The notes under the pieces are model-generated. The model was not told the origin of the DNA. It did no database searches and saw only the letters and a program-made list of their open reading frames with translations. DNA of 64,000 nucleotides from Candidatus Tectimicrobiota bacterium (GTDB taxonomy: Bacteria; JACPUC01), in assembly GCA_016192455.1 (NCBI GenBank), contig JACPUC010000008.1, positions 1 through 64,000 on the forward strand. The letters run 5' to 3'. Positions 1-64,000 of the stretch are shown piece after piece; positions within the stretch are counted from its first letter, which is position 1, and each line of letters opens with the position of its first letter. A program made the position numbers and the translations under genes.

Positions 1-85
1 GACGATCAGCGTGGCCCACCGCCTGGGCCAAATGGTCCAGGTACTCCTGAAAGCGCTGCGGGGAACCTCCGGGCATCCTCCTCAT
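1..85 (-). CDS. IS701-family transposase, N-terminal fragment (partial, not in ORF track)
   Basis: Manual translation MRRMPGGSPQRFQEYLDHLAQAVGHADR. RF.EYL..L...GHADR matches the usual IS701 transposase N-terminus. Confidence 0.75.
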   Translation of the reverse strand, partial: MRRMPGGSPQRFQEYLDHLAQAVGHADR

Positions 86-91
86 ACCCCA

Positions 92-120
92 AAGGTACCA
101 CACCCGCAAAGCCAAGGCAA
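92..120 (-). promoter_or_regulatory. sigma70-type promoter inside the IS end
   Basis: TTGCCT-N17-TACCTT with a TG extension; the -10 ends 6 nt before the ATG at 85. Confidence 0.6.
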
Positions 121-141
121 TAGATTTATGACACAGTAGTA

Positions 142-936
142 CTAGACGAGGTCCGGAAAACGCGGCGCAAAGCGGCGGAAGAACCGCGAGCCGAGTACGA
201 ACACGACAAGCGAGACCACCGTCAGGATCAGCATCGAGCTGAACGCCGGCAGCCGCTGGTTCAGGAAGAGGTCACGGTACGCCTGCACGAGATGGGCGAT
301 GGGGTTGACGGTTAGGAAGAAGCGAAATTCCTCGGGGACGATGGAGGCGGGGTAGAAGATCGGCGTGAGGTACATCCAGAGCATGAACAGCGCGCTCATG
401 ATCTGCAGGGTGTCGCGGAAGAAGACGTTGAGCGCCGCCAGAAACCAGCTCAGCCCCAGGGTGAAGAGGAACTGCAGGAGGACGAGGACGGGAAGGAAGA
501 GGATGACGGGGCTCAGTGAGCGCACGAGGTAGAGGGTCGCCAGGGAGAGGATCGCCAAGCCAACGAGCTGGGCCGTGAAGCTGGAAATCCACAGGTAGAC
601 CGGCACGATCTGCGGCGGGAAGCTCACCCGCTTGATGAGGCTGGCGTTCTCCACCATGGAGTTCGTAGAGCGCAGCGTCGTCTCCTGGAAGGTCATCCAG
701 GGGAGCATGCCGCAGAAGAGGTAGAGCGCGAAGTGGCGGGTGCTGGGATCGCTGCCGAACTTGATCTTCAGGACAGCGGAGAAGACGTAAGTGAAGACGA
801 CGAGCATGATGAGCGGGTTAAGGACCGACCAGAAGAGGCCCATGGCCGAGCCGACGTAGCGCAGGCGCAGGTCGCGCCGCACGAAGTTGATCAGCACGTG
901 CCGCAGCGTATACCATTGACGAAGTTCGGCGAACAT
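142..936 (-). CDS. wzm: ABC-2 type polysaccharide export permease (Wzm/RfbA-like)
   Basis: RDLRLRYVGSAMGLFWSVLNP, YLTPIFYP and NPIAHLVQAYRD motifs, ~6 TM segments. Start reassigned to ATG 936 (AAGGAG RBS). Confidence 0.9.
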   Translation of the reverse strand: MFAELRQWYTLRHVLINFVRRDLRLRYVGSAMGLFWSVLNPLIMLVVFTYVFSAVLKIKFGSDPSTRHFALYLFCGMLPWMTFQETTLRSTNSMVENASLIKRVSFPPQIVPVYLWISSFTAQLVGLAILSLATLYLVRSLSPVILFLPVLVLLQFLFTLGLSWFLAALNVFFRDTLQIMSALFMLWMYLTPIFYPASIVPEEFRFFLTVNPIAHLVQAYRDLFLNQRLPAFSSMLILTVVSLVVFVLGSRFFRRFAPRFPDLV

Positions 937-1072
937 CGGCGAGCTCTCCTTCTTGGAGCTCAGCAGGAACGGAAAAGCTTTTGGAAGCAACGCCGCGGCA
1001 CGTTTGAGGCCGAGCTGAGGCCGCCCAGGCACCACGTACAGGTCATCCACTGAGTCGCAGATAGGGATCCCC

Positions 1073-4000
1073 TTGGCGCATGCTGACCTGCAGACCCGCG
1101 AGCGCGCCACATCCCACTGCTGCGTCCGTCGCGGCACAGGACTCGGCGCCGGCACCCCCTCGCCCGTAAGACCTTCATGCCCTCCCTGCCGTCAACCCAT
1201 CCTCCGGTGCATCTTCGGCATCCTGGCCGTGGCGCTCGTCATCGGCCTGACCTCGCCCGCGCCGGCGTTCCTCCGCATCACGGTGCGCGACCCGATGACC
1301 GACCGCATCCTGCCGGTGGCCTGGCGCGCCTCGGACTTCCCGATTGCCTACAGCGTGCAGCGCGAAGCTCCGCCGCGCCTCGCCGCCGCCGGCTCCTCGA
1401 GCCCGGCCCACTTGGCGGCCGTTCAGGAGGCGTTCCGCACCTGGGCCAACGCCGGCGGCGGCAGCGTGCGCTTTGCCTTCGACGGCCTGACCAGCCTGGC
1501 AACCCCCGGCATGGATGGCAGGAATACCGTTCTCTTTTCCTCCGATGCCCGAGACTTCAGCGGCCCCACCACGCTGGCGACGACGCTCTTCTTCGTCGAG
1601 TTCCCCAGCCTTGACGAGCAGGAAGCGCGGCTGCGCGAGGCCGACATCCTGATCAACGCCAATGAGCCCTTCACCCTCACCTCGCCGACCCCAGCCTTCC
1701 TCCGTGATCTCCAGGCCGTGGTGACGCACGAGGTTGGCCACCTCCTCGGGTTCGATCACAGCCCTGTCGATGGGTCCCCGGACAGCGAACAGCGCGCCAC
1801 GATGTTCCCCTTCAACCGCTCCGGACAAGCAGAAGAGCGCACCCTGGCGGCGGACGACTTGGCGGGGTTGGCGGCGGTCTACCCCCCCAGCGGCGCGGCG
1901 CGGTCCGGAAGCATCGCCGGCAGGGTGACGAACCTCCTGGGGCGCGGCCTCTTCGGCGCCCTGGTGCTGGCGTGGCCGCTGGACGCCCCTGACGAGGGAG
2001 CCGTCGGCACGCTCTCCGGGCTGAGCCTCGAGCAGCCGCCCGGCAGCGGCGCGTATCGCCTCGACGGACTGGCTACCGGGCGCTACCGGATCGAGGTGCG
2101 CGAGGTGCCGCGAGGCATCACCGCGGCGGTCTTCCTGGGCGAGCAGTTCGACATGCAGCTCGCCCGCGTTCCCGCACCGCAGTTCTTCGCCGGGGCGCCC
2201 GAGGCGAACTCGGCGCTCTCGCTCGAGGTGAGCGGCGGCGACATGCTGCGCGGCATCGACGTGACGCTGGGAAGCAGATCGGCTGTCGCGGCGCCCCAGG
2301 TGCAGATCGAGCCAGGCGGCTTCCTCCTCGCCTCGCCGGCAACGGCGGAGCTTGCCATCACCACGCCGCTCGGCAATGAAGTGTCCGACCTCGGCTCCTT
2401 TCGTTTGCTCCTCGACGACCAGACGCTGGCGGAAGGCGTGCAGAGCCTCCTCCAGGACGGCGCCGGGCTGGAGATCGAGCGGCGCTCGGCGAGTTTTCTG
2501 CGCGCCTTCGTCGCCCTCCCCTCCCTCGACCCCGGCCGTCATGACCTAGTCGTCGAGATCAGCGACCGTCGCGGCACCCGGCGCAGCGCCCGCGCCACCT
2601 TCCTCGTCGCCGAGGCCCCACCCTCGCAGCTCGGCGTCGAGACGCGCTACCTCGCCCAAGGAGAGGCGCGCCTTGAGCTGCGCCTGCCGCCGGCCTACCT
2701 CGTTGCAGGGACGCTCAGCGATCGGGAAGATATGCCCCTCCCCGGAGCCACCCTGCGCTTCACGCCGGTGGACGCAGCGCCTGCTGGGCAAGGAGAAACC
2801 TCTCCCCCTGTGGCGAAGACTAACGGTGACGGCGCGTTCGCCCTCCTCCTGCCGCCGGCTCTCTACAACCTCGAACTGGCGGAACCCCACGCGGCTGGCC
2901 GCCTGGAGACCCCACGCCAGCCCCTCGCGGTGGCCGGGCCTACGTCCCTGCACCTGCGGCTCAGCGGCAGCCTGCCACCCGCGCCGCCGCCCGCGCCGGT
3001 TCCCGACACGATCTTGGTAGCCGGGACGGTGCGGGACGTGATCGGCGACGAACTGCCGCAGGCGCTGGTACGGCTCACGCCCAGCAGCGGAGCGGGCGGC
3101 ACTGCCCACGGCGCCACCAACTCGCTCGGGCGCTTCCAGATTGTCGTGCCGCCGGGCCGCTACGATGTAGCCGCCTTCCCTCCTCTGACTCGTCCCCCGG
3201 CAACGCATCCCATGGAGCACCGCCTCTTCGACCAGCGCTTTCAGGAGAACACCGAGCTGCGCATCACACTCCCGAACGGCTTCACCATGAGCGGGCAGGT
3301 GGTCGATTCTCGAGGTCTGCCTCTCCCTTTCGCCAACCTTCGGCTGGCGGAACACTTCTCGGGCGAGGGGCTGCTGGCGCTGTCGGCGGACGAGGCGGGG
3401 CGCTTCTCCCTTCCCCTCCCCGCCGGCGTCTACGACCTCGACATCGAGCCGCTGCTGGACTCGGCCGCCGGCGGCCGCGCGGTCCCGCACCGGATTGAGC
3501 GCGTCATCCATGACGCCGACACGGAGCTGTCGATCACCCTTCCCGATGGCATCCTCCTCTCCGGCCGCATTGTCGATCGGCAGGGAGTTCGGGCGGCCTT
3601 CGCCCAGGTGACAATCCGCCGGCCGCCTGCCGGCAGCTCGGTCGGCTCGCTGCGGGCTGATCGCAACGGCGCGTTCAGCGTGGCGCTGGCGCCAGGAAGC
3701 TACTTCTTCCAGATCGACCCAGCGTCCTCATCCGGTGCATCAGGGGGCGCCGTTCGCACGGTCGTGCCGACCGCGCGCTACACGGAGGATACGCCTCTTG
3801 CGGTGACCCTTCAGGATGGCGTGCTGATCCGCGGCGTGGTGCGGGACATCAGCGCGTTACCCCTGCCCGGCGCGCGCCTCGTCTTCAGCGGCATCATCGA
3901 CGAGACGCCGCTCATCGCCAGCACCACGGCGATCCGCGACGGCAGCTTCCGCCTGCTGGTGCCGCGCGGCGCCTACCTTCTCTCGGTGCTGCCGCCCTGA
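1073..4000 (+). CDS. Secreted matrixin-like (M10/metzincin) metalloprotease with multiple carboxypeptidase-regulatory-like Ig repeats
   Basis: Signal-like segment ending APA-F, HEVGHLLGFDH zinc motif, Met-turn ATMFP, repeated G.V.D..G.PLP.A...G.F...LP.G.Y modules. Start codon uncertain. Confidence 0.8.
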   Translation: MAHADLQTRERATSHCCVRRGTGLGAGTPSPVRPSCPPCRQPILRCIFGILAVALVIGLTSPAPAFLRITVRDPMTDRILPVAWRASDFPIAYSVQREAPPRLAAAGSSSPAHLAAVQEAFRTWANAGGGSVRFAFDGLTSLATPGMDGRNTVLFSSDARDFSGPTTLATTLFFVEFPSLDEQEARLREADILINANEPFTLTSPTPAFLRDLQAVVTHEVGHLLGFDHSPVDGSPDSEQRATMFPFNRSGQAEERTLAADDLAGLAAVYPPSGAARSGSIAGRVTNLLGRGLFGALVLAWPLDAPDEGAVGTLSGLSLEQPPGSGAYRLDGLATGRYRIEVREVPRGITAAVFLGEQFDMQLARVPAPQFFAGAPEANSALSLEVSGGDMLRGIDVTLGSRSAVAAPQVQIEPGGFLLASPATAELAITTPLGNEVSDLGSFRLLLDDQTLAEGVQSLLQDGAGLEIERRSASFLRAFVALPSLDPGRHDLVVEISDRRGTRRSARATFLVAEAPPSQLGVETRYLAQGEARLELRLPPAYLVAGTLSDREDMPLPGATLRFTPVDAAPAGQGETSPPVAKTNGDGAFALLLPPALYNLELAEPHAAGRLETPRQPLAVAGPTSLHLRLSGSLPPAPPPAPVPDTILVAGTVRDVIGDELPQALVRLTPSSGAGGTAHGATNSLGRFQIVVPPGRYDVAAFPPLTRPPATHPMEHRLFDQRFQENTELRITLPNGFTMSGQVVDSRGLPLPFANLRLAEHFSGEGLLALSADEAGRFSLPLPAGVYDLDIEPLLDSAAGGRAVPHRIERVIHDADTELSITLPDGILLSGRIVDRQGVRAAFAQVTIRRPPAGSSVGSLRADRNGAFSVALAPGSYFFQIDPASSSGASGGAVRTVVPTARYTEDTPLAVTLQDGVLIRGVVRDISALPLPGARLVFSGIIDETPLIASTTAIRDGSFRLLVPRGAYLLSVLPP

Positions 4001-4027
4001 GCCGTGCGCGCGAACCATGTGCATGCG

Positions 4028-4792
4028 TCACTCCGTGGAAGTGCCCTGGAGGCGCTGCCGTCGGTGGCGAGCCAGCTTGCTTTCCGCCCGCAGCCGAAAC
4101 TCCACCACCTTCACCGCAGTATCGAGGAGCTTCCTCAGGGTGAGCTGCGAACTCCCCTGCCGCCGCTCCTCGAAGAGAATCGGCACCTCGCCGATGCGGA
4201 AGCCGAGCCGGGCGACGAGGTGCAGCACCTCCTCCACCACGGAGGGCCCAACCGAGGTGAGGCAATCCCACGGTATGGCGGCCAGCACCTCGTGGCGAAA
4301 GCACCTGTACCCGGAGGTGCAGTCCCGCACCGGCAGGCTCATGACGCCGCGCACATAGGCGTTGGCAAGTTTTGTGACCATCTGGCGGATGGGGGAGCGG
4401 CCGCGCTCTCCGCCGCCTTCAACCTGACGTGAGCCGATGGCGACGTCAAGCTCTCCGCGCCGCACCGGCGTCACCAGGGCCGGCAGGTGTCGGGGGTGGT
4501 GCGAGAAGTCGGCATCCATCTCCACCACGTAGGGAAAGGCCCGCTCGACGGACCAGCGGAAGCCGGCGATTCCCGCCCGACCTCTGCCGCGATCACTCGT
4601 GCGCAGCAGCAGCCGCACTGCTTCCCCCTGGCAGTGGCGGCGCACCACGTCCGCCGTTCCATCAGGTGAATCATCATCGACGACCAGAACCTGAACACCG
4701 GGGAGGAAGCCCTGAATGGCCTCGATGAGGGGCCGAATATTGGTTGCCTCATTGTAGGTTGGCAGGATGACGAGCGTATCCGCGTATAACAC
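4028..4792 (-). CDS. Polyprenol-monophosphomannose synthase-like GT2 (DPM1/Ppm1 family)
   Basis: ILPTYNEATNI, VVDDDSPDGT, EMDADFSH, IGSR, DCTSGYRCF and EVPILFEERRQGSS motifs. Confidence 0.85.
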   Translation of the reverse strand: MLYADTLVILPTYNEATNIRPLIEAIQGFLPGVQVLVVDDDSPDGTADVVRRHCQGEAVRLLLRTSDRGRGRAGIAGFRWSVERAFPYVVEMDADFSHHPRHLPALVTPVRRGELDVAIGSRQVEGGGERGRSPIRQMVTKLANAYVRGVMSLPVRDCTSGYRCFRHEVLAAIPWDCLTSVGPSVVEEVLHLVARLGFRIGEVPILFEERRQGSSQLTLRKLLDTAVKVVEFRLRAESKLARHRRQRLQGTSTE

Positions 4793-4889
4793 TCGAGGCC
4801 TCGAGCAACGAAGGAGCGTCCCCGGTCAACCCCCGCGCCAGCGGAGCGCCGCGCCGTCTCGCGGCGCGAAAACGGGTCCCGCCGTGGGC

Positions 4890-6005
4890 TTACCTCGTCA
4901 CTTCCCGCAGGAGCTTCTCAACAATCTCTTCCAAGCTCAGGGTGTTCATGCAGGTGATGGTCTTGTCGCAGGTGCGCCGGTAGCAAGGGGAGCAGGCGAT
5001 GCCGGCGACGATTTTACTCCCCCTGCCATAGAGCTCGATTTCCTGCTCGCAGGTGGGGCCGAAGAGCACCACAACGCGCCGCTGCAAGGCCACGGCAAGG
5101 TGCATGCCGAGGGAATCGGAGGTAAGCACCGTATGACAGCGGCCCAGGAGCGCCGCGAACTCGAGCAGGCTGTTGCCGGTGCCGGCGTCAATGACAGGCG
5201 CCGACACCGCCCGCAGGATATCCCGGTTCTTGTCGCGCTCGAGCGCCCCTCCCAGGAGGAGGATGGCGCTCTTCATGCCGACCAGGCGCCGCGACAGGAT
5301 TTCGATCAACTCCACCAAGGCGGAGGCCGGGAGTGACTTGTTGGCAAAGAGCTCGCCGCCGCCGGTGTTGATGCCGATGCAGCGCGTTTCGGCCTCGAGG
5401 CCCCAGCTCAGCCACTTCTCCTCCGCCCATCGCGCGACCTCCTGCGGCAGCGTGAGCATGAGGGGCTCGCCTGCAAACGTGAGACCCAGGGCCTCGAACG
5501 TGAGCGCTTGGTAGGTGCGCTCATTGCGGCGAAACTTGATGTCATCGGACATGCCAAGGGAAAAGAGCTCGTCGCTTTCCGGGTGCAAGGGGGCGATGTT
5601 GCCGCTGGGATGAAGTCCGAAGCCCGACTTTCGCGCCGCCCGAATCTTTGCCGCCAAGGCCGTGGCGCGCACCTCCTTGTCGAGGCAGATCAACCAATCG
5701 AAGTGCTCGACTTCCAGCCGCAGCACGGTCTCGAGATTCCATCCAAGGAGTCGGTCGATGGCCGGATTGTGGCGCAGGAGATCAAGCGCCGCTTCATCCG
5801 TCACCCAGGTGATCTGCGCCGAGGCGTCGAGCTTGCGCAGCGCCGGCAACAGAGGCGTCGTCCGCAGCACGTCTCCCAACGCCGCCAGCTTGATGATGAG
5901 GATGCGCCTACCAAACGGCTCATAATGCGGGCACCCCCCGCACAGCCGATTGAAGCGGCACGGCTTCTCACCAACGAAGTAGCGGCAATCGAGGTGCAGC
6001 TCCAT
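4890..6005 (-). CDS. GT9 glycosyltransferase (heptosyltransferase-like)
   Basis: ILIIKLAALGDVLRTTPLL and TSDSLGMHLAVAL...VVLFGPT motifs; C-terminal CSPC..C..C. Confidence 0.85.
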   Translation of the reverse strand: MELHLDCRYFVGEKPCRFNRLCGGCPHYEPFGRRILIIKLAALGDVLRTTPLLPALRKLDASAQITWVTDEAALDLLRHNPAIDRLLGWNLETVLRLEVEHFDWLICLDKEVRATALAAKIRAARKSGFGLHPSGNIAPLHPESDELFSLGMSDDIKFRRNERTYQALTFEALGLTFAGEPLMLTLPQEVARWAEEKWLSWGLEAETRCIGINTGGGELFANKSLPASALVELIEILSRRLVGMKSAILLLGGALERDKNRDILRAVSAPVIDAGTGNSLLEFAALLGRCHTVLTSDSLGMHLAVALQRRVVVLFGPTCEQEIELYGRGSKIVAGIACSPCYRRTCDKTITCMNTLSLEEIVEKLLREVTR

Positions 6006-6041
6006 GCGGGCAGCGTATCTCTTCGGGCTGTTCTCAAAAAT

Positions 6042-6329
6042 GGGACTGGGAGATCAGCGCCAGGGCTGAAGAACCCCTCGGAAACGAAACCGACGCCTCC
6101 GTTCCGAAACCTTGAATCTCGTCCATGTCGTGATCGCTGCTGGAAACTTCCCCCGTTCAGCAGTTCGCCACGTCGCCCCCCCTGGCTTCAATGCACACTT
6201 TAAGAACGGAATGATCCCCTGTCGAGGCCCTTCTGGTCCTCGCCCCGCAGGTGGCTCTCCACCTTGCCGCCGAGCTGATCTTCGCCAGTGAGAGCTCGGT
6301 TCTGCTTTACAGCGACTGATCCCCCCTCC
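6042..6329 (-). ncRNA. Candidate structured non-coding RNA / 3' UTR element of unknown family
   Basis: 5' GGGGGAUCAGUCGC pairs with 3' GCGCUGAUCUCCC (the G.U pair favours the minus strand); several internal hairpins; a U-run follows. Confidence 0.45.
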
Positions 6330-6344
6330 GGTCAAGCTCTCTCC

Positions 6345-6398
6345 TCAACCTTCCATCCTCTCAATCCGCGTCACCTTCACCTCTCTTCCCTGCTTCAT
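6345..6398 (-). CDS. Possible 17-aa small ORF MKQGREVKVTRIERMEG
   Basis: AAGGAG 4 nt before ATG, immediately after the hairpin that ends the S-layer gene; no homology recognised. Confidence 0.2.
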   Translation of the reverse strand: MKQGREVKVTRIERMEG

Positions 6399-6411
6399 GG
6401 TTCTCCTTCGG

Positions 6412-6453
6412 AACGAAACGAGGCTGAACTGCAAGCAGTCCAGCCTCGTCCCC
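6412..6453 (-). terminator. Strong hairpin (terminator or 3' stabiliser) after the S-layer-like gene
   Basis: GGGGACGAGGCUGGACUGC-UU-GCAGUUCAGCCUCGUUUC; the 3' arm ends in an imperfect U tract (UUUCGUU). Confidence 0.65.
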
Positions 6454-6473
6454 GTTAGGCCATCTTCGCCCGA

Positions 6474-9400
6474 CTACTGGGTGCGGGCCTGCGCGGCCGC
6501 GCAGTCACTGAACCCGAAGTCCGCCGAGCCAATGCAATTAGCCCCGGCGATGGGGTTCGTTGAAGAGACGGAGACGTTGGACACCAGGGCGGCGCCCGAG
6601 ATGTTCTCAGCCGGGAAGAGGGCGGCGAAGGACCGACTGATACGTGAGTTGGCCGGGATGCTGATGGCCGTGCCGGTAACCCGGCGCACACTCGCCGCGC
6701 CGCCGCCGGTGCCGGGGGAGGTGATCCACAACGAGGGCGTCACTTCCTCCGCGGCATCGTTCGGGTTGACGATGATGTAACGGTCGTTCAGCCCAACCAC
6801 GTAGGGGAGAGTGAGACGGTTGCCGGTGGCCGCGGCGCCGGAACTGATCAGCACGCGGGCATCCGGCGGGAAGCTCGCGATCGTCGCGGCAACGCCGCCT
6901 GACGACGGTGAACTGACGATCTTCACCCAGCCGTCGCTGCCGGCGGTGCCCTCGCAGAGGTCACTCACCAAGCTCGCGACGGTCTCGCCGCCGGCCAGGC
7001 TGGCGGTGCTGCAAGTCACGGCCGACGCGCCGTCCGGGTAGGCCGTCATGGTCAGCGTCTGCGTGGCGTCCCCCACCGCGCTATCGATCAGGGCGAAGGC
7101 CACCCAGTTGCTGGTGGTCTGGTAATTCGCCACCACCACCGTGGTGGGCGGCGGAATGACGGTGAAGGTGCCGTCCGTCACGGTCGGCGTGGCGACGCCG
7201 GAGAAGGTGGCGAAGTCGCCGATGGCGAGGTCAAGGGCGCTGTCGCCCGTGCTCGCCGCCGCGGCGACGGTGAAGGTGATGGTGAGGATCGTCCCACCGG
7301 AAGCCACGTTGATGCCCTCGGCCGAGGACAAGGCGAAGCGCACCGTGCCCGCGCTGAGCTCCGGCGTGCCCTGCAAGCCCGTGGCCACGGTGACGGAGGT
7401 GGCGTTGAGGACGTTGGCGTCGTAGGTCAGCGAGCCGTCGATGGCCAGCAACTGTTCCAGCGCGCTCGCCGAGGTGATGGCCACGGCTACGCCGGTGGCG
7501 CCCGCGGTGCCTTGGCCATTCCCCGCCACGATGGTCGGCGCGGCAGCCTGATCCTTGGTCGCTTCGCTCGCCGCCGTGGTGGTGGCGCCGGTGCTGCAGA
7601 AGCTCGGCAGCGCCAAGCCGGCGTTGAGACGGAGCATGCAGGCGGCATCGATGGCGCCGGCGCGCCCGTTGCCGTCCAGGTCAATCGCGGCGATCTGCTC
7701 TGCCGTCAGCGTTTCGCCGCGGGCGATTGCTCGAAGAACGTCCAGGGCGTCGTCCGAGCCCACCGAGCCGTCACCATCCAAGTCGCCGGAACGGGCCGCG
7801 CCGGTCACGACGGCCGCGATAACCGTCACCGGGATTGCGGTCGACTGGTTGGTGGTGGTATTCCTCGCCGTCACCGTCGTGGTTCCAACCGCCACGCCGG
7901 TGATGACGCCAGCCGAGGTCACCGAAGCGGTAGCGGCATTCGCGGAGGTGAAGATCGCCGGGCCGCCCCGAACGACCGTGATGGTTTGCGTGGCGCCAAC
8001 CTGGACCGAGACGGTCGTGGGAGAGACCACCACTTGGCCGACGGCCGCAACGCTCGCCGTCCCTTCAACCCGCAGTGCCGTATACGGGAAGGTGGTATCG
8101 CTAAACGGCGTCCGATCCGTATAGCTGACAGTCAACGTGTCGCCAACGCCGGCTTTGATCGAGGTGTTGGCGATGGTGGTGGTGCTGCTCAGCGCCATCG
8201 GGCCGGTGAAGATGCCCGTGGAGAGGCCGGTTTCCCGCACGGTGGCCGTCGTGCCGACCACGTCCGTCGTGGTGCGGACCGAGACGGTGCGCGACTGCGC
8301 CACATCCGACTTCGTGTTCTCGTCGAGATCAGTCACGGTGATGACCACGGTGTCACCGATGCTGAAGGAGGTCGTCGTGGCCTGCTTCTTCGCGCCGGCG
8401 GAGGCCGCGGTGGTGGTGCTGCCGCCGAGGACGGAGAGCGCGATCGTCGCATCCGTGAAGCGCGCCGTGGCGTTCGCCGAGGCGGTGGCGAGGGTGCCGC
8501 TGGCGTTCTTGGTGTCGGAGTAGGTGGCGGTGACGCCATCGCCGTTCTGCACGATCAGGCGATCGTTGGTGTCATCGCTGGTGGTGCCAACCACGGTGGT
8601 GCTGCCGTCGGTATTGACAATGGTCTTGAAGATGCCGGTGAAGATGCCCGTGGTGCCGCCGGTCTCCGTCAAGTTCACGGTGATGCCGGTGGCGTTGTCG
8701 GTGGTGCTCTTCACGCCGACGTTCACGGTATCCGAGCCGGTGGTGACGTTAAGGTCGGCATCCGTCACCGTCACCAGCACACTATCATCGCCCTCGGTTC
8801 CGGAAACGCCTGGAATGATCGTCTGATCGATGCTGATCGTTCCGGTGTTCGTGGGGATGGTGGCGGAGGCGGTGGAGGCCACGGCGGCGCTCGGCGACAG
8901 GTCACGGTACTTGACGGTGATGGTGTCGCCGGGGCTGACGTGCAGGATCGCCGACGCCGCCGACGTCCCATCCGTGCTGACGATGGTGCTGCCGGTCCTG
9001 AACCTCAGGGCGCCGGTGAAGATGCCGGTGGTGCCCCCCGTCTCCACGACGCGGATGTTCGGGTCGCAACCGGCAGGGGTCGTGGTACAGTCGGTGCCGG
9101 CGTCGGTGATCGTACTACCCGACTGCGTCGTGTTCTCCACGTCGGAAGTGCTGAAGGCGTAGAGCCCATTGGTCAGGAACGAGTTGGCCGAGGTGGTGGT
9201 GTCGAGGTCGAGGTCGACCAGGGTCACCTCGGCGGTGCTGGTGACGGTGTACTGCGTGTTGTTGAGGGAGACCACCCCCTGGTTCGAAGCCGCCGAGACG
9301 GTCCTCGTGCGGGTCGCGACGGCCAGCGCCGACGCCGTCGTCGTGCTGCTGGTTAAGTTACAACTCGTGGTGGCGCAGACATCACCGAACTCAACCGTGA

Positions 9401-11054
9401 TGTCCTTGCCGTCCAGGACGTCGATCAGGGTCGCGGTCTTGGAATCGGTGCTCGCCACCAGGACCGCAACGGTGACCAGGGCCGTGAACTCATTCGTGTT
9501 GATGCCGGTCTCGCGCAGCGTCGGGATCAACGTGTCGTTCACGTTATCCGCCGTCCGCAGCGTCACCGCCGTGGTCGTATCGGTGACCGAGCCGCTGAGG
9601 TTGAGGTCCTTATCCACCACGGTGATGGTGAGGACGCTGCCGTTGCGCACGGCGCTCGGCGTCACGGTGAGCGTGCCGGACTCGGTGAGGAACGTCGCGG
9701 TGGCCGTCCGCGTCGCGGCCGTCGTGCTCCCTGACTGCGCATCCCGGTACTGCGCGGTGTAGGTGAAGTTCAGGCCGGCGTCCACCGTGCTGTTGTCCGT
9801 CGTCCCTTCGTCGAAATCGAAGCCGACGCGCAGGGTGAAGACGTTGGTGGCAAGGCCGGTCTCGGTCAAGGTGACGTTCTCGAGCGAGTCGGAGGCGCCG
9901 CTGCCGGCGGTGATGATGCGCACCGAGCCATCCGTCGGCGTGCCGCTCGAACTGATATCGGTGGAGGTGTTGGTCACCGTCGTATCGATGGCGCTGGGGG
10001 TGCCGACATCGGTATCGGTCACGGTGACGAGCATGGTGTCGCCGTTCGAGTACTCCGACTTGTCGAGCGCGATCGTCCCCGCGCTTCCCAGGGTGAACGT
10101 CGCCGTCGTCGAGGTGGTGGCCGTAGTGCCGGCGTCAACGCGGTCACTGGCGCGGCTGATCGTGATCGTGTCGCCGCTGCTGCTCGCCTTCAACGCAAAG
10201 GTCGTCGGAGTACTGAGGCTCGTGTCCCCGCTGCGCTCGGTGCCGCTACCGCTGGTCACGAAGCCTTTGCCGGTGAAGACGCCGGTGTTGCTGGCCGTTT
10301 CATTGAGCACCTGGCTGACGCCGGAGCCGCCGAGAATCTGCGACTTGACCGTCACGGTGACCGTCTGCTGCGAGGTGCTGCTGGTGTTATCGTCCGGATC
10401 GTTGTAGACGATCGTCATGTTCGGCGTATCCGCCGACGAAGAGACGATCGCAGTGCTCGTCGCCGCGATCGTGCTCGTCGAGCCGGTAAAGGTGCCGGTG
10501 CTGGTTTTGACGTTGCGGGTGATCGAGGCGGTGTTGCCGCTCGGGTTCGTGTAGCTGATGGTGACGACTTCGGTTCCCGCCGTCACCTGCAGGGTAGTGG
10601 AAACCGTCAGGGCGCCGCTGCCGCCGCCGCAGCCGAGGCCGGCGCAGAACAATACGCCCCTGGCGGCCCGAAGGCCGGACGGGTCGTCGGTCAAATTCGT
10701 CAAGCTCCCGAACCGTGTGCCGTTCGTGTCGCAGTCAGTCGCTGCCGACGTGGAGTTACAGTTCGAGAGGACCTTCGTTACCGAAGCGGCAGTGCCGCTG
10801 GCGGTCACCGTGACTGTCAACGTCGCGCCGGTGGTCGTCGGTCCGGACCCCCGGGCGTCGCCATCGACGACCGAGATGTACATCGTGTCCGTGGTGACGT
10901 GCGGCGGCAGGTACTGCGACCGGTCCGTACTGATGACCGGCACGGTAGCCGCCAGCGCCGCGTCGCGCGGCACCACGGGCCCCGCCAGCAGCACGGCCAG
11001 CACCGTAAGCGCCGCCACCGCCAGCAACTGCGTTTTGTGTCGTACACTAGTCAT
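6474..11054 (-). CDS. Large secreted Ser/Thr-rich S-layer-like protein: repeated Ig-like ETGxxTGxFTG modules, Big_2-like, dockerin-like, cohesin-like and two C-terminal beta domains
   Basis: Start ATG 11054 with AAGGAGAG RBS and signal peptide (ALA-A); six ET(G/A)xxT(G/N)xFT repeats; DLDGDGSVGSDD...DLDGNGRAGAIDA twin EF-hand; LTYDANVL...GTVRFA...ILTITFTV...GDSALDL cohesin pattern. Confidence 0.85.
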   Translation of the reverse strand: MTSVRHKTQLLAVAALTVLAVLLAGPVVPRDAALAATVPVISTDRSQYLPPHVTTDTMYISVVDGDARGSGPTTTGATLTVTVTASGTAASVTKVLSNCNSTSAATDCDTNGTRFGSLTNLTDDPSGLRAARGVLFCAGLGCGGGSGALTVSTTLQVTAGTEVVTISYTNPSGNTASITRNVKTSTGTFTGSTSTIAATSTAIVSSSADTPNMTIVYNDPDDNTSSTSQQTVTVTVKSQILGGSGVSQVLNETASNTGVFTGKGFVTSGSGTERSGDTSLSTPTTFALKASSSGDTITISRASDRVDAGTTATTSTTATFTLGSAGTIALDKSEYSNGDTMLVTVTDTDVGTPSAIDTTVTNTSTDISSSGTPTDGSVRIITAGSGASDSLENVTLTETGLATNVFTLRVGFDFDEGTTDNSTVDAGLNFTYTAQYRDAQSGSTTAATRTATATFLTESGTLTVTPSAVRNGSVLTITVVDKDLNLSGSVTDTTTAVTLRTADNVNDTLIPTLRETGINTNEFTALVTVAVLVASTDSKTATLIDVLDGKDITVEFGDVCATTSCNLTSSTTTASALAVATRTRTVSAASNQGVVSLNNTQYTVTSTAEVTLVDLDLDTTTSANSFLTNGLYAFSTSDVENTTQSGSTITDAGTDCTTTPAGCDPNIRVVETGGTTGIFTGALRFRTGSTIVSTDGTSAASAILHVSPGDTITVKYRDLSPSAAVASTASATIPTNTGTISIDQTIIPGVSGTEGDDSVLVTVTDADLNVTTGSDTVNVGVKSTTDNATGITVNLTETGGTTGIFTGIFKTIVNTDGSTTVVGTTSDDTNDRLIVQNGDGVTATYSDTKNASGTLATASANATARFTDATIALSVLGGSTTTAASAGAKKQATTTSFSIGDTVVITVTDLDENTKSDVAQSRTVSVRTTTDVVGTTATVRETGLSTGIFTGPMALSSTTTIANTSIKAGVGDTLTVSYTDRTPFSDTTFPYTALRVEGTASVAAVGQVVVSPTTVSVQVGATQTITVVRGGPAIFTSANAATASVTSAGVITGVAVGTTTVTARNTTTNQSTAIPVTVIAAVVTGAARSGDLDGDGSVGSDDALDVLRAIARGETLTAEQIAAIDLDGNGRAGAIDAACMLRLNAGLALPSFCSTGATTTAASEATKDQAAAPTIVAGNGQGTAGATGVAVAITSASALEQLLAIDGSLTYDANVLNATSVTVATGLQGTPELSAGTVRFALSSAEGINVASGGTILTITFTVAAAASTGDSALDLAIGDFATFSGVATPTVTDGTFTVIPPPTTVVVANYQTTSNWVAFALIDSAVGDATQTLTMTAYPDGASAVTCSTASLAGGETVASLVSDLCEGTAGSDGWVKIVSSPSSGGVAATIASFPPDARVLISSGAAATGNRLTLPYVVGLNDRYIIVNPNDAAEEVTPSLWITSPGTGGGAASVRRVTGTAISIPANSRISRSFAALFPAENISGAALVSNVSVSSTNPIAGANCIGSADFGFSDCAAAQARTQ

Positions 11055-11407
11055 GCCTGATCTCTCCTTTTTCACCGAGGTCGAACGTCCTCGCCATGAA
11101 CTCCTGCTTGAAGAGGTTAGGAAGAGTCCCTCCTGATGCGATCCGTTCACCTCCTTGTGTGCGGGTTTCATGCCGTGCGCTTTCCAACTTTTCCCCAATT
11201 CTTCTCGTAGGCTCTTTAGACCTGACGATTGCTGCGTCTCGATGAGAACTCTTCCGCGCGGTTCCGTTGGCCTCCCCCCTTGTTGGACCACTCACCCCAA
11301 CGCGCCGGCTCTCGCATCTTCCAGCGCGGCTCACCGCCTTCCGCCGCCCTCCTCACGACCCCGCCTCGCTCGGCGCGGGAGCTTCCTGCGCGCCACACGG
11401 TCCGGCC

Positions 11408-11511
11408 CTTGGTATGGAGGGCGTCATAGGGGGCGGCAACACCTCAATGTTCCACGTGGAACATCGCCACCGACTTGGTATGGAGGGCGTCATAGGGGGC
11501 GGCAACACCTC
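11408..11511. repeat. Two identical 38-bp direct repeats (11408-11445, 11474-11511) with a 28-bp spacer
   Basis: CTTGGTATGGAGGGCGTCATAGGGGGCGGCAACACCTC occurs twice, exactly. Confidence 0.95.
11448..11463. promoter_or_regulatory. parS: parS-type centromere site
   Basis: Perfect palindrome TGTTCCACGTGGAACA (extends to 18 bp) matching the chromosomal parS consensus TGTTNCACGTGNAACA. Confidence 0.85.
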
Positions 11512-11693
11512 CCTCGCCGCGCCGGCCCTTCCTCGCTCCCGGCGCGCATCCGCGGCCCGCGGGAATCGCGCCCCAACTCCCCAGCGCGAGGTCACGCCAG
11601 CCCCCCAGTCCGCCGTTGCTGCCCTAAACGTCGCGTGCTGGCCGGTGTCCAGACTCACGGCACACCTCTCACCCACTTCGGGTAGTGAAACGG

Positions 11694-11722
11694 ATTCTAC
11701 CGCCAGTCCAGAGGACTGTCAA
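11694..11722 (-). promoter_or_regulatory. Strong sigma70 promoter for the S-layer-like gene
   Basis: TTGACA-N17-TAGAAT preceded by A-tracts (UP-element-like) in otherwise GC-rich DNA. Confidence 0.85.
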
Positions 11723-11881
11723 GCAATTTTTTGTATCTTTTTTTGCCAAGAATTTCAAGCCTTTTCCTTCCGAGATCGACCACTTGCCTGCGTTCTTCAA
11801 GAATTCACCTGAGTTCCCGTCTCATTTTTCTCGCCCCGTCCGCGAGGCCGGCCCGCGAGGCGTTCCCTGGCTCCCCGCGCC

Positions 11882-13765
11882 TCAGTCCGCGGGCGCTGCC
11901 GCCGGCAGAGCCACGGGGACATTCAGCGCCGGCCAGGTGGCCGTGGCGCCCTCTGCGTCGCGGGCGACGAAGACGATGCCGCCGAACTCACCCGCCGGCA
12001 GGGTGCGCGGCGGCAGGTCGCTGATGATGAGTTCGTAGGTCTGTTCATCGCGGGGGGAGAACCTGCCCAGGGGGACCTCGCCCGTGGGGTCGGTGATGTC
12101 GGACGGACGATACACCGCTTCGATCTCAATTCCACCCCCACCACCCCCCACCTCCGCGCGCATGGTCACCTCGCCGCCCTCCTCGGCGGAAAAGCTGGTC
12201 GGGCTGTCGGCGAATCCTGCCGAGAGGATGCGCAGGGGGCCGGAAATTTCCGGCGCCAGCTCCACGCTCAGCTCGCGGACCTCGCCGCGACTCGTCGTCA
12301 CCTCCTGCTCGACGGTGCGAAATCCCGTCGCGGAGATTTCCAGGCGCAGGGTCCCGACGGCTAGGTCGCTGAGCTGGAAGGCGCCGAGTTCATCGGTACG
12401 GACCTCGATCGCTCCGTCTGCGCTGCGCACCAATGCCCCGGCAAGAGCTTCGCCGCTGCGCGCCTGCACCACCGTTCCCCGCAAGGTGGCCGGCAGGGGC
12501 TCCAGGGTGGCATCGGCGGTGACCGTGGCATCGGCCCGGATCTCCACCCCCCGCACCGTCGCCTCGCGGTACCCTGGCGCGTTCACCGTCAATTCCACCG
12601 TGCCTGGGGAGAGGCCGGCGATGCTGTAGGCTCCCGCGCTGTCGCTGGCGGCCGAGAAGGAGGCGCCGGGGATGCGCACGCTCGCCCCCGCGACCGCCGC
12701 CCCGTCTCTGGCGCGCACCGTGCCGGAGATGCCGCCGCTGCGCCGCAGCTCGGTGAGCTGGAGATTCCGCGTGGTGGTGGCGTCGGCGCTGATGGTGAGG
12801 CCGCTCGCCTGCCCCACCTCGAAACCGCTCGCCGCCACACTCAGGCTGACGGTCCCGGGTGACAGGTCACTGAAGCGGAAGCTGCCGGCGGCATCCGTGC
12901 GCGTCGCCACGCCCGCCTCCGGCAGAGTCACCACGGCCCCTTGCACCGGCGCATTCGTGGCGCCAGCGGTGATCGTGCCGGCCAGGGCGCCCGTGGGGGC
13001 GGGCGGCGGCGTCTCGCCAGCCGCGCCGGAACCGGCGGCCGTCAGGCCAAAGACGCTCAGCCTGTTCCCCGACAGGACATAGGCGCGCCCGCTGCCCACC
13101 TCGAGGCCGCCGATGGTGGAGGGGTGCGAGACTTCCCGCACTTTCGTCAGGCTTGTGCGGTTCGTGGCATCGTAGAAGGTTGCCACCTGCCCGATCCCGG
13201 CCACGAGGAAGTCATCGACGAACTTCAGGTGCTGGACATTCGCGGACAAGTTCTGCACCACTGTGGTGGTCGTCGGCGCCGCGGGATTGCCGATGCCCAC
13301 GGCCGTGAGCGCCGTGCCGCTGGAGAGGTAGAAGACGCTCCCCGCCGCAACCACCGCGCGGACCTCCGCCGCAAGCTGAATGGTGGCGCTGGGCTGGGTG
13401 ACCCCGGCGGGCGATGCCATGTCGAAGAGGTCCAGGTTATTGCCGCGCGCCGCCGCGAGGACGGCGCCGCTGACCGCCAAGAGAGTGGGGATGCCGGCGA
13501 GGTTCACCCCCTCCAGGAGGGTCTCCACGGTCGGCGCCGCGCCTTGCGCCCGCGCAGGTCCCGCCATCCACCCCAGGACAAGGAGAATCACCAGCAGGGC
13601 GCGCGCGGCGGCTCTGGCTGCCGGATTGCAAGGAATCCTCCCCAGCCTGAGCTTGCAGCCGCGCCCGGGAGCCTGCGCCGCGCGGATTTGCGTCCCCCTC
13701 CGGCCGCCAAGCCACCATCCTCTACTGTGCGGGGGGGGAGTTGGCATCATGCGCTCGCTCAACAT
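11882..13765 (-). CDS. Secreted protein: LVIVD-like repeat region, three carboxypeptidase-regulatory-like domains and a C-terminal beta domain
   Basis: Signal peptide ending ARA-Q; three G.V.....GA.V.....TD..G.F....L.PG repeats. Start uncertain but must lie downstream of the sigma54 promoter. Confidence 0.75.
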   Translation of the reverse strand: MLSERMMPTPPPHSRGWWLGGRRGTQIRAAQAPGRGCKLRLGRIPCNPAARAAARALLVILLVLGWMAGPARAQGAAPTVETLLEGVNLAGIPTLLAVSGAVLAAARGNNLDLFDMASPAGVTQPSATIQLAAEVRAVVAAGSVFYLSSGTALTAVGIGNPAAPTTTTVVQNLSANVQHLKFVDDFLVAGIGQVATFYDATNRTSLTKVREVSHPSTIGGLEVGSGRAYVLSGNRLSVFGLTAAGSGAAGETPPPAPTGALAGTITAGATNAPVQGAVVTLPEAGVATRTDAAGSFRFSDLSPGTVSLSVAASGFEVGQASGLTISADATTTRNLQLTELRRSGGISGTVRARDGAAVAGASVRIPGASFSAASDSAGAYSIAGLSPGTVELTVNAPGYREATVRGVEIRADATVTADATLEPLPATLRGTVVQARSGEALAGALVRSADGAIEVRTDELGAFQLSDLAVGTLRLEISATGFRTVEQEVTTSRGEVRELSVELAPEISGPLRILSAGFADSPTSFSAEEGGEVTMRAEVGGGGGGIEIEAVYRPSDITDPTGEVPLGRFSPRDEQTYELIISDLPPRTLPAGEFGGIVFVARDAEGATATWPALNVPVALPAAAPAD

Positions 13766-13864
13766 CCTCTGCAGGTGCGGCCGCCGCCTCGCGCCAGACC
13801 GAAAAGAGCAGACACAGCCGCTCCGCGCCGCGCCGCGCCATCCGCGGACGCGCTGTAAATTGGA

Positions 13865-13880
13865 AGCAAGGTCAATGCCA
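13865..13880 (-). promoter_or_regulatory. sigma54 (-24/-12) promoter
   Basis: TGGCATTGACCTTGCT fits TGGCA-N6-TTGCW with exact spacing. Confidence 0.75.
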
Positions 13881-14050
13881 AAACGATTGACATTGCTCCC
13901 CTTTTCTTGCTCCGCTCTGGAGCCACCCAAAATCGCGCAAATGCCCATGCCGCTTCGCCTCCCGCATGTGCGCCCGCGCTCGTCCCAGCACCCTGCGTGC
14001 TGGCGATGCCAAGCGCGGGGCATCAACTGTGTCGTATGGACAGCATGCGC

Positions 14051-14067
14051 TATGTAAAACTTACATA
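14051..14067. promoter_or_regulatory. AT-rich palindrome, candidate enhancer-binding-protein site
   Basis: TATGTAA-AAC-TTACATA, ~170 bp upstream of the sigma54 promoter. Confidence 0.55.
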
Positions 14068-14190
14068 CCATTCAGGCTGGGCATGCGCCAGCCGCTTGCA
14101 CCGTCACACCTCCGGCCGCCGCCGCTGGCGCTTCGCGCCAACGCCAGGACGGCCCCTTGCCCAGCAAGGCGCCGCAGACCGCGCCCTTCT

Positions 14191-16032
14191 CTACGGCGCC
14201 AGACGCTCGACGACGCGGCGCAATTCCTCCTGCTCCGCGATGCCGGGGTTGAGGGTGAGGCTGCGCACGAACAGTTGCCGGGCGCGTCTGCGCCCCCCCG
14301 CCTCGAGGAGCGCGATGCCAAGGTTCTTGTAGGCCGCCGCCGTGGCCGCGGCCTCGGGCCGCAGGGCGATGCTGCGCAGGTAGGAAACGATGGCGCGGTC
14401 GCGCCGCCACAAACGCTTGTACGTGATGCCGAGATTATTCCAGGCATCGGCATAGCCGGGATTGACCCGCAGCGCCTGGGCGTAGGCGAGGAGCGCCCTG
14501 GCGTAGGCCCGCTCATCGCGGTAGAGGTTCCCAAGGTTGTTGAACGATTCGTACCCCGCGGGGTTGCGCCGGAGCGCTTCCCCATAGAGCAGCGCGGCGC
14601 GGCGGCGAGCCTCCCGCGCCTCGGCGCGGCTGCGGCGCACCTTGTCTTCGGGGCCGGGCGTGGCCGCGCCAAGCTGCTCGGCCTTCGCCGCAAGGCTCTC
14701 GGCACGGCTCAGCCAGGCATCCGCGAGGTTATGGTAGGGCCGGCTGCGGCTGGAGGGCCAGGCGAGCGTCGCCTGCCAGAGGCTGAGGTTATCGTGCCAG
14801 ACCGCGCCGCGCTGCCGGGTCAGCAGGAGGAAACTCGCCAGGATGAGGCACGCCGGCACCACGAGGGTGCAAGAGAACTTCCTCCCGACGGCGCCCCGCT
14901 TCGCGGCCCCAACGTCGGTGGGGCGCTTGGCGCTCAGGGCGCGCTCCAACCCGCCCCCCACGGCCAGGCCGAGGCCGAGGAACGGAAAGTAGAGGTAGCG
15001 CTCCGCACTTGGATTGGCGATCGGCACGAGGTTGAGCACCGGCAGGAGGGCCAGTCCGCACCAGAGGAGCCCCGCCGTCACTGGCGGCTGCCGGCGCCGA
15101 CTGCGCCAGCCCAGCCAGGCCAGTACGACCAGGATAAGGAGGCTGACGAGAAGGCGGGCGCTGTATGGCGCCGCCACGACGTTGAGGTCGTGCTCGGCTC
15201 GCAGCGTCACCGGCAGCAGGAAGAGGCGCACGTCGTGCGCCGCCACGGTGAGCATGGTCAGGGGTCCGCGCCACCAGCCGGGGTCCAGCGGCGGGAGGCG
15301 CGCCTCGGATGGCTCCCGCAGCACCAGGAAACGCAGCACGAGGTAGGCCGCGGAGCAGAGGAGGAGCCCCGCCAGCAGAAGGCCGTGCCGCCGCAGGCGC
15401 TCCACCGCGATGCGCGCCACCCCTGCGGGGCGCCAGCACATGAGGAGCAGGACGATGAGGGGCAGGCTCAGCGCCATCTCCTTGCTGAGGAGCGCCAGGG
15501 CGAAGCAGACCCAAACGCCGACGCAGGCGCCGGACGACAGCGCCCGCCCCTGGCGCAGCCGTGTTGCCAGAAGCAACAGCATTGCCAGACCAAACAGCGT
15601 GAAGAGGAGCTCTTCCCGATAGGCGATGGCGAGCACGGCCTCGCTGGGGGCGGGGTGGACGGCGGCAAGCAGCGCGACCCCGAAGGCTGGGACCGGCGAC
15701 AGCCAGGTGCGCACCAGCAGCCACCAGAGCGTGACGTTCAGCGCGTGCAGGAGGAGGTTCGTGAGGTGGAAGCCGAACGGGCGCACCCCCCAGATCGCCG
15801 CATCCACCATGTAGCTCAGGGTCACGATCGGGCGGTAGCTGAGCTCGCCGCTGCGCGCCAGGTAGCGCGCGCTGAGGAAATCGGAGAGATTCGCCCAGGA
15901 GAGGATGAAAGGGTTCCCGGCGATCACCAAGCCATCGTCGTAGGTGAAGTCGTTTGCCAGGCTGCCCGCGTAGGCAAGGGCTAAGAGCAGCAGCGCTGGC
16001 AGTGCGGAACGTCTGGCGACGCGGCTCACCAT
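14191..16032 (-). CDS. TMTC-like GT-C membrane glycosyltransferase with C-terminal TPRs (paralog 1)
   Basis: FTYDD...GNP, YRPIVTLSY, FHLTNLLLH, VHP..EAV, LLSKE and ERYLYFP motifs, then NNLG TPRs. Confidence 0.85.
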   Translation of the reverse strand: MVSRVARRSALPALLLLALAYAGSLANDFTYDDGLVIAGNPFILSWANLSDFLSARYLARSGELSYRPIVTLSYMVDAAIWGVRPFGFHLTNLLLHALNVTLWWLLVRTWLSPVPAFGVALLAAVHPAPSEAVLAIAYREELLFTLFGLAMLLLLATRLRQGRALSSGACVGVWVCFALALLSKEMALSLPLIVLLLMCWRPAGVARIAVERLRRHGLLLAGLLLCSAAYLVLRFLVLREPSEARLPPLDPGWWRGPLTMLTVAAHDVRLFLLPVTLRAEHDLNVVAAPYSARLLVSLLILVVLAWLGWRSRRRQPPVTAGLLWCGLALLPVLNLVPIANPSAERYLYFPFLGLGLAVGGGLERALSAKRPTDVGAAKRGAVGRKFSCTLVVPACLILASFLLLTRQRGAVWHDNLSLWQATLAWPSSRSRPYHNLADAWLSRAESLAAKAEQLGAATPGPEDKVRRSRAEAREARRRAALLYGEALRRNPAGYESFNNLGNLYRDERAYARALLAYAQALRVNPGYADAWNNLGITYKRLWRRDRAIVSYLRSIALRPEAAATAAAYKNLGIALLEAGGRRRARQLFVRSLTLNPGIAEQEELRRVVERLAP

Positions 16033-16231
16033 GGGGGGTCAACGAAGCTCTCACAGTCGGCGAGCGCCGCACGAGCCGGCACCCGCGCGGCGCCTGCCCC
16101 CTGCCGGTTTGCGGAGGTTTCTCGGGGGCGCCCTGCGGTTGCCCGTGCCGCACCTTTCCAGGTCGGCTGGGTACGCCTCCGCCCCAGGAGCTGCCTGCTG
16201 TCCGGCACGGAGCGCGCGCGGCTTTCCCGCG

Positions 16232-19200
16232 CTACGAGCCCCCCCGGCCCGCTCGCTCGAGCTGTTCCTTGAGGCGGAGTACGCGGTTTTGGAACTCGGT
16301 CGTCAGCGAGGCGGCTTCCTCGCTGCTTTTCACCACCCGCGGGGTGATGGCCACCAAGAGCTCCGTGCGCTGCGACTGCTTCGTCACGCGCGAGAAGAGC
16401 CTGCCCAGCACCGGGATGCTCCCCAGCAGGGGCACCTTCGAGTCGGTGGAGGTCTCGTTCTCGGAGATCAGGCCCGCCAGGAGCACTGTGTTCCCATCCT
16501 GCACCACGATCGTCGACTTCGATTTGCGGGTCTGAATGGTCGGCGCGTCGATCCCCGAGGTCACCGTGCGCCTGGCGTTGCTGAACTCCTGGTCGAGGTC
16601 CAGGGTGACGAGGTTGTTGGTGTTGATCGAGGGGGTGAAGGTGAGGGTCACGCCGGTGGGGCGGAACTGCACGTTGCGATCGACGACGGGTTGCGGCTGG
16701 CCCGCCTGGGCGCCCGCCTGGGCGAGCACGCCGGCCACACCGGTCGTCGTCTCGCCGGTGACGATGGGCACCTCATCGCCGACGTTGATCGAGGCCTGCT
16801 TATTGTTCGTCGCCAGCAGGTGGGGATTGGAGAGGACCTTCACCCGCGACTCGCTGGCCAGGGCATTGAACAGGAGGTTGAGCCGCGGCGCATCCACGAA
16901 GTTGAAGGCCAGACCGCCCGAGGGCGGCAGCGCAATTCCCGGAAACGCCGTCTGTACCTCGCCGCGGAAGTCGACGAACTTCTCCTCCCCCTGGCGGAAT
17001 ATGCCACCCGCAAACCCTTGCAAAGCTTGCACGCCATACTCGAGGTCATCCCCAAGGGTGACCTCCAGGAAGAGCATCTCCAAAAGCACCTGCTTGGGGC
17101 GCAGGTCGAGCTTCTTGATCGTCGCCTCGATGAGCTGGTAGTCGCCCGGGGTCGACTGCACGATGAGGGAGTTCGTCACCTCGTCGGCGATGATGCGGAC
17201 CGGGCCTTCGGTGGCCGAGCGCAGGCCCTCCTGGAGTCCTGGCGCTGCGGCGGGGGTCGGCGGCGGTGGGGCCGCCGGAGGCTGCGCCGGCCGCTGCTCC
17301 TGCCCGCGCCGCGCCGCCCGCTCCAGGGGGGTGGTGGGCCGCGGCGGCTGGGCCGCTGCTTGCCCCTCCGTCGGCGGCGCCCCGGGGCGCTTCGCATCCG
17401 CGCCATACAGGCCGGTGAGCAGCGACGCCAGCTCCGTGGCCTTGCGATGCTCGACGAAGTAGACGAACGTCTGCAGGCCCTTGGCCTCCGCCTCGATGTC
17501 GAGCTTTTCGATGAGGCTCTCCACCGAGTCCATCAGCGCCGGCGTCGAGGCGAGGATCAGGACTGACTTGACGCGGTCGATGGGAAGGAACTCGACTCCG
17601 CCCCCTTTCGAAATCTTGTCGATCCCCAGCATGGTGTAGATCTTGTCGAGATCCTTCACCAGGTCGGTGCCGGTCAGATGCTTGACGGGCAGCAGCTTCA
17701 AACTGATGTTCTCGAAGGTGTCGACATCGAACATCTCGATGAGGTCGAGCAGGCTCTGGATGTTGGAGGCCAGGTCCACCAGGACGAGCAGGTTGCGCGG
17801 CGCGAAGGCCCGCGCCTCGCCGTTCTTTGACACGAACGGCTTCAGCAGCTCGGCCATCTTGCTGGCCGAGATGAAGTACAGCGGCAGCACCCGCGTCACC
17901 ACCTTATCAATCGGACGGAGACGCCCCGGTTCACGCCCGAACTCGGTTTCAACCTGCGTCTGCCGCGACTGGGTGATGGGCAGGATCTTCCAGACGTTCC
18001 CGGAGCGAACCGCAGTCAGGTTGTTGGTCTCCAGGATGGTGTGGAAGAGATCAAAGACCTCGTCGACGGAAATGCGCCCCGCGGTCTCTATCGTCACCTT
18101 GCCGCTGACACCCGGAGCAACGACGTAGTTCAGGCCGGTAATCTCGCTGATGACCTGGATGACCTCGTAGATGTCAGCATTGTCGAAGTTGAACGATACG
18201 AAGCGGGTGGCGGCGTCAATGCGCGGCACACTGCGCCCCGGCAGCCGCAGGCCCTCCCCCCGCCGTGGCGCGGGGCGGCGTGCCTCCGGCGGCGCGGCGG
18301 GCCGGGCCGGCGCCGGCTCCTTCGCCGCCTCGGCCGGGGCTTGCGCCGCCGGGGGCTCCGCAGGGGCCGGCGCGGCGCTGGGCGGCTGCGCCTCAGGCGC
18401 AGGGAGCGGCACCTCGGGCTGCCTCGCCGCCTCCCCTTCCGGCGCTCCCTCCGGCGCTGCGGGCGGCGCTGTTTCCGCAGCAGGCAGCTCCGGGAGGGGC
18501 GGGGCTTCCGGGGCGGGCGGCGCTTCCACCGCGGGGGGCGCCTCGACAACAGGCGGCTGCTCGGCGGCGGGAGCCACAGGGGCGGGCTGCGGCTGCGCCG
18601 CCTCCTCACTAGCTGCCGGGGCTCCCTCTTCTTGGCGCAGTTGCGCAAGGTGGAGGGATCCAACGGCCACCTCGCCCGCCAGACCGACACGCTGCAGGGC
18701 AGGGTCCGCCTCGAAGACGGGGTGCGCAACCGCAACTTCGCGCCCCGGCCTCCCCCTCCCTGTCTGCCGGGTCAGAGCTGCCGCGGCTTGCTCCCGGCGC
18801 CGCAACGCAGGCGACCCCCCCTGCTGAAAGGGACTTACGCCGGGGGATGAGGCTCCGCCTGCGTCTCCAGCCGTCTCACGCCCTGCACCCCCTGTCGGAT
18901 CGTCGCTCCCGGCGACAGCGGCCGCGCGCCCGCGCCCAGCCTCCGCTGCAGGCCGACGCTTGGCCGCCATGGCGGCGCGCTTCTCACCCGGCTGCGCCGC
19001 TTGCTGCCGGGCGACGCTCCCCGCCACCCGCCCACGCTCGGGAGGACTTCCCGGCGAAGCAGCAGATGGTGGCTCGGCAGGGGTTTCCAGCGGCGCTGGC
19101 GGGGTATCGGACTGCGCAACCGCCGGCAATGATCGGCTCTGGGCCACTGGTTTCGCCGAGCGCCAGGGGAGGACCCGGGCCGCTCGGTCCACGACGCAGC

Positions 19201-19261
19201 CGCTGAGCAGCAGGCTCAGGGCGGCCAGCGCGAGGAGCCGTCGCGGCCAGCGCAGACCCAT
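16232..19261 (-). CDS. gspD: Type II secretion secretin GspD, lipoprotein with long Pro/Ala/Glu-rich N-terminal extension
   Basis: LLLSGC lipobox; SFNFDNADI N0 domain; LDLRPKQVLLE, KVPLLGSIPVLGRLF and RTELLVAITPRVV secretin motifs. Confidence 0.92.
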   Translation of the reverse strand: MGLRWPRRLLALAALSLLLSGCVVDRAARVLPWRSAKPVAQSRSLPAVAQSDTPPAPLETPAEPPSAASPGSPPERGRVAGSVARQQAAQPGEKRAAMAAKRRPAAEAGRGRAAAVAGSDDPTGGAGRETAGDAGGASSPGVSPFQQGGSPALRRREQAAAALTRQTGRGRPGREVAVAHPVFEADPALQRVGLAGEVAVGSLHLAQLRQEEGAPAASEEAAQPQPAPVAPAAEQPPVVEAPPAVEAPPAPEAPPLPELPAAETAPPAAPEGAPEGEAARQPEVPLPAPEAQPPSAAPAPAEPPAAQAPAEAAKEPAPARPAAPPEARRPAPRRGEGLRLPGRSVPRIDAATRFVSFNFDNADIYEVIQVISEITGLNYVVAPGVSGKVTIETAGRISVDEVFDLFHTILETNNLTAVRSGNVWKILPITQSRQTQVETEFGREPGRLRPIDKVVTRVLPLYFISASKMAELLKPFVSKNGEARAFAPRNLLVLVDLASNIQSLLDLIEMFDVDTFENISLKLLPVKHLTGTDLVKDLDKIYTMLGIDKISKGGGVEFLPIDRVKSVLILASTPALMDSVESLIEKLDIEAEAKGLQTFVYFVEHRKATELASLLTGLYGADAKRPGAPPTEGQAAAQPPRPTTPLERAARRGQEQRPAQPPAAPPPPTPAAAPGLQEGLRSATEGPVRIIADEVTNSLIVQSTPGDYQLIEATIKKLDLRPKQVLLEMLFLEVTLGDDLEYGVQALQGFAGGIFRQGEEKFVDFRGEVQTAFPGIALPPSGGLAFNFVDAPRLNLLFNALASESRVKVLSNPHLLATNNKQASINVGDEVPIVTGETTTGVAGVLAQAGAQAGQPQPVVDRNVQFRPTGVTLTFTPSINTNNLVTLDLDQEFSNARRTVTSGIDAPTIQTRKSKSTIVVQDGNTVLLAGLISENETSTDSKVPLLGSIPVLGRLFSRVTKQSQRTELLVAITPRVVKSSEEAASLTTEFQNRVLRLKEQLERAGRGGS

Positions 19262-19371
19262 CCTCCGCCCCACCCTCTCGGCCCGCGGCAGACCCCGGCT
19301 GCAGACCGCAGCGGCTCTGCGGGCGGCGGGAACCGTGCTGCAAGGGTGGCTCGCCGGGAGGCTTTCTGCCA

Positions 19372-20133
19372 TCACTTCTTCTCGGCCGGTTTCTCGGCTG
19401 CTTTGGCGGCCGGCGCCGGCTGTGCCGCGGGCGCCGCGGCCGCCGCGGCCGGTCTGGCTGGTTGCGGCGGCGCCGCAGCCTTAGCCGCCGGCGGGGGTGA
19501 CGCAGGCGCCTTCGGACGGTCTTTCAGCATGGTCGGATCGCGCACCAGGAGAGTCTCCTTCTGGCCGTTGCTCTCGAGGACCACGCGATCGCGCTCGATC
19601 TCGACGATGCGGAAGTCGCCGACCTTCTGACCGACGCGATAGTGGCGCGTGGTGCGTTGGGCCGGCGGCGGCACCACGCGCTGGAGGTTTCCCGGTCGGC
19701 GGGGCGTTGCACTGCCGACTTTCAGGATGGCGAAGCGCGCCTTCGGGCCGTAGATGAGCGTGCCAAAAAGTTGCACGTCCTCGAGGCGCACTGGCTTCTC
19801 GTCTTTCGGGGCGACGATGGTGGGTTCCGGCGCCGCGACTGGAGCTGGAGTGCGTTTCTCGTCTTCGGCGGCGCCGGGTTTCACCGGGGTGGGCGGCGGC
19901 AGGGGCTCGCGCCGCGTCGGATAGAAGAGGCTCTCGTCCACGATAATGCCGTAGTCGTTCTGCGGCCGAATGGCGCGTTGGAAGGTAAACCGCGGCGGCG
20001 TCGGAGTATCACGCCGGCTGAGCGTCGGCAGGGGGAGATGCTGGGGCGGCGTGGTCGTCCAGACGTTAAGCGCCGAATACCCAAGGCCGAGCGCCAGGGC
20101 CAGGAGCGCCAGGTTGAAGAGAACTACCCGCAT
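19372..20133 (-). CDS. gspC: GspC-like inner-membrane protein
   Basis: N-terminal TM; LFGTL..FAIL...YRVGQKVGDFRIVEIERDRVVLE HR-domain pattern; adjacent to gspD; no PDZ domain. Confidence 0.65.
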   Translation of the reverse strand: MRVVLFNLALLALALGLGYSALNVWTTTPPQHLPLPTLSRRDTPTPPRFTFQRAIRPQNDYGIIVDESLFYPTRREPLPPPTPVKPGAAEDEKRTPAPVAAPEPTIVAPKDEKPVRLEDVQLFGTLIYGPKARFAILKVGSATPRRPGNLQRVVPPPAQRTTRHYRVGQKVGDFRIVEIERDRVVLESNGQKETLLVRDPTMLKDRPKAPASPPPAAKAAAPPQPARPAAAAAAPAAQPAPAAKAAEKPAEKK

Positions 20134-20207
20134 GCCCACCTCATCAATCCCTGCCGCCTCACTGCTCGAGACGGAGCAGCGATGGGATTCGCTCTCTGCA
20201 AGGGGCT

Positions 20208-20236
20208 ATTCTATATGCTGAGCAACTTTCAAGCAA
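20208..20236 (-). promoter_or_regulatory. Internal sigma70-type promoter for gspC-gspD
   Basis: TTGCTT-N17-TAGAAT in an AT-richer gap. Confidence 0.55.
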
Positions 20237-20354
20237 CCACCCCAATCCCTAGGGGTGACCCTTGACGTCGGCTCCTGTGACGTCTACCCAGGCTGGGGCC
20301 GAGCCAGTTCGCCGGGCTGCTCCGCCTGCCGCCTGCTCCCTCCGGGCAGCGCGA

Positions 20355-20939
20355 TCAGGACCCCTTTGGAGCCGCTCCGGTCGGCTTTTTCGGTTCCCGC
20401 AACAGGGCGGTAACGACGAAGCGGGCGCGAATGGTGCTGGGGTTCTGGCGGTTCGCCACCTCGATCGACAGCTCCGGAATCGCCAGGAACTTGGCGTACG
20501 CCTCGATCAGGTAGATCAACTGGCTGAGATTCCTGATCGAGGTTCGCGCATTGATCTCGACGGGGATGCGCAGGAAGCTGCCGGCCTCGACCGGGTCGAG
20601 GATCTTTTCGCGCTCGATCTTTACCCCTGCGCGCCGCGCCAGCTCCTTCAGGACCTGCTGCACCTCCGCCGCCGTAAGGGGCGCCTTGTCGCCCGTGTAG
20701 ATGATCGCGTCGAGCTGCTGCAACGCCGCCGTGAGGCTCTGGCGATAGAGCGTCAGACCCTTGCGCCGGGCGACGATGCGCTGGTAGGTGCGAAGCTGCT
20801 CCTGCTGCCGGGCGATCTCCTCCCGCACGTGGCGCTGCCGGCGGATGAGCGGCTCGATCCCGTAGGCATAGGCGAGAAAGCCGACCACGACCACCCCCAA
20901 GAGAAGAAGAGCGCGGCGATCACGTTGCTTCAGGGCCAT
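20355..20939 (-). CDS. gspM: GspM/PilO-like protein
   Basis: LKQRDRR + TM + coiled coil + ferredoxin-like domain; position after gspL. Confidence 0.75.
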   Translation of the reverse strand: MALKQRDRRALLLLGVVVVGFLAYAYGIEPLIRRQRHVREEIARQQEQLRTYQRIVARRKGLTLYRQSLTAALQQLDAIIYTGDKAPLTAAEVQQVLKELARRAGVKIEREKILDPVEAGSFLRIPVEINARTSIRNLSQLIYLIEAYAKFLAIPELSIEVANRQNPSTIRARFVVTALLREPKKPTGAAPKGS

Positions 20940-21014
20940 GGATGCGAGGTCCCTCTGCTGAGTGCCGCGTTGCTCCGGCCCGCCCGCGGCGGTATGGCAG
21001 CGCGGGGCACGTCG

Positions 21015-22493
21015 TTACCGTTCGAGATCGAGCCGAATCTGGAAGTTCTCCCGACCGCCGCTGCTCGTGATCGGGGCCGTGAAGACGACGTTCTCGAAGA
21101 GCGGCGAGGCCTCCAGGGTGGGGATGAGGTTGGAGGCGGCTTCGGCCAGGCCGTTGATCTCCACTCGGCCACTCTTGTACCGCAGGCGTTCGATGTAGGC
21201 CGTCTTGGGAATCGTCACGGTGAGTTCGCGCAGGATCTCGAGCTTGACGATCGCCTCTTCCTTCATCCCTTCGAACTGGCGCAGCAGTTTCTCCTGCTCC
21301 TGCAGCTTGCTCTCCAGGTCGCGCACCTCGAAGACCTCGCGCCGCAGCTCTTTCACCTGGCGCTCAAGCTCGGCCAGGGTGCGGCGCTGCTGCACGGCCC
21401 CTCCGGCGACGTACGCCCCGCCAAGCAACAGGACAAGGCAAAGGAGGGCCACCGTGCTCACCATGCTGACCCGGCTCTGTTTCTTGCGCTGCTCCAGCGG
21501 CACGAGGTTGCAACTGGGATCCTGCGGATCGTACGCCAGCGCCGCGAGCCCCGCCACGGTATGCACCATGCCGGGGTCGTAGTCCGGCCGCCGCCGCACG
21601 GCATCCGGCAACCGCGCCGGCCCCATGCCGGTGAGCACACTGCCGGGGTAGCGTTGCTCGAGGTGCGGCAGCACCGCCTCGCGCAGCCCCCGCGGCCCGT
21701 GCAGCACCGCCTGCCGCACCAGGGGGACGCCGAGGGTGGAGCGGGCGACGAGGAGCACCCGTTCCAGCTCGCGCTCGAGGGGAGACCAGGGGTCCCCGGC
21801 GTCAAGGCGCACCGCGTGGCAGGCGAGCAGGCGGCGCCGATGCGCGATGGAGATATCGGCCCGCGGCACGCCGCCGGCGCCCTCCTGGACTTCACCGTGC
21901 GCCACCCCCGGCGCTTCCAGATTGATCAGCAGCACCGGCTCCTCGTTGGCGGCGGTGGCCAGCCAGAAGCGCAGCAATCCCGAGGCTGCGAGGTCAATGT
22001 GGGTCGGCTCGACGCCGGCCTGTTTAAGGACGCCCGTCATCTCATCGAGATCGCGCTTGCGAACCGCCAAGGTGAGGGTGAGGAGATTACCATTGCGCTG
22101 CAGGACTGGGCAGTAGTCGGTATAGGCCTCGGCGGGCGCGAAGGGGAGGTGGCGTTCGAGCTCGAAGCGCATGAGCTGCGGCAGGTTCTCGGCGGCGCTG
22201 GCGGGCACCTCGACGTATTGCACGATGGCGACATGGCGTGGGATGCCCAGAACGACGTGCTGCGGCCCGCCGCCGTGCTGGCGTTCGATGAAACTGCGCA
22301 GGTGGTCGGCGAGGCTGCGCTCGCCGGCGGTGGCGGAGGTCCCCGGCGCGGCGGCGGGACTTGAGCCGGCTGCCGCGCCCGGGCGGGGCAGGACCTCATA
22401 GTCATGCAGGGCGACGCGCGAGCGACCACGCACCCAGCCGCACACCAGGGCATCGCTCCGCCACTCCAGGGTAAGGCACGTTCCGGCGCTCAT
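21015..22493 (-). CDS. gspL: GspL (PilM-like cytoplasmic domain + PilN domain)
   Basis: FELERHLPF, NLVP before the TM and INGLA..A..LI..LEASPLFENV motifs; start ATG 22493 with GAGGAG. Confidence 0.75.
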   Translation of the reverse strand: MSAGTCLTLEWRSDALVCGWVRGRSRVALHDYEVLPRPGAAAGSSPAAAPGTSATAGERSLADHLRSFIERQHGGGPQHVVLGIPRHVAIVQYVEVPASAAENLPQLMRFELERHLPFAPAEAYTDYCPVLQRNGNLLTLTLAVRKRDLDEMTGVLKQAGVEPTHIDLAASGLLRFWLATAANEEPVLLINLEAPGVAHGEVQEGAGGVPRADISIAHRRRLLACHAVRLDAGDPWSPLERELERVLLVARSTLGVPLVRQAVLHGPRGLREAVLPHLEQRYPGSVLTGMGPARLPDAVRRRPDYDPGMVHTVAGLAALAYDPQDPSCNLVPLEQRKKQSRVSMVSTVALLCLVLLLGGAYVAGGAVQQRRTLAELERQVKELRREVFEVRDLESKLQEQEKLLRQFEGMKEEAIVKLEILRELTVTIPKTAYIERLRYKSGRVEINGLAEAASNLIPTLEASPLFENVVFTAPITSSGGRENFQIRLDLER

Positions 22494-22500
22494 GCGGGCG

Positions 22501-23688
22501 TTACTCCTCTTCCCGTTCTGCGAGGCCATCGGTGAAGCCGGCGAAGCTCGGCGGCTGCGGCGCCCGCAGGACGTTGTCATCCCAGGCGCTCACGACGATC
22601 GGGCCGCTGCGCGAGCCGGCCCCTCCCTGCTCGATGCGGGCGGCGACGCGGCGCACGTTGGGGCTGCCGGGGAAGAAGCCTTCCGCCACGACGTAGAAAC
22701 TCGTCGACGTCGTCGTCAGCCCACGGTAGCGCCGCGCCTGACGCGGCAGCAAGCGGTGCGGGCGCCCCGCGACGATGTGGTCGGCGACCGTCTGCGACAC
22801 CCCGAGGGCCTGCAAGACGAGGAGCGGCGCCGTATTAAGGTTCACCGGCCCGCGCCCCCCGACGGTGAGGAAATGGACCAGCCCAAGGTACTCATCGGAG
22901 TCGCTCGGCGCCGGGCAGTCGGGCGGCGGCTCATAGGGGGGGAGCTGGCCGCCGGTGCCGTGGAAGAGTGCCGGCGAGACGCAGCGCACGAGGAGGAGTT
23001 CCTCGACGCTGTCGAAGTTCCCATTCTTCGCCTCGTAGGGCTGCGGCAAGCTCTTGTAGTAGTCGCTCTCGGCGCCGTTCAGACGGCGGGCGTTCCCGTG
23101 GTCGCGCCAGTCCAGGATCGAATCGACGATGATGCTGCGGAGTTGATCGTCGACCACGCCGGTGAAGCGCAGCAAGCGCTCAAGCTGGTAACTCGACAGG
23201 GAGTTCAGGTTCAGCTTGCTCTCGTCATCTTCGAGGATCACCCGCACGGCGCCGCGGCCGATGGCCACCCCCTGGGGGAGCTGCAGCCGGCCCAAGAGCG
23301 AGAGGGGTGCGCTGGCCGAGGTCTCCTCGGCTTTCTTGTCCGGCTCACTGCTCTCTCCCTCCGGGGTGTAAACGAGCGAGCCACTGCAACCCTGCAGGAT
23401 GTTGAGGTCGGGATCGCGATAGACGCAACGCGGCAGGCGCAGGATTTCGGTCGCGGCAAGGTTGAGGCCGGCTCTCGCAGCGTAGTAGGCCTGCGTCTCA
23501 TCCATGAAATTCCGCGTCGCCAGGGAATCGATGCGCCGGCTCTCAATGTACTCGCTGGCAATGATGGAGAGCATGGTAATGACGAAGAGGACCATGAGGA
23601 GGGCGATGCCGCGCTCACCGCCCGCCCGCCGCGCCCAGCCGGCGCCTAGCGCCTTCGGCAGCCTGTCCATGGGCGGCACACGCCTCAT
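22501..23688 (-). CDS. gspK: Minor pseudopilin GspK
   Basis: ERG|IALLMVL, DDESKLNLN, DSILDWRD, GAESDYY and VNLNTAP motifs. Confidence 0.9.
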   Translation of the reverse strand: MRRVPPMDRLPKALGAGWARRAGGERGIALLMVLFVITMLSIIASEYIESRRIDSLATRNFMDETQAYYAARAGLNLAATEILRLPRCVYRDPDLNILQGCSGSLVYTPEGESSEPDKKAEETSASAPLSLLGRLQLPQGVAIGRGAVRVILEDDESKLNLNSLSSYQLERLLRFTGVVDDQLRSIIVDSILDWRDHGNARRLNGAESDYYKSLPQPYEAKNGNFDSVEELLLVRCVSPALFHGTGGQLPPYEPPPDCPAPSDSDEYLGLVHFLTVGGRGPVNLNTAPLLVLQALGVSQTVADHIVAGRPHRLLPRQARRYRGLTTTSTSFYVVAEGFFPGSPNVRRVAARIEQGGAGSRSGPIVVSAWDDNVLRAPQPPSFAGFTDGLAEREEE

Positions 23689-24449
23689 TCTTTCTCCCCG
23701 GCTTGCTCCCGGAAGGTGGATTGAGCGACCCGGCTGAGCTGCACGTTCACCGGCAGACTCACGGCGACCGGTGGCATCGGCTCTTTCTCGTCTTCATAGC
23801 GGATCGCCAGGCGGACCGCCGCCGGCAAGCGGCGCTTCACTTTCGAGTCCCAGGCGTTGAGCCACACCCCCTGGCTTGATTCCGGATCGAGGTACTCGAA
23901 GCGCAGCTCGCGCACGTCAGGGGACAGCACTGTATCGGTTCCCTTGCTGAAGGAATCGTCACTCGGCGGCAAGCCCAGCGGCCCCTCGTGGAGCACCAGC
24001 CCGTCTTTCTGCCTGGCACGGTAGCTGACAGCCCGCATGAGGTGCGCGCCGCGCTTGTCCTGCAGGCTCCCCGTGGCGGTGAAGAACTTCAGCTCCTCGC
24101 GCGTCCCCTGGAAAACGATCTTCTCGTTGCGGGCATTCAGGACGCTCGAGCGCAGCTCCTGGGCAAGCTGATCGACGAGCACGCGATGACGCTGGAAAGT
24201 ATCCGCCAGGCTCGTATCCCGCTCCCAGGTGCGCACCCCGAGGTGCATGGCGCCGAAGAGCACGCCGAGCGTGAGTGCCAGGATGGTGATCGAGATGACC
24301 ACCTCCATGAGAGTGAAGCCCGCCTGCCTCGGCGCGCTTTGCTGCGGAGCCAGGCTCGCGCCGCGGCGCGGCTCGAGGCGCCCTGCCGGCTGGGCGGCGC
24401 GGCGCGCCGTGAGGCGGCCTCTGGGGGAACACAGCGTCCTACGAGCCAA
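23685..24449 (-). CDS. gspJ: Minor pseudopilin GspJ
   Basis: QAG|FTLMEVVI and W...W....LPAAVRL motifs; start (TTG) tentative. Confidence 0.85.
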   Translation of the reverse strand: MARRTLCSPRGRLTARRAAQPAGRLEPRRGASLAPQQSAPRQAGFTLMEVVISITILALTLGVLFGAMHLGVRTWERDTSLADTFQRHRVLVDQLAQELRSSVLNARNEKIVFQGTREELKFFTATGSLQDKRGAHLMRAVSYRARQKDGLVLHEGPLGLPPSDDSFSKGTDTVLSPDVRELRFEYLDPESSQGVWLNAWDSKVKRRLPAAVRLAIRYEDEKEPMPPVAVSLPVNVQLSRVAQSTFREQAGEKE

Positions 24450-24969
24450 GGAGACCTCCCGTCTGCCTCTCCTGCGCCGACCCGCCCGCGACGAGCCGCA
24501 CCGTGCGCAGCTCAAAGCTCTTGCCCCGGGGCGGCTGGCCGCCCCACGTCACCGTCACGACGACGTCGTAAAACTTCGGCTCGATGAGCTGCCGCAGCTC
24601 GCTGCTGGAGCGCCCGGCGGCCGCGGCTTGATTCTGCTCCCCCGTTCCTTCTTGGTTCTCCGCTTGGCGCTCCGCGATGCGGACCTGCCACCCATACGGC
24701 GTGCCCTCGAAACGCCCGCTCAAGCTGCCTTCTTGAATCTCCGGCGTAGCCAGCGTCTCCTCCATCTTCGTGCTGGCGAGGAAGACCGCCTTCGTGTACT
24801 CCTGGGCGGTGCGAGCGCTCTTCAGCCCGCCGGCGAAGAGCTCGATAAGGAGGACGAGGCTCCCCCCCATGATTGCCAGGGCAACCATCACCTCCAAGAG
24901 CGAGAAGCCGCGCGCCGCGGCACTGGATGGGCCTCCGCCCGCACCAAGCCACGCCAGCCGGCGGCTCAT
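24439..24969 (-). CDS. gspI: Minor pseudopilin GspI
   Basis: ARG|FSLLEVMVAL prepilin motif; gene order. Confidence 0.85.
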   Translation of the reverse strand: MSRRLAWLGAGGGPSSAAARGFSLLEVMVALAIMGGSLVLLIELFAGGLKSARTAQEYTKAVFLASTKMEETLATPEIQEGSLSGRFEGTPYGWQVRIAERQAENQEGTGEQNQAAAAGRSSSELRQLIEPKFYDVVVTVTWGGQPPRGKSFELRTVRLVAGGSAQERQTGGLLGS

Positions 24970-25829
24970 GAGAGGCCCTCCACGCTCTGCCGCAGGCGCA
25001 CCCGCCCGGTCAGCGTGTCGATGGTGATGAAGAGGAGGCGGCCGCGAGGGGACTCCAGCCGCAATACCCGCCCGGTGGCATTCCCCTTCGGGAAGAAGAT
25101 GATCGGGGTGAGCGGCTCGCCGGTGGCGGTTTTGAGCTTCAGCCCTTCGGGCAGCGCGGTCCTGACCTGGGGCAGCAGCCGCAGCGGCTGCTGGGAGGAT
25201 TCCGGGAGGTCACCTCCACCCCCACCCGCCGCCGGCTCGAGGCCGCGGCTGGAGCGAGCCGCAGCCGGTTCCTTGCCCGGCTTGCCCGGCGCCTCGTTGG
25301 CTCGGGAGAGCCGCGCCGCAGGAGCCGCCGGTCGCGCCACCGCCTGGCTGGGGGCCGGCGGGCGGCGTGACGGCTTTCCCGCAGCGGCCGCCTCCCCGAA
25401 ACTGCCGTCATCCTCAACCGTCCAGCCCTCTTCGGCGGAGGACTGCTGGCCTAGGGGACGGAACCCGTAACGTCCCGCCGCCATATCGACGTAGACCTCG
25501 TAGGGAACCTTGGTGGCCACGGCGGTGCTGCGCGCCTCGCGCATCGCCCCCATCAGCCGGCGCGCCGCGGTGCGAAAGCGCAGGTTCTCGAGGGTGGCGC
25601 CGATGGAGGGCGCCACCAGCCCGCTTGCAGCCGCCAGGATCACCAGCACCACAAGGAGCTCGATGAGCGTCACGCCGGCCTGACCGACGCCCCCTCCCCC
25701 CGGCACGCGGAGGAGGCGGGCATGCAGCCGCCCCAGCGCACGCCGGCTGAGGGAGAAGGGCAGGTCCCAGCGCGCCTTCTCCTCGCGCCAGCGCCTGACG
25801 CGCTCAGCTCCCGCACTCCTTGATGGCAT
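24966..25829 (-). CDS. gspH: Minor pseudopilin GspH/FimT-like with low-complexity insertion
   Basis: QAG|VTLIELLVV, ARSTAV, IIFFPKG and IDTLTGRV motifs; start uncertain. Confidence 0.8.
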   Translation of the reverse strand: MPSRSAGAERVRRWREEKARWDLPFSLSRRALGRLHARLLRVPGGGGVGQAGVTLIELLVVLVILAAASGLVAPSIGATLENLRFRTAARRLMGAMREARSTAVATKVPYEVYVDMAAGRYGFRPLGQQSSAEEGWTVEDDGSFGEAAAAGKPSRRPPAPSQAVARPAAPAARLSRANEAPGKPGKEPAAARSSRGLEPAAGGGGGDLPESSQQPLRLLPQVRTALPEGLKLKTATGEPLTPIIFFPKGNATGRVLRLESPRGRLLFITIDTLTGRVRLRQSVEGLS

Positions 25830-26214
25830 TCCCATCCGGGCCCTTCGATTCCAGGCAGTAACTTCGCTTATCCTCACCTGCCGAATAGGTGTACTCGTGG
25901 TTCCAGGGATCCCGTGGGAGGACCCCCTTCTTCAGATAGGAACCTTCCCAGCGATCGCTGTTCTCGCCGCCCGGCCGTTTGACGAGGTCCTCCAGACTGT
26001 CAGGGTAGGTCCCCATGTCCAGACGGTAGCGGTCGAGCGCTTCCTCAAGGAGGCTCATCTGGGTCTTGTTGATCTGCAACTTCGACTGCTCGACCTTGCC
26101 GAACAACCGTGGCCCCACCAGCGCGGCGAGCAGGCCCAGGATCACCATCACCACGAGGAGCTCGATCAGCGTGATGCCGCGCTGAGAGCGTGAGAACAGG
26201 CTTGAGGCTGGCAT
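25804..26214 (-). CDS. gspG: Major pseudopilin GspG
   Basis: QRG|ITLIELLVVMVILGLLAALVGP, ALDRYRLD.G.YP and LPRDPW motifs. Confidence 0.92.
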   Translation of the reverse strand: MPASSLFSRSQRGITLIELLVVMVILGLLAALVGPRLFGKVEQSKLQINKTQMSLLEEALDRYRLDMGTYPDSLEDLVKRPGGENSDRWEGSYLKKGVLPRDPWNHEYTYSAGEDKRSYCLESKGPDGNAIKECGS

Positions 26215-26612
26215 GGTTCATCCTCATCCGAAGCGCGAGTGGGTGCCTCGCCACAGCACCCCCCGCAGCTCCCGGAGGCACGGTGGCCACTCACGATCAC
26301 CGATTTAGAAAGGCTCCCGCGTGGGAAAGTTCCCAGGCCGCCCCGCGGCGGCGTGCGGCAGGGGACCACAAGGCGCCGCCTGTGTCAAGGGGCCCGCCTC
26401 GCCCCGGCGGGTCGTTCCCCCGGCCGCGGCGACGGCCAGGCGGCCGCTCGCCCCCTTCACCTGTTCCGGCGTCGACGCCAGGGTGCCTTGGATCAATCAG
26501 GTGCGTCCGCCCTCGTGCTCGCCGCCCCCGCCGCGCGGCCTCTTTCCGTCGCCGGGCGGCGCGCCGCGACGAGCGCGAGGCGAGCGCCAGGGGTCAGGCG
26601 CACGTGCAGCAA

Positions 26613-27833
26613 CTAGAGAGGCAGTTCATTGAGGCTGAAGATCGCCATGAGCATGGACAGGACAATGAAGCCAACGATCCCACCCATCACCAGGATCATC
26701 ATCGGTTCGATCAGGGCGATCAAACTCTTCAGGGAGCTCTTCACCTGGCGGTCATAGGTTTCGGCCACCTTGATGAGCATGGATTCCATGCTTCCCGTCT
26801 CCTCTCCCACCGCCAGCATGTGGAGGAAGAGTGACGGAAAGGCGCCGGTCTGGCGCAGGGGTGTCGAGAGGGTCGCCCCCTTCTCCACCCCCGTGCGGGC
26901 CTCGCCGATGGCCGCCCGCAAGACGCTGTTCGTGGACGCTTCCTGGACGATCGTGAGGGCCTGGAGGAGCGGCACGCCATTGCGGATGAGCGTGCCGAGC
27001 GTGCGGGCAAAACGCGCCACCTGAATTTTCCCGATCAGCGTCCCCAGGACCGGCAGACGCAGCAGCAGACGATCAACGGCGAAGCGCCCCGCCGCGGTGC
27101 GGACGTAGCCGCGGAACGCCAGCGCCCCGACCACGAGCGCTCCCAGGATGGCCCACCAGTAACCCGACACCGCGCCGCTGATCGCCAGCATGATGAGGGT
27201 CGGCAGCGGCAGCGCCTGACCTTGATCGGCGAAGATCTGAGCGAACTTGGGAATCACCAGGGTGAGGAGGAGGGTCACCGCCCCGCCGCCCACGGCGGTC
27301 AAGAGGACGGGGTAGAGGAGGGAGGAGGCGACGTACTCCTTCAGCTCCTGGGTATCCTCGAGGAAGCCGGCGAGGCGTTCCAGGACAAGGTCGAGGATGC
27401 CCCCCACCTCGCCGGCCCGCACCATGTTCACGTAGAGCCGCGAGAAGACCCGGGGATGCCGCGCTAGACAGTCAGAGAACGAGGTGCCGCTGCGCAGCTC
27501 CTCGAGGAGATCCTGCACGATCTTGCGGAACGGAGCCTTCTCGCTGAGATCGGTAAGGGTGGTGAGGCCGCGCTCGAGGGGAAAGCCGGCATTCAGGAGC
27601 ACCGACAGCTCGTGGGTGAAGGTGGCGATATCCTTCTGGCTGGTCCGCCTCAGCAGGGCGTTGAGGCTGATCTCCCTCGACAGCCCGTTGGTGCTCTGCG
27701 GCAGGTCAACGCTGAGCGGCAGGTAGCCGAGCTCCTGCAGGCGGTCGATGACGGCACGCTCGTCGCGGCCCTCCATGGCGCCCTCGACGATGTTGCCGGA
27801 ACGATCCGTGGCTCGGTAGAGAAACTCGCTCAT
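26613..27833 (-). CDS. gspF: T2SS inner-membrane platform protein GspF
   Basis: YVNMVRAGEVGG, ARFARTLGTL and VGEETG...LIEP motifs. Confidence 0.92.
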   Translation of the reverse strand: MSEFLYRATDRSGNIVEGAMEGRDERAVIDRLQELGYLPLSVDLPQSTNGLSREISLNALLRRTSQKDIATFTHELSVLLNAGFPLERGLTTLTDLSEKAPFRKIVQDLLEELRSGTSFSDCLARHPRVFSRLYVNMVRAGEVGGILDLVLERLAGFLEDTQELKEYVASSLLYPVLLTAVGGGAVTLLLTLVIPKFAQIFADQGQALPLPTLIMLAISGAVSGYWWAILGALVVGALAFRGYVRTAAGRFAVDRLLLRLPVLGTLIGKIQVARFARTLGTLIRNGVPLLQALTIVQEASTNSVLRAAIGEARTGVEKGATLSTPLRQTGAFPSLFLHMLAVGEETGSMESMLIKVAETYDRQVKSSLKSLIALIEPMMILVMGGIVGFIVLSMLMAIFSLNELPL

Positions 27834-27910
27834 CGACTCCTACGCCCTCGGCCGCAGCCTCGCCTCGGAGGAGCGCCCTCGACCCGGCGGCGCCGCGCCC
27901 CGCCGGCGCC

Positions 27911-29590
27911 TTACTCCTCCTGGGTGACGCGCAGCACCTCCGCGATACTGGTCAGCCCCGCCTTCACCTTCAGCCAGCCGTCCTGCCGCAGCAAGCGCAT
28001 CCCGTGACGCATGGCGCACTGCTTAATAATCTGGCTGCTCGTCTTCTGGAGAATGAGGTCACGAATCTCGTCGGTCATCAGGAGCATCTCAAAAATTCCG
28101 ATCCGCCCGCGATAGCCGGTGTGACTGCAGGCCTCGCAGCCATTCGGCTGGTACATCTGCGCCCCCGCCAGCTCCTCCATCGGCATCCCAAGGGCACTGA
28201 GCGAGGCGCTCTCGGGGGGATCGGCGCGGCGGCAGTCACGGCACAGGAGGCGCACCAGACGCTGCGCCATGATGCCGACCACCGAGGAGGCGACGAGGAA
28301 GTGCTCGACGCCCATGTCCAGCAGGCGAGTGATGGCCCCCGCCGAGTCATTCGTGTGCAGCGTGCTGAGGACGAGGTGGCCGGTGAGCGCCGACTCGATG
28401 GCGATGGAGGCGGTCTCCGCGTCGCGGATCTCCCCCACCATGATGACGTCCGGGTCCTGGCGCACGATCGAGCGCAGGCCGTTGGCGAAGGTGAGGCCGA
28501 TCTGCGGCTTGACGTGGATCTGGTTCACGCCGTTGAGCTGGTACTCAACCGGGTCCTCGATGGTGATGATCTTCTTCTCCGGCGTGTTGATCTTCTCCAG
28601 GGCGCCGTAGAGCGTCGTCGTCTTGCCGCTGCCGGTCGGCCCCGTGACGAGGATGATCCCGTGCGGCCGGCGGATGAGCCCCTCGAGCTGCTTCAGGGTG
28701 TCGGGGAGGAACCCCAGGTGGTTGAGATCGACCACGATGCTGCTGCGGTCGAGGATGCGCATCACCAGGCTTTCGCCATAGAGCGTCGGCACGGTGGAGA
28801 CGCGCAGGTCGATCTCGCGGCCGGCGACCCGCACCCTGATGCGCCCATCCTGCGGCAGCCGCCGCTCGGCGATGTTGAGGCGCGCCATGATCTTGACGCG
28901 GGAGATGATCGCCGCCTGCAGGCGCGCCGGCGGCGCCTCCGTATCCTGCAGGATGCCGTCGATGCGGTAGCGCACGAAGAGGCCGTTCTCGAACGGCTCG
29001 ATGTGGATGTCGCTCGCTCCCACCTCCACGGCCCGGGTGATGAGGTGGTTCACGAGGCGAATGACGGGGGCCTCCGAGGCCATGTCGCGCAGGTGCGCCT
29101 CGTCGCCGTCGACGAGATCGTCGTACTCCCCCTCCTCGGCTTTCAGGTCTTGAATGATGGAGCCGATGGTGGTCGCTCCCGAGCCGTAGGAACGCTCCAG
29201 GGCTTCCTCGATCTCCGCCCGCGTGCAGACCCAGACCTCCAGCTCGCAGCCGAGCGCCGTGGCGAGGGCGTCGAAAGTATGGAGGTCCGCGGGGTCCGCC
29301 ACCGCGATGGTGAGGCGGTTCCCCTGCCGGAGAAGGGGCAGAAGCGCGTGCTGCTTGAGGAACTTCAGCGGCAGCTCGTTGACGATGATCGGGGAGGAGG
29401 GGAACTCAGCAGCCGTGCAGCGGCGGTAGCCGAGCTTCTCCGCCAGCTCCAAGGGCTGCAGCACCGCGTCGCCCGCTGGGTCCGCCTGCGGAATCCCCAC
29501 CAAAACGGCGGCGCCTCCCGGCAACCTCCGCCTGCCAAGACGCCCCAGGGCCTTGGACACCTCATGTGCGGTCGGGAGTCTCAATGGCAT
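27911..29590 (-). CDS. gspE: T2SS ATPase GspE
   Basis: ASDIHIEP, GPTGSGKTTT, TIEDPVE, RQDPDVIMVGEIRD and CxxC/CxxC motifs. Confidence 0.95.
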   Translation of the reverse strand: MPLRLPTAHEVSKALGRLGRRRLPGGAAVLVGIPQADPAGDAVLQPLELAEKLGYRRCTAAEFPSSPIIVNELPLKFLKQHALLPLLRQGNRLTIAVADPADLHTFDALATALGCELEVWVCTRAEIEEALERSYGSGATTIGSIIQDLKAEEGEYDDLVDGDEAHLRDMASEAPVIRLVNHLITRAVEVGASDIHIEPFENGLFVRYRIDGILQDTEAPPARLQAAIISRVKIMARLNIAERRLPQDGRIRVRVAGREIDLRVSTVPTLYGESLVMRILDRSSIVVDLNHLGFLPDTLKQLEGLIRRPHGIILVTGPTGSGKTTTLYGALEKINTPEKKIITIEDPVEYQLNGVNQIHVKPQIGLTFANGLRSIVRQDPDVIMVGEIRDAETASIAIESALTGHLVLSTLHTNDSAGAITRLLDMGVEHFLVASSVVGIMAQRLVRLLCRDCRRADPPESASLSALGMPMEELAGAQMYQPNGCEACSHTGYRGRIGIFEMLLMTDEIRDLILQKTSSQIIKQCAMRHGMRLLRQDGWLKVKAGLTSIAEVLRVTQEE

Positions 29591-29695
29591 GCGGCGGTGT
29601 ATCCTCAGAGGCTCGAGCTGGTGCGCGGGGCCGGCGCATGCGGCGCGAGGCTGCGTCCGCCAGCCAGGCCGCGGCGTCCGGGAGCCGCCAGCAGG

Positions 29696-31519
29696 CTACT
29701 GGAGCAGCTTCGCCATGCGTTTGTACGGCACTCCGGCCTCGGCGCACATCCGGTAGACCTCCGCGAGGTCCTCATCGCGCGCCGAGGGAATGGCGATGAG
29801 CACCTCGGCAATACCCATCTCTTCAATAAGATGCGAAACGCTCGCGCGAGTTCCGAGAATCGGCAGCCCATGGATGCTGCGGCCGAGCTTCTCGCGGTCG
29901 TCATCGATGAACCCCACCGGGTGGTAGTTCAGGCTGCGGTTGTTGCGCAGCTCCCGCAGCAGCATCTCCCCGGCATCGCCAGCACCCATGATGATGACCC
30001 GTTTGCCTCTCTTCGGCGGCACCCGGCTGAACGATTCCCGCAACATGCGGAGTAGTATACGAATCCCTGCCATCAGCAGCAAGCTCATCATCCAGTCGGT
30101 GACGAAAACGGCGCGGGAGTAATCGATGAATCGAAACAGAAGCGTAATGATAATGACGCTGAGAATGGAGCCCAGGGTGACCGCCTTGACGATGTTCTTC
30201 AGGTCGGTCAGCCCATAGTAGCGCCAGACGCCGCCGTAGACGTCGAAGGAGAAGCAGCAGACCATCTTCAGCGCCACAATCCATGGCAAGGAGCGCAGGA
30301 TGAGGAGGTAGTTCCACTCACTGATCACGCCCTCAAAGCGGATGAGCCAGGCGCCATAATAAGAGACGCAGATGAGGATGAGATCTACGAGCACCTCGAG
30401 GATGCGCCGTTTGTAAAGGAAAGCCGTGGTGATGGCGACCGCGTTGGGGGACGGCGGCGGGGCACTCCTGCCGCTGATCTCCTCCACCTTCACCTGGCTG
30501 AGGAAAAAGCCGAAGAAGATGATGCCGATGAGCGCCAGGAGCACGATCACCGAGACAACCCCGGCGGCGTATCTGGAGTAGAAGAGGGCGCACATCCCCA
30601 GGAAGGCGCTGATGCCATAGAGGACGAACACCGCGCGGCGCTCGGAGAGGCCGAGGTAGACGAGGCGGTGCGAGGAGTGGTCCTTGCCGCCCTGCGACGC
30701 CGGTTGCCGCCGCAGCATGCGCAGCAGCGTCACCAGCGTCGTATCGAAGATCGGCACCGCCAGCACGAGGATCGGGATGATGAGGGTGATGACGACGTTC
30801 GACGCATGGATGCCGGTGCCGAGCACCCCCATCACGGCGATGAGGTAGCCGAGCAGCAGGCTGCCGCTGTCCCCCATGAAGATGCGCGCCGGATGGAAGT
30901 TGTAGCGCAGGAAGCCGAGCGTGGCGCCGCCGAGGATCGCCGCCACGGCGGCGACGCCCAGCAGCCCATTGAGGAGCGCGTGCACGAAGAGCACCGCGCA
31001 GGCGATCGTGGCAACCCCGGCCGACAGGCCGTCCATGTTGTCGAGGAGATTGAAGGCGTTCGTGATGCCGACGATCCAGAAGATGGTCAACGGGATGGTG
31101 ATGAAGCGCTGCGTCTCGGGTGCGAACACCACCCCGAAGAGCACCGCCATGCACGCCGCGATGATCTGGCCGATGAGCTTGGTCTGCGGGCGCAGCCGGC
31201 GCAGGTCATCGATGAGGCCGAGCGCGAAGACCGTCGTGCCTCCGGCCAGCAGCGTCAGGAACCAGGACCGCCGCAGCGCACTTCCGCCGAGGACGAGGGC
31301 GACGAGGAAGCCCGTATAGATGCCCACCCCGCCGAGCGTCGGGGTGCTGCGCTGGTGCCAGCGCCCCTCATGCGGCGCCGAGAGGAGGCCGATACGGTGG
31401 CCAAGGTGCTCCATGTAGCGGGTCATGAGGAGGGAAACCCCCAAGGAGCCGGCAAACAGCCCCACGATTCCCCCGAGGGATGATGCGTTGAAATAGCTCA
31501 GGCTCATGGACGTGCTCAC
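29696..31519 (-). CDS. WecA/MraY-family phosphoglycosyl transferase fused to a PglF/CapD-type TM + Rossmann (CoA-binding-like) module
   Basis: TPTLGG, GLIDD, NAFNLLDNMDGL, IFMGDSGS and DHSSHRL motifs, then YGGVWRY, IMGAGDAG and GFIDDD. Confidence 0.88.
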   Translation of the reverse strand: MSTSMSLSYFNASSLGGIVGLFAGSLGVSLLMTRYMEHLGHRIGLLSAPHEGRWHQRSTPTLGGVGIYTGFLVALVLGGSALRRSWFLTLLAGGTTVFALGLIDDLRRLRPQTKLIGQIIAACMAVLFGVVFAPETQRFITIPLTIFWIVGITNAFNLLDNMDGLSAGVATIACAVLFVHALLNGLLGVAAVAAILGGATLGFLRYNFHPARIFMGDSGSLLLGYLIAVMGVLGTGIHASNVVITLIIPILVLAVPIFDTTLVTLLRMLRRQPASQGGKDHSSHRLVYLGLSERRAVFVLYGISAFLGMCALFYSRYAAGVVSVIVLLALIGIIFFGFFLSQVKVEEISGRSAPPPSPNAVAITTAFLYKRRILEVLVDLILICVSYYGAWLIRFEGVISEWNYLLILRSLPWIVALKMVCCFSFDVYGGVWRYYGLTDLKNIVKAVTLGSILSVIIITLLFRFIDYSRAVFVTDWMMSLLLMAGIRILLRMLRESFSRVPPKRGKRVIIMGAGDAGEMLLRELRNNRSLNYHPVGFIDDDREKLGRSIHGLPILGTRASVSHLIEEMGIAEVLIAIPSARDEDLAEVYRMCAEAGVPYKRMAKLLQ

Positions 31520-32947
31520 TCACCTCACGGGCGGCAGACGCCTTTCACCTGGGAGTGCGGCGCCCTCATGCCCACGGCTGCCGGGCGCGGCCGCGGGCGC
31601 TCCGACGCCGGGCGCAGCCCACGGCAGTAAACCCTTCTGCTCCAACAGCTCAAGGTAGAGCGTCTCGATCTCGGCGACAAGACGCTTGGCGCTGAACTGC
31701 TCGAGGACGCGGCGCTGGGCGCGCTCGCACCGCCGCCGAGTGGCCTGCCGCTGCGTCAGGAGCGTGACGAGCGCGGCGCGCCACACCTGTGGATCGCGGC
31801 TGCGCGCGAGGAGGCCAGAGGGCGCCTCGCACCATCCGGCCGCGCTCTCCGCCGCGCCGCCCGCCGGCAGCTCCAGCAGGTCGGCGACGCCGCCGACGTC
31901 GGCGGCGAGCACCGGCACCCCAGCCGCCATGGCCTCCAGCAGGGCCACCGGCAGCCCCTCGTTGCGGGAGGTGAGCACGACGGCATCGAGGTCGGCGTAG
32001 ATCGCCTCGAGGTCGCGCCGCCAGCCGCAGAAGCGCACCCTCCCCGCGAGGCCCAGGGCGCGGCAGCGCCGCTCGAGAGCCGGCCCCAGCTCGCCCCCGC
32101 CGATGATCGCAAAACACGGGGGCGGCAGGGAAGGCGCCGTGGCGGGAGCGTCCCTCCAAGCGGCGGCGATCTCCAGGAACAGGTCCGGGTCCTTCACCGC
32201 CACGAGGCGGCCGACGAAACCGATGAGGGGCGTGCCGCGATCAATGCCAAGCTCGGCGCGCAATCGCCCGGCCTGCCCCGAGGGCGCCGCAAACCGCGCT
32301 AGGTCGAGCCCCAGCGGCACAATGCGGGTGTGGCTGCGGGCGGCGACGTGGAAGCGATCGCAGATCTCCTCCTGTTGGCGCGCACTCAAGACGATGAGGC
32401 AGTCGCTCAGCGCTCCGAGGAGACGCTCGATGAGGGCGACGAGGCGGCTCTTCCAGCCACTGAAATAGCTGTGGAAGACGTGCCCATGGAAGGTGTGGAG
32501 GCGAATCGGCACGCGGCACAGCCAGGCGGCCAAGCGACCGAGCGTCCCGGCCTTCGCCATGTGGGTATGGACGATGGCGGGGCGCACCTGTCGCAGCAGA
32601 CGGATGATCGCCACGAAGGTGCGCAGGTCATCGAAGCACCTCACGTGCCGCCGCAGCGTCGGCAGGACGATCGGCGACAGCCCTGCGGCGCGCACCTCGG
32701 GGGTCAGGTCGGCCTCCCACGCGTGCGGCGCCCCGCTCACGAGCGTCGTGGCGAAACGCGAGCTGTCCAGGTCCCGGCAGAGGATCATGGCGTGCTGCGC
32801 CGGGCCGCCCACATTCAGCCGGGTGATGAGGCGCAGCACGCGCACCGGCTCCGGGCGCGCATCCGCAGGCGTCCCACGGGCAGGTATCGCCCGCTCATGG
32901 CCCCGGCAGGCGGACGGAGGCGAATGCACCTCGTTCCTCATCAGCAC
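31520..32947 (-). CDS. GT4 glycosyltransferase
   Basis: ITRLNVGGPA, HTHMAKAG, HTFHGH and SRNEGLPVALLEAMA motifs. Confidence 0.9.
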   Translation of the reverse strand: MLMRNEVHSPPSACRGHERAIPARGTPADARPEPVRVLRLITRLNVGGPAQHAMILCRDLDSSRFATTLVSGAPHAWEADLTPEVRAAGLSPIVLPTLRRHVRCFDDLRTFVAIIRLLRQVRPAIVHTHMAKAGTLGRLAAWLCRVPIRLHTFHGHVFHSYFSGWKSRLVALIERLLGALSDCLIVLSARQQEEICDRFHVAARSHTRIVPLGLDLARFAAPSGQAGRLRAELGIDRGTPLIGFVGRLVAVKDPDLFLEIAAAWRDAPATAPSLPPPCFAIIGGGELGPALERRCRALGLAGRVRFCGWRRDLEAIYADLDAVVLTSRNEGLPVALLEAMAAGVPVLAADVGGVADLLELPAGGAAESAAGWCEAPSGLLARSRDPQVWRAALVTLLTQRQATRRRCERAQRRVLEQFSAKRLVAEIETLYLELLEQKGLLPWAAPGVGAPAAAPGSRGHEGAALPGERRLPPVR

Positions 32948-33663
32948 TGCCCTCCCCTTTCCCGACCCGGCTCTTCCGCTTGCGGCGCGCGCTTCCTCAC
33001 TTCCAGGGTGTGACGGAGGAGAAGGCGCCGCGTCAGGCTGCGAGCGAAGAGATCACGCGCGTCCCCTTGCCAACCCAGGCAGAGGAGACCGAGGAGGAGG
33101 AGCTGGGCGCGGCCGAAGACGCCCCAGAGGGCGATCTCCCGCCCCGCCAGGAGCACCAGGGCCAGGTTCACCGCCAGGGCGATGATCAAGGCCCAGCCGA
33201 GGGAGGGGAGCCGCCAGAGGTCGCCGGGCCCGCCCTGCTCGCGCGTCGCACGCGCTCCCCGCGGCGCTTCCTTGCCGCCCCCGTCGCCCCTGGCTTCCGG
33301 CCGCCCGAAGACCAGACTGTCCGGACGCCAGGCGTGCCAGCCTCGCAGAAGGGGACGGGCGGCGCTCCTGCACCATCGCACCATGACGCTGCCATGGGCA
33401 AGCTGCTCGACGGCGCGCTCAGGCTCCTCGGGCCAGGTGACCAGACGCACCACCCGGCTGCCGGCAACCGCCCGTTTCAGAGCCTCGCCGAGGCCGGCGA
33501 GCGGCCGCCGCCACGCCGCCCATCCCTGGCGCGCGCCGCCTCCCACGCGCAGCAGGAGGCGAGCGGTCACACTGGCCCGCGCCACGCCTCCCAGCCGGCA
33601 GAGCACGCCCCACGTGAGGCTACGCGGCAGGATGGTGTCGCGCCAGAAACCCATGCGCTCCAT
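32941..33663 (-). CDS. Hypothetical membrane protein
   Basis: Fills the gap between two GT4 genes, overlapping or abutting both; two C-terminal TM segments. Confidence 0.6.
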   Translation of the reverse strand: MERMGFWRDTILPRSLTWGVLCRLGGVARASVTARLLLRVGGGARQGWAAWRRPLAGLGEALKRAVAGSRVVRLVTWPEEPERAVEQLAHGSVMVRWCRSAARPLLRGWHAWRPDSLVFGRPEARGDGGGKEAPRGARATREQGGPGDLWRLPSLGWALIIALAVNLALVLLAGREIALWGVFGRAQLLLLGLLCLGWQGDARDLFARSLTRRLLLRHTLEVRKRAPQAEEPGRERGGQC

Positions 33664-33672
33664 CGACCACCC

Positions 33673-34761
33673 TCAGGCGCCCTCGAGGACCGACGCGAAG
33701 AGCGCGTGCAGACGCGGGGCGACGACCCGCGCCGAGTAACGCGCCACCACCATGGCGCGCCCCGCCTCGCCCATGCTGCGCCGCAGCGCCCCGTTCCCGA
33801 GCAGCATGGCGAGGGCTTCCACCCACTCGTCGGGCCTCTCCGCCAAGTAGCCGTTGACCCCCGGCTCGACCATGCCGCGGAGCACGCCCACCGGCGAGCA
33901 GACCACCGGGATGCCCACGGCCCAGTACTGCAGCGCCTTGTAGCCGCACTTCCCCTCCGCCCAGAGGGTGCGGGGCAACGGGTAGAGGCCGATGTCGAGG
34001 CTCTGGAAGTGATGCACCTCCGTCGCCAGCCGCCAGCAATGATGCTCGATCTCCACCCCGGGCACGCGCCAGGCCTCCAGGGATCCCACCACGCGCACGC
34101 GGAAGGTGTAGCGGCGGGCCAGCTCCCGCAGGGCGCCGGCGATGATGCTCAGGTACGGGCTTGTCGTCGGCGAGCCGACCCACCCCAGTGTCACCGGCTC
34201 TCCCCGGCGCCCCACCGAGCCTCTCTCCGCGGGTCGAAACACCTCGGTATCGACGCTTGAGGGGAGCACTTCGACCCGCTCCTGGTAGCGACCCGCGTAG
34301 CGCGCCAGGAAGGCGTTCCCCACCGTCGCCGCCCGGCTCATGCGCAGCAGCCAGGGCACCTTGCCGCGTGGCTTTAGGATATTGAGCCACTGGTTCGCCG
34401 GGCTGCTGGGAGCAAGGAAGATGGCGTCATCGAAATCGAGGATCAGGGGAACGCCCAGCCAGGCCAAAAGCTGCTCCGCCAGCGGCGGCCCGATCGGCAG
34501 GAACTCGCGGTAGAGGAAGATGAGGTCGAAACGCCGCGCCCGCAGCCAGTCAGCGAGACGCCGCGTCCCGTCAACGAGCCCGTAGCGCAGCTTGCCGGCG
34601 GTGTAACCAGGCCGGTAGACAATGCGGAAGAGGCGCGACGACATGAAGGAGAGCAGCACCACCCGCGCCCCGCGCGCCTCGAGGTACGGGATGTGCTGTG
34701 CGCAGCGCACCCGCGTGGCCGCCGCTTCGTAAGGATAGGGACTGAGCATGAGGACCTTCAT
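33673..34761 (-). CDS. GT4 glycosyltransferase
   Basis: DFDDAIF, LGWVGS and GKCGYKALQY.A.GIPVVCSPVG motifs. Confidence 0.9.
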   Translation of the reverse strand: MKVLMLSPYPYEAAATRVRCAQHIPYLEARGARVVLLSFMSSRLFRIVYRPGYTAGKLRYGLVDGTRRLADWLRARRFDLIFLYREFLPIGPPLAEQLLAWLGVPLILDFDDAIFLAPSSPANQWLNILKPRGKVPWLLRMSRAATVGNAFLARYAGRYQERVEVLPSSVDTEVFRPAERGSVGRRGEPVTLGWVGSPTTSPYLSIIAGALRELARRYTFRVRVVGSLEAWRVPGVEIEHHCWRLATEVHHFQSLDIGLYPLPRTLWAEGKCGYKALQYWAVGIPVVCSPVGVLRGMVEPGVNGYLAERPDEWVEALAMLLGNGALRRSMGEAGRAMVVARYSARVVAPRLHALFASVLEGA

Positions 34762-34908
34762 CGCGGCTTTCCAACGCGGCCCGCGCCACGGGCGCGCCGC
34801 CCCCTCTTGCCGGCGCCTGCCCCACCCCGCCCGCGGGGGCGGGCGCCTCTCCGGCGGCGGTTACCTCAGGGGGTCCCTGCGCAGGCGCCGAGACGATGGG
34901 GCGCGCAC

Positions 34909-35967
34909 CTAACCCTGCCGCTGGAGCAGCGGTCGCATGACGCGGATGACCCGCTCCACCTCTGCATCGCTCAGCGCCGGATAGCACGGGATCGAGAGCG
35001 CCATGGCCTGCAACGCCGCGGCCTCGGGGAACGCCTCGTCCGGCTGCCCGAGGTAGCGATGGAGCGGGCGGAAGACAGGCCGGGCGCAGCCGACCCCCGC
35101 GGCGCGCGCCGCCTCCAGGAGGCCATCGAGCGGCGGCCGGCAGCGCACGACGTAGCGGAACCAGCAGCTCGTGCTCTCGGCGGAGGCGACAGGAAGCTGC
35201 GCCGCGAGGTCGGCGAACGCCTCCGCGTAGCGCGCGGCGATCTCCCGGCGGCGCGCCAGGAAGAGGGGGTAGCGGCGCAACTGGCTGCGCCCGAGGGCCG
35301 CCTGCAGATCGGTAAGCTTGTAGTTGAAGCAGACCTCCAGCTCCTGCCGCTCGTCGTAGGCGCGGGCGCGGCGCAGCCGCGCTGCGAGGTGGTCGCTGCT
35401 CGTCGCCACCATGCCTCCCTCCCCCGTGGCAAGGAGCTTCGTGGCGTAGAACGAGAAGACCGCAAGGCGCCCGAAGCTGCCCACGGGCCGACCCTCCCGG
35501 GTCGCCCCCAGGGCCATGGCGCAGTCCTCGATGAGCGGCACGCCAAGGGCCGCCACCTCCGCCGCCGCCGCTGGGAAACCGAAGAGGTGGGGCAGGATGA
35601 CCGCGCGCGTCGCCGGCCCCAGGTGGGGTTGCAGCGTCGCCGCGCTGACGGCGTAGCTCCCCGGGGCGCAGTCGGCCAGAACCGGCGTGGCCCGGACGCT
35701 GCGCACGGCGTGGTAGAGGGCGCTGCAGACGTAGGAGGGGATCACCACCTCATCCCCCGGGCCGACCCCCAGCGCGCCGAGCGCCAGGGAGAGGGCCGCC
35801 GTCCCCGAACTCGCCGCCACGGCCTCGCGCTGGCCGCTCCACGCCGCGATCTCGGCCTCGAAAGCGGCCACCTCGGCACCGCCGGCAACCTGGCCGCGGC
35901 GCACCACGGCGGCAACCGCCTCGGCATCCTCTTCGGTGAACCAGGGACGTGAATGCGGGATCACCAC
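34909..35967 (-). CDS. DegT/DnrJ/EryC1/StrS sugar aminotransferase
   Basis: SSGTAAL, IEDCA and SFYATKLLATGEGG motifs. Confidence 0.92.
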   Translation of the reverse strand: MVIPHSRPWFTEEDAEAVAAVVRRGQVAGGAEVAAFEAEIAAWSGQREAVAASSGTAALSLALGALGVGPGDEVVIPSYVCSALYHAVRSVRATPVLADCAPGSYAVSAATLQPHLGPATRAVILPHLFGFPAAAAEVAALGVPLIEDCAMALGATREGRPVGSFGRLAVFSFYATKLLATGEGGMVATSSDHLAARLRRARAYDERQELEVCFNYKLTDLQAALGRSQLRRYPLFLARRREIAARYAEAFADLAAQLPVASAESTSCWFRYVVRCRPPLDGLLEAARAAGVGCARPVFRPLHRYLGQPDEAFPEAAALQAMALSIPCYPALSDAEVERVIRVMRPLLQRQG

Positions 35968-36003
35968 CCCTCCGCGACGAGCTTCGAGCCGCGGTCGTCG
36001 GTC

Positions 36004-36723
36004 TCAGGTGAAGACCTTGCCGAGGCGCGGGGTGGCCGTGCTCGTCAAGAGATCAAGGCTCTGCGGACCATAGTTGAAGAGGAGATCAATCGCCGACATG
36101 GCAGGCTCGAAGGGCTCGAAACACTGGCGGTAAATGGGATGGTGGAACTCCTGGTAGCGCACCTCAATGCCCGCCTGCTGGAAGGAGGACTCGTCCAGGT
36201 AGCCCCGGCCGCCTACGCCCGACAGGTAGGTGGTGGCGCCGAAGCGACGGCAGATGTCGAGGAGTAAGGTCTCCTTCCGGCCCGCCAGTCCCTCTGCCGA
36301 CGCCAGGGCGAGGCGCGTTCGCAGGCCGAAGGCGGCGAACAGGACGCGGATGAGGCAGAAGTTCAGCGCCGCAAGACGTTCCCACGAGGCGGCGTAGATG
36401 TCGGCCAGCGCCGCGGCCGAAGCGGGGAAGTAAGGCGCGCGCGCATAGGCCTGCTCGATGCTGCGCCAGGTCTTCTCCCGCCAGCGGGGCGAGGCGCGGT
36501 TGTCGATCGGCACCTCGCGGATGAGCTGGCCAAAGCCCCCCCGCGTCAGCACCGGCACGGTCAGCCACGACCAGCCCTGGGCGGTGCGGATGCGGTTGCG
36601 ATTCTGGAACCCCCCCTTGCTGAAGGGCACCGTATCGAGGAGCACGAGCAGGTCCGCCTGCCACGCCTTCTCGAGGAAGCCCAACCAGGGGAGGTACTCA
36701 GGTTGATGAATGGCAACGATCAT
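36004..36723 (-). CDS. WbqC-like protein
   Basis: MIVAIHQP.YLPWLG, QNRNRI, WLTVP, YLSG and SAIDLLFNYG motifs; start reassigned to ATG 36723. Confidence 0.9.
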   Translation of the reverse strand: MIVAIHQPEYLPWLGFLEKAWQADLLVLLDTVPFSKGGFQNRNRIRTAQGWSWLTVPVLTRGGFGQLIREVPIDNRASPRWREKTWRSIEQAYARAPYFPASAAALADIYAASWERLAALNFCLIRVLFAAFGLRTRLALASAEGLAGRKETLLLDICRRFGATTYLSGVGGRGYLDESSFQQAGIEVRYQEFHHPIYRQCFEPFEPAMSAIDLLFNYGPQSLDLLTSTATPRLGKVFT

Positions 36724-36890
36724 GCCGCGCTGCCGCGATACAGCCCTGCCGCCGCGAGCCCCCTGGCGGCCCCCGCCGGACCGCCCGCACCCACAGCCCC
36801 GCGCCCGCCGGCGGGCTCCGCGCCGGACGCTGACAGCTCCGCTTCCTGGGTTACGAGGCCCACCCTCACCCTGCCGCCAGCCGTCCCGAT

Positions 36891-36918
36891 ACTCTACCGC
36901 ACTGGCGGGGCATGTCAA
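36891..36918 (-). promoter_or_regulatory. sigma70-type promoter upstream of the wbqC-to-gspF run
   Basis: TTGACA-N16-TAGAGT. Confidence 0.55.
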
Positions 36919-37065
36919 GCAAAGCCCGCTGACGGCGGGGGCGAAGCGGCGCCGGTCGCAGGGGCAGCGCGCCTCCCCACGGCAGGGCAGGGCGGCTCGG
37001 CCCTCCGCCCGGGGCGCCGCCGAGAGCCTCGGGGAAGTGCTCGAAATGCTCACTGGAGGAGGCCT

Positions 37066-38088
37066 TCAGAACCGCCGACGCCGGGCCTGGCGCGCCTTGG
37101 ACCGATGCTCCACCCAGCAGGCCAGGTGGCCGGCGCTCATCCCCACGCCGCGGCAGAGGCTGCGCAGGAGGGCGACCGGGACGAACCAGAGAGCCTCCCG
37201 CGGCTTGCGGCGTTCGGCCAGCACCATGGCCGCCGGGAGCAGCAGGCCGATGGTAACGACGGCCGCCGGCAGGAGCCAGGGCTGCAGCGCGGAGAACCTC
37301 AGGCTTGCTATGCCGAGGCCGAGAAAGACAAGCGTGAGGTGGGGGTGGAGCAGGTCGAGCCAGCCGCTGTCATCGGCGCTGTGGAGGAGGCCCAGCCGGC
37401 CTTCCTTCTCCCACATGCGCCAGTAGGCGCGGCTACGGAAGTAGCCGTGCCGCACCTGACTCTGGAGGTAGGCGCCAAGATTTTCCTCCCAGCGGTGTCC
37501 GACCCGCAGGAGGGGATCAAGGCGGAGCTGGTACCCGCGCTGCACGATCGCCGCCGCCAGCATCGCGTCCGCGGCCGGGCCGCAGTCCTCGGGAAAGCCG
37601 CCGAGCGCCTCCAGGAGGGTGCGACGATAGGCGACGTTGCCGCTGTTGAGCACCTGTACCCGGGCTGGCAGGAGCCCCCGGCGCACCTCGAGCTCTCCCT
37701 GCAGGCAGCGCGCCAGCCCCGAGGCGGGATTCGCCAGCCGGTAGGAGCCTCCGACCGCCCCCACCTTCGGGGCGTCGAAGAGGTCAACCAGCCTCGCCAC
37801 CCAGTCCGGCCCCGGAAGGCAGCGGTCGGTCGTGAAGCCGATGATCTCCGCCCGGGCGGCGCGCCAGCCAGTGTTGCGGGCGCAGGCCGGCCCCCCGTTG
37901 GGGCGCGACAGGAGGGTGACGGGGTAGGAGCTGAGGAGCTTCCCCGTGCCGTCGATGGAGCCGTCGTCGACGAAGATGAGCTCCAAGCATGCCGCGGGGT
38001 AGTCCTGCGCCAGGCAGGCCTCGACGAGCTGCCGGACGCTCTCCGCTGCATTGTAGACCGGCACCACCACCGCGACACGCCGGTTCAT
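37066..38088 (-). CDS. GT2 glycosyltransferase with C-terminal TM segments
   Basis: VVVPVYNA, VDDGSID and GPACARNTG motifs; the DxD region is degenerate (FTTDRC). Confidence 0.85.
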   Translation of the reverse strand: MNRRVAVVVPVYNAAESVRQLVEACLAQDYPAACLELIFVDDGSIDGTGKLLSSYPVTLLSRPNGGPACARNTGWRAARAEIIGFTTDRCLPGPDWVARLVDLFDAPKVGAVGGSYRLANPASGLARCLQGELEVRRGLLPARVQVLNSGNVAYRRTLLEALGGFPEDCGPAADAMLAAAIVQRGYQLRLDPLLRVGHRWEENLGAYLQSQVRHGYFRSRAYWRMWEKEGRLGLLHSADDSGWLDLLHPHLTLVFLGLGIASLRFSALQPWLLPAAVVTIGLLLPAAMVLAERRKPREALWFVPVALLRSLCRGVGMSAGHLACWVEHRSKARQARRRRF

Positions 38089-38184
38089 CTGGATGCTCTC
38101 TCAGCCGAGATCACAACCCTGCCTTCCTCCCCGCCTGACGCAGGGAGAATCCTGGGGACCGCGCAATCCTGGGCCTTCCCCGCC

Positions 38185-40548
38185 TCATTCCCGCCGCCGC
38201 GGCGCCGCCAGGGCGCGGCGCAGGCGCCGGATCTCCTCCCCGGCAAGCTGCGCCAGCGAGGGGGCGCCCCGCCAATGACGCTGAAACTGCTCGTACCAGG
38301 CGAGGGCCTGGGCGTGACGTCCCCGCGCCGCGAGCATGCTGGCAAGGTTGAAGATGCTCTCCAGCCGAGTCGCATCGAGCTGCAGCGCCAGATGAAATTG
38401 GAGGATCGCCGCATCGTAGCGTTGCTCCTGGCTCAGGAGTGATCCCAGGTTGATATGCGCCGATTCGGAGGCGGGATCAAGGCGCAGCGCCGCCTGCAAG
38501 GCGCGGCGCGCCGCCGCCAGGCGACGGCGCTGCGCATAGAGGTTGCCAAGGTTGCTCCAGGCCTTGGCGTAGTCCGGCTTGAGGGCCAGTGCCTGCAGGA
38601 AGGCGGAGGCGGCGCGCTCCATCTTCCGCTCGCTGAACCACGCCGAGCCGAGGCTGTTCCAGGTGAGCGCATTCGCAGCGTTGCGACGGAGCGCCGCGCG
38701 ATAGGCCCAGACCGAGATGCCCCCGGCCCGGCCACGGCCATCCCGACCGAGCACACCAAGGAGGTCCCCCAGGTGGCTCCAGGCGTTTTCCTGCTGGGGG
38801 GCAAGGGTCAGCGCCTCGAACAGCGCGCGCGCCGCGCGGCTGTGGAAGCGATGCTGCAGGTACGCCATGCCCAGGTTGTCGCGCGCCGCCGCCGAGCGGC
38901 GATCGGCGTGCACCGCCGCAAGCGCCGCCGCCAGGGCTTTCGTGGGACGACCGAGCTGCAGGTACGCCGCGGCGAGCGTGGTCTTCGCCGCCTCATACGA
39001 GGACCAATAGCGCAGCGCCGTCCGCGCCGAGGCGGCCGCGTCCGCGTACCGGCCGCGGCGGTGATAGACCACGGCGAGATTGTTGTGCGCCTCGGCAAAG
39101 GTGGGGAACCGCGCCAGGGCGGTCTTGTACTCGGCCATGGCTCGATCGAAGGCCGCCACGGCCTCATAGGCGTTGCCGAGGTTGTTGTGGGGGCGCGGCT
39201 TGCGCGGGGATTTGCGCACCGTATCCTCCCAGAGCCGCGGCGCACTCGCCCAGGTGTAGTTCCGCCGCGCCGTGAGGCCGGCAAGGAGAGCCGCCACGAG
39301 GACGCCACACGCCAGCACCGGCCAGACGGGGAGGCCGCGCCGCGCCACCAGCCGCACCGCCCCGACGTACGTTGCGGCGAGCGCCACGGCCGCCCCCGCC
39401 AGCGGCAGGTAGAGGCGGTGCTCGAAGAGCGCATCGCGGAAGGGGAGGAGGCTCGACCTCGGGCTCAGGACGAGGAGCATCCAGAACAGCCCGGTGGCTT
39501 GCAGGGGCCAGCGGCGCAGCCGGCGCAGGGCGCCGCCGAACAGCGCCAGGAGCAGCGCGAGGGAGCCGAGAGTGCGCCACTCCCAGAGCGTCGTCGAGGC
39601 GCCCACATCGGCGTCGACGTTCTGCCAGGTCGGCAGCAGGGTGAGGCGCAGGTAGGCGACGAGAACGCGCGCCTGCGTCAGGAGGTACTCGCTGCGTGTG
39701 TACGGCGACACCCCGCCGGCGAGGCTCGGCTCCCCGCCGGCCATCCTGCTGACTCCACTGCCGATGGACTCGGCCGGCTGCGTGTAGCTGAAAAACACCG
39801 AGATGGGGACGATCAGGCCGACAAGGATGAATGGGCTGGCAAAGAGGAAGCGACCCTTGAAGTCGCGTCGCACCCCGGGGAAGAGGCAGAGCTCGAGCAG
39901 CGCAATGGCGCCTGGGAGGGTGAGGGCGGTCTCCTTCGAGAGCATGGCGGCCACGCCCGCGGCGAGCGCCGCGCCGTACCAGCAGCCCCACGACCGGCGC
40001 CCGCCGCCTTCCGGCGCGCCGCGCCGCAGCCGCGCCTGCAGGTAGCACCCCACGCTGAGCAGGTAGAAGCCCGCCGCCAGCGACTCCAGGCGCTGCACGA
40101 GGTACGTTACCGACTGCACCTGCAGGGGGTGGGCCACGAAGAACAGCCCCGCGGCGAGGGCGATCCAGCGTCCGTCGGCGGCAGCCTGCCGGACGCGGAG
40201 CGCCTGCGTGCGGCAGAGGAGGAGCGTCAGCCAAACAACGAGGAGGGCGTTGCCGAGATGGATGAGGATGTTGCCGAGATGGTAGCCGGGCAGAGCAAGG
40301 CCGTGCAGCGAATAGTTGACGGCGAAGGAAAACCAGACCACCGAGCGCATTTCGCCGCGGGCGATGCGCTGCACCGTCCCCCAGAGGTCGCGAATCCACT
40401 CATTGCGGACGATGCCGTGGGCATCATCGAGGTGGAAGGGGGCGTGGAAGGTGCCGGCATAGATGAGGAAGCCCAGCGCCGCGATCAGCAGCGGCGCCAG
40501 CCACCGCAGCCAGTCGCGCGGCAGGTCACCCTTGAACGAAGCAGCCAT
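38185..40548 (-). CDS. TMTC-like GT-C membrane glycosyltransferase with long TPR array (paralog 2)
   Basis: FHLDD..IVRN, YHLGNILIH, HPLQVQSVTYLVQR, LSKE, EHRLYLP and LWEDTVRKSP motifs, then many TPRs. Confidence 0.85.
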   Translation of the reverse strand: MAASFKGDLPRDWLRWLAPLLIAALGFLIYAGTFHAPFHLDDAHGIVRNEWIRDLWGTVQRIARGEMRSVVWFSFAVNYSLHGLALPGYHLGNILIHLGNALLVVWLTLLLCRTQALRVRQAAADGRWIALAAGLFFVAHPLQVQSVTYLVQRLESLAAGFYLLSVGCYLQARLRRGAPEGGGRRSWGCWYGAALAAGVAAMLSKETALTLPGAIALLELCLFPGVRRDFKGRFLFASPFILVGLIVPISVFFSYTQPAESIGSGVSRMAGGEPSLAGGVSPYTRSEYLLTQARVLVAYLRLTLLPTWQNVDADVGASTTLWEWRTLGSLALLLALFGGALRRLRRWPLQATGLFWMLLVLSPRSSLLPFRDALFEHRLYLPLAGAAVALAATYVGAVRLVARRGLPVWPVLACGVLVAALLAGLTARRNYTWASAPRLWEDTVRKSPRKPRPHNNLGNAYEAVAAFDRAMAEYKTALARFPTFAEAHNNLAVVYHRRGRYADAAASARTALRYWSSYEAAKTTLAAAYLQLGRPTKALAAALAAVHADRRSAAARDNLGMAYLQHRFHSRAARALFEALTLAPQQENAWSHLGDLLGVLGRDGRGRAGGISVWAYRAALRRNAANALTWNSLGSAWFSERKMERAASAFLQALALKPDYAKAWSNLGNLYAQRRRLAAARRALQAALRLDPASESAHINLGSLLSQEQRYDAAILQFHLALQLDATRLESIFNLASMLAARGRHAQALAWYEQFQRHWRGAPSLAQLAGEEIRRLRRALAAPRRRE

Positions 40549-40808
40549 GGGCCTGGCGGGGCTGAAGGGTGAGGGGGCGGGTGGGCGCGCGGCTCGTGGG
40601 CGCGGCACAGCACACCGCGACGCGCGCTCACCAGGCTCCGATCCGTCGCGGAGCCGCGCTTATCTTCGCCGACTTCGCCAGGCACTGCAACCGCCGCCGC
40701 TCCTCCCCCGGCCCGGGCACGGGGCGCGGGCCGCCTCCCAGCGCAGCCCCGCGGGCAATCCCGCCTCGCCGCTTCCTGAACGATCGCGCGCCTGCCGGGC
40801 GCGGCTGC

Positions 40809-41417
40809 TCAGCGGTATTTCGACCAGTCGATGGTGTAGACGCTCGGCTCGCCGTCGTCGCGGATGACCTCAAAGGTGGCCGCCTGCGAGAAATCGACGT
40901 CGGCGAGGCGGTAGTAAACGAGGAACACCCCACGGTAGAGAGGAGCATCGGCACCCAGGTTGGAGCGCCGGGTGGGGACGCGCAGCGCGCGCTTGGCCGG
41001 CACAACCTTGCCCTTCTGCCGCAGCACCAGCTTGTAGTTGGCGTGGAAGTCCAGGACCGGCCCGAAGGTCTCCACCTGCAGGAAGATGTCCTCGTTGTTC
41101 TTGGCGTCGCGAAGCAGCGACGCGCTGGCGGTCCCATCCGGCTTCTTCGTGCGCAGGTAGACCCCCAGCATATCCAGGAATGGAGTGAAGACAATGAGTT
41201 GCTCATGAGGCCGCTTCGGACTGGGAATCGCGTACTGCTTCAGGTACTCCAGGTAGTAGCTTCGGTCCTTGTCCTTGCCGATCACCTTGACGGCGTGGAC
41301 GTCCTCGTCGGTCAGCTTCACCTTCACCGCCATGGCGGAACCCGCCGAGAGGATGGCCATCAGCCAGGCAGTGAGCGCCGCGGCAAGCAGGCGTTGAACG
41401 GGCAGCCGGTACGACAT
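40809..41417 (-). CDS. Hypothetical exported protein
   Basis: Signal peptide (AMA-V), coding-like codon use, RBS GAGGAG; no family recognised. Confidence 0.75.
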   Translation of the reverse strand: MSYRLPVQRLLAAALTAWLMAILSAGSAMAVKVKLTDEDVHAVKVIGKDKDRSYYLEYLKQYAIPSPKRPHEQLIVFTPFLDMLGVYLRTKKPDGTASASLLRDAKNNEDIFLQVETFGPVLDFHANYKLVLRQKGKVVPAKRALRVPTRRSNLGADAPLYRGVFLVYYRLADVDFSQAATFEVIRDDGEPSVYTIDWSKYR

Positions 41418-41456
41418 GCTCAGACGCTCCTCAACCGTCGAGACCCCTCCGCCGCC

Positions 41457-43115
41457 TCACGAAGCCAGGCGGAAGGAAATCCACGCAGACCAGTGCGAGC
41501 TCCCCTCGCGCGCCACGCGGAAGCGCCACGGATTGTAGAGCAGGAAGCGCAGCCAGAGGGCGGGGGAGAACGGCCCATAGATGTGCTCTCCACCTTCGAG
41601 GTGCAACTCTCCCCGGACACGATAGGTCTCCTCGCCGATATCGTATTGGATGCGATAGCGGCTGCCGGGTTCCCCTCCCAGACGCACGACGATCCTGCCG
41701 CCGGTGGCCGCGAAGGTGAGCACCTCGCCCGGCTTGGGCGCCAGGACAACGACGCCGCCGCCGTCCTCCGCGGGCGGCACGGCGCCTGGCGGCGGGAGCA
41801 GGCCGTGGCGCTGCTCCTCGTTCGCCGCCCGGATGACCTGCAGGCGCGCGGCGAACTGGGCGCGCACCTGCGGCTGCCGCGCCGCCAGGTCCCGCGTCTC
41901 CTGGGCGTCGGCCTCGAGGTCGTAGAGCTCCTCGCGCTCGATCACCTGGCCGCGCGCGGTCTGGATGTACTTCCAGCGCGGGGACTGCAGCATGCGCAGG
42001 CGCGGCTGGTCGCCCTCGGGACATTGGAAGCCGCACGGGGTTGTCTCCGCGAAGGCGAGGTGCTCCCAGGCGGGGCGCCGATCGAAGAGGAGCGGCAGCA
42101 GCGAACGGCCGGCTCTCCAGGGGAGTGGGGGCAGACGCAGGAGGTCGAAGAGCGTCGGCATCAGGTCGACCCCCTCGACGAGGTGGGGCACGCGCGCCCC
42201 GCGCGGCAGCACCCCCGGCAGGCGCATGATGAGGGGCACCTGAATCACCTCCTGGTAGAGCGTGCCCGCCAGCGAGGTGGAGGCGTGCCCGACGTGCCCA
42301 TGGTCACCCAGCTCCTCGCCATGGTCAGCCCCCACGATGACGAGCGTGGAATCCTCCAGGCCGCGCGCTCGCAACCCCTCCAGGTAGCGGCCGATCTCGG
42401 CATCCTCCTCCAGCACCTCGGCATCGTAGAGCGCCGCGATGGCGCGGCGTTCCGCTTCTCCGAGCCGCAGCGTGCCGCGCTTGATGATGACCTCCTGGCG
42501 CAGGGTCTTCAAGACCGCCGGATTGGCGCCCCCCACGATCCGCCCGTCGGGGTCGAAGCGCGCCAGGGAGGCGGGTTTGGGGTCATAGGGGAGGTGCGGC
42601 CCGGTCAAGTGCAGCCAGAGGAAGAAGGGCCGTTGGGGGTGCGCGTCAAGCCATGCCAGCGGATCGCGCTCGCGCGTCGGCTGGAAGCCGAGGTTGGCGT
42701 AGTTCGGGGTTTGCGTCAGGTAGGAGATGCCCGGCGTGGCGTAGCCGGCGTTCCGCAAGAGGTGGAGCGGCGACAGCGCCCCGGCGGGGAAGCTGTCGCT
42801 GCGCCCCTCCACGCCGTGCACCGAGGGGTAGCGGGAGGTCCACATCGAGATGAGCGCGGCGTTCGTCCAGCTCGCCTGGTTGATGACGCGATCGAAGCGC
42901 ACCCCCTCCCGGGCGAGGCGCTCCAGGTTCGGCGAGGTGGGCCGTCCATAGCCATAGGCGCTGAGGTGCCCGGGGCGCAGGCTGTCGATGGTGATGATGA
43001 AGATATTCAGCTTCGCGGGCGCCAGCGGCCAGGGCGCGATGAGATGGCGGAACCCCAACCAAGCCATCAGGGCGACGAGGAGCAGGAGGACGGCGGCAGC
43101 GCGATGCAGCTTCAT
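41457..43115 (-). CDS. Sulfatase / alkaline-phosphatase-superfamily protein with N-terminal anchor
   Basis: ITIDSLRPGHL, PHLPY, GADHGEE and ELYDL..D..E motifs; SWTNAA sits in place of C/SxPxR. Confidence 0.85.
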   Translation of the reverse strand: MKLHRAAAVLLLLVALMAWLGFRHLIAPWPLAPAKLNIFIITIDSLRPGHLSAYGYGRPTSPNLERLAREGVRFDRVINQASWTNAALISMWTSRYPSVHGVEGRSDSFPAGALSPLHLLRNAGYATPGISYLTQTPNYANLGFQPTRERDPLAWLDAHPQRPFFLWLHLTGPHLPYDPKPASLARFDPDGRIVGGANPAVLKTLRQEVIIKRGTLRLGEAERRAIAALYDAEVLEEDAEIGRYLEGLRARGLEDSTLVIVGADHGEELGDHGHVGHASTSLAGTLYQEVIQVPLIMRLPGVLPRGARVPHLVEGVDLMPTLFDLLRLPPLPWRAGRSLLPLLFDRRPAWEHLAFAETTPCGFQCPEGDQPRLRMLQSPRWKYIQTARGQVIEREELYDLEADAQETRDLAARQPQVRAQFAARLQVIRAANEEQRHGLLPPPGAVPPAEDGGGVVVLAPKPGEVLTFAATGGRIVVRLGGEPGSRYRIQYDIGEETYRVRGELHLEGGEHIYGPFSPALWLRFLLYNPWRFRVAREGSSHWSAWISFRLAS

Positions 43116-43244
43116 CTCGATCTCACGTGGCTGATGATGAGAGGGGTGGCCCTGCGCCGCTGCATGGGGCGGCGAGGCGCTCTCCGCCGGCCGCCGGGCC
43201 CGCGCCGCTGCGTCGGGGTGGAGACGGGCCGGCGCCGGGCCTGC

Positions 43245-45002
43245 CTACGGCCTGCCAGCGGCCGGCATTCGGCTCAGCCGCTCCACCATGGCCCGCAGCG
43301 CCGCGGCCTGTTCCTGCTTCGGGTCGAGGGCGAGGGAGCGGCGGAACTGCCGCAACGCGGCCGACGACGCGCCACGCTGCAGCAGGGCGATGCCGAGGTT
43401 CGCGGACGCCGCGGCCTGCTCGGGGACCGAGCGCAACGCCTGCTGGTAAGTGAGGATGGCGCGATCAACCAGACCCCGCTGCCGCAGCGCGATCCCCAGG
43501 TTGTTGAGGGTCTCGGCAGTCCGCGGCTCATAGCGCAGCCAGCGCAGGTAGAGGAGAACCGCCTTGTCGAGGTTTCCCGCCTGCCGCTGCAGGTTGCCGA
43601 TGTTATTGTACGGGTCGCGCTGGCGTGGATCAATGGACAAGGCGGTGAGCCAGGCGTGCCGGGCGGCGTCGGTGCGCCGGCGCTTTTGCAGCTCTTGGGC
43701 GAAGTTCAGGTGGCCGCGCACCCTCCCCGGCTCGCGCGCCGCCCCGAAGCGCCAGAGGGTGTAGTTCGACTCCCAGACGCGGGTCTGCCACACCGTCAGG
43801 ATCACGAAGCAGAGCAGTGCGGCGCCCACCAGCATGCGGACGGCCAGCCGGCGCCGGCGCCCCTCGCCCGCCGGCGCCCGGCTCCTCCCGACGCCGCGCG
43901 CCCGCGCCCCCCGCGCCGCACTCGTGAAGGCCGCCGCCAGGGCCAGGCTCCAGCCGGAGCTGGGGAGGTAGAGGTAGCGTGCGGCGACGGGACTATGGAG
44001 TGGCGCGAGGTTGCTGACCGGCAGGAGAGCAAGGAAGAACCAGAGGAGCCCCAGGCGCAGCGGCCCGGCTCCTGGCGCCCGCCACAGGCCCACCCCGATG
44101 AGCGCTGCCAGCGAGAGCGCCGCGAGGGCGCGCGGATCACGGAGACCCACGTGCAGCGACGTGCTATAATCAATGCTGGCGCCGACGGGCACGAGGCTGT
44201 GGAGGACGTAGAAGACCGCGATGCGCACGGCATTGAGCGCCATCGTCACGGCGCCATCCGCCGCGTCCGGCAGGGGCGGGGGCGTGGGGTTTTGCCGCCA
44301 GTCGAAGCGCACCAGCAGGTAGAGCCCCAGCTCCAGCGCGAGCGCCACCGCAAGCCGGCGCGGCGGTCGGCGCGCCGGGGGCTGGCGCCGCAGCACCAGG
44401 AGGGCGAGGACGAGCGGCGTCGCCAGCGCCATCTCCTTCGCCAGCAGCGCCAGGGCAAGGAAGACGAGCGCCGCGGGACCGCGCCCGCCCCAGCGGGGCC
44501 GCGCGGCGGGACCCCGGCGCGCCGCCGGCGGGGCCAGGATGCAGAGCATGGCGAGGAGACTGAACAAGGCAGCGAGGAGGTCTTCGCGGAAGGCCACGGC
44601 CGCAACGGCTTCCGACGCTGCCGGCAGCACCGCGAAGAAGGCCCCCGTCAGCAAGGCCAGCCCCAGGTCTCCAAACAGCGCGGCTGTCACCAGGACAAGG
44701 GTTGCCGAGGCGAGGGCGTGGAGGAGGACGTTCGTCAGGTGGAAGCCCGCTGGTCGGTCGCCCCAGAGCGCCCAGTCGAACATATAGCTGAGGGTGACGA
44801 GCGGCCGGTAGCTGACCTCGCCCGCCCGCGGGAAGTACCCCTGGCTGAGCAGCTCCGGCAAATGGGCAAGGCTGCGAATAAACGTGTTCTCGGTAACGAC
44901 CCCGCCATCGTCGCCGGTGAAGGCAAAGGAGAGGGTGACGGCATAGGTGAACCCCGCCAGCAGCAGGACGAGCGCGCTTCGCCACAGCCAGGCACGCCAC
45001 AT
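43245..45002 (-). CDS. TMTC-like GT-C membrane glycosyltransferase with TPRs (paralog 3)
   Basis: FTGDD, YRPLVTLSY, FHLTNVLLH, SEAV, LLAKE and RYLYLP motifs with NNLG TPRs; clearly similar to paralog 1. Confidence 0.85.
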   Translation of the reverse strand: MWRAWLWRSALVLLLAGFTYAVTLSFAFTGDDGGVVTENTFIRSLAHLPELLSQGYFPRAGEVSYRPLVTLSYMFDWALWGDRPAGFHLTNVLLHALASATLVLVTAALFGDLGLALLTGAFFAVLPAASEAVAAVAFREDLLAALFSLLAMLCILAPPAARRGPAARPRWGGRGPAALVFLALALLAKEMALATPLVLALLVLRRQPPARRPPRRLAVALALELGLYLLVRFDWRQNPTPPPLPDAADGAVTMALNAVRIAVFYVLHSLVPVGASIDYSTSLHVGLRDPRALAALSLAALIGVGLWRAPGAGPLRLGLLWFFLALLPVSNLAPLHSPVAARYLYLPSSGWSLALAAAFTSAARGARARGVGRSRAPAGEGRRRRLAVRMLVGAALLCFVILTVWQTRVWESNYTLWRFGAAREPGRVRGHLNFAQELQKRRRTDAARHAWLTALSIDPRQRDPYNNIGNLQRQAGNLDKAVLLYLRWLRYEPRTAETLNNLGIALRQRGLVDRAILTYQQALRSVPEQAAASANLGIALLQRGASSAALRQFRRSLALDPKQEQAAALRAMVERLSRMPAAGRP

Positions 45003-45189
45003 GCCTCTCACCCGAACCGAGGTGTCGCCACCAAGCGCCAACGATCTCAACGAGCGGAGGCCGACTCGCGCCGCCACCACCGCAGGGCTGGGCTCTGACG
45101 CCGCTCCGGTGCGCGTCGGATCCCCCGGCGTGAACATCGGCGCGCCCGACCACCGGTCGGGTCGCCGGCTTCCCGTTCAACTCAACAGC

Positions 45190-48100
45190 ATGTCGTTTCG
45201 CACCTCAGCCGATCACCTGCACAGAAACCGTGCCGCTTGGAGAGGCGGGGCCCTCCTCGGCTGCCGGCTCGTGGCGGCCTCGCTCCTTTGGTGCATGTCG
45301 TGGAGCGCCACGGCCGCGGCGCAGGGCGGCATCGCCTCTATTTCACCCAAGGGCGCGCTGCAGGGGCAAACCCTCACCGTTACGATTAACGCAACCGGCA
45401 CGAACTTCAACAGCACGACGAGCGTGCGCTTCAGCGGCGAGGGCGTCGGCGTCCTTTCCCTCACCGTTCAGAGCGCCACCCGGCTCAGCCTCCGGGTGCA
45501 GGTCGAGGCGACGGCGCCGCGCCAAAACCGCACCGTCACCGTCACCACCAACAGCATCTCCATCCCCCCCGGCAGCTTCATCATCGACGCCGCTTTCGAC
45601 GTGCTGACGGCGCTGAACGAGTACCGCGTCGACAACAGCGGCGTCGGCTCCTTTCTCCTCGAAGTGGTGCCGCTGGCGCGATTCCAACCCGAGCCTGCAA
45701 TCGAGTCGGTCACCGTCGATCTCCGGCAGTTCGGCGTCACCGATCTCCTCACCTTGCTCGACAACGGTCAGGGGGGCGACCGCGTCGCCGGCGACAAGAC
45801 CTACACCACCCGCGTGACGATCCCCGCCGCCACGACGGAGCAGATCTTTCAAGCGCCGATCCGCGTGCTCGAGTCTGTCCAGGATTCCACCTCCACCGGT
45901 TTTGCCCGGATTATCGTCGAAGAGGCGTCGGACCCCTTCATCCTGGGAATCACGCCGCAGGGGGCCATCCCCGGCGGCAGCATCACGATTCGCGGCAGCG
46001 GCTTCGATCGCACGCCCGCCAACAACGTCGTACGCCTCGGCGCCGAGACGCTGCAGGTCTCCGCGGTGACGGTGGAGGAGAGCTTCGTCCTCCTCACGGC
46101 TCTCCTGCCAGCCACCGCCGCCACCGGCAGCGTCACGGTCTCGCGCGGCAGGAAGACGAGCAATGCCGTGAGCTACGGCGTCGGCACGGCGTCGATCCTG
46201 GGCACGGTCCTGGCCACCGACACGGGCCAGCCCCTGCGGGGAGCCACCGTGAGCCTCACGCCGCTCGGTCGCAGCGCCGTGTCGGGAACAAGCGGCGACT
46301 ACCAGCTCCTCAACCTGCCGCGCGGCACCTACACGCTCACCGCCTCGCTCAGCAGCTTCCTGTCGGCGCAGGTGGAGAACGTGGCGGTCACCAGCGCCGG
46401 TGTGCAGACGATCGATTTCTCCCTGCCAAGGGTGACGACGGCCGCGGGAGGGATCAGCGGCCGGGTCCTGAACGCCGTCAGCGGCGCCGCCCTCCCCGCC
46501 ATCACGGTGCGCGCCGGGACCGCCTCGACCAGCACGGATGCCCAAGGCGCCTTTACGTTGACGTCGATCCCAGCCGGAGGGGCCACCGTCTCCGTCCAGG
46601 CAGCGGGCTTCGAGCCGTTCAGCACCACGGTCACGGTGCAGGCAGGCGGGGAGACGGCGCTCACCATCCGCCTGACGCCGACACCCACGGACGGCGGCGC
46701 GGGTGAGCGACGCGGGCGCATCGTCGGCATCGTCCTGAACGATCTCACCGGCGCCGCGGTGCCAGGAGCAAACGTGCAGGCCGGCGCCGCCGCCACCCAG
46801 GCTGACGCGGCGGGAGCGTTCACCCTGGAGAACCTCCCCGCCGGCGAGCTGGCCGTCGCGGCGCAGGCCGACGGCTTCACCCCCTTGACCACCGGCGTCA
46901 CCGTCCAGGCCGATCAGGAGACGGCGCTCACCATCCGCCTGACGCCCACGCCCACGGACGGCGGCGCGGGCGAGCAACGCGGCCGCATCGTCGGCGTGGT
47001 GCTGAATGACCGTAACGGCGCGGCGGTGCCAGGAGCCCGCGTGCAGGCCGGCGCCGCCACCCAGACCAACAGCGCCGGGGAATTCACCCTGGGGAACCTC
47101 CCCGCCGGCGAGCTGACCATCGCCGCGCAGGCCGACGGCTTCACCCCCTTGACCACCAGCGTCACCGTCCAGGCCGATCAGGAGACGGCGCTCACTATCC
47201 GCCTGACGCCGACCGGGCCGGCGCCGGGAACGCCGGAGGTGACGATCCAGCCCCAGGCGGTGCGGCGGCAGCCCTTCACCTTCCAGTTCACCCTCGCCGA
47301 TGCGGATGGCGTTGCCTCGCTCGACCTCGGCACGCTCCGCGTCACCTTCAACGGCGCGGAGGTTTCCGAGGCCGTGCGGGCGGGGATTGCGGCGCAGACC
47401 ATCAGCCAGCAGGCCATCTCCGCCGCGGCCACGACCTTCTCCGTGGCCGGGCTCACCCTGCCCCCCGGACGCGCGGCGATCAGCATCAGCGTCGCCGACA
47501 TGGAGGGAAGGGTCGGCGGCGCCGAGGTCCGCTACGCCATCACCGCGTTCCCCAGCCTGGCGCCCCAGGTTCCCGAAGTTGCGGCAACGCCGCTCGCGGA
47601 TGGCATCCAGATGCGCTGGGGCACGGTCGGCGATGCTCCCACCACCTTCCGGGTCTATGTCGGCCAGCCGACAGCCTTTGACAGCCCGGCCTTCACGCGC
47701 TCGCTGGAGCTGGAGGATGCCACCGAGGCGCGGCTCGGGGGCCTGGCGCAGGATCAGCTCAGCTTCTTCGCCGTCACGGCGCAGACCGCGGACGCCGCCG
47801 AAGGCTTGCGGATTCCCCAGGCGAAGCTCGTCCCCGTCCCTGCCGCGCAGCGCTCGAGCGTGAGCGCCCAGCAGGCTCGGCAGACGGCGCTGCAGGGCCT
47901 GGGCGGCCTTACCGTCACCATTCCCGCCAACGGGCTGCCTGCATCCGGAACCCTGACACTCAGCGCCATGCAGGAGCAGTCCCTGCCGCGCCCGCTGGCT
48001 GACTCCTTCGTGCGCCTCGTGGGCGGATTCGTCTACGACCTCAACCTGGAGGGGCAGTTCCTCACCCGCCTTGCCTCGCCGGCGATCCTCAGCCGCTTGG

Positions 48101-51093
48101 CGGCGGCGGGAGACCTGCGCAGTGGTGAAACCGTTGACAACCTCCTCTTCCTCCACTCGCTCGATGGGGCTGCCTGGCAAGGCCTCGCCACCACTCCGCC
48201 GGCGGCGATCGGCGGCGAGGTGCAGGCGGAGCTGCCGACGCTGGGGTTTATCGCCCTCGTCCATCCGCTGGCAACGCGGCAGACCCTCAGCAACGACGGG
48301 CACATCCTTGCCCTGTCGCCCACGAATGTCACCGGCACGGCGGTGAGTCGCCTGATCGAGGCATTCGGCAACGCCTTCGCGCGCCTGCGAGCCCTCCCCT
48401 TCTTCGGCGCCTTCCTCCCCACCATCGCGGAACCACCCGTGACGGTGCGGCTCGTTGCCGGCGCGCCGCCCGGCGGGGTGGTCCGGCCCCTCGTCTCTCT
48501 CAACTCCGGCGCGCCCGCCGCAGCCTACCTACTCGGCGCCTCGATCATCGAGATGCCACCGGACGCCGAGGCCGCCTCCCTCAGCTCCCTCGCCACGCGC
48601 ACCCTCTTTCAGCTCCTTCTCAACCGGCTCTTCGCCGCGCGGGGAGAGGATGAGGTCGTCCTGGCGGAGAACTACGTCTGGCTGCGCCAGGCCAGCGCCC
48701 TCCTCATCGAGAACCTGCTCGAGGACGCGAGCAATCGCTATCGGAGCCTGCTGACCTACCGCTTCCTGAACCACCCGCCCGCGGAGTGGGCGTACTCCGC
48801 CGAGGGGGCGGACGGGGCGCTCGTGCCGGAGCGCGGCCCCGCCCTCTTCCTCATGATGCTCGACGACCTCGCCCGTCTTGCGAACCACGGCACGGCTGCG
48901 GCGACGCCCGCGCGGGGCGTGGCGAAGCGCCAGCAGCTCGACGATTCAGGCACTGCAGCCGGCGAGGCGCCAGGCGACACGGCGATGCAGGCCGGCAGCG
49001 AAGAACCGCCGACACCGGCAGCGCCGGCCGTCGTGCGCGATGACGGGCTGCTCCTTCTCGATGCCGAGAGCTTCTCACTGCTCGCGCCCCTCCTCGCCCG
49101 CGCCGCGCAGAACGCCGATGGCGGCGTCCACACCTTGCGCGGCAGCTTCCTGTCGCGCAGCGCTCTGCCGGCGAGCATTGCGGCGGCCCTGCCGGCGGAG
49201 GCCGAGGGGATCATGGGCGACGCGGAGGGTCTGCTGCGCATCGCCCCGGCGCGACTCCCCGGCGCCGCCTCTCCGCTCCTGGAGACACTCTACCAGAACT
49301 TCAGCCCTCAGCTCGCAGCCTTCGATAACGTGCAGCAGGCCCTCATCCTGCTGGGGATCACCGGCTCGCCCCACCCCCTGCTCAACGACTTCGCCGAGCA
49401 GCTCTGGGCCGCCGGCGAAACGCGGGAGCTGCGCCAGGTGCGCGAGGCGAACGATGCCCCCCTGGGGCGCACGCTGGAGAGCCTGGGGCTTTTCGAACAG
49501 CCACCCTTGTCGATCTGGGCCGGCGTGGCCGAGCCGAATCGGCTGCTCCTGACCCCCGCCACGCTGCGTACGGGACTCCTGCTGACCACCGAGCCCCGCC
49601 CGGCTCGCACCTCCCGCGCCTGGCTCATGGCGCCCGACGCGCAGACCGCGGCGGGGGCCACGCTGGTGCTCGTCGATGAGGCGAACGCCGGGCTGCGAGG
49701 CTCGCTCTTCGGCCTGCGGGAAGCCTCGGACGGCACGCTGTCGGCGAAGTTCCTCGCCGCACTCTCGGCGACGGAGCCCGCGGTCGCGCCGGGGATCGGC
49801 CAGGCCGGGCCGCTCAATGCGGCGCCGGAGACCTACGCCGGGGCCATCCTCGTGCTGACGAATCCGGACGAGGCGCCTCGGACGCCTCCCCGCATCCCCC
49901 AGGTGCGCCTCCTGGCGCTCAGCCTCAGCGCTTTGCAGCCGAGCGAGCCCGCCGGCGATCAGCCGTTGACGATCACCGGCAGCGGCTTCATCAGCGAAAC
50001 CCCCGCCGCCTACCGCGTCGTCTTTCCGAACGGCCGCGTCGTCACGCCGGACAGTGTCAATCCCGCGCGGTCCAGCCTCATCGTGACGCCGCCTGTGGAG
50101 GTGGAGAGCGGCACCCTGCACCTCGAGCTCTTCGGGGTGCCGAGCAACCACCTAGCTTTCCTGGCCGCGACGACCCCTCTCACCGGCGTCGTGCGCGGCG
50201 CCGCGGGTGAGGTGCTGGCGGGGGCCACGGTGCGCCTCCCGGCCCTGGAGCGCGAGGCGACCACCGACGCGGAGGGGCGCTATCGCCTCGCCCTGCCGCG
50301 GGCCCTCGGAGCGGCCAACATCCGCTTGAGCGTGGAGGCGACCGCCGCGGGCTTCCTGATGGGAGAGCAGACGGTGCGCTTCACCGGCGCGCCGTTGGCG
50401 GTGGACTTTGAACTCTTCGCGGAGGGCATTGAGCCGGGCACCATCCCCTTGCGCGGCACGGTCCTCGACGCGGCCTTCCGGCCGATCCCCGGCGCCACCG
50501 TGGAAGTCCCGGTGCTGCAGCGCGTGGTGGCCACCGACGCCAACGGCGCCTACGAGTTCGGCATCCCCCAGGAGCTCGGCAGCGTCAACCTGCGCATCCA
50601 GATCATCGCCCGGGCGCCGTTCTTCGAGACCGTCACGCAGACCCTCACCATCATCCTCGAGCCCCTCACCGTCGACTTCATCCTCCCCATCTCCCCCTTC
50701 AGCAGGGTCCTCGACGCCGCGCGTCACCACCTTGGCGATGACGACTTCTCGACGTCGGTCAACACTGGGCTTACCCTGCCGTCGGAGGGGGCGACCTACA
50801 CGCTCAGCTTCGATTTGCGCGAGGTCATTTCCTTCACCGGGATCTTCCGGCAGGGAACAATCCTCCTCAATGTCGTTGGGGTGCAGCTCAACAACCCCAT
50901 CACCCTGAACGGCACGCTCCTCGGCGCGGTGGCGCAGAACGGCGACGGCATCGCCTTCTCGTTCCCCCCAACGCTCCTGCGCCGGGAAGGCAACATCCTG
51001 CAGATCACCTCCGTCTCCAGCAGCAGCATCGACTTCGTGCCCAACAACCTGGACGACTTCGAGTTCTCCAACCTGCGCCTCGATCTGCGCTGA
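45190..51093 (+). CDS. Very large secreted multi-domain surface protein (IPT/TIG, carboxypeptidase-regulatory-like repeats, FN3-like, degenerate peptidase-like domain)
   Basis: Signal peptide (AAA-Q), LLDNGQGGDRVAGDKTYT motif, ITIRGSGF/ITGSGF IPT motifs, about six G.V..GA.V..TD..G.F/Y repeats; start tentative. Confidence 0.85.
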   Translation: MSFRTSADHLHRNRAAWRGGALLGCRLVAASLLWCMSWSATAAAQGGIASISPKGALQGQTLTVTINATGTNFNSTTSVRFSGEGVGVLSLTVQSATRLSLRVQVEATAPRQNRTVTVTTNSISIPPGSFIIDAAFDVLTALNEYRVDNSGVGSFLLEVVPLARFQPEPAIESVTVDLRQFGVTDLLTLLDNGQGGDRVAGDKTYTTRVTIPAATTEQIFQAPIRVLESVQDSTSTGFARIIVEEASDPFILGITPQGAIPGGSITIRGSGFDRTPANNVVRLGAETLQVSAVTVEESFVLLTALLPATAATGSVTVSRGRKTSNAVSYGVGTASILGTVLATDTGQPLRGATVSLTPLGRSAVSGTSGDYQLLNLPRGTYTLTASLSSFLSAQVENVAVTSAGVQTIDFSLPRVTTAAGGISGRVLNAVSGAALPAITVRAGTASTSTDAQGAFTLTSIPAGGATVSVQAAGFEPFSTTVTVQAGGETALTIRLTPTPTDGGAGERRGRIVGIVLNDLTGAAVPGANVQAGAAATQADAAGAFTLENLPAGELAVAAQADGFTPLTTGVTVQADQETALTIRLTPTPTDGGAGEQRGRIVGVVLNDRNGAAVPGARVQAGAATQTNSAGEFTLGNLPAGELTIAAQADGFTPLTTSVTVQADQETALTIRLTPTGPAPGTPEVTIQPQAVRRQPFTFQFTLADADGVASLDLGTLRVTFNGAEVSEAVRAGIAAQTISQQAISAAATTFSVAGLTLPPGRAAISISVADMEGRVGGAEVRYAITAFPSLAPQVPEVAATPLADGIQMRWGTVGDAPTTFRVYVGQPTAFDSPAFTRSLELEDATEARLGGLAQDQLSFFAVTAQTADAAEGLRIPQAKLVPVPAAQRSSVSAQQARQTALQGLGGLTVTIPANGLPASGTLTLSAMQEQSLPRPLADSFVRLVGGFVYDLNLEGQFLTRLASPAILSRLAAAGDLRSGETVDNLLFLHSLDGAAWQGLATTPPAAIGGEVQAELPTLGFIALVHPLATRQTLSNDGHILALSPTNVTGTAVSRLIEAFGNAFARLRALPFFGAFLPTIAEPPVTVRLVAGAPPGGVVRPLVSLNSGAPAAAYLLGASIIEMPPDAEAASLSSLATRTLFQLLLNRLFAARGEDEVVLAENYVWLRQASALLIENLLEDASNRYRSLLTYRFLNHPPAEWAYSAEGADGALVPERGPALFLMMLDDLARLANHGTAAATPARGVAKRQQLDDSGTAAGEAPGDTAMQAGSEEPPTPAAPAVVRDDGLLLLDAESFSLLAPLLARAAQNADGGVHTLRGSFLSRSALPASIAAALPAEAEGIMGDAEGLLRIAPARLPGAASPLLETLYQNFSPQLAAFDNVQQALILLGITGSPHPLLNDFAEQLWAAGETRELRQVREANDAPLGRTLESLGLFEQPPLSIWAGVAEPNRLLLTPATLRTGLLLTTEPRPARTSRAWLMAPDAQTAAGATLVLVDEANAGLRGSLFGLREASDGTLSAKFLAALSATEPAVAPGIGQAGPLNAAPETYAGAILVLTNPDEAPRTPPRIPQVRLLALSLSALQPSEPAGDQPLTITGSGFISETPAAYRVVFPNGRVVTPDSVNPARSSLIVTPPVEVESGTLHLELFGVPSNHLAFLAATTPLTGVVRGAAGEVLAGATVRLPALEREATTDAEGRYRLALPRALGAANIRLSVEATAAGFLMGEQTVRFTGAPLAVDFELFAEGIEPGTIPLRGTVLDAAFRPIPGATVEVPVLQRVVATDANGAYEFGIPQELGSVNLRIQIIARAPFFETVTQTLTIILEPLTVDFILPISPFSRVLDAARHHLGDDDFSTSVNTGLTLPSEGATYTLSFDLREVISFTGIFRQGTILLNVVGVQLNNPITLNGTLLGAVAQNGDGIAFSFPPTLLRREGNILQITSVSSSSIDFVPNNLDDFEFSNLRLDLR
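46651..47214 (+). repeat. Intragenic tandem duplication (267 bp + 264 bp + partial third unit)
   Basis: GAGACGGCGCTCAC... recurs at 46651, 46918 and 47182, with long identical DNA stretches. Confidence 0.9.
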
Positions 51094-51364
51094 GCTGAGG
51101 TTTGACGCGGCACGGGCGGGAGAAATGTCGTACATTGTAAGGAGTAAGGAGCTTCACGACGCGCGGAGCCGGCGCGGCAGGCGGCGTCGCCCCGCATGGT
51201 TTGGCGGGGACGTGCCCATCACCGTGCCCCGGGGCGCGCGGGAGCTCGCCTCGTCGCGGCCCGCTCCGCGGCGGCGCCGCGCCGGCGCAGGCCGCCGGCC
51301 CGGCGCGGGAGAGCGGGGGAAGCGGGTCCCGCACGCCCCGTGCGCCAGCGTGAGGAGACTCAGC

Positions 51365-52624
51365 ATGCTCCAGACGAGAGTGGCCGTCGCCCTTGGAGCG
51401 CTCGTCCTGTTCTGCTTCGCGGCAGTGCTCCCTCCCCTGGTTCCGGCCGCCGAGGGCCAAGCGGCGGCGAGCCTCAGCATCGTCCCCTCCGAGGTGCGCA
51501 GCACCGACCCGGTTGACATCCGCATCACCGCCACCTTCCCCCTCGGTCTGCAGTTCGTCACCGAACCACGCATCTCGTTCAACGGCCGCGACGTCTCGAG
51601 GGAGGTCATCCCTCTCCTGGGGGAGAATCTGGTGAACCTCAACCCCGCGCCGCCGGCGGTCCCCACGTCGCTTACCATCGCGCTCGATGACGTGCGCTTT
51701 CCCCCCGGCCTGCAGGGCGCCTTCGAGTTGAGCTTCAAGGAAGGAACCAGGACCGTCCGCACCACTTTCACGGCGGCGATCCCGCTGCCCGTCGGCATGG
51801 CGCGCCTGACGCCCACGGCGGCGCCCGGGGCGTCGGGCGAAGCGTTCGTCTCCATCCTGACGAACGGCGATGAGCTGGAGGTGACGCTCTCCGTGGCCGG
51901 GCTGCCGCCTGGGACAACGCACGCGAACGCGTTCCACCGCGGCTTCTGCCCCTCCAGCGACCCCGGCGCCGTCGATCGCCAGGGGCCGCCAGTCGTGACG
52001 CTCAACGACCTCAGCGTCGGGGCGGACGGAGCGGGGAGTGCAACGACGCGGGTGGCGAGGACGGACGCCAGCCGCGTGGATCAATCGCTGGCCTCGTTCG
52101 TCGAGCTGCTCTCCGGCTCGTACTACCTCAACGTGCGCAGCGACCCGCGACTCAGCAGCGCCAGCCAGCTCTGCGGCCCGCTGCGCTCCCCGGTCGTCGA
52201 GGTCGAGGCCGACGCCATCCTCGAACCGGCCGCCGCCGAGGCGCGATTCGGCACCGCCACCTTCATCATCGCGCGGGACGGCGAGGAGCCTGGGCCGATT
52301 GGACTCACCCTCATCGGCAACGTCGCCGTGGGGGGGATGGGTGCGGCGGGAGTCCTGGCGAGCCACCTCCATAGCGGCGCCTGTCCCTCGCCCGAGGCGC
52401 CCCAAAGCCTGGGGCCTGCGATCGCGGGGCTGAACGACGTGCACCTCGATGACGCCGGCGCGGGACGGCAGCTCACGATCCTAGCCCTGGGCCAGTTCGC
52501 CTCCCTGGTGGAGGCCGGCGGGGTCGTTGCAGCGCTGCGGGCCGGTCCGTTCGCCGCGGCGGTGCACGCCGGCCCGGCGGCGAGCGATCCCGTGGCGCTC
52601 TGCGGCTCCCTCGTGACGCGCTAG
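51365..52624 (+). CDS. Secreted protein with an Ig-like module and two CHRD/Cu-Zn-SOD-like domains
   Basis: GAGGAG RBS and signal peptide; AFHRGFC...YYLNVR...LCG and SHLHSGAC...AAVH...LCG repeats. Confidence 0.7.
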   Translation: MLQTRVAVALGALVLFCFAAVLPPLVPAAEGQAAASLSIVPSEVRSTDPVDIRITATFPLGLQFVTEPRISFNGRDVSREVIPLLGENLVNLNPAPPAVPTSLTIALDDVRFPPGLQGAFELSFKEGTRTVRTTFTAAIPLPVGMARLTPTAAPGASGEAFVSILTNGDELEVTLSVAGLPPGTTHANAFHRGFCPSSDPGAVDRQGPPVVTLNDLSVGADGAGSATTRVARTDASRVDQSLASFVELLSGSYYLNVRSDPRLSSASQLCGPLRSPVVEVEADAILEPAAAEARFGTATFIIARDGEEPGPIGLTLIGNVAVGGMGAAGVLASHLHSGACPSPEAPQSLGPAIAGLNDVHLDDAGAGRQLTILALGQFASLVEAGGVVAALRAGPFAAAVHAGPAASDPVALCGSLVTR

Positions 52625-52763
52625 CGGGGCGGCGCCGAACCGGTGGCCGCCACGGCGCAGGCGCGGGCCCGCGCGTGCCGTCGGGTTCTCACTTCCGCCT
52701 CAGATCCTGGGACGCCAGCGCCGCCTCCCAACCTTCGCCACGTCTCCTGCCGCACCAGGGCTG

Positions 52764-53879
52764 TCACCCACTCCCACCAGCATAGAAGGCTGCAATCGCC
52801 GCGCAGACTTCTCGCACCGCCTCCTCAGGAAGCTCCGGGAAGAGCGGCAGCGACAGGACCCGTCGCGCCAGCCCCTCAGCGACCGGGAAGGAGCCGCGCG
52901 GCCAGCGGGGACTGCGGTAGGCCGGCTGCTCGTGCAGCGCCAGGGGGTAGTAGACCGCGGTGGCGATACCCCGCTCGGCCAGGAAGGCGCGCAGGCGCTC
53001 GCGCTCCTCGACCTGCACGACGTACTGGTGGTACACCGGCTCAGCTCCCTCCGCGACGCCCGGCCGCGTCACCTGCGGCAGTGGCGCCAGGAGGGCATCG
53101 TAGAGCGCCGCCAGGCGGCGCCGCGCCTCGTTCCATGCCGTCAGGTAGCGCAGCTTCACCCGCAACACCGCCGCCTGGAGCGCGTCGAGGCGGCTGTTCA
53201 CCCCCGGCGTGAGGTGTTCGACCTGGGTGCGCCGCCCGTGATTGCGCAGCAACCGCAGGCGCTCGGCCACCTCCGGCTCCCGGGTGACGACGATCCCCCC
53301 GTCGCCGAGGGCGCCGAGGTTCTTCGTGGGGTAGAAGCTGAAGCAGCCGGCGCGCCCGAAGCCGCCGACGCGCGTCCCGTGCAGCCGTGCTCCATGGGCC
53401 TGCGCCGCGTCTTCAAGGAGGACTACGCCGCGCGGCTCGAGCAGGCGCCGGAGATCGAGGAGCGGCGCGGGATAGCCATAGAGGTGCACGGCGATCACCG
53501 CCTTCGTCGCCGGGCCGAGGACCGGCGCCACCGTGGCCGCGGTCAGCCCCGCATGGGCGGCATCAACATCCGCGAAGACCAGCCGCGCCCCGAGGCGGCT
53601 GACCACCCCGGCCGTCGCAATGAAGGTGAAGGCCGGCACGATGACCTCATCCCCCGGTCCGATGCCGCACGCCTCCAGGGCGAGGATGAGCGCATCCGTC
53701 CCGTTCGCCACGCCAACCCCGTGCGCCACCCCGCAGAAGGCGGCGAACTCGGCCTCGAAGGCGCTCACCTCGTGGCCGAGCACGAAGGCCCCGCTATCGA
53801 GCACGGCCGCGATGGCGGCATCGAGCTCGGCCCGCAAGGGCGCATGCATGGCCTGGAGATCGAGGAGGGGGATGCGCAT
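52764..53879 (-). CDS. DegT/DnrJ/EryC1/StrS sugar aminotransferase
   Basis: IPLLDL, VANGTDAL, EDAAQAHGA, SFYPTKNLGALGDGG and NSRLD motifs. Confidence 0.93.
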   Translation of the reverse strand: MRIPLLDLQAMHAPLRAELDAAIAAVLDSGAFVLGHEVSAFEAEFAAFCGVAHGVGVANGTDALILALEACGIGPGDEVIVPAFTFIATAGVVSRLGARLVFADVDAAHAGLTAATVAPVLGPATKAVIAVHLYGYPAPLLDLRRLLEPRGVVLLEDAAQAHGARLHGTRVGGFGRAGCFSFYPTKNLGALGDGGIVVTREPEVAERLRLLRNHGRRTQVEHLTPGVNSRLDALQAAVLRVKLRYLTAWNEARRRLAALYDALLAPLPQVTRPGVAEGAEPVYHQYVVQVEERERLRAFLAERGIATAVYYPLALHEQPAYRSPRWPRGSFPVAEGLARRVLSLPLFPELPEEAVREVCAAIAAFYAGGSG

Positions 53880-54076
53880 GGTGCTCCTTCGCAGCGTCGA
53901 GGCTTGGCCGCGCCCGTCATACCCCGCAGCGACCCTCGGCGGCACGGCCGGCCGGGCTCGCGCCTTGGACCTCTAGCGCCGCAGTGACGGAGCCGCAAGG
54001 CTGGGAGCGCCGCGCCTTTCGTGGCCCCGCAGCCGCAGCGCGTGCAGGCAGGCTGCATTTCGCTTGCCTCATGTGG

Positions 54077-54091
54077 TACCCTAGGAGGGTG
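54077..54091. promoter_or_regulatory. Candidate CsoR-type operator overlapping an extended -10
   Basis: TACCCTAGGAGGGTG pseudo-palindrome, overlapping TGTGGTACCCT, upstream of copper-related genes. Confidence 0.45.
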
Positions 54092-54233
54092 GCGCCTTTC
54101 CCGCCACGGCGGGCCGGTGGGCCGCTTGCCGGGCAAGGAGATCGCCAGCCGCCCACGAGCCCCTCGCGCCGGGCTGAGGCGCTGGTTGCGCTGCCGCCCC
54201 AGGGGCTGTTTTCTTCCAGGAGTGGTGATCATC

Positions 54234-54818
54234 GTGAATGTTCAGCGCCGGCCTTCTCGCAGCCTCCTTCCCTGCCTGCTGCTCTGCCTCGCCACGCTGG
54301 CGTGGGGGAGCGGCGGCGCCCAGGCCCACGTGGACATCCGACCCCTCGAGGGCGAGCCCGAGGTGTGGCAAATCTACGCCCTCGTCGTCCCCACGGAAAC
54401 GGAATCGCCGACCACGCAGGTTGAGCTGCGGGTGCCGCAGGAGTTCGAAATCGAGGCGGTGCACCACGAGCCGGCCTGGCAGCTTGTCACCGAGCGCAAC
54501 GCCGCAGGCCATGTGACGAGCGTGCGCTGGAGCGGCGGCACCATTCCCCCCTCGACCTTCAAGGAGCTCAAGTTCTTCGCCAAGAACCCGGCGAAACCGG
54601 GGGTGTACAAGTGGATCGCCACGCAGGCCTACGCCGACGGCCGGAGCAGCACCTGGAATGCCCAGTCCCGCGTCCTCCCCGCGGGCCGCGCCGATGCCGA
54701 GGCGGCGGCGCACACCGTCGCCCGCCAGGGTACCACGCTCAGCTACCTGTCGCTGGGCCTGTCGCTCGTGACGCTCCTCATCCTGCTCGTCATCGCCACG
54801 CGCCGTCCGCGGTACTGA
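54234..54818 (+). CDS. YcnI/DUF1775-family copper-binding exported protein
   Basis: AQA-HV mature N-terminal His, VPTE, WSGG.I, NP and Q.YADG..W motifs; C-terminal TM. Confidence 0.85.
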   Translation: MNVQRRPSRSLLPCLLLCLATLAWGSGGAQAHVDIRPLEGEPEVWQIYALVVPTETESPTTQVELRVPQEFEIEAVHHEPAWQLVTERNAAGHVTSVRWSGGTIPPSTFKELKFFAKNPAKPGVYKWIATQAYADGRSSTWNAQSRVLPAGRADAEAAAHTVARQGTTLSYLSLGLSLVTLLILLVIATRRPRY

Positions 54819-55064
54819 GAAAGGCTGATCGCAAGGCGCCTTCGCGGCGGCGCCGTCGAGAGGGCGCCTGGTCTAAGCGCCGCGCGCGCCGCGCGCGAGC
54901 CGGGACGGCGGGCACCCATTCGTACCTCGCGGCGGCGGGAGCTTCGGCCCGGCAAGGAGCCGGCGCACCCTGCGCGTGGGGGAGCGGCTGACGGCGCCCC
55001 GTGAGCGGCGCCCTCCTTCCCCTCCCCTCGCCCGCAACCCTTCAGCCGTTGAAGCTCGAGTCCC

Positions 55065-55658
55065 ATGCCTGGAGAGCACTGGCAGGTCATCTTCTCGCTG
55101 CTCCATATCCTCGGCCTCATCCTCTTCGCCGGGGGGCAGCTCTGGTTCGCCATCATCACCAGCGCCGCCGAGGCTGACGAGATTCTCGACTCTCCAGGTC
55201 CCCTCGCCGCCGCCCTGGCCAGCAGCGGCGCGTCAGCCGGCCACGGAGACATGCCGGGGCTGGTGCCGCGGGTGATCGTGGGGCTGCTGCCGCGCATCGC
55301 CAACTTCAACGGCCTCGGCATCCTCCTCCTGCTGGTGAGCGGCGTGGGCAGGCTGCTCGTCTGGCGCCAACCCGGACTCCTCCTCCTGCCGTCGCTGTAC
55401 GGCTGGCTCCTCTTCGCCAAACTCCTCCTCTACCTCACGCTCGTCGTCAACGGCATCGTTATCGAGCACCGCCACATCGCCACCCTGGTGCGCGTGCACG
55501 ACAGCAGCGCGCCGGACGACCTCGCCCTCTTCCGCCGGCATTGGCTGGCGCTGCGCCGGCGCTCACGCGTCAACTTCGTGCTGACGATGGTCATGGTGGT
55601 CCTCGGTGAGACGCTGGCCCTGAGCCCCGCCTTGGATGGGAACGTTCCGTCACGCTGA
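55065..55658 (+). CDS. CopD-like membrane protein
   Basis: H.L...FAGG, LLVSG and YG.LL.AKL motifs, 4 TM segments, next to YcnI. Confidence 0.6.
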   Translation: MPGEHWQVIFSLLHILGLILFAGGQLWFAIITSAAEADEILDSPGPLAAALASSGASAGHGDMPGLVPRVIVGLLPRIANFNGLGILLLLVSGVGRLLVWRQPGLLLLPSLYGWLLFAKLLLYLTLVVNGIVIEHRHIATLVRVHDSSAPDDLALFRRHWLALRRRSRVNFVLTMVMVVLGETLALSPALDGNVPSR

Positions 55659-55888
55659 CGGCCCCTCCCCCGCTCACGCCGGAGGACGGCTTTGACTCGC
55701 CATGCCGGCCAGTGGTGGGGTGTGTGGCACGACTCTTGCTGTTTTCCAGGCCCAGTTACCTCCTCCTCCAGGGCAGGCTGCGGTCCATCGCCGCGTGGCG
55801 CCGCAGGGTCGCAGCCTGCCACCCCTCTTCCCGCAAGTGTCCTCCCGAGCTCCCGCGCCGCCGCCGCCGCCCCCCCGACGCGCCCCTT

Positions 55889-55917
55889 TTGACATTCCCT
55901 CCCAGGACACCCAGAAT
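55889..55917 (+). promoter_or_regulatory. sigma70-type promoter
   Basis: TTGACA-N17-CAGAAT. Confidence 0.6.
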
Positions 55918-56047
55918 GCGCTGAGGACCCCTCGCGCGCCTCCTTCCGCCACGGGCGGGGGAGTTTCACCCCAGGCGTGAGGGAGAATGACACGCCGCGT
56001 GGCAAGTTTGACACACCTCCCCACCCCCGGATGCCGCGGAGGATACC

Positions 56048-56836
56048 ATGGGTGACGCCTCGCTCCTCGTCGATTGCCGGCAGCATCTTGGCTTGATCAC
56101 GTTCAATCGCCCGGAGGTGCGCAACGCGCTGAGCTACGCGATGTGGCAGGCGCTGCCGGGCATCCTGGACGATCTCGCCGCCAGCCGCGACGTGCGCGTG
56201 GTGATCCTGCGCGGCGCCGGGCGCGACGCCTTTGCCGCCGGCGCCGACATCTCCGAGTTCAAGGAGCTGCGCAGCAACCCGCAGCAGGCCGACGCGTACC
56301 AGCAGACGACGACGCGCGCCTTCGAGGCCCTCTGGAATTTCCCCAAGCCCCTCATCGCCATGGTGCACGGCTACTGTGTGGGCGGCGGCAGCGGCATCGC
56401 CGTCTGCTGCGACCTGCGCATCGCCGACGAGCGCGCCAAGTTCGGCATCCCGGCCGCGAAGCTGGGCCTGGCCTACGAGTTCGGCGGGGTGCGCCGCCTC
56501 GTGCAGGTGGTGGGTCCGATCGCCGCCAAGTATCTGCTGTTCACGGCGCGCCTGCTCAGCGCCGCCGAGGCCCAGGCGCTCGGCTTCGTCAATGCGGTCC
56601 ACCCCGTTGAAGAGCTCGAGCACCACACCCAGGAGCTGGCGGCCACGATCGCCGAGAACGCCCCGCTGGCGGTGCAGTGCGCCAAGTTCTACATCGGCCA
56701 GATTCTGAAGGAGCCGCGCGAACGCGACCGCCAGAGGATCGAGGATCTCTTCACCGCCTGCTACGCCAGCAGGGACTACGCGGCCGGCGTGCAGGCCTTC
56801 CTGGAGAAAAAGAAGCCCATCTTCAGCGGCGAATAG
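56048..56836 (+). CDS. Enoyl-CoA hydratase/isomerase
   Basis: NRPEVRNAL, FAAGADI, PKPLIAMVHGYCVGGG and AFLEKKKP motifs. Confidence 0.93.
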   Translation: MGDASLLVDCRQHLGLITFNRPEVRNALSYAMWQALPGILDDLAASRDVRVVILRGAGRDAFAAGADISEFKELRSNPQQADAYQQTTTRAFEALWNFPKPLIAMVHGYCVGGGSGIAVCCDLRIADERAKFGIPAAKLGLAYEFGGVRRLVQVVGPIAAKYLLFTARLLSAAEAQALGFVNAVHPVEELEHHTQELAATIAENAPLAVQCAKFYIGQILKEPRERDRQRIEDLFTACYASRDYAAGVQAFLEKKKPIFSGE

Positions 56837-56995
56837 CCCCACCTCGCGGCGTGCCGGCAGGCGGCGCGCCAAGCTCACAGCGCCTGCCGCCGAGGCGGCT
56901 GCGCCATGCCCTCCTGCCGCCGACCCACGGTGTGCCGACCGCCGCTCCCCCGCCAGCCGAGACCGGCCCCCCAGGTGGGTCGCGCAGCCCAGCTC

Positions 56996-57784
56996 TCAGG
57001 CGCGCGCAAACGCCTTGCAGCACCATTCAAGGGTGAGATCGAGCAGCGCCGGCAGCACTTCGTGCAGGCCGTGGCTGCCCTCCTCGAAGAGGACGAGCCG
57101 CTTCAGCCCGCGCGCCCAGGCGTGGAGCTGCTCGCTCTGCGCGTAGGGGACCACGTCGTCGCGCTTGCCGTGCGCGAAGAGGGTCGCCACACCCCCGAGG
57201 GCGGCAAGGCAGTCGGCGAAGCGATAGGTCGCGAAGTCGTCCAGGAAGGCCGGGGTGATGACGTAGGTCCGTCCCTCCTCCGCGCGCCTGACGGTCTCGC
57301 CGCGGCGCAGGGCGGCGAGGTGCCGCGGCTCGCTGCCGGCGAGGACAGCGGCGAAGTCGCAGGTGGCGGCCCAGGTGACGACGGCGGCGACGCGCGGCGC
57401 CGTCCGCTGGCATTCACGAGCGGCGCAGAGGAGCGCCACGGGAGCGCCGAAGCTGCTGCCGGCAAAGGCCACCGCGGGCGTCGCCGGCAGGCGCCGCAGC
57501 GCCGCGTGGAGCAGCGCGCCGGCGTCCTCGACGCGCTGCGTCATGACGGAGGCGGCAAACTCCCCCTCGCTCTCGCCGATGCCGCTGTAGTCAAGGCGCA
57601 GGAGCGCCAGGCCCCTGGCTTCCGCGGCGGCTCCCAGGGCGACGTGCTTGGTGCCGTCCTTGCTGCTCATGAGGCCGGGGCAACTGACGATGAGCGGCCG
57701 CCGCCCGTCGCCCGCCGGCAGGTGGAGGATCCCCGCCAAGCGCTCGCCCCTGCTGTTCCTGGCTGTCAGCCGTTCCGTCGCCAC
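56996..57784 (-). CDS. Alpha/beta hydrolase
   Basis: DYSGIGESEG, GSSFG nucleophile elbow, HGKRDDVVP and GSH motifs; start tentative. Confidence 0.85.
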   Translation of the reverse strand: MATERLTARNSRGERLAGILHLPAGDGRRPLIVSCPGLMSSKDGTKHVALGAAAEARGLALLRLDYSGIGESEGEFAASVMTQRVEDAGALLHAALRRLPATPAVAFAGSSFGAPVALLCAARECQRTAPRVAAVVTWAATCDFAAVLAGSEPRHLAALRRGETVRRAEEGRTYVITPAFLDDFATYRFADCLAALGGVATLFAHGKRDDVVPYAQSEQLHAWARGLKRLVLFEEGSHGLHEVLPALLDLTLEWCCKAFARA

Positions 57785-57869
57785 GCCGGCACTTCCTGCT
57801 TCGGGGGGAAAGCCGCGCTTGCGGCGCATCCGCCAGCCCTTCCCCGCGTTCCGCCCCTCGCCTCCCCTT

Positions 57870-59312
57870 CTATTTCCTCCAGGTAGCGGGGTAGAGGAGG
57901 ACGAGGACGGTGAAAAACTCAAGCCGCCCCAGGAACATGTCGGCGATGAGCACGTACTTGCTCATCACGGGGAGCGCGGCAAAGTTGCTCATGGGGCCAA
58001 CGACGTTCAACCCCGGACCCGCGTTGGCAAGCGTCGTGGCCGTGGCGCTCACGGACGAGAGGAGATCAAGCCCATTCGCCGCCAAGAGGAAGGAGCTGAG
58101 GGCGAGCGCCCCGAGGTACAGGAAGAAATACCCAAGTATTTCCATCCCATCCTGCTCAGTCACGAACCTGTCATCCAAGTAAACCGGAATCACCGCCTCA
58201 GGGTAGAGCTGTCGCTTGACGCTGCGCAGGAGCAGGCGCACCAACACGACGACGCGAAACATCTTCAAACCTCCGCCCGTGGAGCCGGCGCAGGCCCCCA
58301 TGATCATCAGGATGACAAGGAGGAACTGGGCCGCCGAGGGCCAGAGCGCGAAATCGGCGGTGGCGAAGCCCGTCGTCGTCCCTATCGAGGCGACGTTGAA
58401 GAAGCTCTCCCGCAGCGCCGCGCCGACGGGCCGGGCGCTCTGCAGGACGAGGCTGAACGTAATGAAGAGGGTGAAGCTCAACAGCACGCCGAGGTAGACG
58501 AGCATCTCCGTGCTGCGCCAATAGGCTTTCAGGTCCCCTTTGCAGAGACGGTAGTGAAGGACGAAGTTCGCCCCTGACAACACCATGAAGATGACCACGA
58601 CCACCTCGATGTAGAGGCTGTGGTAGAAGCCGATGCTCAGGTTGCGGGTGGAGAAGCCGCCGGTGGCGACGGTCGCGAAGGCATGGTTGATGGCGTCGAA
58701 GAGCGACATTCCCCCCAACAACAGGAGGACCACTTCGAGCGCCGTGATGACGACGTAGACGACCCAGAGAATTTTCGCGGTGGAGGCGATGCGCGGGGTG
58801 AGGCGGTCGGTCACCGGCCCCGGCACCTCGGCGCGGAAGAGCTCCATGCCCCCCACCCCCAGGAAGGGGATGATCGCCACCGCCAGCATGATGATGCCCA
58901 TGCCGCCCAGCCAGTGGGTAAGCATGCGCCAAAAGAGGATGCCGTGCGGCAGCACTTCCACATCGGTGATCACCGAAGCGCCGGTGGTCGTGAAGCCGGA
59001 GATCGACTCGAAGAGTGCGTCCGTGAAGTTGGTGAGCGCGCCGCTCCGCAGGTAAGGAAGGGCCCCGGTCACCCCCATGACAATCCAGCCGAGGGTGACG
59101 GCGGCGAAGCTCTCCTTGAAGCGTAGCTCCTCGTCGGTCTTCGTCAGCCGGCGCAGGAGCCAGCCTCCGAGCAACACCGCGAGCGGCTCCAGGGTCCAGG
59201 TGAGGATTTCCCCATCGCCGTAGTACCAAGTCCAGACGATCGGCGTCAGCATGAAGCCGCCGAGCACCATGCAGAGCGTTCCGATGATGTGGAGGACGAG
59301 CTTGAGGTTCAT
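57870..59312 (-). CDS. trkH: Trk potassium uptake membrane protein
   Basis: FESISGFTTTGAS, WLGGMGII, ATGGFS and GACAGSTGGGLK motifs. Confidence 0.95.
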   Translation of the reverse strand: MNLKLVLHIIGTLCMVLGGFMLTPIVWTWYYGDGEILTWTLEPLAVLLGGWLLRRLTKTDEELRFKESFAAVTLGWIVMGVTGALPYLRSGALTNFTDALFESISGFTTTGASVITDVEVLPHGILFWRMLTHWLGGMGIIMLAVAIIPFLGVGGMELFRAEVPGPVTDRLTPRIASTAKILWVVYVVITALEVVLLLLGGMSLFDAINHAFATVATGGFSTRNLSIGFYHSLYIEVVVVIFMVLSGANFVLHYRLCKGDLKAYWRSTEMLVYLGVLLSFTLFITFSLVLQSARPVGAALRESFFNVASIGTTTGFATADFALWPSAAQFLLVILMIMGACAGSTGGGLKMFRVVVLVRLLLRSVKRQLYPEAVIPVYLDDRFVTEQDGMEILGYFFLYLGALALSSFLLAANGLDLLSSVSATATTLANAGPGLNVVGPMSNFAALPVMSKYVLIADMFLGRLEFFTVLVLLYPATWRK

Positions 59313-59545
59313 GGGGTCACCCTGCTCCATCACCCGCCGAGGGTCCGCTGGCCCCCCCTCCGGCGACGCCCGCGCATTGAACCCTGAAACGAGGCGCGAG
59401 TGCAAGGTTGAAGACGGGCGGCGGGGTCTGCGGGCTTCATGGGCGCGGCGCGCGCGCCGAACGCGGCGAGGCGCCGGATCGCACAGCGCGGCGAGAGGCC
59501 ACAGGCCAGGGGATGGCAGGAAGAGAGGAAAACACCAACCTTGGG

Positions 59546-60895
59546 TCAGGTGGAGAAGAACTTCTCGATCTTGGAGATAGCCTCCGGCAGCGTGAAGACG
59601 ATGACGTGATCGCCGGGTTCGATCTGCTGATCGCCGTTGGCGACGAGGGGCTGGCCATTGCGGACGATGGCGCCGATGATCGCCTTGTCGGGGAAATTGA
59701 GTTCGGAGAGCGGTTTCTTGAGGATCTTCGAGCCTGCCGTGGCCACCAGCTCGATCGCCTCCGCCTTGATCTCATGGAGGGCCGCTACCGACTCGATGTG
59801 GCCGCGGCGGATGAGCTTCAGGATGACGCCGGCGGCGATGAGCTGGGTGCTCACGGTGGCGTCGATGAGATTCAGCGAGGTGACCAGCGCCTGGTACTCC
59901 GGGTGCTGGATGAGGGCCGTCACCTTGGCGGCGCCGCACTGCTTCGCCAGGATCGAGGCGAGGATGTTGTCCTCGTCCTCGTTCGTCAAGGCGACGAAGG
60001 CGTCGCAGGCCTCGATGCCGGCGTTGCGCAGGGTCTGAATGTTGCGCGCCTTCCCCTGGATGACGAGGGTGTGGTGGAGGTCGCGGGAGAGTTCCTCGGA
60101 GCGCTCGCGGTTCTCCTCGATGAGCCGCACGTCCACCGACTCCGCCTCCAAGCGAAGGGCGAGGTAGCGCGCGGTCTTGCCGCCGCCGGCGATGACCACG
60201 CGCCGGGCGCGCGTTTGGCTGATGCCCGCCATCTGCAGCGCCTGGGGAATCTGCTCCACCGCGCCCATGACGTAGAGGTGGTCGCCGGCAAGGATCAGCT
60301 CATCGCCGTGCGGGATGATGGACTGCTGGTTGCGCTCGATCACCACGAGGCGGACGCGCTGCACGCCCGGGTGTCCGGCGAGTTCCGCCAAGGTGTGGTC
60401 GATGAGCGGGTTCCCCTCCTCCACCTCGAAGCCGACAAGCTGCACCAGACCGTCGGCGAAGGTCTGCGACTCGATGAGCTCGCGGGCCATGAGGAGGCGC
60501 ATGAGCTCGTCGGCGCAAAGCTTCTCCGGATTGACCACGAGATCGATGCCGAGGGCCTCCTGGTGCAGGCCGTGGTGCGGCGCGAAGTACTCCTCGTTGC
60601 TCACCCGCGTGATGATGCGCGGCACGCCGTAGCGCGACGCCACCATCGAGGCGACGATGTTCACCTCGTCGTGGTTTGTCACGGCGATGAACATGTCGGC
60701 CGCGTTGATGCTGGCCTTCTCGAGGACCTGCGGGCTGGAACCGTTGCCCACGAGGGCCAAGAGATCGTACTTGCCGCCGGCGCTGGCGATGCGCTCCGGA
60801 TCGCTGTCGATGAGCACGATGTTGTGGTTTTCGCTGACCAGCTTGGCGGCCAGGAACGACCCCACCTCACCCGCACCGCTGATGACGATATGCAC
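59546..60895 (-). CDS. trkA: Trk system NAD-binding protein
   Basis: GAGEVG and GGGKTA Rossmann motifs, twin RCK domains, next to trkH. Confidence 0.95.
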   Translation of the reverse strand: MHIVISGAGEVGSFLAAKLVSENHNIVLIDSDPERIASAGGKYDLLALVGNGSSPQVLEKASINAADMFIAVTNHDEVNIVASMVASRYGVPRIITRVSNEEYFAPHHGLHQEALGIDLVVNPEKLCADELMRLLMARELIESQTFADGLVQLVGFEVEEGNPLIDHTLAELAGHPGVQRVRLVVIERNQQSIIPHGDELILAGDHLYVMGAVEQIPQALQMAGISQTRARRVVIAGGGKTARYLALRLEAESVDVRLIEENRERSEELSRDLHHTLVIQGKARNIQTLRNAGIEACDAFVALTNEDEDNILASILAKQCGAAKVTALIQHPEYQALVTSLNLIDATVSTQLIAAGVILKLIRRGHIESVAALHEIKAEAIELVATAGSKILKKPLSELNFPDKAIIGAIVRNGQPLVANGDQQIEPGDHVIVFTLPEAISKIEKFFST

Positions 60896-60979
60896 GCCCC
60901 GGCTCCTTCTCTTCGCCTCACCCCACGTGACGCCACGGTCCGCGGCCGCGTTCCCTGGCCGGCGAGGGGCGGCCCCGCC

Positions 60980-62521
60980 TCAGACACCCGCCCGCAGGGC
61001 CTGCACGGCTGCCGCCGGGTGCGCGGCCCAGGTGCGTAGGAGCTGGGCAACCAGCCGCACCCCCGCTCCCGAGGGACCCTTCGGCACGTAGGGGCGGGCC
61101 TCGTCCACCCAGGCGGTGCTGGCGATGTCGAGGTGCAGCCACGGCACCTCGCCCACGAACTGCCGCAGAAAGAGCCCCGCCGTAATCGTGCCGGCCGGCG
61201 CCCCGCCGGAATTCTTCACATCGGCCACGTCGCTCTTGATGAGCTCGAAGTACTCGTCCCATAGCGGCAGGTGCCAGACGCGCTCGCCGCTCAGCGCCGC
61301 CGCGGCTTCACAACGTTCGCGCAGGGCGCGGTGGTTCCCCATCATGGCGATCGCTAAGGGCCCCACGGCGATGCGGCACGCCCCGGTAAGGGTGGCGAGA
61401 TCGATCATCGCCGCGGGCGAGAAGCGCTGCGCGTAGGCGAGGGCATCCGCCAGGATCAGGCGCCCCTCGGCATCGGTGTTCACCACCTCGATGGTCTTGC
61501 CGGAGAGCGACCGGAGGATGTCGCCCGGCTTGTAGGCCGTGGCGCCCGGCAGGTTCTCGGTGGCCGGCAGCAGCCCCACGATGTTGAGCCGCAGGCCCAG
61601 GCTGGCCACCGCCTTGAGGATGGCAAGCGTGGCCGCGGCGCCGGCCATGTCGTACTTCATGCGCTCCATGTTCTCGGCGGTCTTCAGGGAGATGCCGCCG
61701 CTGTCGAAGGTGATCCCCTTGCCGATGACGACGATCGGCGCAGCCTCAGGCTCCCCGCCCCGGTATTCGAGGATGCTCAGGGTGGGCGGCTCGGCGCTTC
61801 CCCGGGCGACGCCGAGGAGGGCGCCGAACCCCAGCTCCTGAAGCTGCGGCTTCTCCAGCACCGTGCAGCGCAGCCCGTGGGCCGCCGCCACCTGCCGCGC
61901 GCACTCCGCCAGCGTCGTGGGGGTGAGCAGATTGCTCGGCCTGGCGACGAGGTCGCGGGCAAAGCAGACGGCCGCCGCGATCTTCCGCCCCGCCTCGAGC
62001 CCGCGCTCGAACGTCGGCAGGGTATCCCCATCCTGCCAGAGGAGGCGGGCGGTGAGGTGCGCCGCGCCGTTCTCCTCCGCCTTCGTCTTCAGCTCCCGGA
62101 AGCCGTAGGTGCCGAGGAGCATCCCCTCCACCGCGGCCTGCGCGGCCTCCCCGATGCCGGCGATGAGCCGTTGCCGGCCGGGGATGCTGAGCGCAAGTTG
62201 CGGCACCTTCAACCTCGCGGCAGCCGCGGCGAGGCGCGCGCTGGCCTCGCGCACCTTTTCCAGGGTGAAGCCCTCCGCCTTCCCCAAACCGATGAGGATC
62301 GCACGCCCGGCGCGGGCCGCCGGGGGCAGGTAGAGGACCAGCTCTTCGCCCTCCTTGCCGCTGAAGTCACCTCGCTCCAGGACCCCCCGGATCAGCCCGC
62401 CGCTCCGCGCGTCGAGCTCGGCAGCCTCCCCCGACACCACGCCGCCATCGGCGAAGAGGCCGAGCCCTATCGCCGCCGCGCGTTGCGTTGCAAGGCTACC
62501 CACGACAGCATGGATCTCCAT
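60980..62521 (-). CDS. pepA: Leucyl aminopeptidase (M17)
   Basis: GKGITFDSGGISLK, MKYDMAG, NTDAEGRL and DLATLTGA motifs. Confidence 0.95.
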   Translation of the reverse strand: MEIHAVVGSLATQRAAAIGLGLFADGGVVSGEAAELDARSGGLIRGVLERGDFSGKEGEELVLYLPPAARAGRAILIGLGKAEGFTLEKVREASARLAAAAARLKVPQLALSIPGRQRLIAGIGEAAQAAVEGMLLGTYGFRELKTKAEENGAAHLTARLLWQDGDTLPTFERGLEAGRKIAAAVCFARDLVARPSNLLTPTTLAECARQVAAAHGLRCTVLEKPQLQELGFGALLGVARGSAEPPTLSILEYRGGEPEAAPIVVIGKGITFDSGGISLKTAENMERMKYDMAGAAATLAILKAVASLGLRLNIVGLLPATENLPGATAYKPGDILRSLSGKTIEVVNTDAEGRLILADALAYAQRFSPAAMIDLATLTGACRIAVGPLAIAMMGNHRALRERCEAAAALSGERVWHLPLWDEYFELIKSDVADVKNSGGAPAGTITAGLFLRQFVGEVPWLHLDIASTAWVDEARPYVPKGPSGAGVRLVAQLLRTWAAHPAAAVQALRAGV

Positions 62522-62957
62522 GCGCCATTCCCTTGCCGATCGCTAGTTGCAATGGGGTCGCCAGAGATATTCGTTCAGGAGGAGTTTGGAAGCGAACGAC
62601 CTGGCGCTCAACATGAGGTCAGCTCCAGCCAGGAGGTCCAGGCGCGGTCGGTGGCGTGCACCATGGCCGGGCAGAGCGGCAAACCGCGACCCTCTCGCCC
62701 ACCTGGCCACGATGCTGGCCAGCGCACGAGCACGACTGCGGGATCAGCTCTCCTGCGCTCTGCTGGGGAGTGTAGGACCGCTTCCTCCCCCCTGTCCAGT
62801 GCGAAAATCCCCTTCCATCCCCCCGGGAAACTCCGTCGCCGCGCCAGGACATTGCGGGCAGGACGCCGCTATGGTAGAGGAATGAACCTGGAGCGGAGGA
62901 GCGCGGGCAGCCATCGCGCCGAGCTGCGACGCCTCCCCGACCCTGACGAGGTTCCCC

Positions 62958-64000
62958 ATGGACGAGAGCACCAGCGCGAACATTGCAGCCGCCCGCACGC
63001 TCCCCGGCGCGCGGCGGGACGAAACCCCGGATACGGGCGGCTTCGCCTCGCTCCTCGAAGTCTGGCGACGGCGTGCCGGCGAGTCACCCCAGCAGCCCTA
63101 TCTGACGTTCTATGACGAGGGCGGCGCCGCCGAGCGCCTGAGCTACGGCGCGTGCTGGGAGCGCATCGCACGGCTCGCCACCTACCTCACCGGCGAGCTG
63201 CGCCTGCGCCCCGGCGATCGCCTGGCCACGCTGATGGTGAACCACAGCGATACGGTGCTCCTCTACTTCGCGGCCTGGTGCGCCGGGCTCACCGTTGTAC
63301 CGATCAACGTCGAGGAGTCGCCCGAGCGCATCCGCTTCACGCTGGAGAACTCAGAGGCGCGGGCGCTCTTCGTCTACGGTCCCCTGCGGGAGAAGGCGGA
63401 GCACCTCGTTCTGGGTTTGGCGTCGCTCCAGCACATCGTCAGCATCGAGGCGGACGGCTGGGAGGGCGACTCCCGCTTCCGCCGCCGCGTGGCCGCTTGC
63501 TCGCCCGTCTTCGCGCCGAAGCAGGCGCCGGACGTCGATACCGAGGCGTTCATCGTCTACACCTCCGGCACCACCGGCACCCCCAAGGGAGTGATCCTGA
63601 CGCAGGGGAACCTCCTCGTCGATGCCGCCGCCATCGCCGCCTGGCACCGCATCGGCGCCGGCGCGCGGATGATGTGCGTGCTGCCGATCCACCACGTCAA
63701 CGGCACGGTGGTGACACTGCTGACGCCGCTGGTGGCGGGCGGCAGCGTGGTTCTGAACCGGCGCTTCCGCTCCGCCGGCTTCTGGCGCCGCGTTGCGGAG
63801 GAGGGCGTCGAGATCATCAGCGTCGTGCCGACGCTGCTGCAGTTCCTCCTCGAGGCGAAGGAGCGCCGCGACGGGCTGGACCTCCGTCGCCTGCGCCACT
63901 TCATCTGCGGCGCCGGCCCACTCACGGTCGATCTGGCGCGGCGCTTCGAGGAGCGCTTCGGCGTGCCGATCATGCACGGCTACGGCCTCTCCGAGACCAC
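62958..64000 (+). CDS. AMP-dependent acyl-CoA synthetase/ligase (partial, runs off window; not in ORF track)
   Basis: Manual translation MDESTSANI...LRPGDRLATL...IVYTSGTTGTPKGV...LPIHHVNG...HGYGLSET. Confidence 0.92.
   Translation, partial: MDESTSANIAAARTLPGARRDETPDTGGFASLLEVWRRRAGESPQQPYLTFYDEGGAAERLSYGACWERIARLATYLTGELRLRPGDRLATLMVNHSDTVLLYFAAWCAGLTVVPINVEESPERIRFTLENSEARALFVYGPLREKAEHLVLGLASLQHIVSIEADGWEGDSRFRRRVAACSPVFAPKQAPDVDTEAFIVYTSGTTGTPKGVILTQGNLLVDAAAIAAWHRIGAGARMMCVLPIHHVNGTVVTLLTPLVAGGSVVLNRRFRSAGFWRRVAEEGVEIISVVPTLLQFLLEAKERRDGLDLRRLRHFICGAGPLTVDLARRFEERFGVPIMHGYGLSET

Follow-up and report, generated by a model that had tools for sequence, protein, structure and literature searches.

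A bacterial surface-gene locus combining TMTC-like glycosyltransferases, a type II secretion system and Ser/Thr-rich secreted proteins

TMTC proteins are said, after Larsen et al. in 2017, to mannosylate cadherins, and Aeromonas S-layers are reportedly exported by T2SS-like components. In the literature that we searched, with most subscription journals outside its coverage, the sole tested bacterial member of the GT-C plus TPR layout that we found is TfpW, the D-arabinofuranosyl transferase of the Pseudomonas aeruginosa group IV pilin, described as a 646-aa protein that starts in the cytoplasm, crosses the membrane in 11 helices, carries a DDX motif in its first loop on the periplasmic side and ends in a periplasmic TPR domain; ArnT was its best structural template overall and OGT the best match for the TPR part (10.1101/2020.04.19.049825). 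According to the same source, TfpW uses a polyprenyl-P-sugar donor, O-glycosylates Sec-exported pilin and is encoded next to its substrate gene, pilA. TMEM260 is likewise described as a GT-C of 11 TM whose C-terminus is in part TPR and which acts on folded IPT/TIG domains (PMC10214176). In the streptococcal GtrB/PgtC2 and Pgf systems, a GT2 is reported to make the Und-P-sugar and a GT-C to move the sugar, outside the cytoplasm, to Ser/Thr-rich regions, with the pgf cluster encoding its own adhesin substrates (PMC12041528). Protein O-glycosylation by a GT2 and a GT-C is thus already known in bacteria from TfpW, GtrB/PgtC2 and Pgf, and the locus described here is less new than was claimed in its preliminary description.

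The locus, ~50 kb long and mostly co-directional, comes from an uncultured groundwater bacterium (genome of 4.46 Mb, 88% complete) and joins T2SS genes, genes of Ser/Thr-rich Sec-exported proteins and TMTC-like genes. We analysed a window of 64,000 nucleotides, meaning the whole stretch of DNA studied, and scanned 40 of its ORFs with Pfam; the starts of several longest ORFs proved over-extended, lying too far upstream. Genes at 54-64 kb are housekeeping genes unrelated to the surface locus.

Architecture and spread of the TMTC-like proteins

Three genes of the window encode TMTC-like proteins:

14191..16032, minus strand: TMTC-like GT-C/TPR glycosyltransferase 1, 613 aa; FTYDD, SYRP, SKE, ERYLY; TPR 495-594
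38185..40548, minus strand: TMTC-like GT-C/TPR glycosyltransferase 2, 787 aa from M21; FHLDD, SKETALTLP, EHRLY; long TPR array
43245..45002, minus strand: TMTC-like GT-C/TPR glycosyltransferase 3, 585 aa from M46; FTGDD, SYRP, AKE, ARYLY

All three have the TMTC-type architecture: a class A GT-C membrane domain carrying the DD motif is combined with a TPR array. The DD pair directly follows the first hydrophobic helix in each translation (FTYDD, FHLDD, FTGDD), and TPR repeats are confined to the C-terminal parts (Pfam). The N-terminal 438-461 residues match no Pfam family even at E<=10; PMT, PMT_2 and MIR domains are missing from the three proteins, and the likeness to PMT (GT39) is limited to the fold. 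They are divergent paralogs (BLASTP E 2e-32, 8e-21), neither tandem nor recent duplicates, because they fall into different subclades of the tree. The preliminary description of three such paralogs in the window, each with DD after TM1, thus agrees with the coordinates, motifs, TPR and GT-C fold found here, although the genome as a whole holds 13 full-length paralogs rather than three.

In the AlphaFold2 model of TMTC-like 1 (pLDDT 92.4), ~11 membrane helices, extending to residue 411, are followed by a TPR solenoid; the odd helix count would place the TPR array on the extracytoplasmic side of the membrane. Since Foldseek of the full model returned mostly TPR proteins, the N-domain was folded and searched separately, giving ArnT (5ezm) as the top match (E 3.3e-4), with AglB, STT3 and PglB among the first matches (E 3e-4 to 2e-2). 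With VIA-align, the membrane part was superimposed on GT-C enzymes over 320-354 residues at Z 17-21: Pmt1-Pmt2 6p2r_B (Z 20.8, rmsd 4.3, 354 aligned), AglB 3waj (20.7), STT3 6s7t (20.2), Pmt4 (18.9), ArnT 5f15 (18.5) and PglB (17.4). ArnT therefore scores alongside PMT and OST, and the fold cannot decide whether the proteins group with lipid A/LPS-modifying GT-Cs, a counter-case named at the outset, because structure does not set the proteins apart from ArnT or OST. The TPR part matches OGT, SPY and CTPR structures. Sequence searches of the PDB with the full proteins or a 26-row alignment yielded TPR matches alone, and the N-domain profile retrieved no solved structure, and no ArnT chain, at E<=10.

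The residues conserved in family alignments are F29, D32, D33, R67, P68, H89, H126, P127, K184, E185 and Y348, with D32 invariant and D33 present in 90% or more of the genome's 13 paralogs. They correspond to four of the TMTC motifs tabulated as M1 DD, M2 SHKSYRP, M4 KE(T/Q)xxT, M5 DW (loop EL4) and M7 ERxxY (Table 4, PMC7801869), namely M1, the SYRP part of M2, M4 and M7. M2, M4 and M7 are retained in part: TMTC-like 1 has SYRP, SKEMALS and ERYLY, and TMTC-like 3 has SYRP, AKEMALA and ARYLY (A for the E of ERxxY); TMTC-like 2 is without YRP and has SKETALT (an exact KETxxT) and EHRLY. Motif M5 is missing in all three, which carry D-L, D-Y and D-A in place of DW. The TMTC-specific Pfam model PF08409 (TMTC_DUF1736) matched none of the 13 paralogs (genome best 12 bits, E 0.8); among the 120 homologs listed, it was present in 3 and PF13231 in 20. 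Feature comparison gave a eukaryotic DUF1736 cluster as a neighbour (0.95). PF11028 had no match in the TMTC-like proteins, and the fold searches brought up no TMEM260 structure; one homolog of the family gave a weak TMEM260-like match (E 0.0079). The proposed TMTC identity is thus supported by the architecture and, in part, by most motifs, but not by PF08409 or DW.

The 13 paralogs are scattered over the genome, ten of them amid housekeeping genes without a secreted Ser/Thr-rich neighbour, whereas the three of the window are packed into 31 kb of the 4.46 Mb (Poisson ~0.02 for such a cluster anywhere). At E<=1e-30, the N-domain profile by itself recovered 66,683 cluster representatives, and the family is present in 78 of 200 sampled genomes of the same domain, often in many copies, so that this membrane domain defines one of the largest untested bacterial glycosyltransferase families. 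With a single TMTC-like protein as query, genome contigs gave distant or TPR-only loci, and metagenome contigs gave identities of at most 35%.

Secreted proteins, donor candidate and glycan genes

The following genes and sites belong to the secreted or anchored proteins of the locus:

1073..4000, plus strand: secreted M10 (matrixin) metalloprotease with three CarboxypepD_reg beta-sandwich domains (Pfam)
6474..11054, minus strand: 1526-aa secreted protein with a C-terminal dockerin (Dockerin_1 9e-7)
11694..11722, minus strand: sigma-70-like promoter match TTGACA-17-TAGAAT (11/12), ~640 nt upstream of the 1526-aa gene
11882..13528, minus strand: secreted protein of 548 aa with three CarboxypepD_reg domains (Pfam 4.6e-46)
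40809..41417, minus strand: 202-aa secreted protein of no known family, with a signal peptide
41457..43115, minus strand: sulfatase/alkaline-phosphatase-superfamily protein with an N-terminal anchor (Pfam Sulfatase 5e-37)
45190..51093, plus strand: secreted ~1967-aa protein with TIG/IPT and at least six CarboxypepD_reg domains (Pfam)
51125..52624, plus strand: secreted CHRD-domain protein (Pfam CHRD 1.6e-10), signal peptide from M81

After correction of start codons, the candidate acceptors carry Sec-type signal peptides. The most extreme of them is the 1526-aa protein, whose gene lies 7.7 kb away from that of TMTC-like 1. Ser and Thr make up 29.5% of its longest ORF, the highest share among the 1693 genome proteins of at least 300 aa (mean 10.1%, 95th percentile 13.6%). 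Its signal peptide begins at M80 of the long ORF. Read by eye, the protein is built of modules of ~110 aa in which the motifs VTVTDxDxN and ETGxxTGxFTG keep returning; self-BLAST detected no internal repeat at E<=1e-3. The ESM Atlas contains a letter-for-letter entry of the 1526-aa form, with weak Big_2/dockerin leads (0.76) and without a model. The sigma-70-like match upstream of the gene is a lead only, because the scan found 2 sites against 1.1 expected. For the 548-aa protein, the length is that of the database gene call (own-genome entry P0179), the longest ORF (729 aa) reaching 14071; it has a signal peptide and 15.5% Ser+Thr (729-aa long ORF), and a search for near-length orthologs beyond the near relative gave none but its own entry. 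The ~1967-aa protein, transcribed divergently from TMTC-like 3, has a signal peptide from M82 and 16.4% Ser+Thr (2048-aa long ORF). The M10 protease has a signal-peptide-like segment, and its true start is probably inside the longest ORF; its match to the myxosortase-dependent metalloprotease family is partial (53.7 bits, cut-off 250).

These proteins had been introduced as Ser/Thr-rich, secreted and built of beta-sandwiches. Composition and signal peptides bear this out, as do beta-sandwich domains (CarboxypepD_reg, TIG) detected by Pfam in three repeat proteins, whereas the 1526-aa protein can be assigned that fold presumptively. Partial matches to the Kustd1514 S-layer glycoprotein family (NF052345) reached 66 bits (the 1526-aa protein), 87 bits and 129 bits (the ~1967-aa protein) against a cut-off of 1400, so that the repeat proteins share domain types with this family, yet are not members. 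The Kuenenia S-layer protein, which belongs to this family, is O-glycosylated (PMC5088730).

The 202-aa protein matched no Pfam or NCBIfam family and has no paralog within the genome. The PDB relatives of the sulfatase-superfamily protein are S1 sulfatases, and in another genome (locus L062) a homolog lies near a TMTC-like family member.

The glycan genes flank the T2SS cluster on both sides:

142..1155, minus strand: ABC-2 type transporter permease, Wzm-like (Pfam ABC2_membrane 1e-18), adjoining the contig start
4028..4792, minus strand: GT2, polyprenyl-phosphate sugar synthase-like (DPMS/ArnC/PpgS type), 254 aa (Pfam Glycos_transf_2 1.8e-25)
4890..6005, minus strand: GT9-family glycosyltransferase (heptosyltransferase family; Pfam Glyco_transf_9 3.6e-13)
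29696..31519, minus strand: WecA/MraY-type polyprenyl-P sugar-1-P transferase fused to CoA_binding_3 (Pfam Glycos_transf_4 7.3e-36, CoA_binding_3 1.4e-17)
31520..32947, minus strand: GT4-family (GT-B) glycosyltransferase (Pfam Glyco_trans_1_4 8e-26)
32941..33663, minus strand: 240 aa, no known family, two hydrophobic segments (hydropathy)
33673..34761, minus strand: GT-B glycosyltransferase (Pfam Glyco_trans_1_2 1e-11)
34909..35967, minus strand: DegT-type sugar aminotransferase (Pfam 4.8e-81)
36004..37053, minus strand: WbqC-family protein, of amino-sugar modification clusters (Pfam WbqC 7e-72)
37066..38088, minus strand: second GT2 glycosyltransferase (Pfam 7.8e-23)
52764..53945, minus strand: second DegT-type sugar aminotransferase, last glycan gene before the housekeeping genes (Pfam 2e-110)

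The first GT2 had been likened to polyprenol-P-mannose synthases, and we found the same: among solved structures it is closest to the dolichol-P-mannose synthase of Pyrococcus (5mlz, E 1.3e-24), with ArnC next (E about 4e-7). Its NCBIfam matches (AglJ, PpgS, Dol-P-hexose transferase, ArnC) are all far under the cut-offs, and a weak match to PgfS (E 4.8e-8) is also under its cut-off. It has no predicted membrane helix and no close paralog in the genome. Homologs of this DPMS-like GT2 lie near TMTC-like family members in 4 of 21 loci of other organisms; in one (L020), a homolog of 45% identity is followed by two TMTC-like family genes. A search of the 88%-complete genome for a GtrA (PF04138) flippase yielded none.

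The WecA/MraY-type protein, with an NCBIfam WecA match under the cut-off, is the predicted initiator of an Und-PP-linked glycan. The partner ATPase of the ABC-2 permease may fall outside the assembly, because the window starts at contig base 1. The 240-aa protein had no match in Pfam and NCBIfam scans. A role of the GT9 protein as a TibC-like protein heptosyltransferase was considered and dropped, its solved relatives being LPS heptosyltransferases only. As initially reported, the window contains no PglB/PglL/WaaL-like transferase: the Wzy_C, PglL, WaaL and STT3 families had no match among the 40 ORFs scanned, and three Wzy_C proteins are encoded elsewhere in the genome.

The type II secretion cluster and its linkage to TMTC-like 1

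Eleven gsp genes (Pfam), in the order D, C, M, L, K, J, I, H, G, F, E, occupy positions 16232-29590:

16232..19261, minus strand: GspD secretin, probable lipoprotein with lipobox LSGC (Pfam Secretin, Secretin_N, GspD N0)
19372..20139, minus strand: GspC-like, weak match (Pfam T2SSC E 3.7e-4, 20.8 bits against a cut-off of 27)
20355..20939, minus strand: GspM (Pfam T2SSM_b 1.6e-12)
21015..22580, minus strand: GspL-like, PilM/PilN-type domains (Pfam PilN 4e-12, PilM_2 1.3e-5)
22501..23688, minus strand: GspK minor pseudopilin (Pfam T2SSK_1st 2.7e-14)
23685..24515, minus strand: GspJ minor pseudopilin, ORF start over-extended (Pfam T2SSJ 8e-7, N_methyl)
24439..24969, minus strand: GspI-like minor pseudopilin (Pfam N_methyl 4e-6)
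24966..25877, minus strand: GspH minor pseudopilin, ORF start over-extended (Pfam GspH 2.9e-6, N_methyl)
25804..26214, minus strand: GspG major pseudopilin (Pfam T2SSG 9.6e-23)
26613..27833, minus strand: GspF platform protein (Pfam T2SSF 1.8e-60)
27911..29590, minus strand: GspE ATPase (Pfam T2SSE 5.2e-146)

The cluster has the component set of a T2SS (D with N0, E, F, C/L/M, G and H-K), with a weak GspC and the prepilin peptidase outside it, at C15:19 kb, and so is near-complete as first described. It was also called dedicated, a term that does not hold: it is the sole T2SS in the 88%-complete genome, with K, L, M and G lacking paralogs, and not an extra one. GspD has an Ala/Pro/Glu-rich linker of ~330 aa ahead of its N0 domain (the database gene call is shorter, 726 aa), and its orthologs P0124 and P0125 also have lipoboxes. 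The pseudopilins are not Ser/Thr-rich, and gspG is ~10 kb from TMTC-like 1.

The genes gspD and TMTC-like 1 share a strand, and the 199 nt that separate them contain no terminator-like site. Orthologs of TMTC-like 1 (P0005, 57% identity) and GspD (P0124, 69% identity) are probably neighbours, each being on a 14,303-nt contig from the same source. A relative of ~90% nucleotide identity from two other groundwater studies has the repeat-protein gene, TMTC1 and gspD in this order on one 3,989-nt contig. Elsewhere, a family member was near GspD in one of 60 loci (51 other genomes, ~10 kb scope), the lone case being 13 kb off and on the opposite strand, and T2SS genes were present in none of 21 TMTC-like family loci of other organisms. 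The adjacency is thus kept in the closest relatives available and is not general beyond the lineage. The same applies to the co-location of donor synthase, transferases, acceptors and exporter emphasized earlier: the genes share one locus, but their linkage is not conserved outside the lineage.

One reading of this adjacency is that TMTC-like 1 is a built-in T2SS accessory of the lineage, with sugars attached to Ser/Thr-rich repeat proteins in the periplasm serving as a tag or maturation checkpoint read by the T2SS before export. The persistence of the adjacency at 57-69% protein identity and, in the window, the short same-strand gap without a terminator-like site speak for this idea, and the rarity of the pairing at other GspD loci speaks against it; we consider it improbable, and the specific T2SS-coupled idea is weak. 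If true, it would explain by way of glycans how T2SS substrates are recognised, a question that has long been open.

Proposed pathway, alternatives and known systems

The reading that we favour, with a probability of roughly 0.4, is that the Ser/Thr-rich proteins encoded in the locus are O-glycosylated in the periplasm, with an Und-P-sugar as donor; in this reading the sugar, the acceptors and the coupling to the T2SS are conjectural. In the version first put forward, the sugar would be mannose and the TPRs would recognise folded Ig domains, both of which are hypothetical. Judging from its family, the cytoplasmic DPMS-like GT2 would take one sugar from a nucleotide sugar and attach it to undecaprenyl phosphate, and the lipid-linked sugar would be flipped to the periplasmic face. 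There, by analogy, the three TMTC-like enzymes, with ~11 membrane helices, a first periplasmic loop bearing the putative catalytic DD, and a TPR arm that reaches into the periplasm, may move it to Ser/Thr hydroxyls of the co-encoded Sec-exported proteins. The leading candidate acceptor is the 1526-aa protein, and the CarboxypepD_reg/TIG repeat proteins may also serve; the TPR arm could hold the acceptor, as characterised enzymes of the same architecture suggest. The weakest step, which we regard as doubtful, is that the single T2SS carries the glycoproteins across the outer membrane. The WecA-initiated gene set would make a separate Und-PP-linked amino-sugar glycan. The locus thus brings together three divergent transferases with a probable donor synthase and a secreted candidate acceptor of extreme Ser/Thr content; if confirmed, the pathway would extend polyprenyl-P-sugar/GT-C protein O-glycosylation to Gram-negative surface proteins and provide a functional handle on the whole family.

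Glycan decoration is the alternative that survives best, although we judge it rather unlikely. Here, the GT2 and the TMTC-like GT-Cs would be Gtr/Arn-type three-component systems adding periplasmic side-branch sugars to the Und-PP-linked amino-sugar glycan, to LPS core/lipid A or to a locus exopolysaccharide, with the TPR arm binding polymer or partners. The locus does contain a complete lipid-linked glycan line (WecA-type initiator, GT4s, GT2, two DegT, WbqC, GT9 and ABC-2 permease), and the fold search places the lipid/glycan-modifying ArnT, its top match, level with protein transferases. Glycan-decorating GT2 + GT-C modules are described as common (PMC11127046), and TPR proteins are reported to handle polysaccharides too, for example AlgK (cited by PMC12475490). 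The three Wzy_C proteins encoded elsewhere in the genome could ligate or polymerise the glycan. Against decoration, 13 paralogs are many for one or two glycans, the 88%-complete genome yielded no GtrA, and the characterised enzymes of exactly this layout (TMTC, TMEM260, TfpW) all act on proteins. Furthermore, to our knowledge, glycan- or lipid-modifying GT-Cs (ArnT, GtrC, YfhO types) have not been described with TPR arms, which counts against decoration.

It is unlikely that these genes are neighbours without coupling, the enzymes glycosylating mainly proteins encoded elsewhere and the T2SS being a general secretion machine in an envelope-biogenesis region. Such an arrangement would fit a sole T2SS, ten of 13 paralogs in unrelated contexts and the scarcity of pairing in other genomes (1/60 and 0/21 loci). 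At least ten further proteins with >20% Ser+Thr are encoded far from any paralog, and the other Ser/Thr-rich giant proteins of the genome have no adjoining one. Yet the gspD-TMTC1 adjacency survives at 57-69% protein identity across a short, same-strand, terminator-free gap, and 31 kb holds three non-tandem paralogs.

A longer shot is en-bloc O-oligosaccharyl transfer, in which one TMTC-like enzyme, most likely 2, would move the finished Und-PP-linked oligosaccharide to protein. TMTC-like 2 comes 97 nt after the last glycan gene and ends the WecA...GT2 gene row, where it might replace the missing PglL-/PglB-type enzyme in a window without a Wzy_C or STT3 family gene. AglB, STT3 and PglB score on par with PMTs, and TfpW is itself called both a glycosyltransferase and an oligosaccharyltransferase (10.1101/2020.04.19.049825). 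However, the conserved K/E and ERxxY are motifs assigned to a monophosphate donor in the TMTC models described (PMC7801869), no Wzx flippase is present in the window, and the Wzy_C proteins elsewhere in the genome could do the job. Very improbable is the export of a non-protein exopolymer ('slime') from the adjacent glycan genes by a T2SS-like machine, with TMTC-like proteins handling the polymer: glycan genes adjoin gspE and GspD secretins are reportedly needed for slime secretion in Myxococcus and cyanobacteria, but the pseudopilus set (G-K) is full, as is typical of a protein T2SS, many large Sec-exported proteins are encoded in the locus, and the nature of myxobacterial slime is itself described as unresolved (PMC12475490).

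For the favoured periplasmic protein O-glycosylation, the known systems offer several points of comparison. Metazoan TMTC1-4 (CAZy GT105) have in common with the window proteins the 11 TM and the lumenal/periplasmic TPR, ArnT as the closest solved structure, and recognisable M1 DD, M2 SYRP, M3 RxD/E, M4 KE(T/Q)xxT and M7 ERxxY; they differ in using Dol-P-Man, where the donor here would be an undecaprenyl-P-sugar, and in acting on cadherins, whereas the window has no cadherin domains, and its TMTC-like proteins have no DW motif or PF08409 match. Human TMEM260 is also an 11-TM GT-C with TPR, and its IPT/TIG acceptor has a parallel in the TIG domain of the ~1967-aa protein. ArnT (GT83), the best Foldseek match of the N-domain, has a counterpart of its partner ArnC in the GT2, which also matches ArnC; it consists of a PMT/PMT_2-type domain and a C-terminal periplasmic alpha/beta domain, in whose place the window proteins have a TPR array, acts on lipid A and has a DE motif (PMC7801869) rather than DD. 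From three-component GtrA/GtrB/GtrC-type systems, the GT2 and GT-C counterparts are present, and GtrA is the component that the 88%-complete genome did not yield. GtrB/PgtC2 and Pgf (PgfS, PgfM1/M2) follow the GT2 + GT-C logic and act on Ser/Thr-rich regions of exported proteins, as proposed here, and the pgf cluster also encodes its substrates; unlike the window, they are Gram-positive, with YfhO-type GT-Cs without TPR arms, disordered-tail targets and no T2SS. TfpW, compared by its published description rather than by sequence, has the same layout and best templates as the window proteins; its gene stands beside pilA, and the window genes stand beside gspD, glycan genes and genes of giant repeat proteins.

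Gene content, candidate acceptors and donor synthase

The contig spans 334 kb, its first 64 kb forming the window, and belongs to a metagenome-assembled genome (G000) of 4.46 Mb with ~70% GC and 88% completeness. Genes were picked by third-position GC and named with Pfam and NCBIfam. The minus strand, read from 45002 down to 4028, carries a row of 29 genes, and all of the genes and features of note listed in the preliminary description are present in the sequence. Below, the N-terminal GT-C membrane part of the TMTC-like proteins is termed the N-domain, and its homologs the family.

Genes of the locus, in the order of the minus-strand row
43245–45002 (−), TMTC-like 3, start of the row at 45002; then a sulfatase-family protein and a small secreted protein (−)
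38185–40548 (−), TMTC-like 2, after the small secreted protein
next (−), a lipid-linked amino-sugar glycan row: GT2, WbqC, DegT, GT-B, a gene without known family, GT4 and a WecA-type initiator with CoA_binding_3
29696–31519 (−), that initiator, a WecA/MraY-type phosphotransferase with C-terminal CoA_binding_3 (Pfam, NCBIfam)
next (−), gspE-F-G-H-I-J-K-L-M-C-D
14191–16032 (−), TMTC-like 1, after gspD
next (−), a CarboxypepD_reg repeat protein
6474–11054 (−), a Ser/Thr-rich protein of 1526 aa
next (−), GT9
4028–4792 (−), a DPMS-like GT2, end of the row
divergent from TMTC-like 3, a TIG/CarboxypepD_reg protein of ~1967 aa, then a CHRD protein and a second DegT
contig start, an M10 protease with CarboxypepD_reg domains and an ABC-2 permease

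Past 54 kb the window holds housekeeping genes (Pfam/NCBIfam). The fusion at 29696–31519 is unusual because CoA_binding_3 normally lies on the N-terminal side of WbaP/WcaJ-type initiators.

With start codons corrected, all of the large locus proteins have a Sec signal peptide. The 1526-aa protein, counted on its longest ORF, is 29.5% Ser+Thr and ranks first among the 1693 proteins of at least 300 aa in the genome; VTVTDxDxN and ETGxxTGxFTG motifs recur in it every ~110 aa, and it includes a dockerin. The remaining large proteins are CarboxypepD_reg/TIG beta-sandwich arrays (Pfam). Three locus proteins resemble the Kustd1514 family in part, with NCBIfam scores below the threshold; the founding member of that family is described as a heavily O-glycosylated S-layer protein (PMC5088730). 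At least ten further G000 proteins exceed 20% Ser+Thr, none of them near any TMTC-like paralog. The 1526-aa gene is preceded, at a distance of ~640 nt, by a sigma-70 promoter match close to consensus (11 of 12; 11694–11722, −); though no more than a consensus match, it would suit a surface-protein gene that is strongly expressed and has a long leader. Elsewhere in the genome, G000:C3:195000-237000 encodes giant Ser/Thr-rich proteins (20–24% Ser+Thr) as well as long TPR proteins and, at 1060 aa, a distant relative of the DPMS-like GT2; it may be another glycoprotein locus.

Among solved structures, the GT2 at 4028–4792 is nearest to the Dol-P-Man synthase of Pyrococcus (5mlz, E 1.3e-24), with ArnC in second place. 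No close paralog of this GT2 was found in G000, nor was a GtrA-type flippase found in the 88%-complete genome. Homologs of the GT2 flank family members at 4 of 21 loci, all in other organisms (L020, L051, L054 and L062). At L062 (G018:C60:3800-20071), from an unrelated genome, a GT2 gene has both a TMTC-like gene and one of the sulfatase family within ~6 kb, a grouping reminiscent of the window, where a sulfatase gene lies between TMTC-like 2 and TMTC-like 3.

Fold of the TMTC-like enzymes and their relation to TMTC

TMTC-like 1, 2 and 3 are paralogs (BLASTP), each with a DD motif behind the first helix and TPRs at the C-terminus (Pfam); their N-domains have zero Pfam matches even at E ≤ 10. 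The AlphaFold2 model of TMTC-like 1, built from a 66-sequence alignment (pLDDT 92.4), contains ~11 membrane helices followed by TPRs. Foldseek returned TPR proteins only for the whole model, and for an N-domain-only model (pLDDT 86.5) ranked ArnT first (E 3.3e-4), then AglB, STT3, PglB, Pmt4, AftB and AftD. When aligned with VIA-align against 48,161 chains, the membrane part resembled Pmt1-Pmt2 (Z 20.8, rmsd 4.3, 354 aligned), effectively tied with other GT-C enzymes, namely AglB (20.7), STT3 (20.2), Pmt4 (18.9), ArnT (18.5), ALG12 (17.9) and PglB (17.4). Together, this tie and the Foldseek ranking make the GT-C fold of the modelled membrane part secure, but the predicted structure is silent on the acceptor, giving no discrimination between protein, lipid and glycan.

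TMTCs are described as having 11 TM helices and a lumenal TPR part, with ArnT as the closest solved structure, seven motifs (DD, SHKSYRP, RxD, KE(T/Q)xxT, DW, PxxP and ERxxY) and homologues "even among prokaryotes" (Eisenhaber et al. 2021, PMC7801869). In our alignments, the family consensus reads FxxDD, YRP, GRxDLL, SKExAxxLP, D-Y and AERYLYLP; TMTC-like 1–3 retain the TMTC motifs in part, but DW is missing from all three. Among the 120 homologs listed, PF13231 (PMT_2) was matched in 20 and PF08409 in 3, and the ESM Atlas places a eukaryotic DUF1736 cluster among the feature neighbours (0.95). Since PF08409 matches none of the 13 full-length paralogs encoded in G000, and the N-domain profile matched no solved chain by sequence, we liken the three enzymes to TMTC in architecture without assigning them to GT105. 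The analysis lends no support to membership in GT105, nor to two further points of the preliminary description, mannose as the sugar and recognition of folded Ig domains by the TPRs. Judging from substituted motifs, some paralog copies may be catalytically altered: D-S replaces DD in a copy on another G000 contig, C6 (L004:9269-10603), and the E of the K-E motif is replaced in several (AKS, SKT, AKP).

The family and its linkage to the T2SS

Of 1.84 billion representatives, a profile built from the N-domains of all 13 paralogs matched 138,536 with E ≤ 1e-3, 109,541 with E ≤ 1e-10 and 66,683 with E ≤ 1e-30, and the family was found in 78 of 200 sampled genomes. In a FastTree phylogeny of 129 N-domains, the 13 paralogs must be placed at a minimum of 3 to 6 separate positions. 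TMTC-like 1 clusters with two homologs from other samples, P0004 and P0005 (support 100), TMTC-like 3 has a loose position near this group, and TMTC-like 2 and the C6 copy fall together elsewhere, both on long branches. The ten paralogs that lie beyond the window adjoin genes for EF-G, tRNA synthetase, PFK, the pentose-phosphate pathway, ABC transporters, def/fmt and a multihaem cytochrome, and a glycosyltransferase is nearby at only two of their loci. Three of these paralogs stand in tandem immediately after the cytochrome gene (NapC/NirT and cytochrome c7 matches; L005, G000:C7:254688-262564) and form a single clade of their own. None of 200 candidate relative genomes is nearer to G000 than "same domain", and a collection of 199,900 species seems to include no further member of the lineage; groundwater metagenomes contain DNA of the window.

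Paralogs of GspK, L, M and G are absent from G000, and its other secretins and ATPases resemble type IV pilus parts; the gsp set is therefore the genome's only T2SS and no additional system, against the "dedicated" T2SS originally proposed. In close relatives the gspD–TMTC-like 1 neighbourhood is retained. The TMTC-like 1 ortholog P0005 (57% identity) and the GspD ortholog P0124 (69% identity) have the same source, each coming from a contig of 14,303 nt, probably one and the same. A relative with ~90% nucleotide identity is represented in two other groundwater studies by contigs colinear with the window; one of these, 3,989 nt long, covers the stretch upstream of the repeat-protein gene, TMTC-like 1 and the 3' part of gspD.

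Of the 200 sampled genomes, 52 combine a family member with a GspD N0 domain; the domain thus occurs in 52 of 78 genomes with a family member versus 46 of 122 without. This co-occurrence is probably a shared trait of larger diderm genomes and not a functional link, because the two genes are almost never adjacent. Only one of 60 GspD loci (from 51 of the 52 genomes, one left out; 46 loci of at least 15 kb) includes a family member, 13 kb distant and on the opposite strand, and T2SS genes flank family members at 0 of 21 loci. Neither count supports a dedicated, general coupling to the T2SS; outside this lineage the link vanishes. GspD itself (16232–19375, −) is an apparent lipoprotein secretin, with the lipobox LSGC at residues 57–60 of the long ORF and a low-complexity Ala/Pro/Glu-rich linker of ~330 aa ahead of the N0 domain; its orthologs P0124 and P0125 share the lipobox start and the long linker.

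Comparison with known systems

The core of the proposal, in which an Und-P-sugar would serve a periplasmic GT-C/TPR transferase that modifies Ser/Thr of co-encoded secreted proteins, is plausible, at a probability of roughly 0.4. Slime secretion via the GspD-type secretin is a minor alternative, in keeping with a reported tie between GspD secretins and slime secretion (PMC12475490). What makes the locus valuable is that it brings together much of what a test of this very large, functionally uncharted family requires.

Transfer to Ser/Thr of exported proteins has described counterparts. TfpW of P. aeruginosa (646 aa, 11 TM, DDX motif, periplasmic TPR, best template ArnT), the layout of which is shared with the TMTC-like enzymes of the window, is reported to O-glycosylate pilin with polyprenyl-P-arabinose as donor (10.1101/2020.04.19.049825). 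In streptococci, GtrB/PgtC2 and PgfS/PgfM1 are described as carrying out extracytoplasmic glycosylation of exported proteins in their Ser/Thr-rich regions, with the adhesin substrates of Pgf encoded within the pgf cluster (PMC12041528), and mannosylation of IPT/TIG domains is reported for TMEM260 (PMC10214176). Given TfpW and the streptococcal systems, this kind of system is already known, and the locus in the window would be a variation on it.
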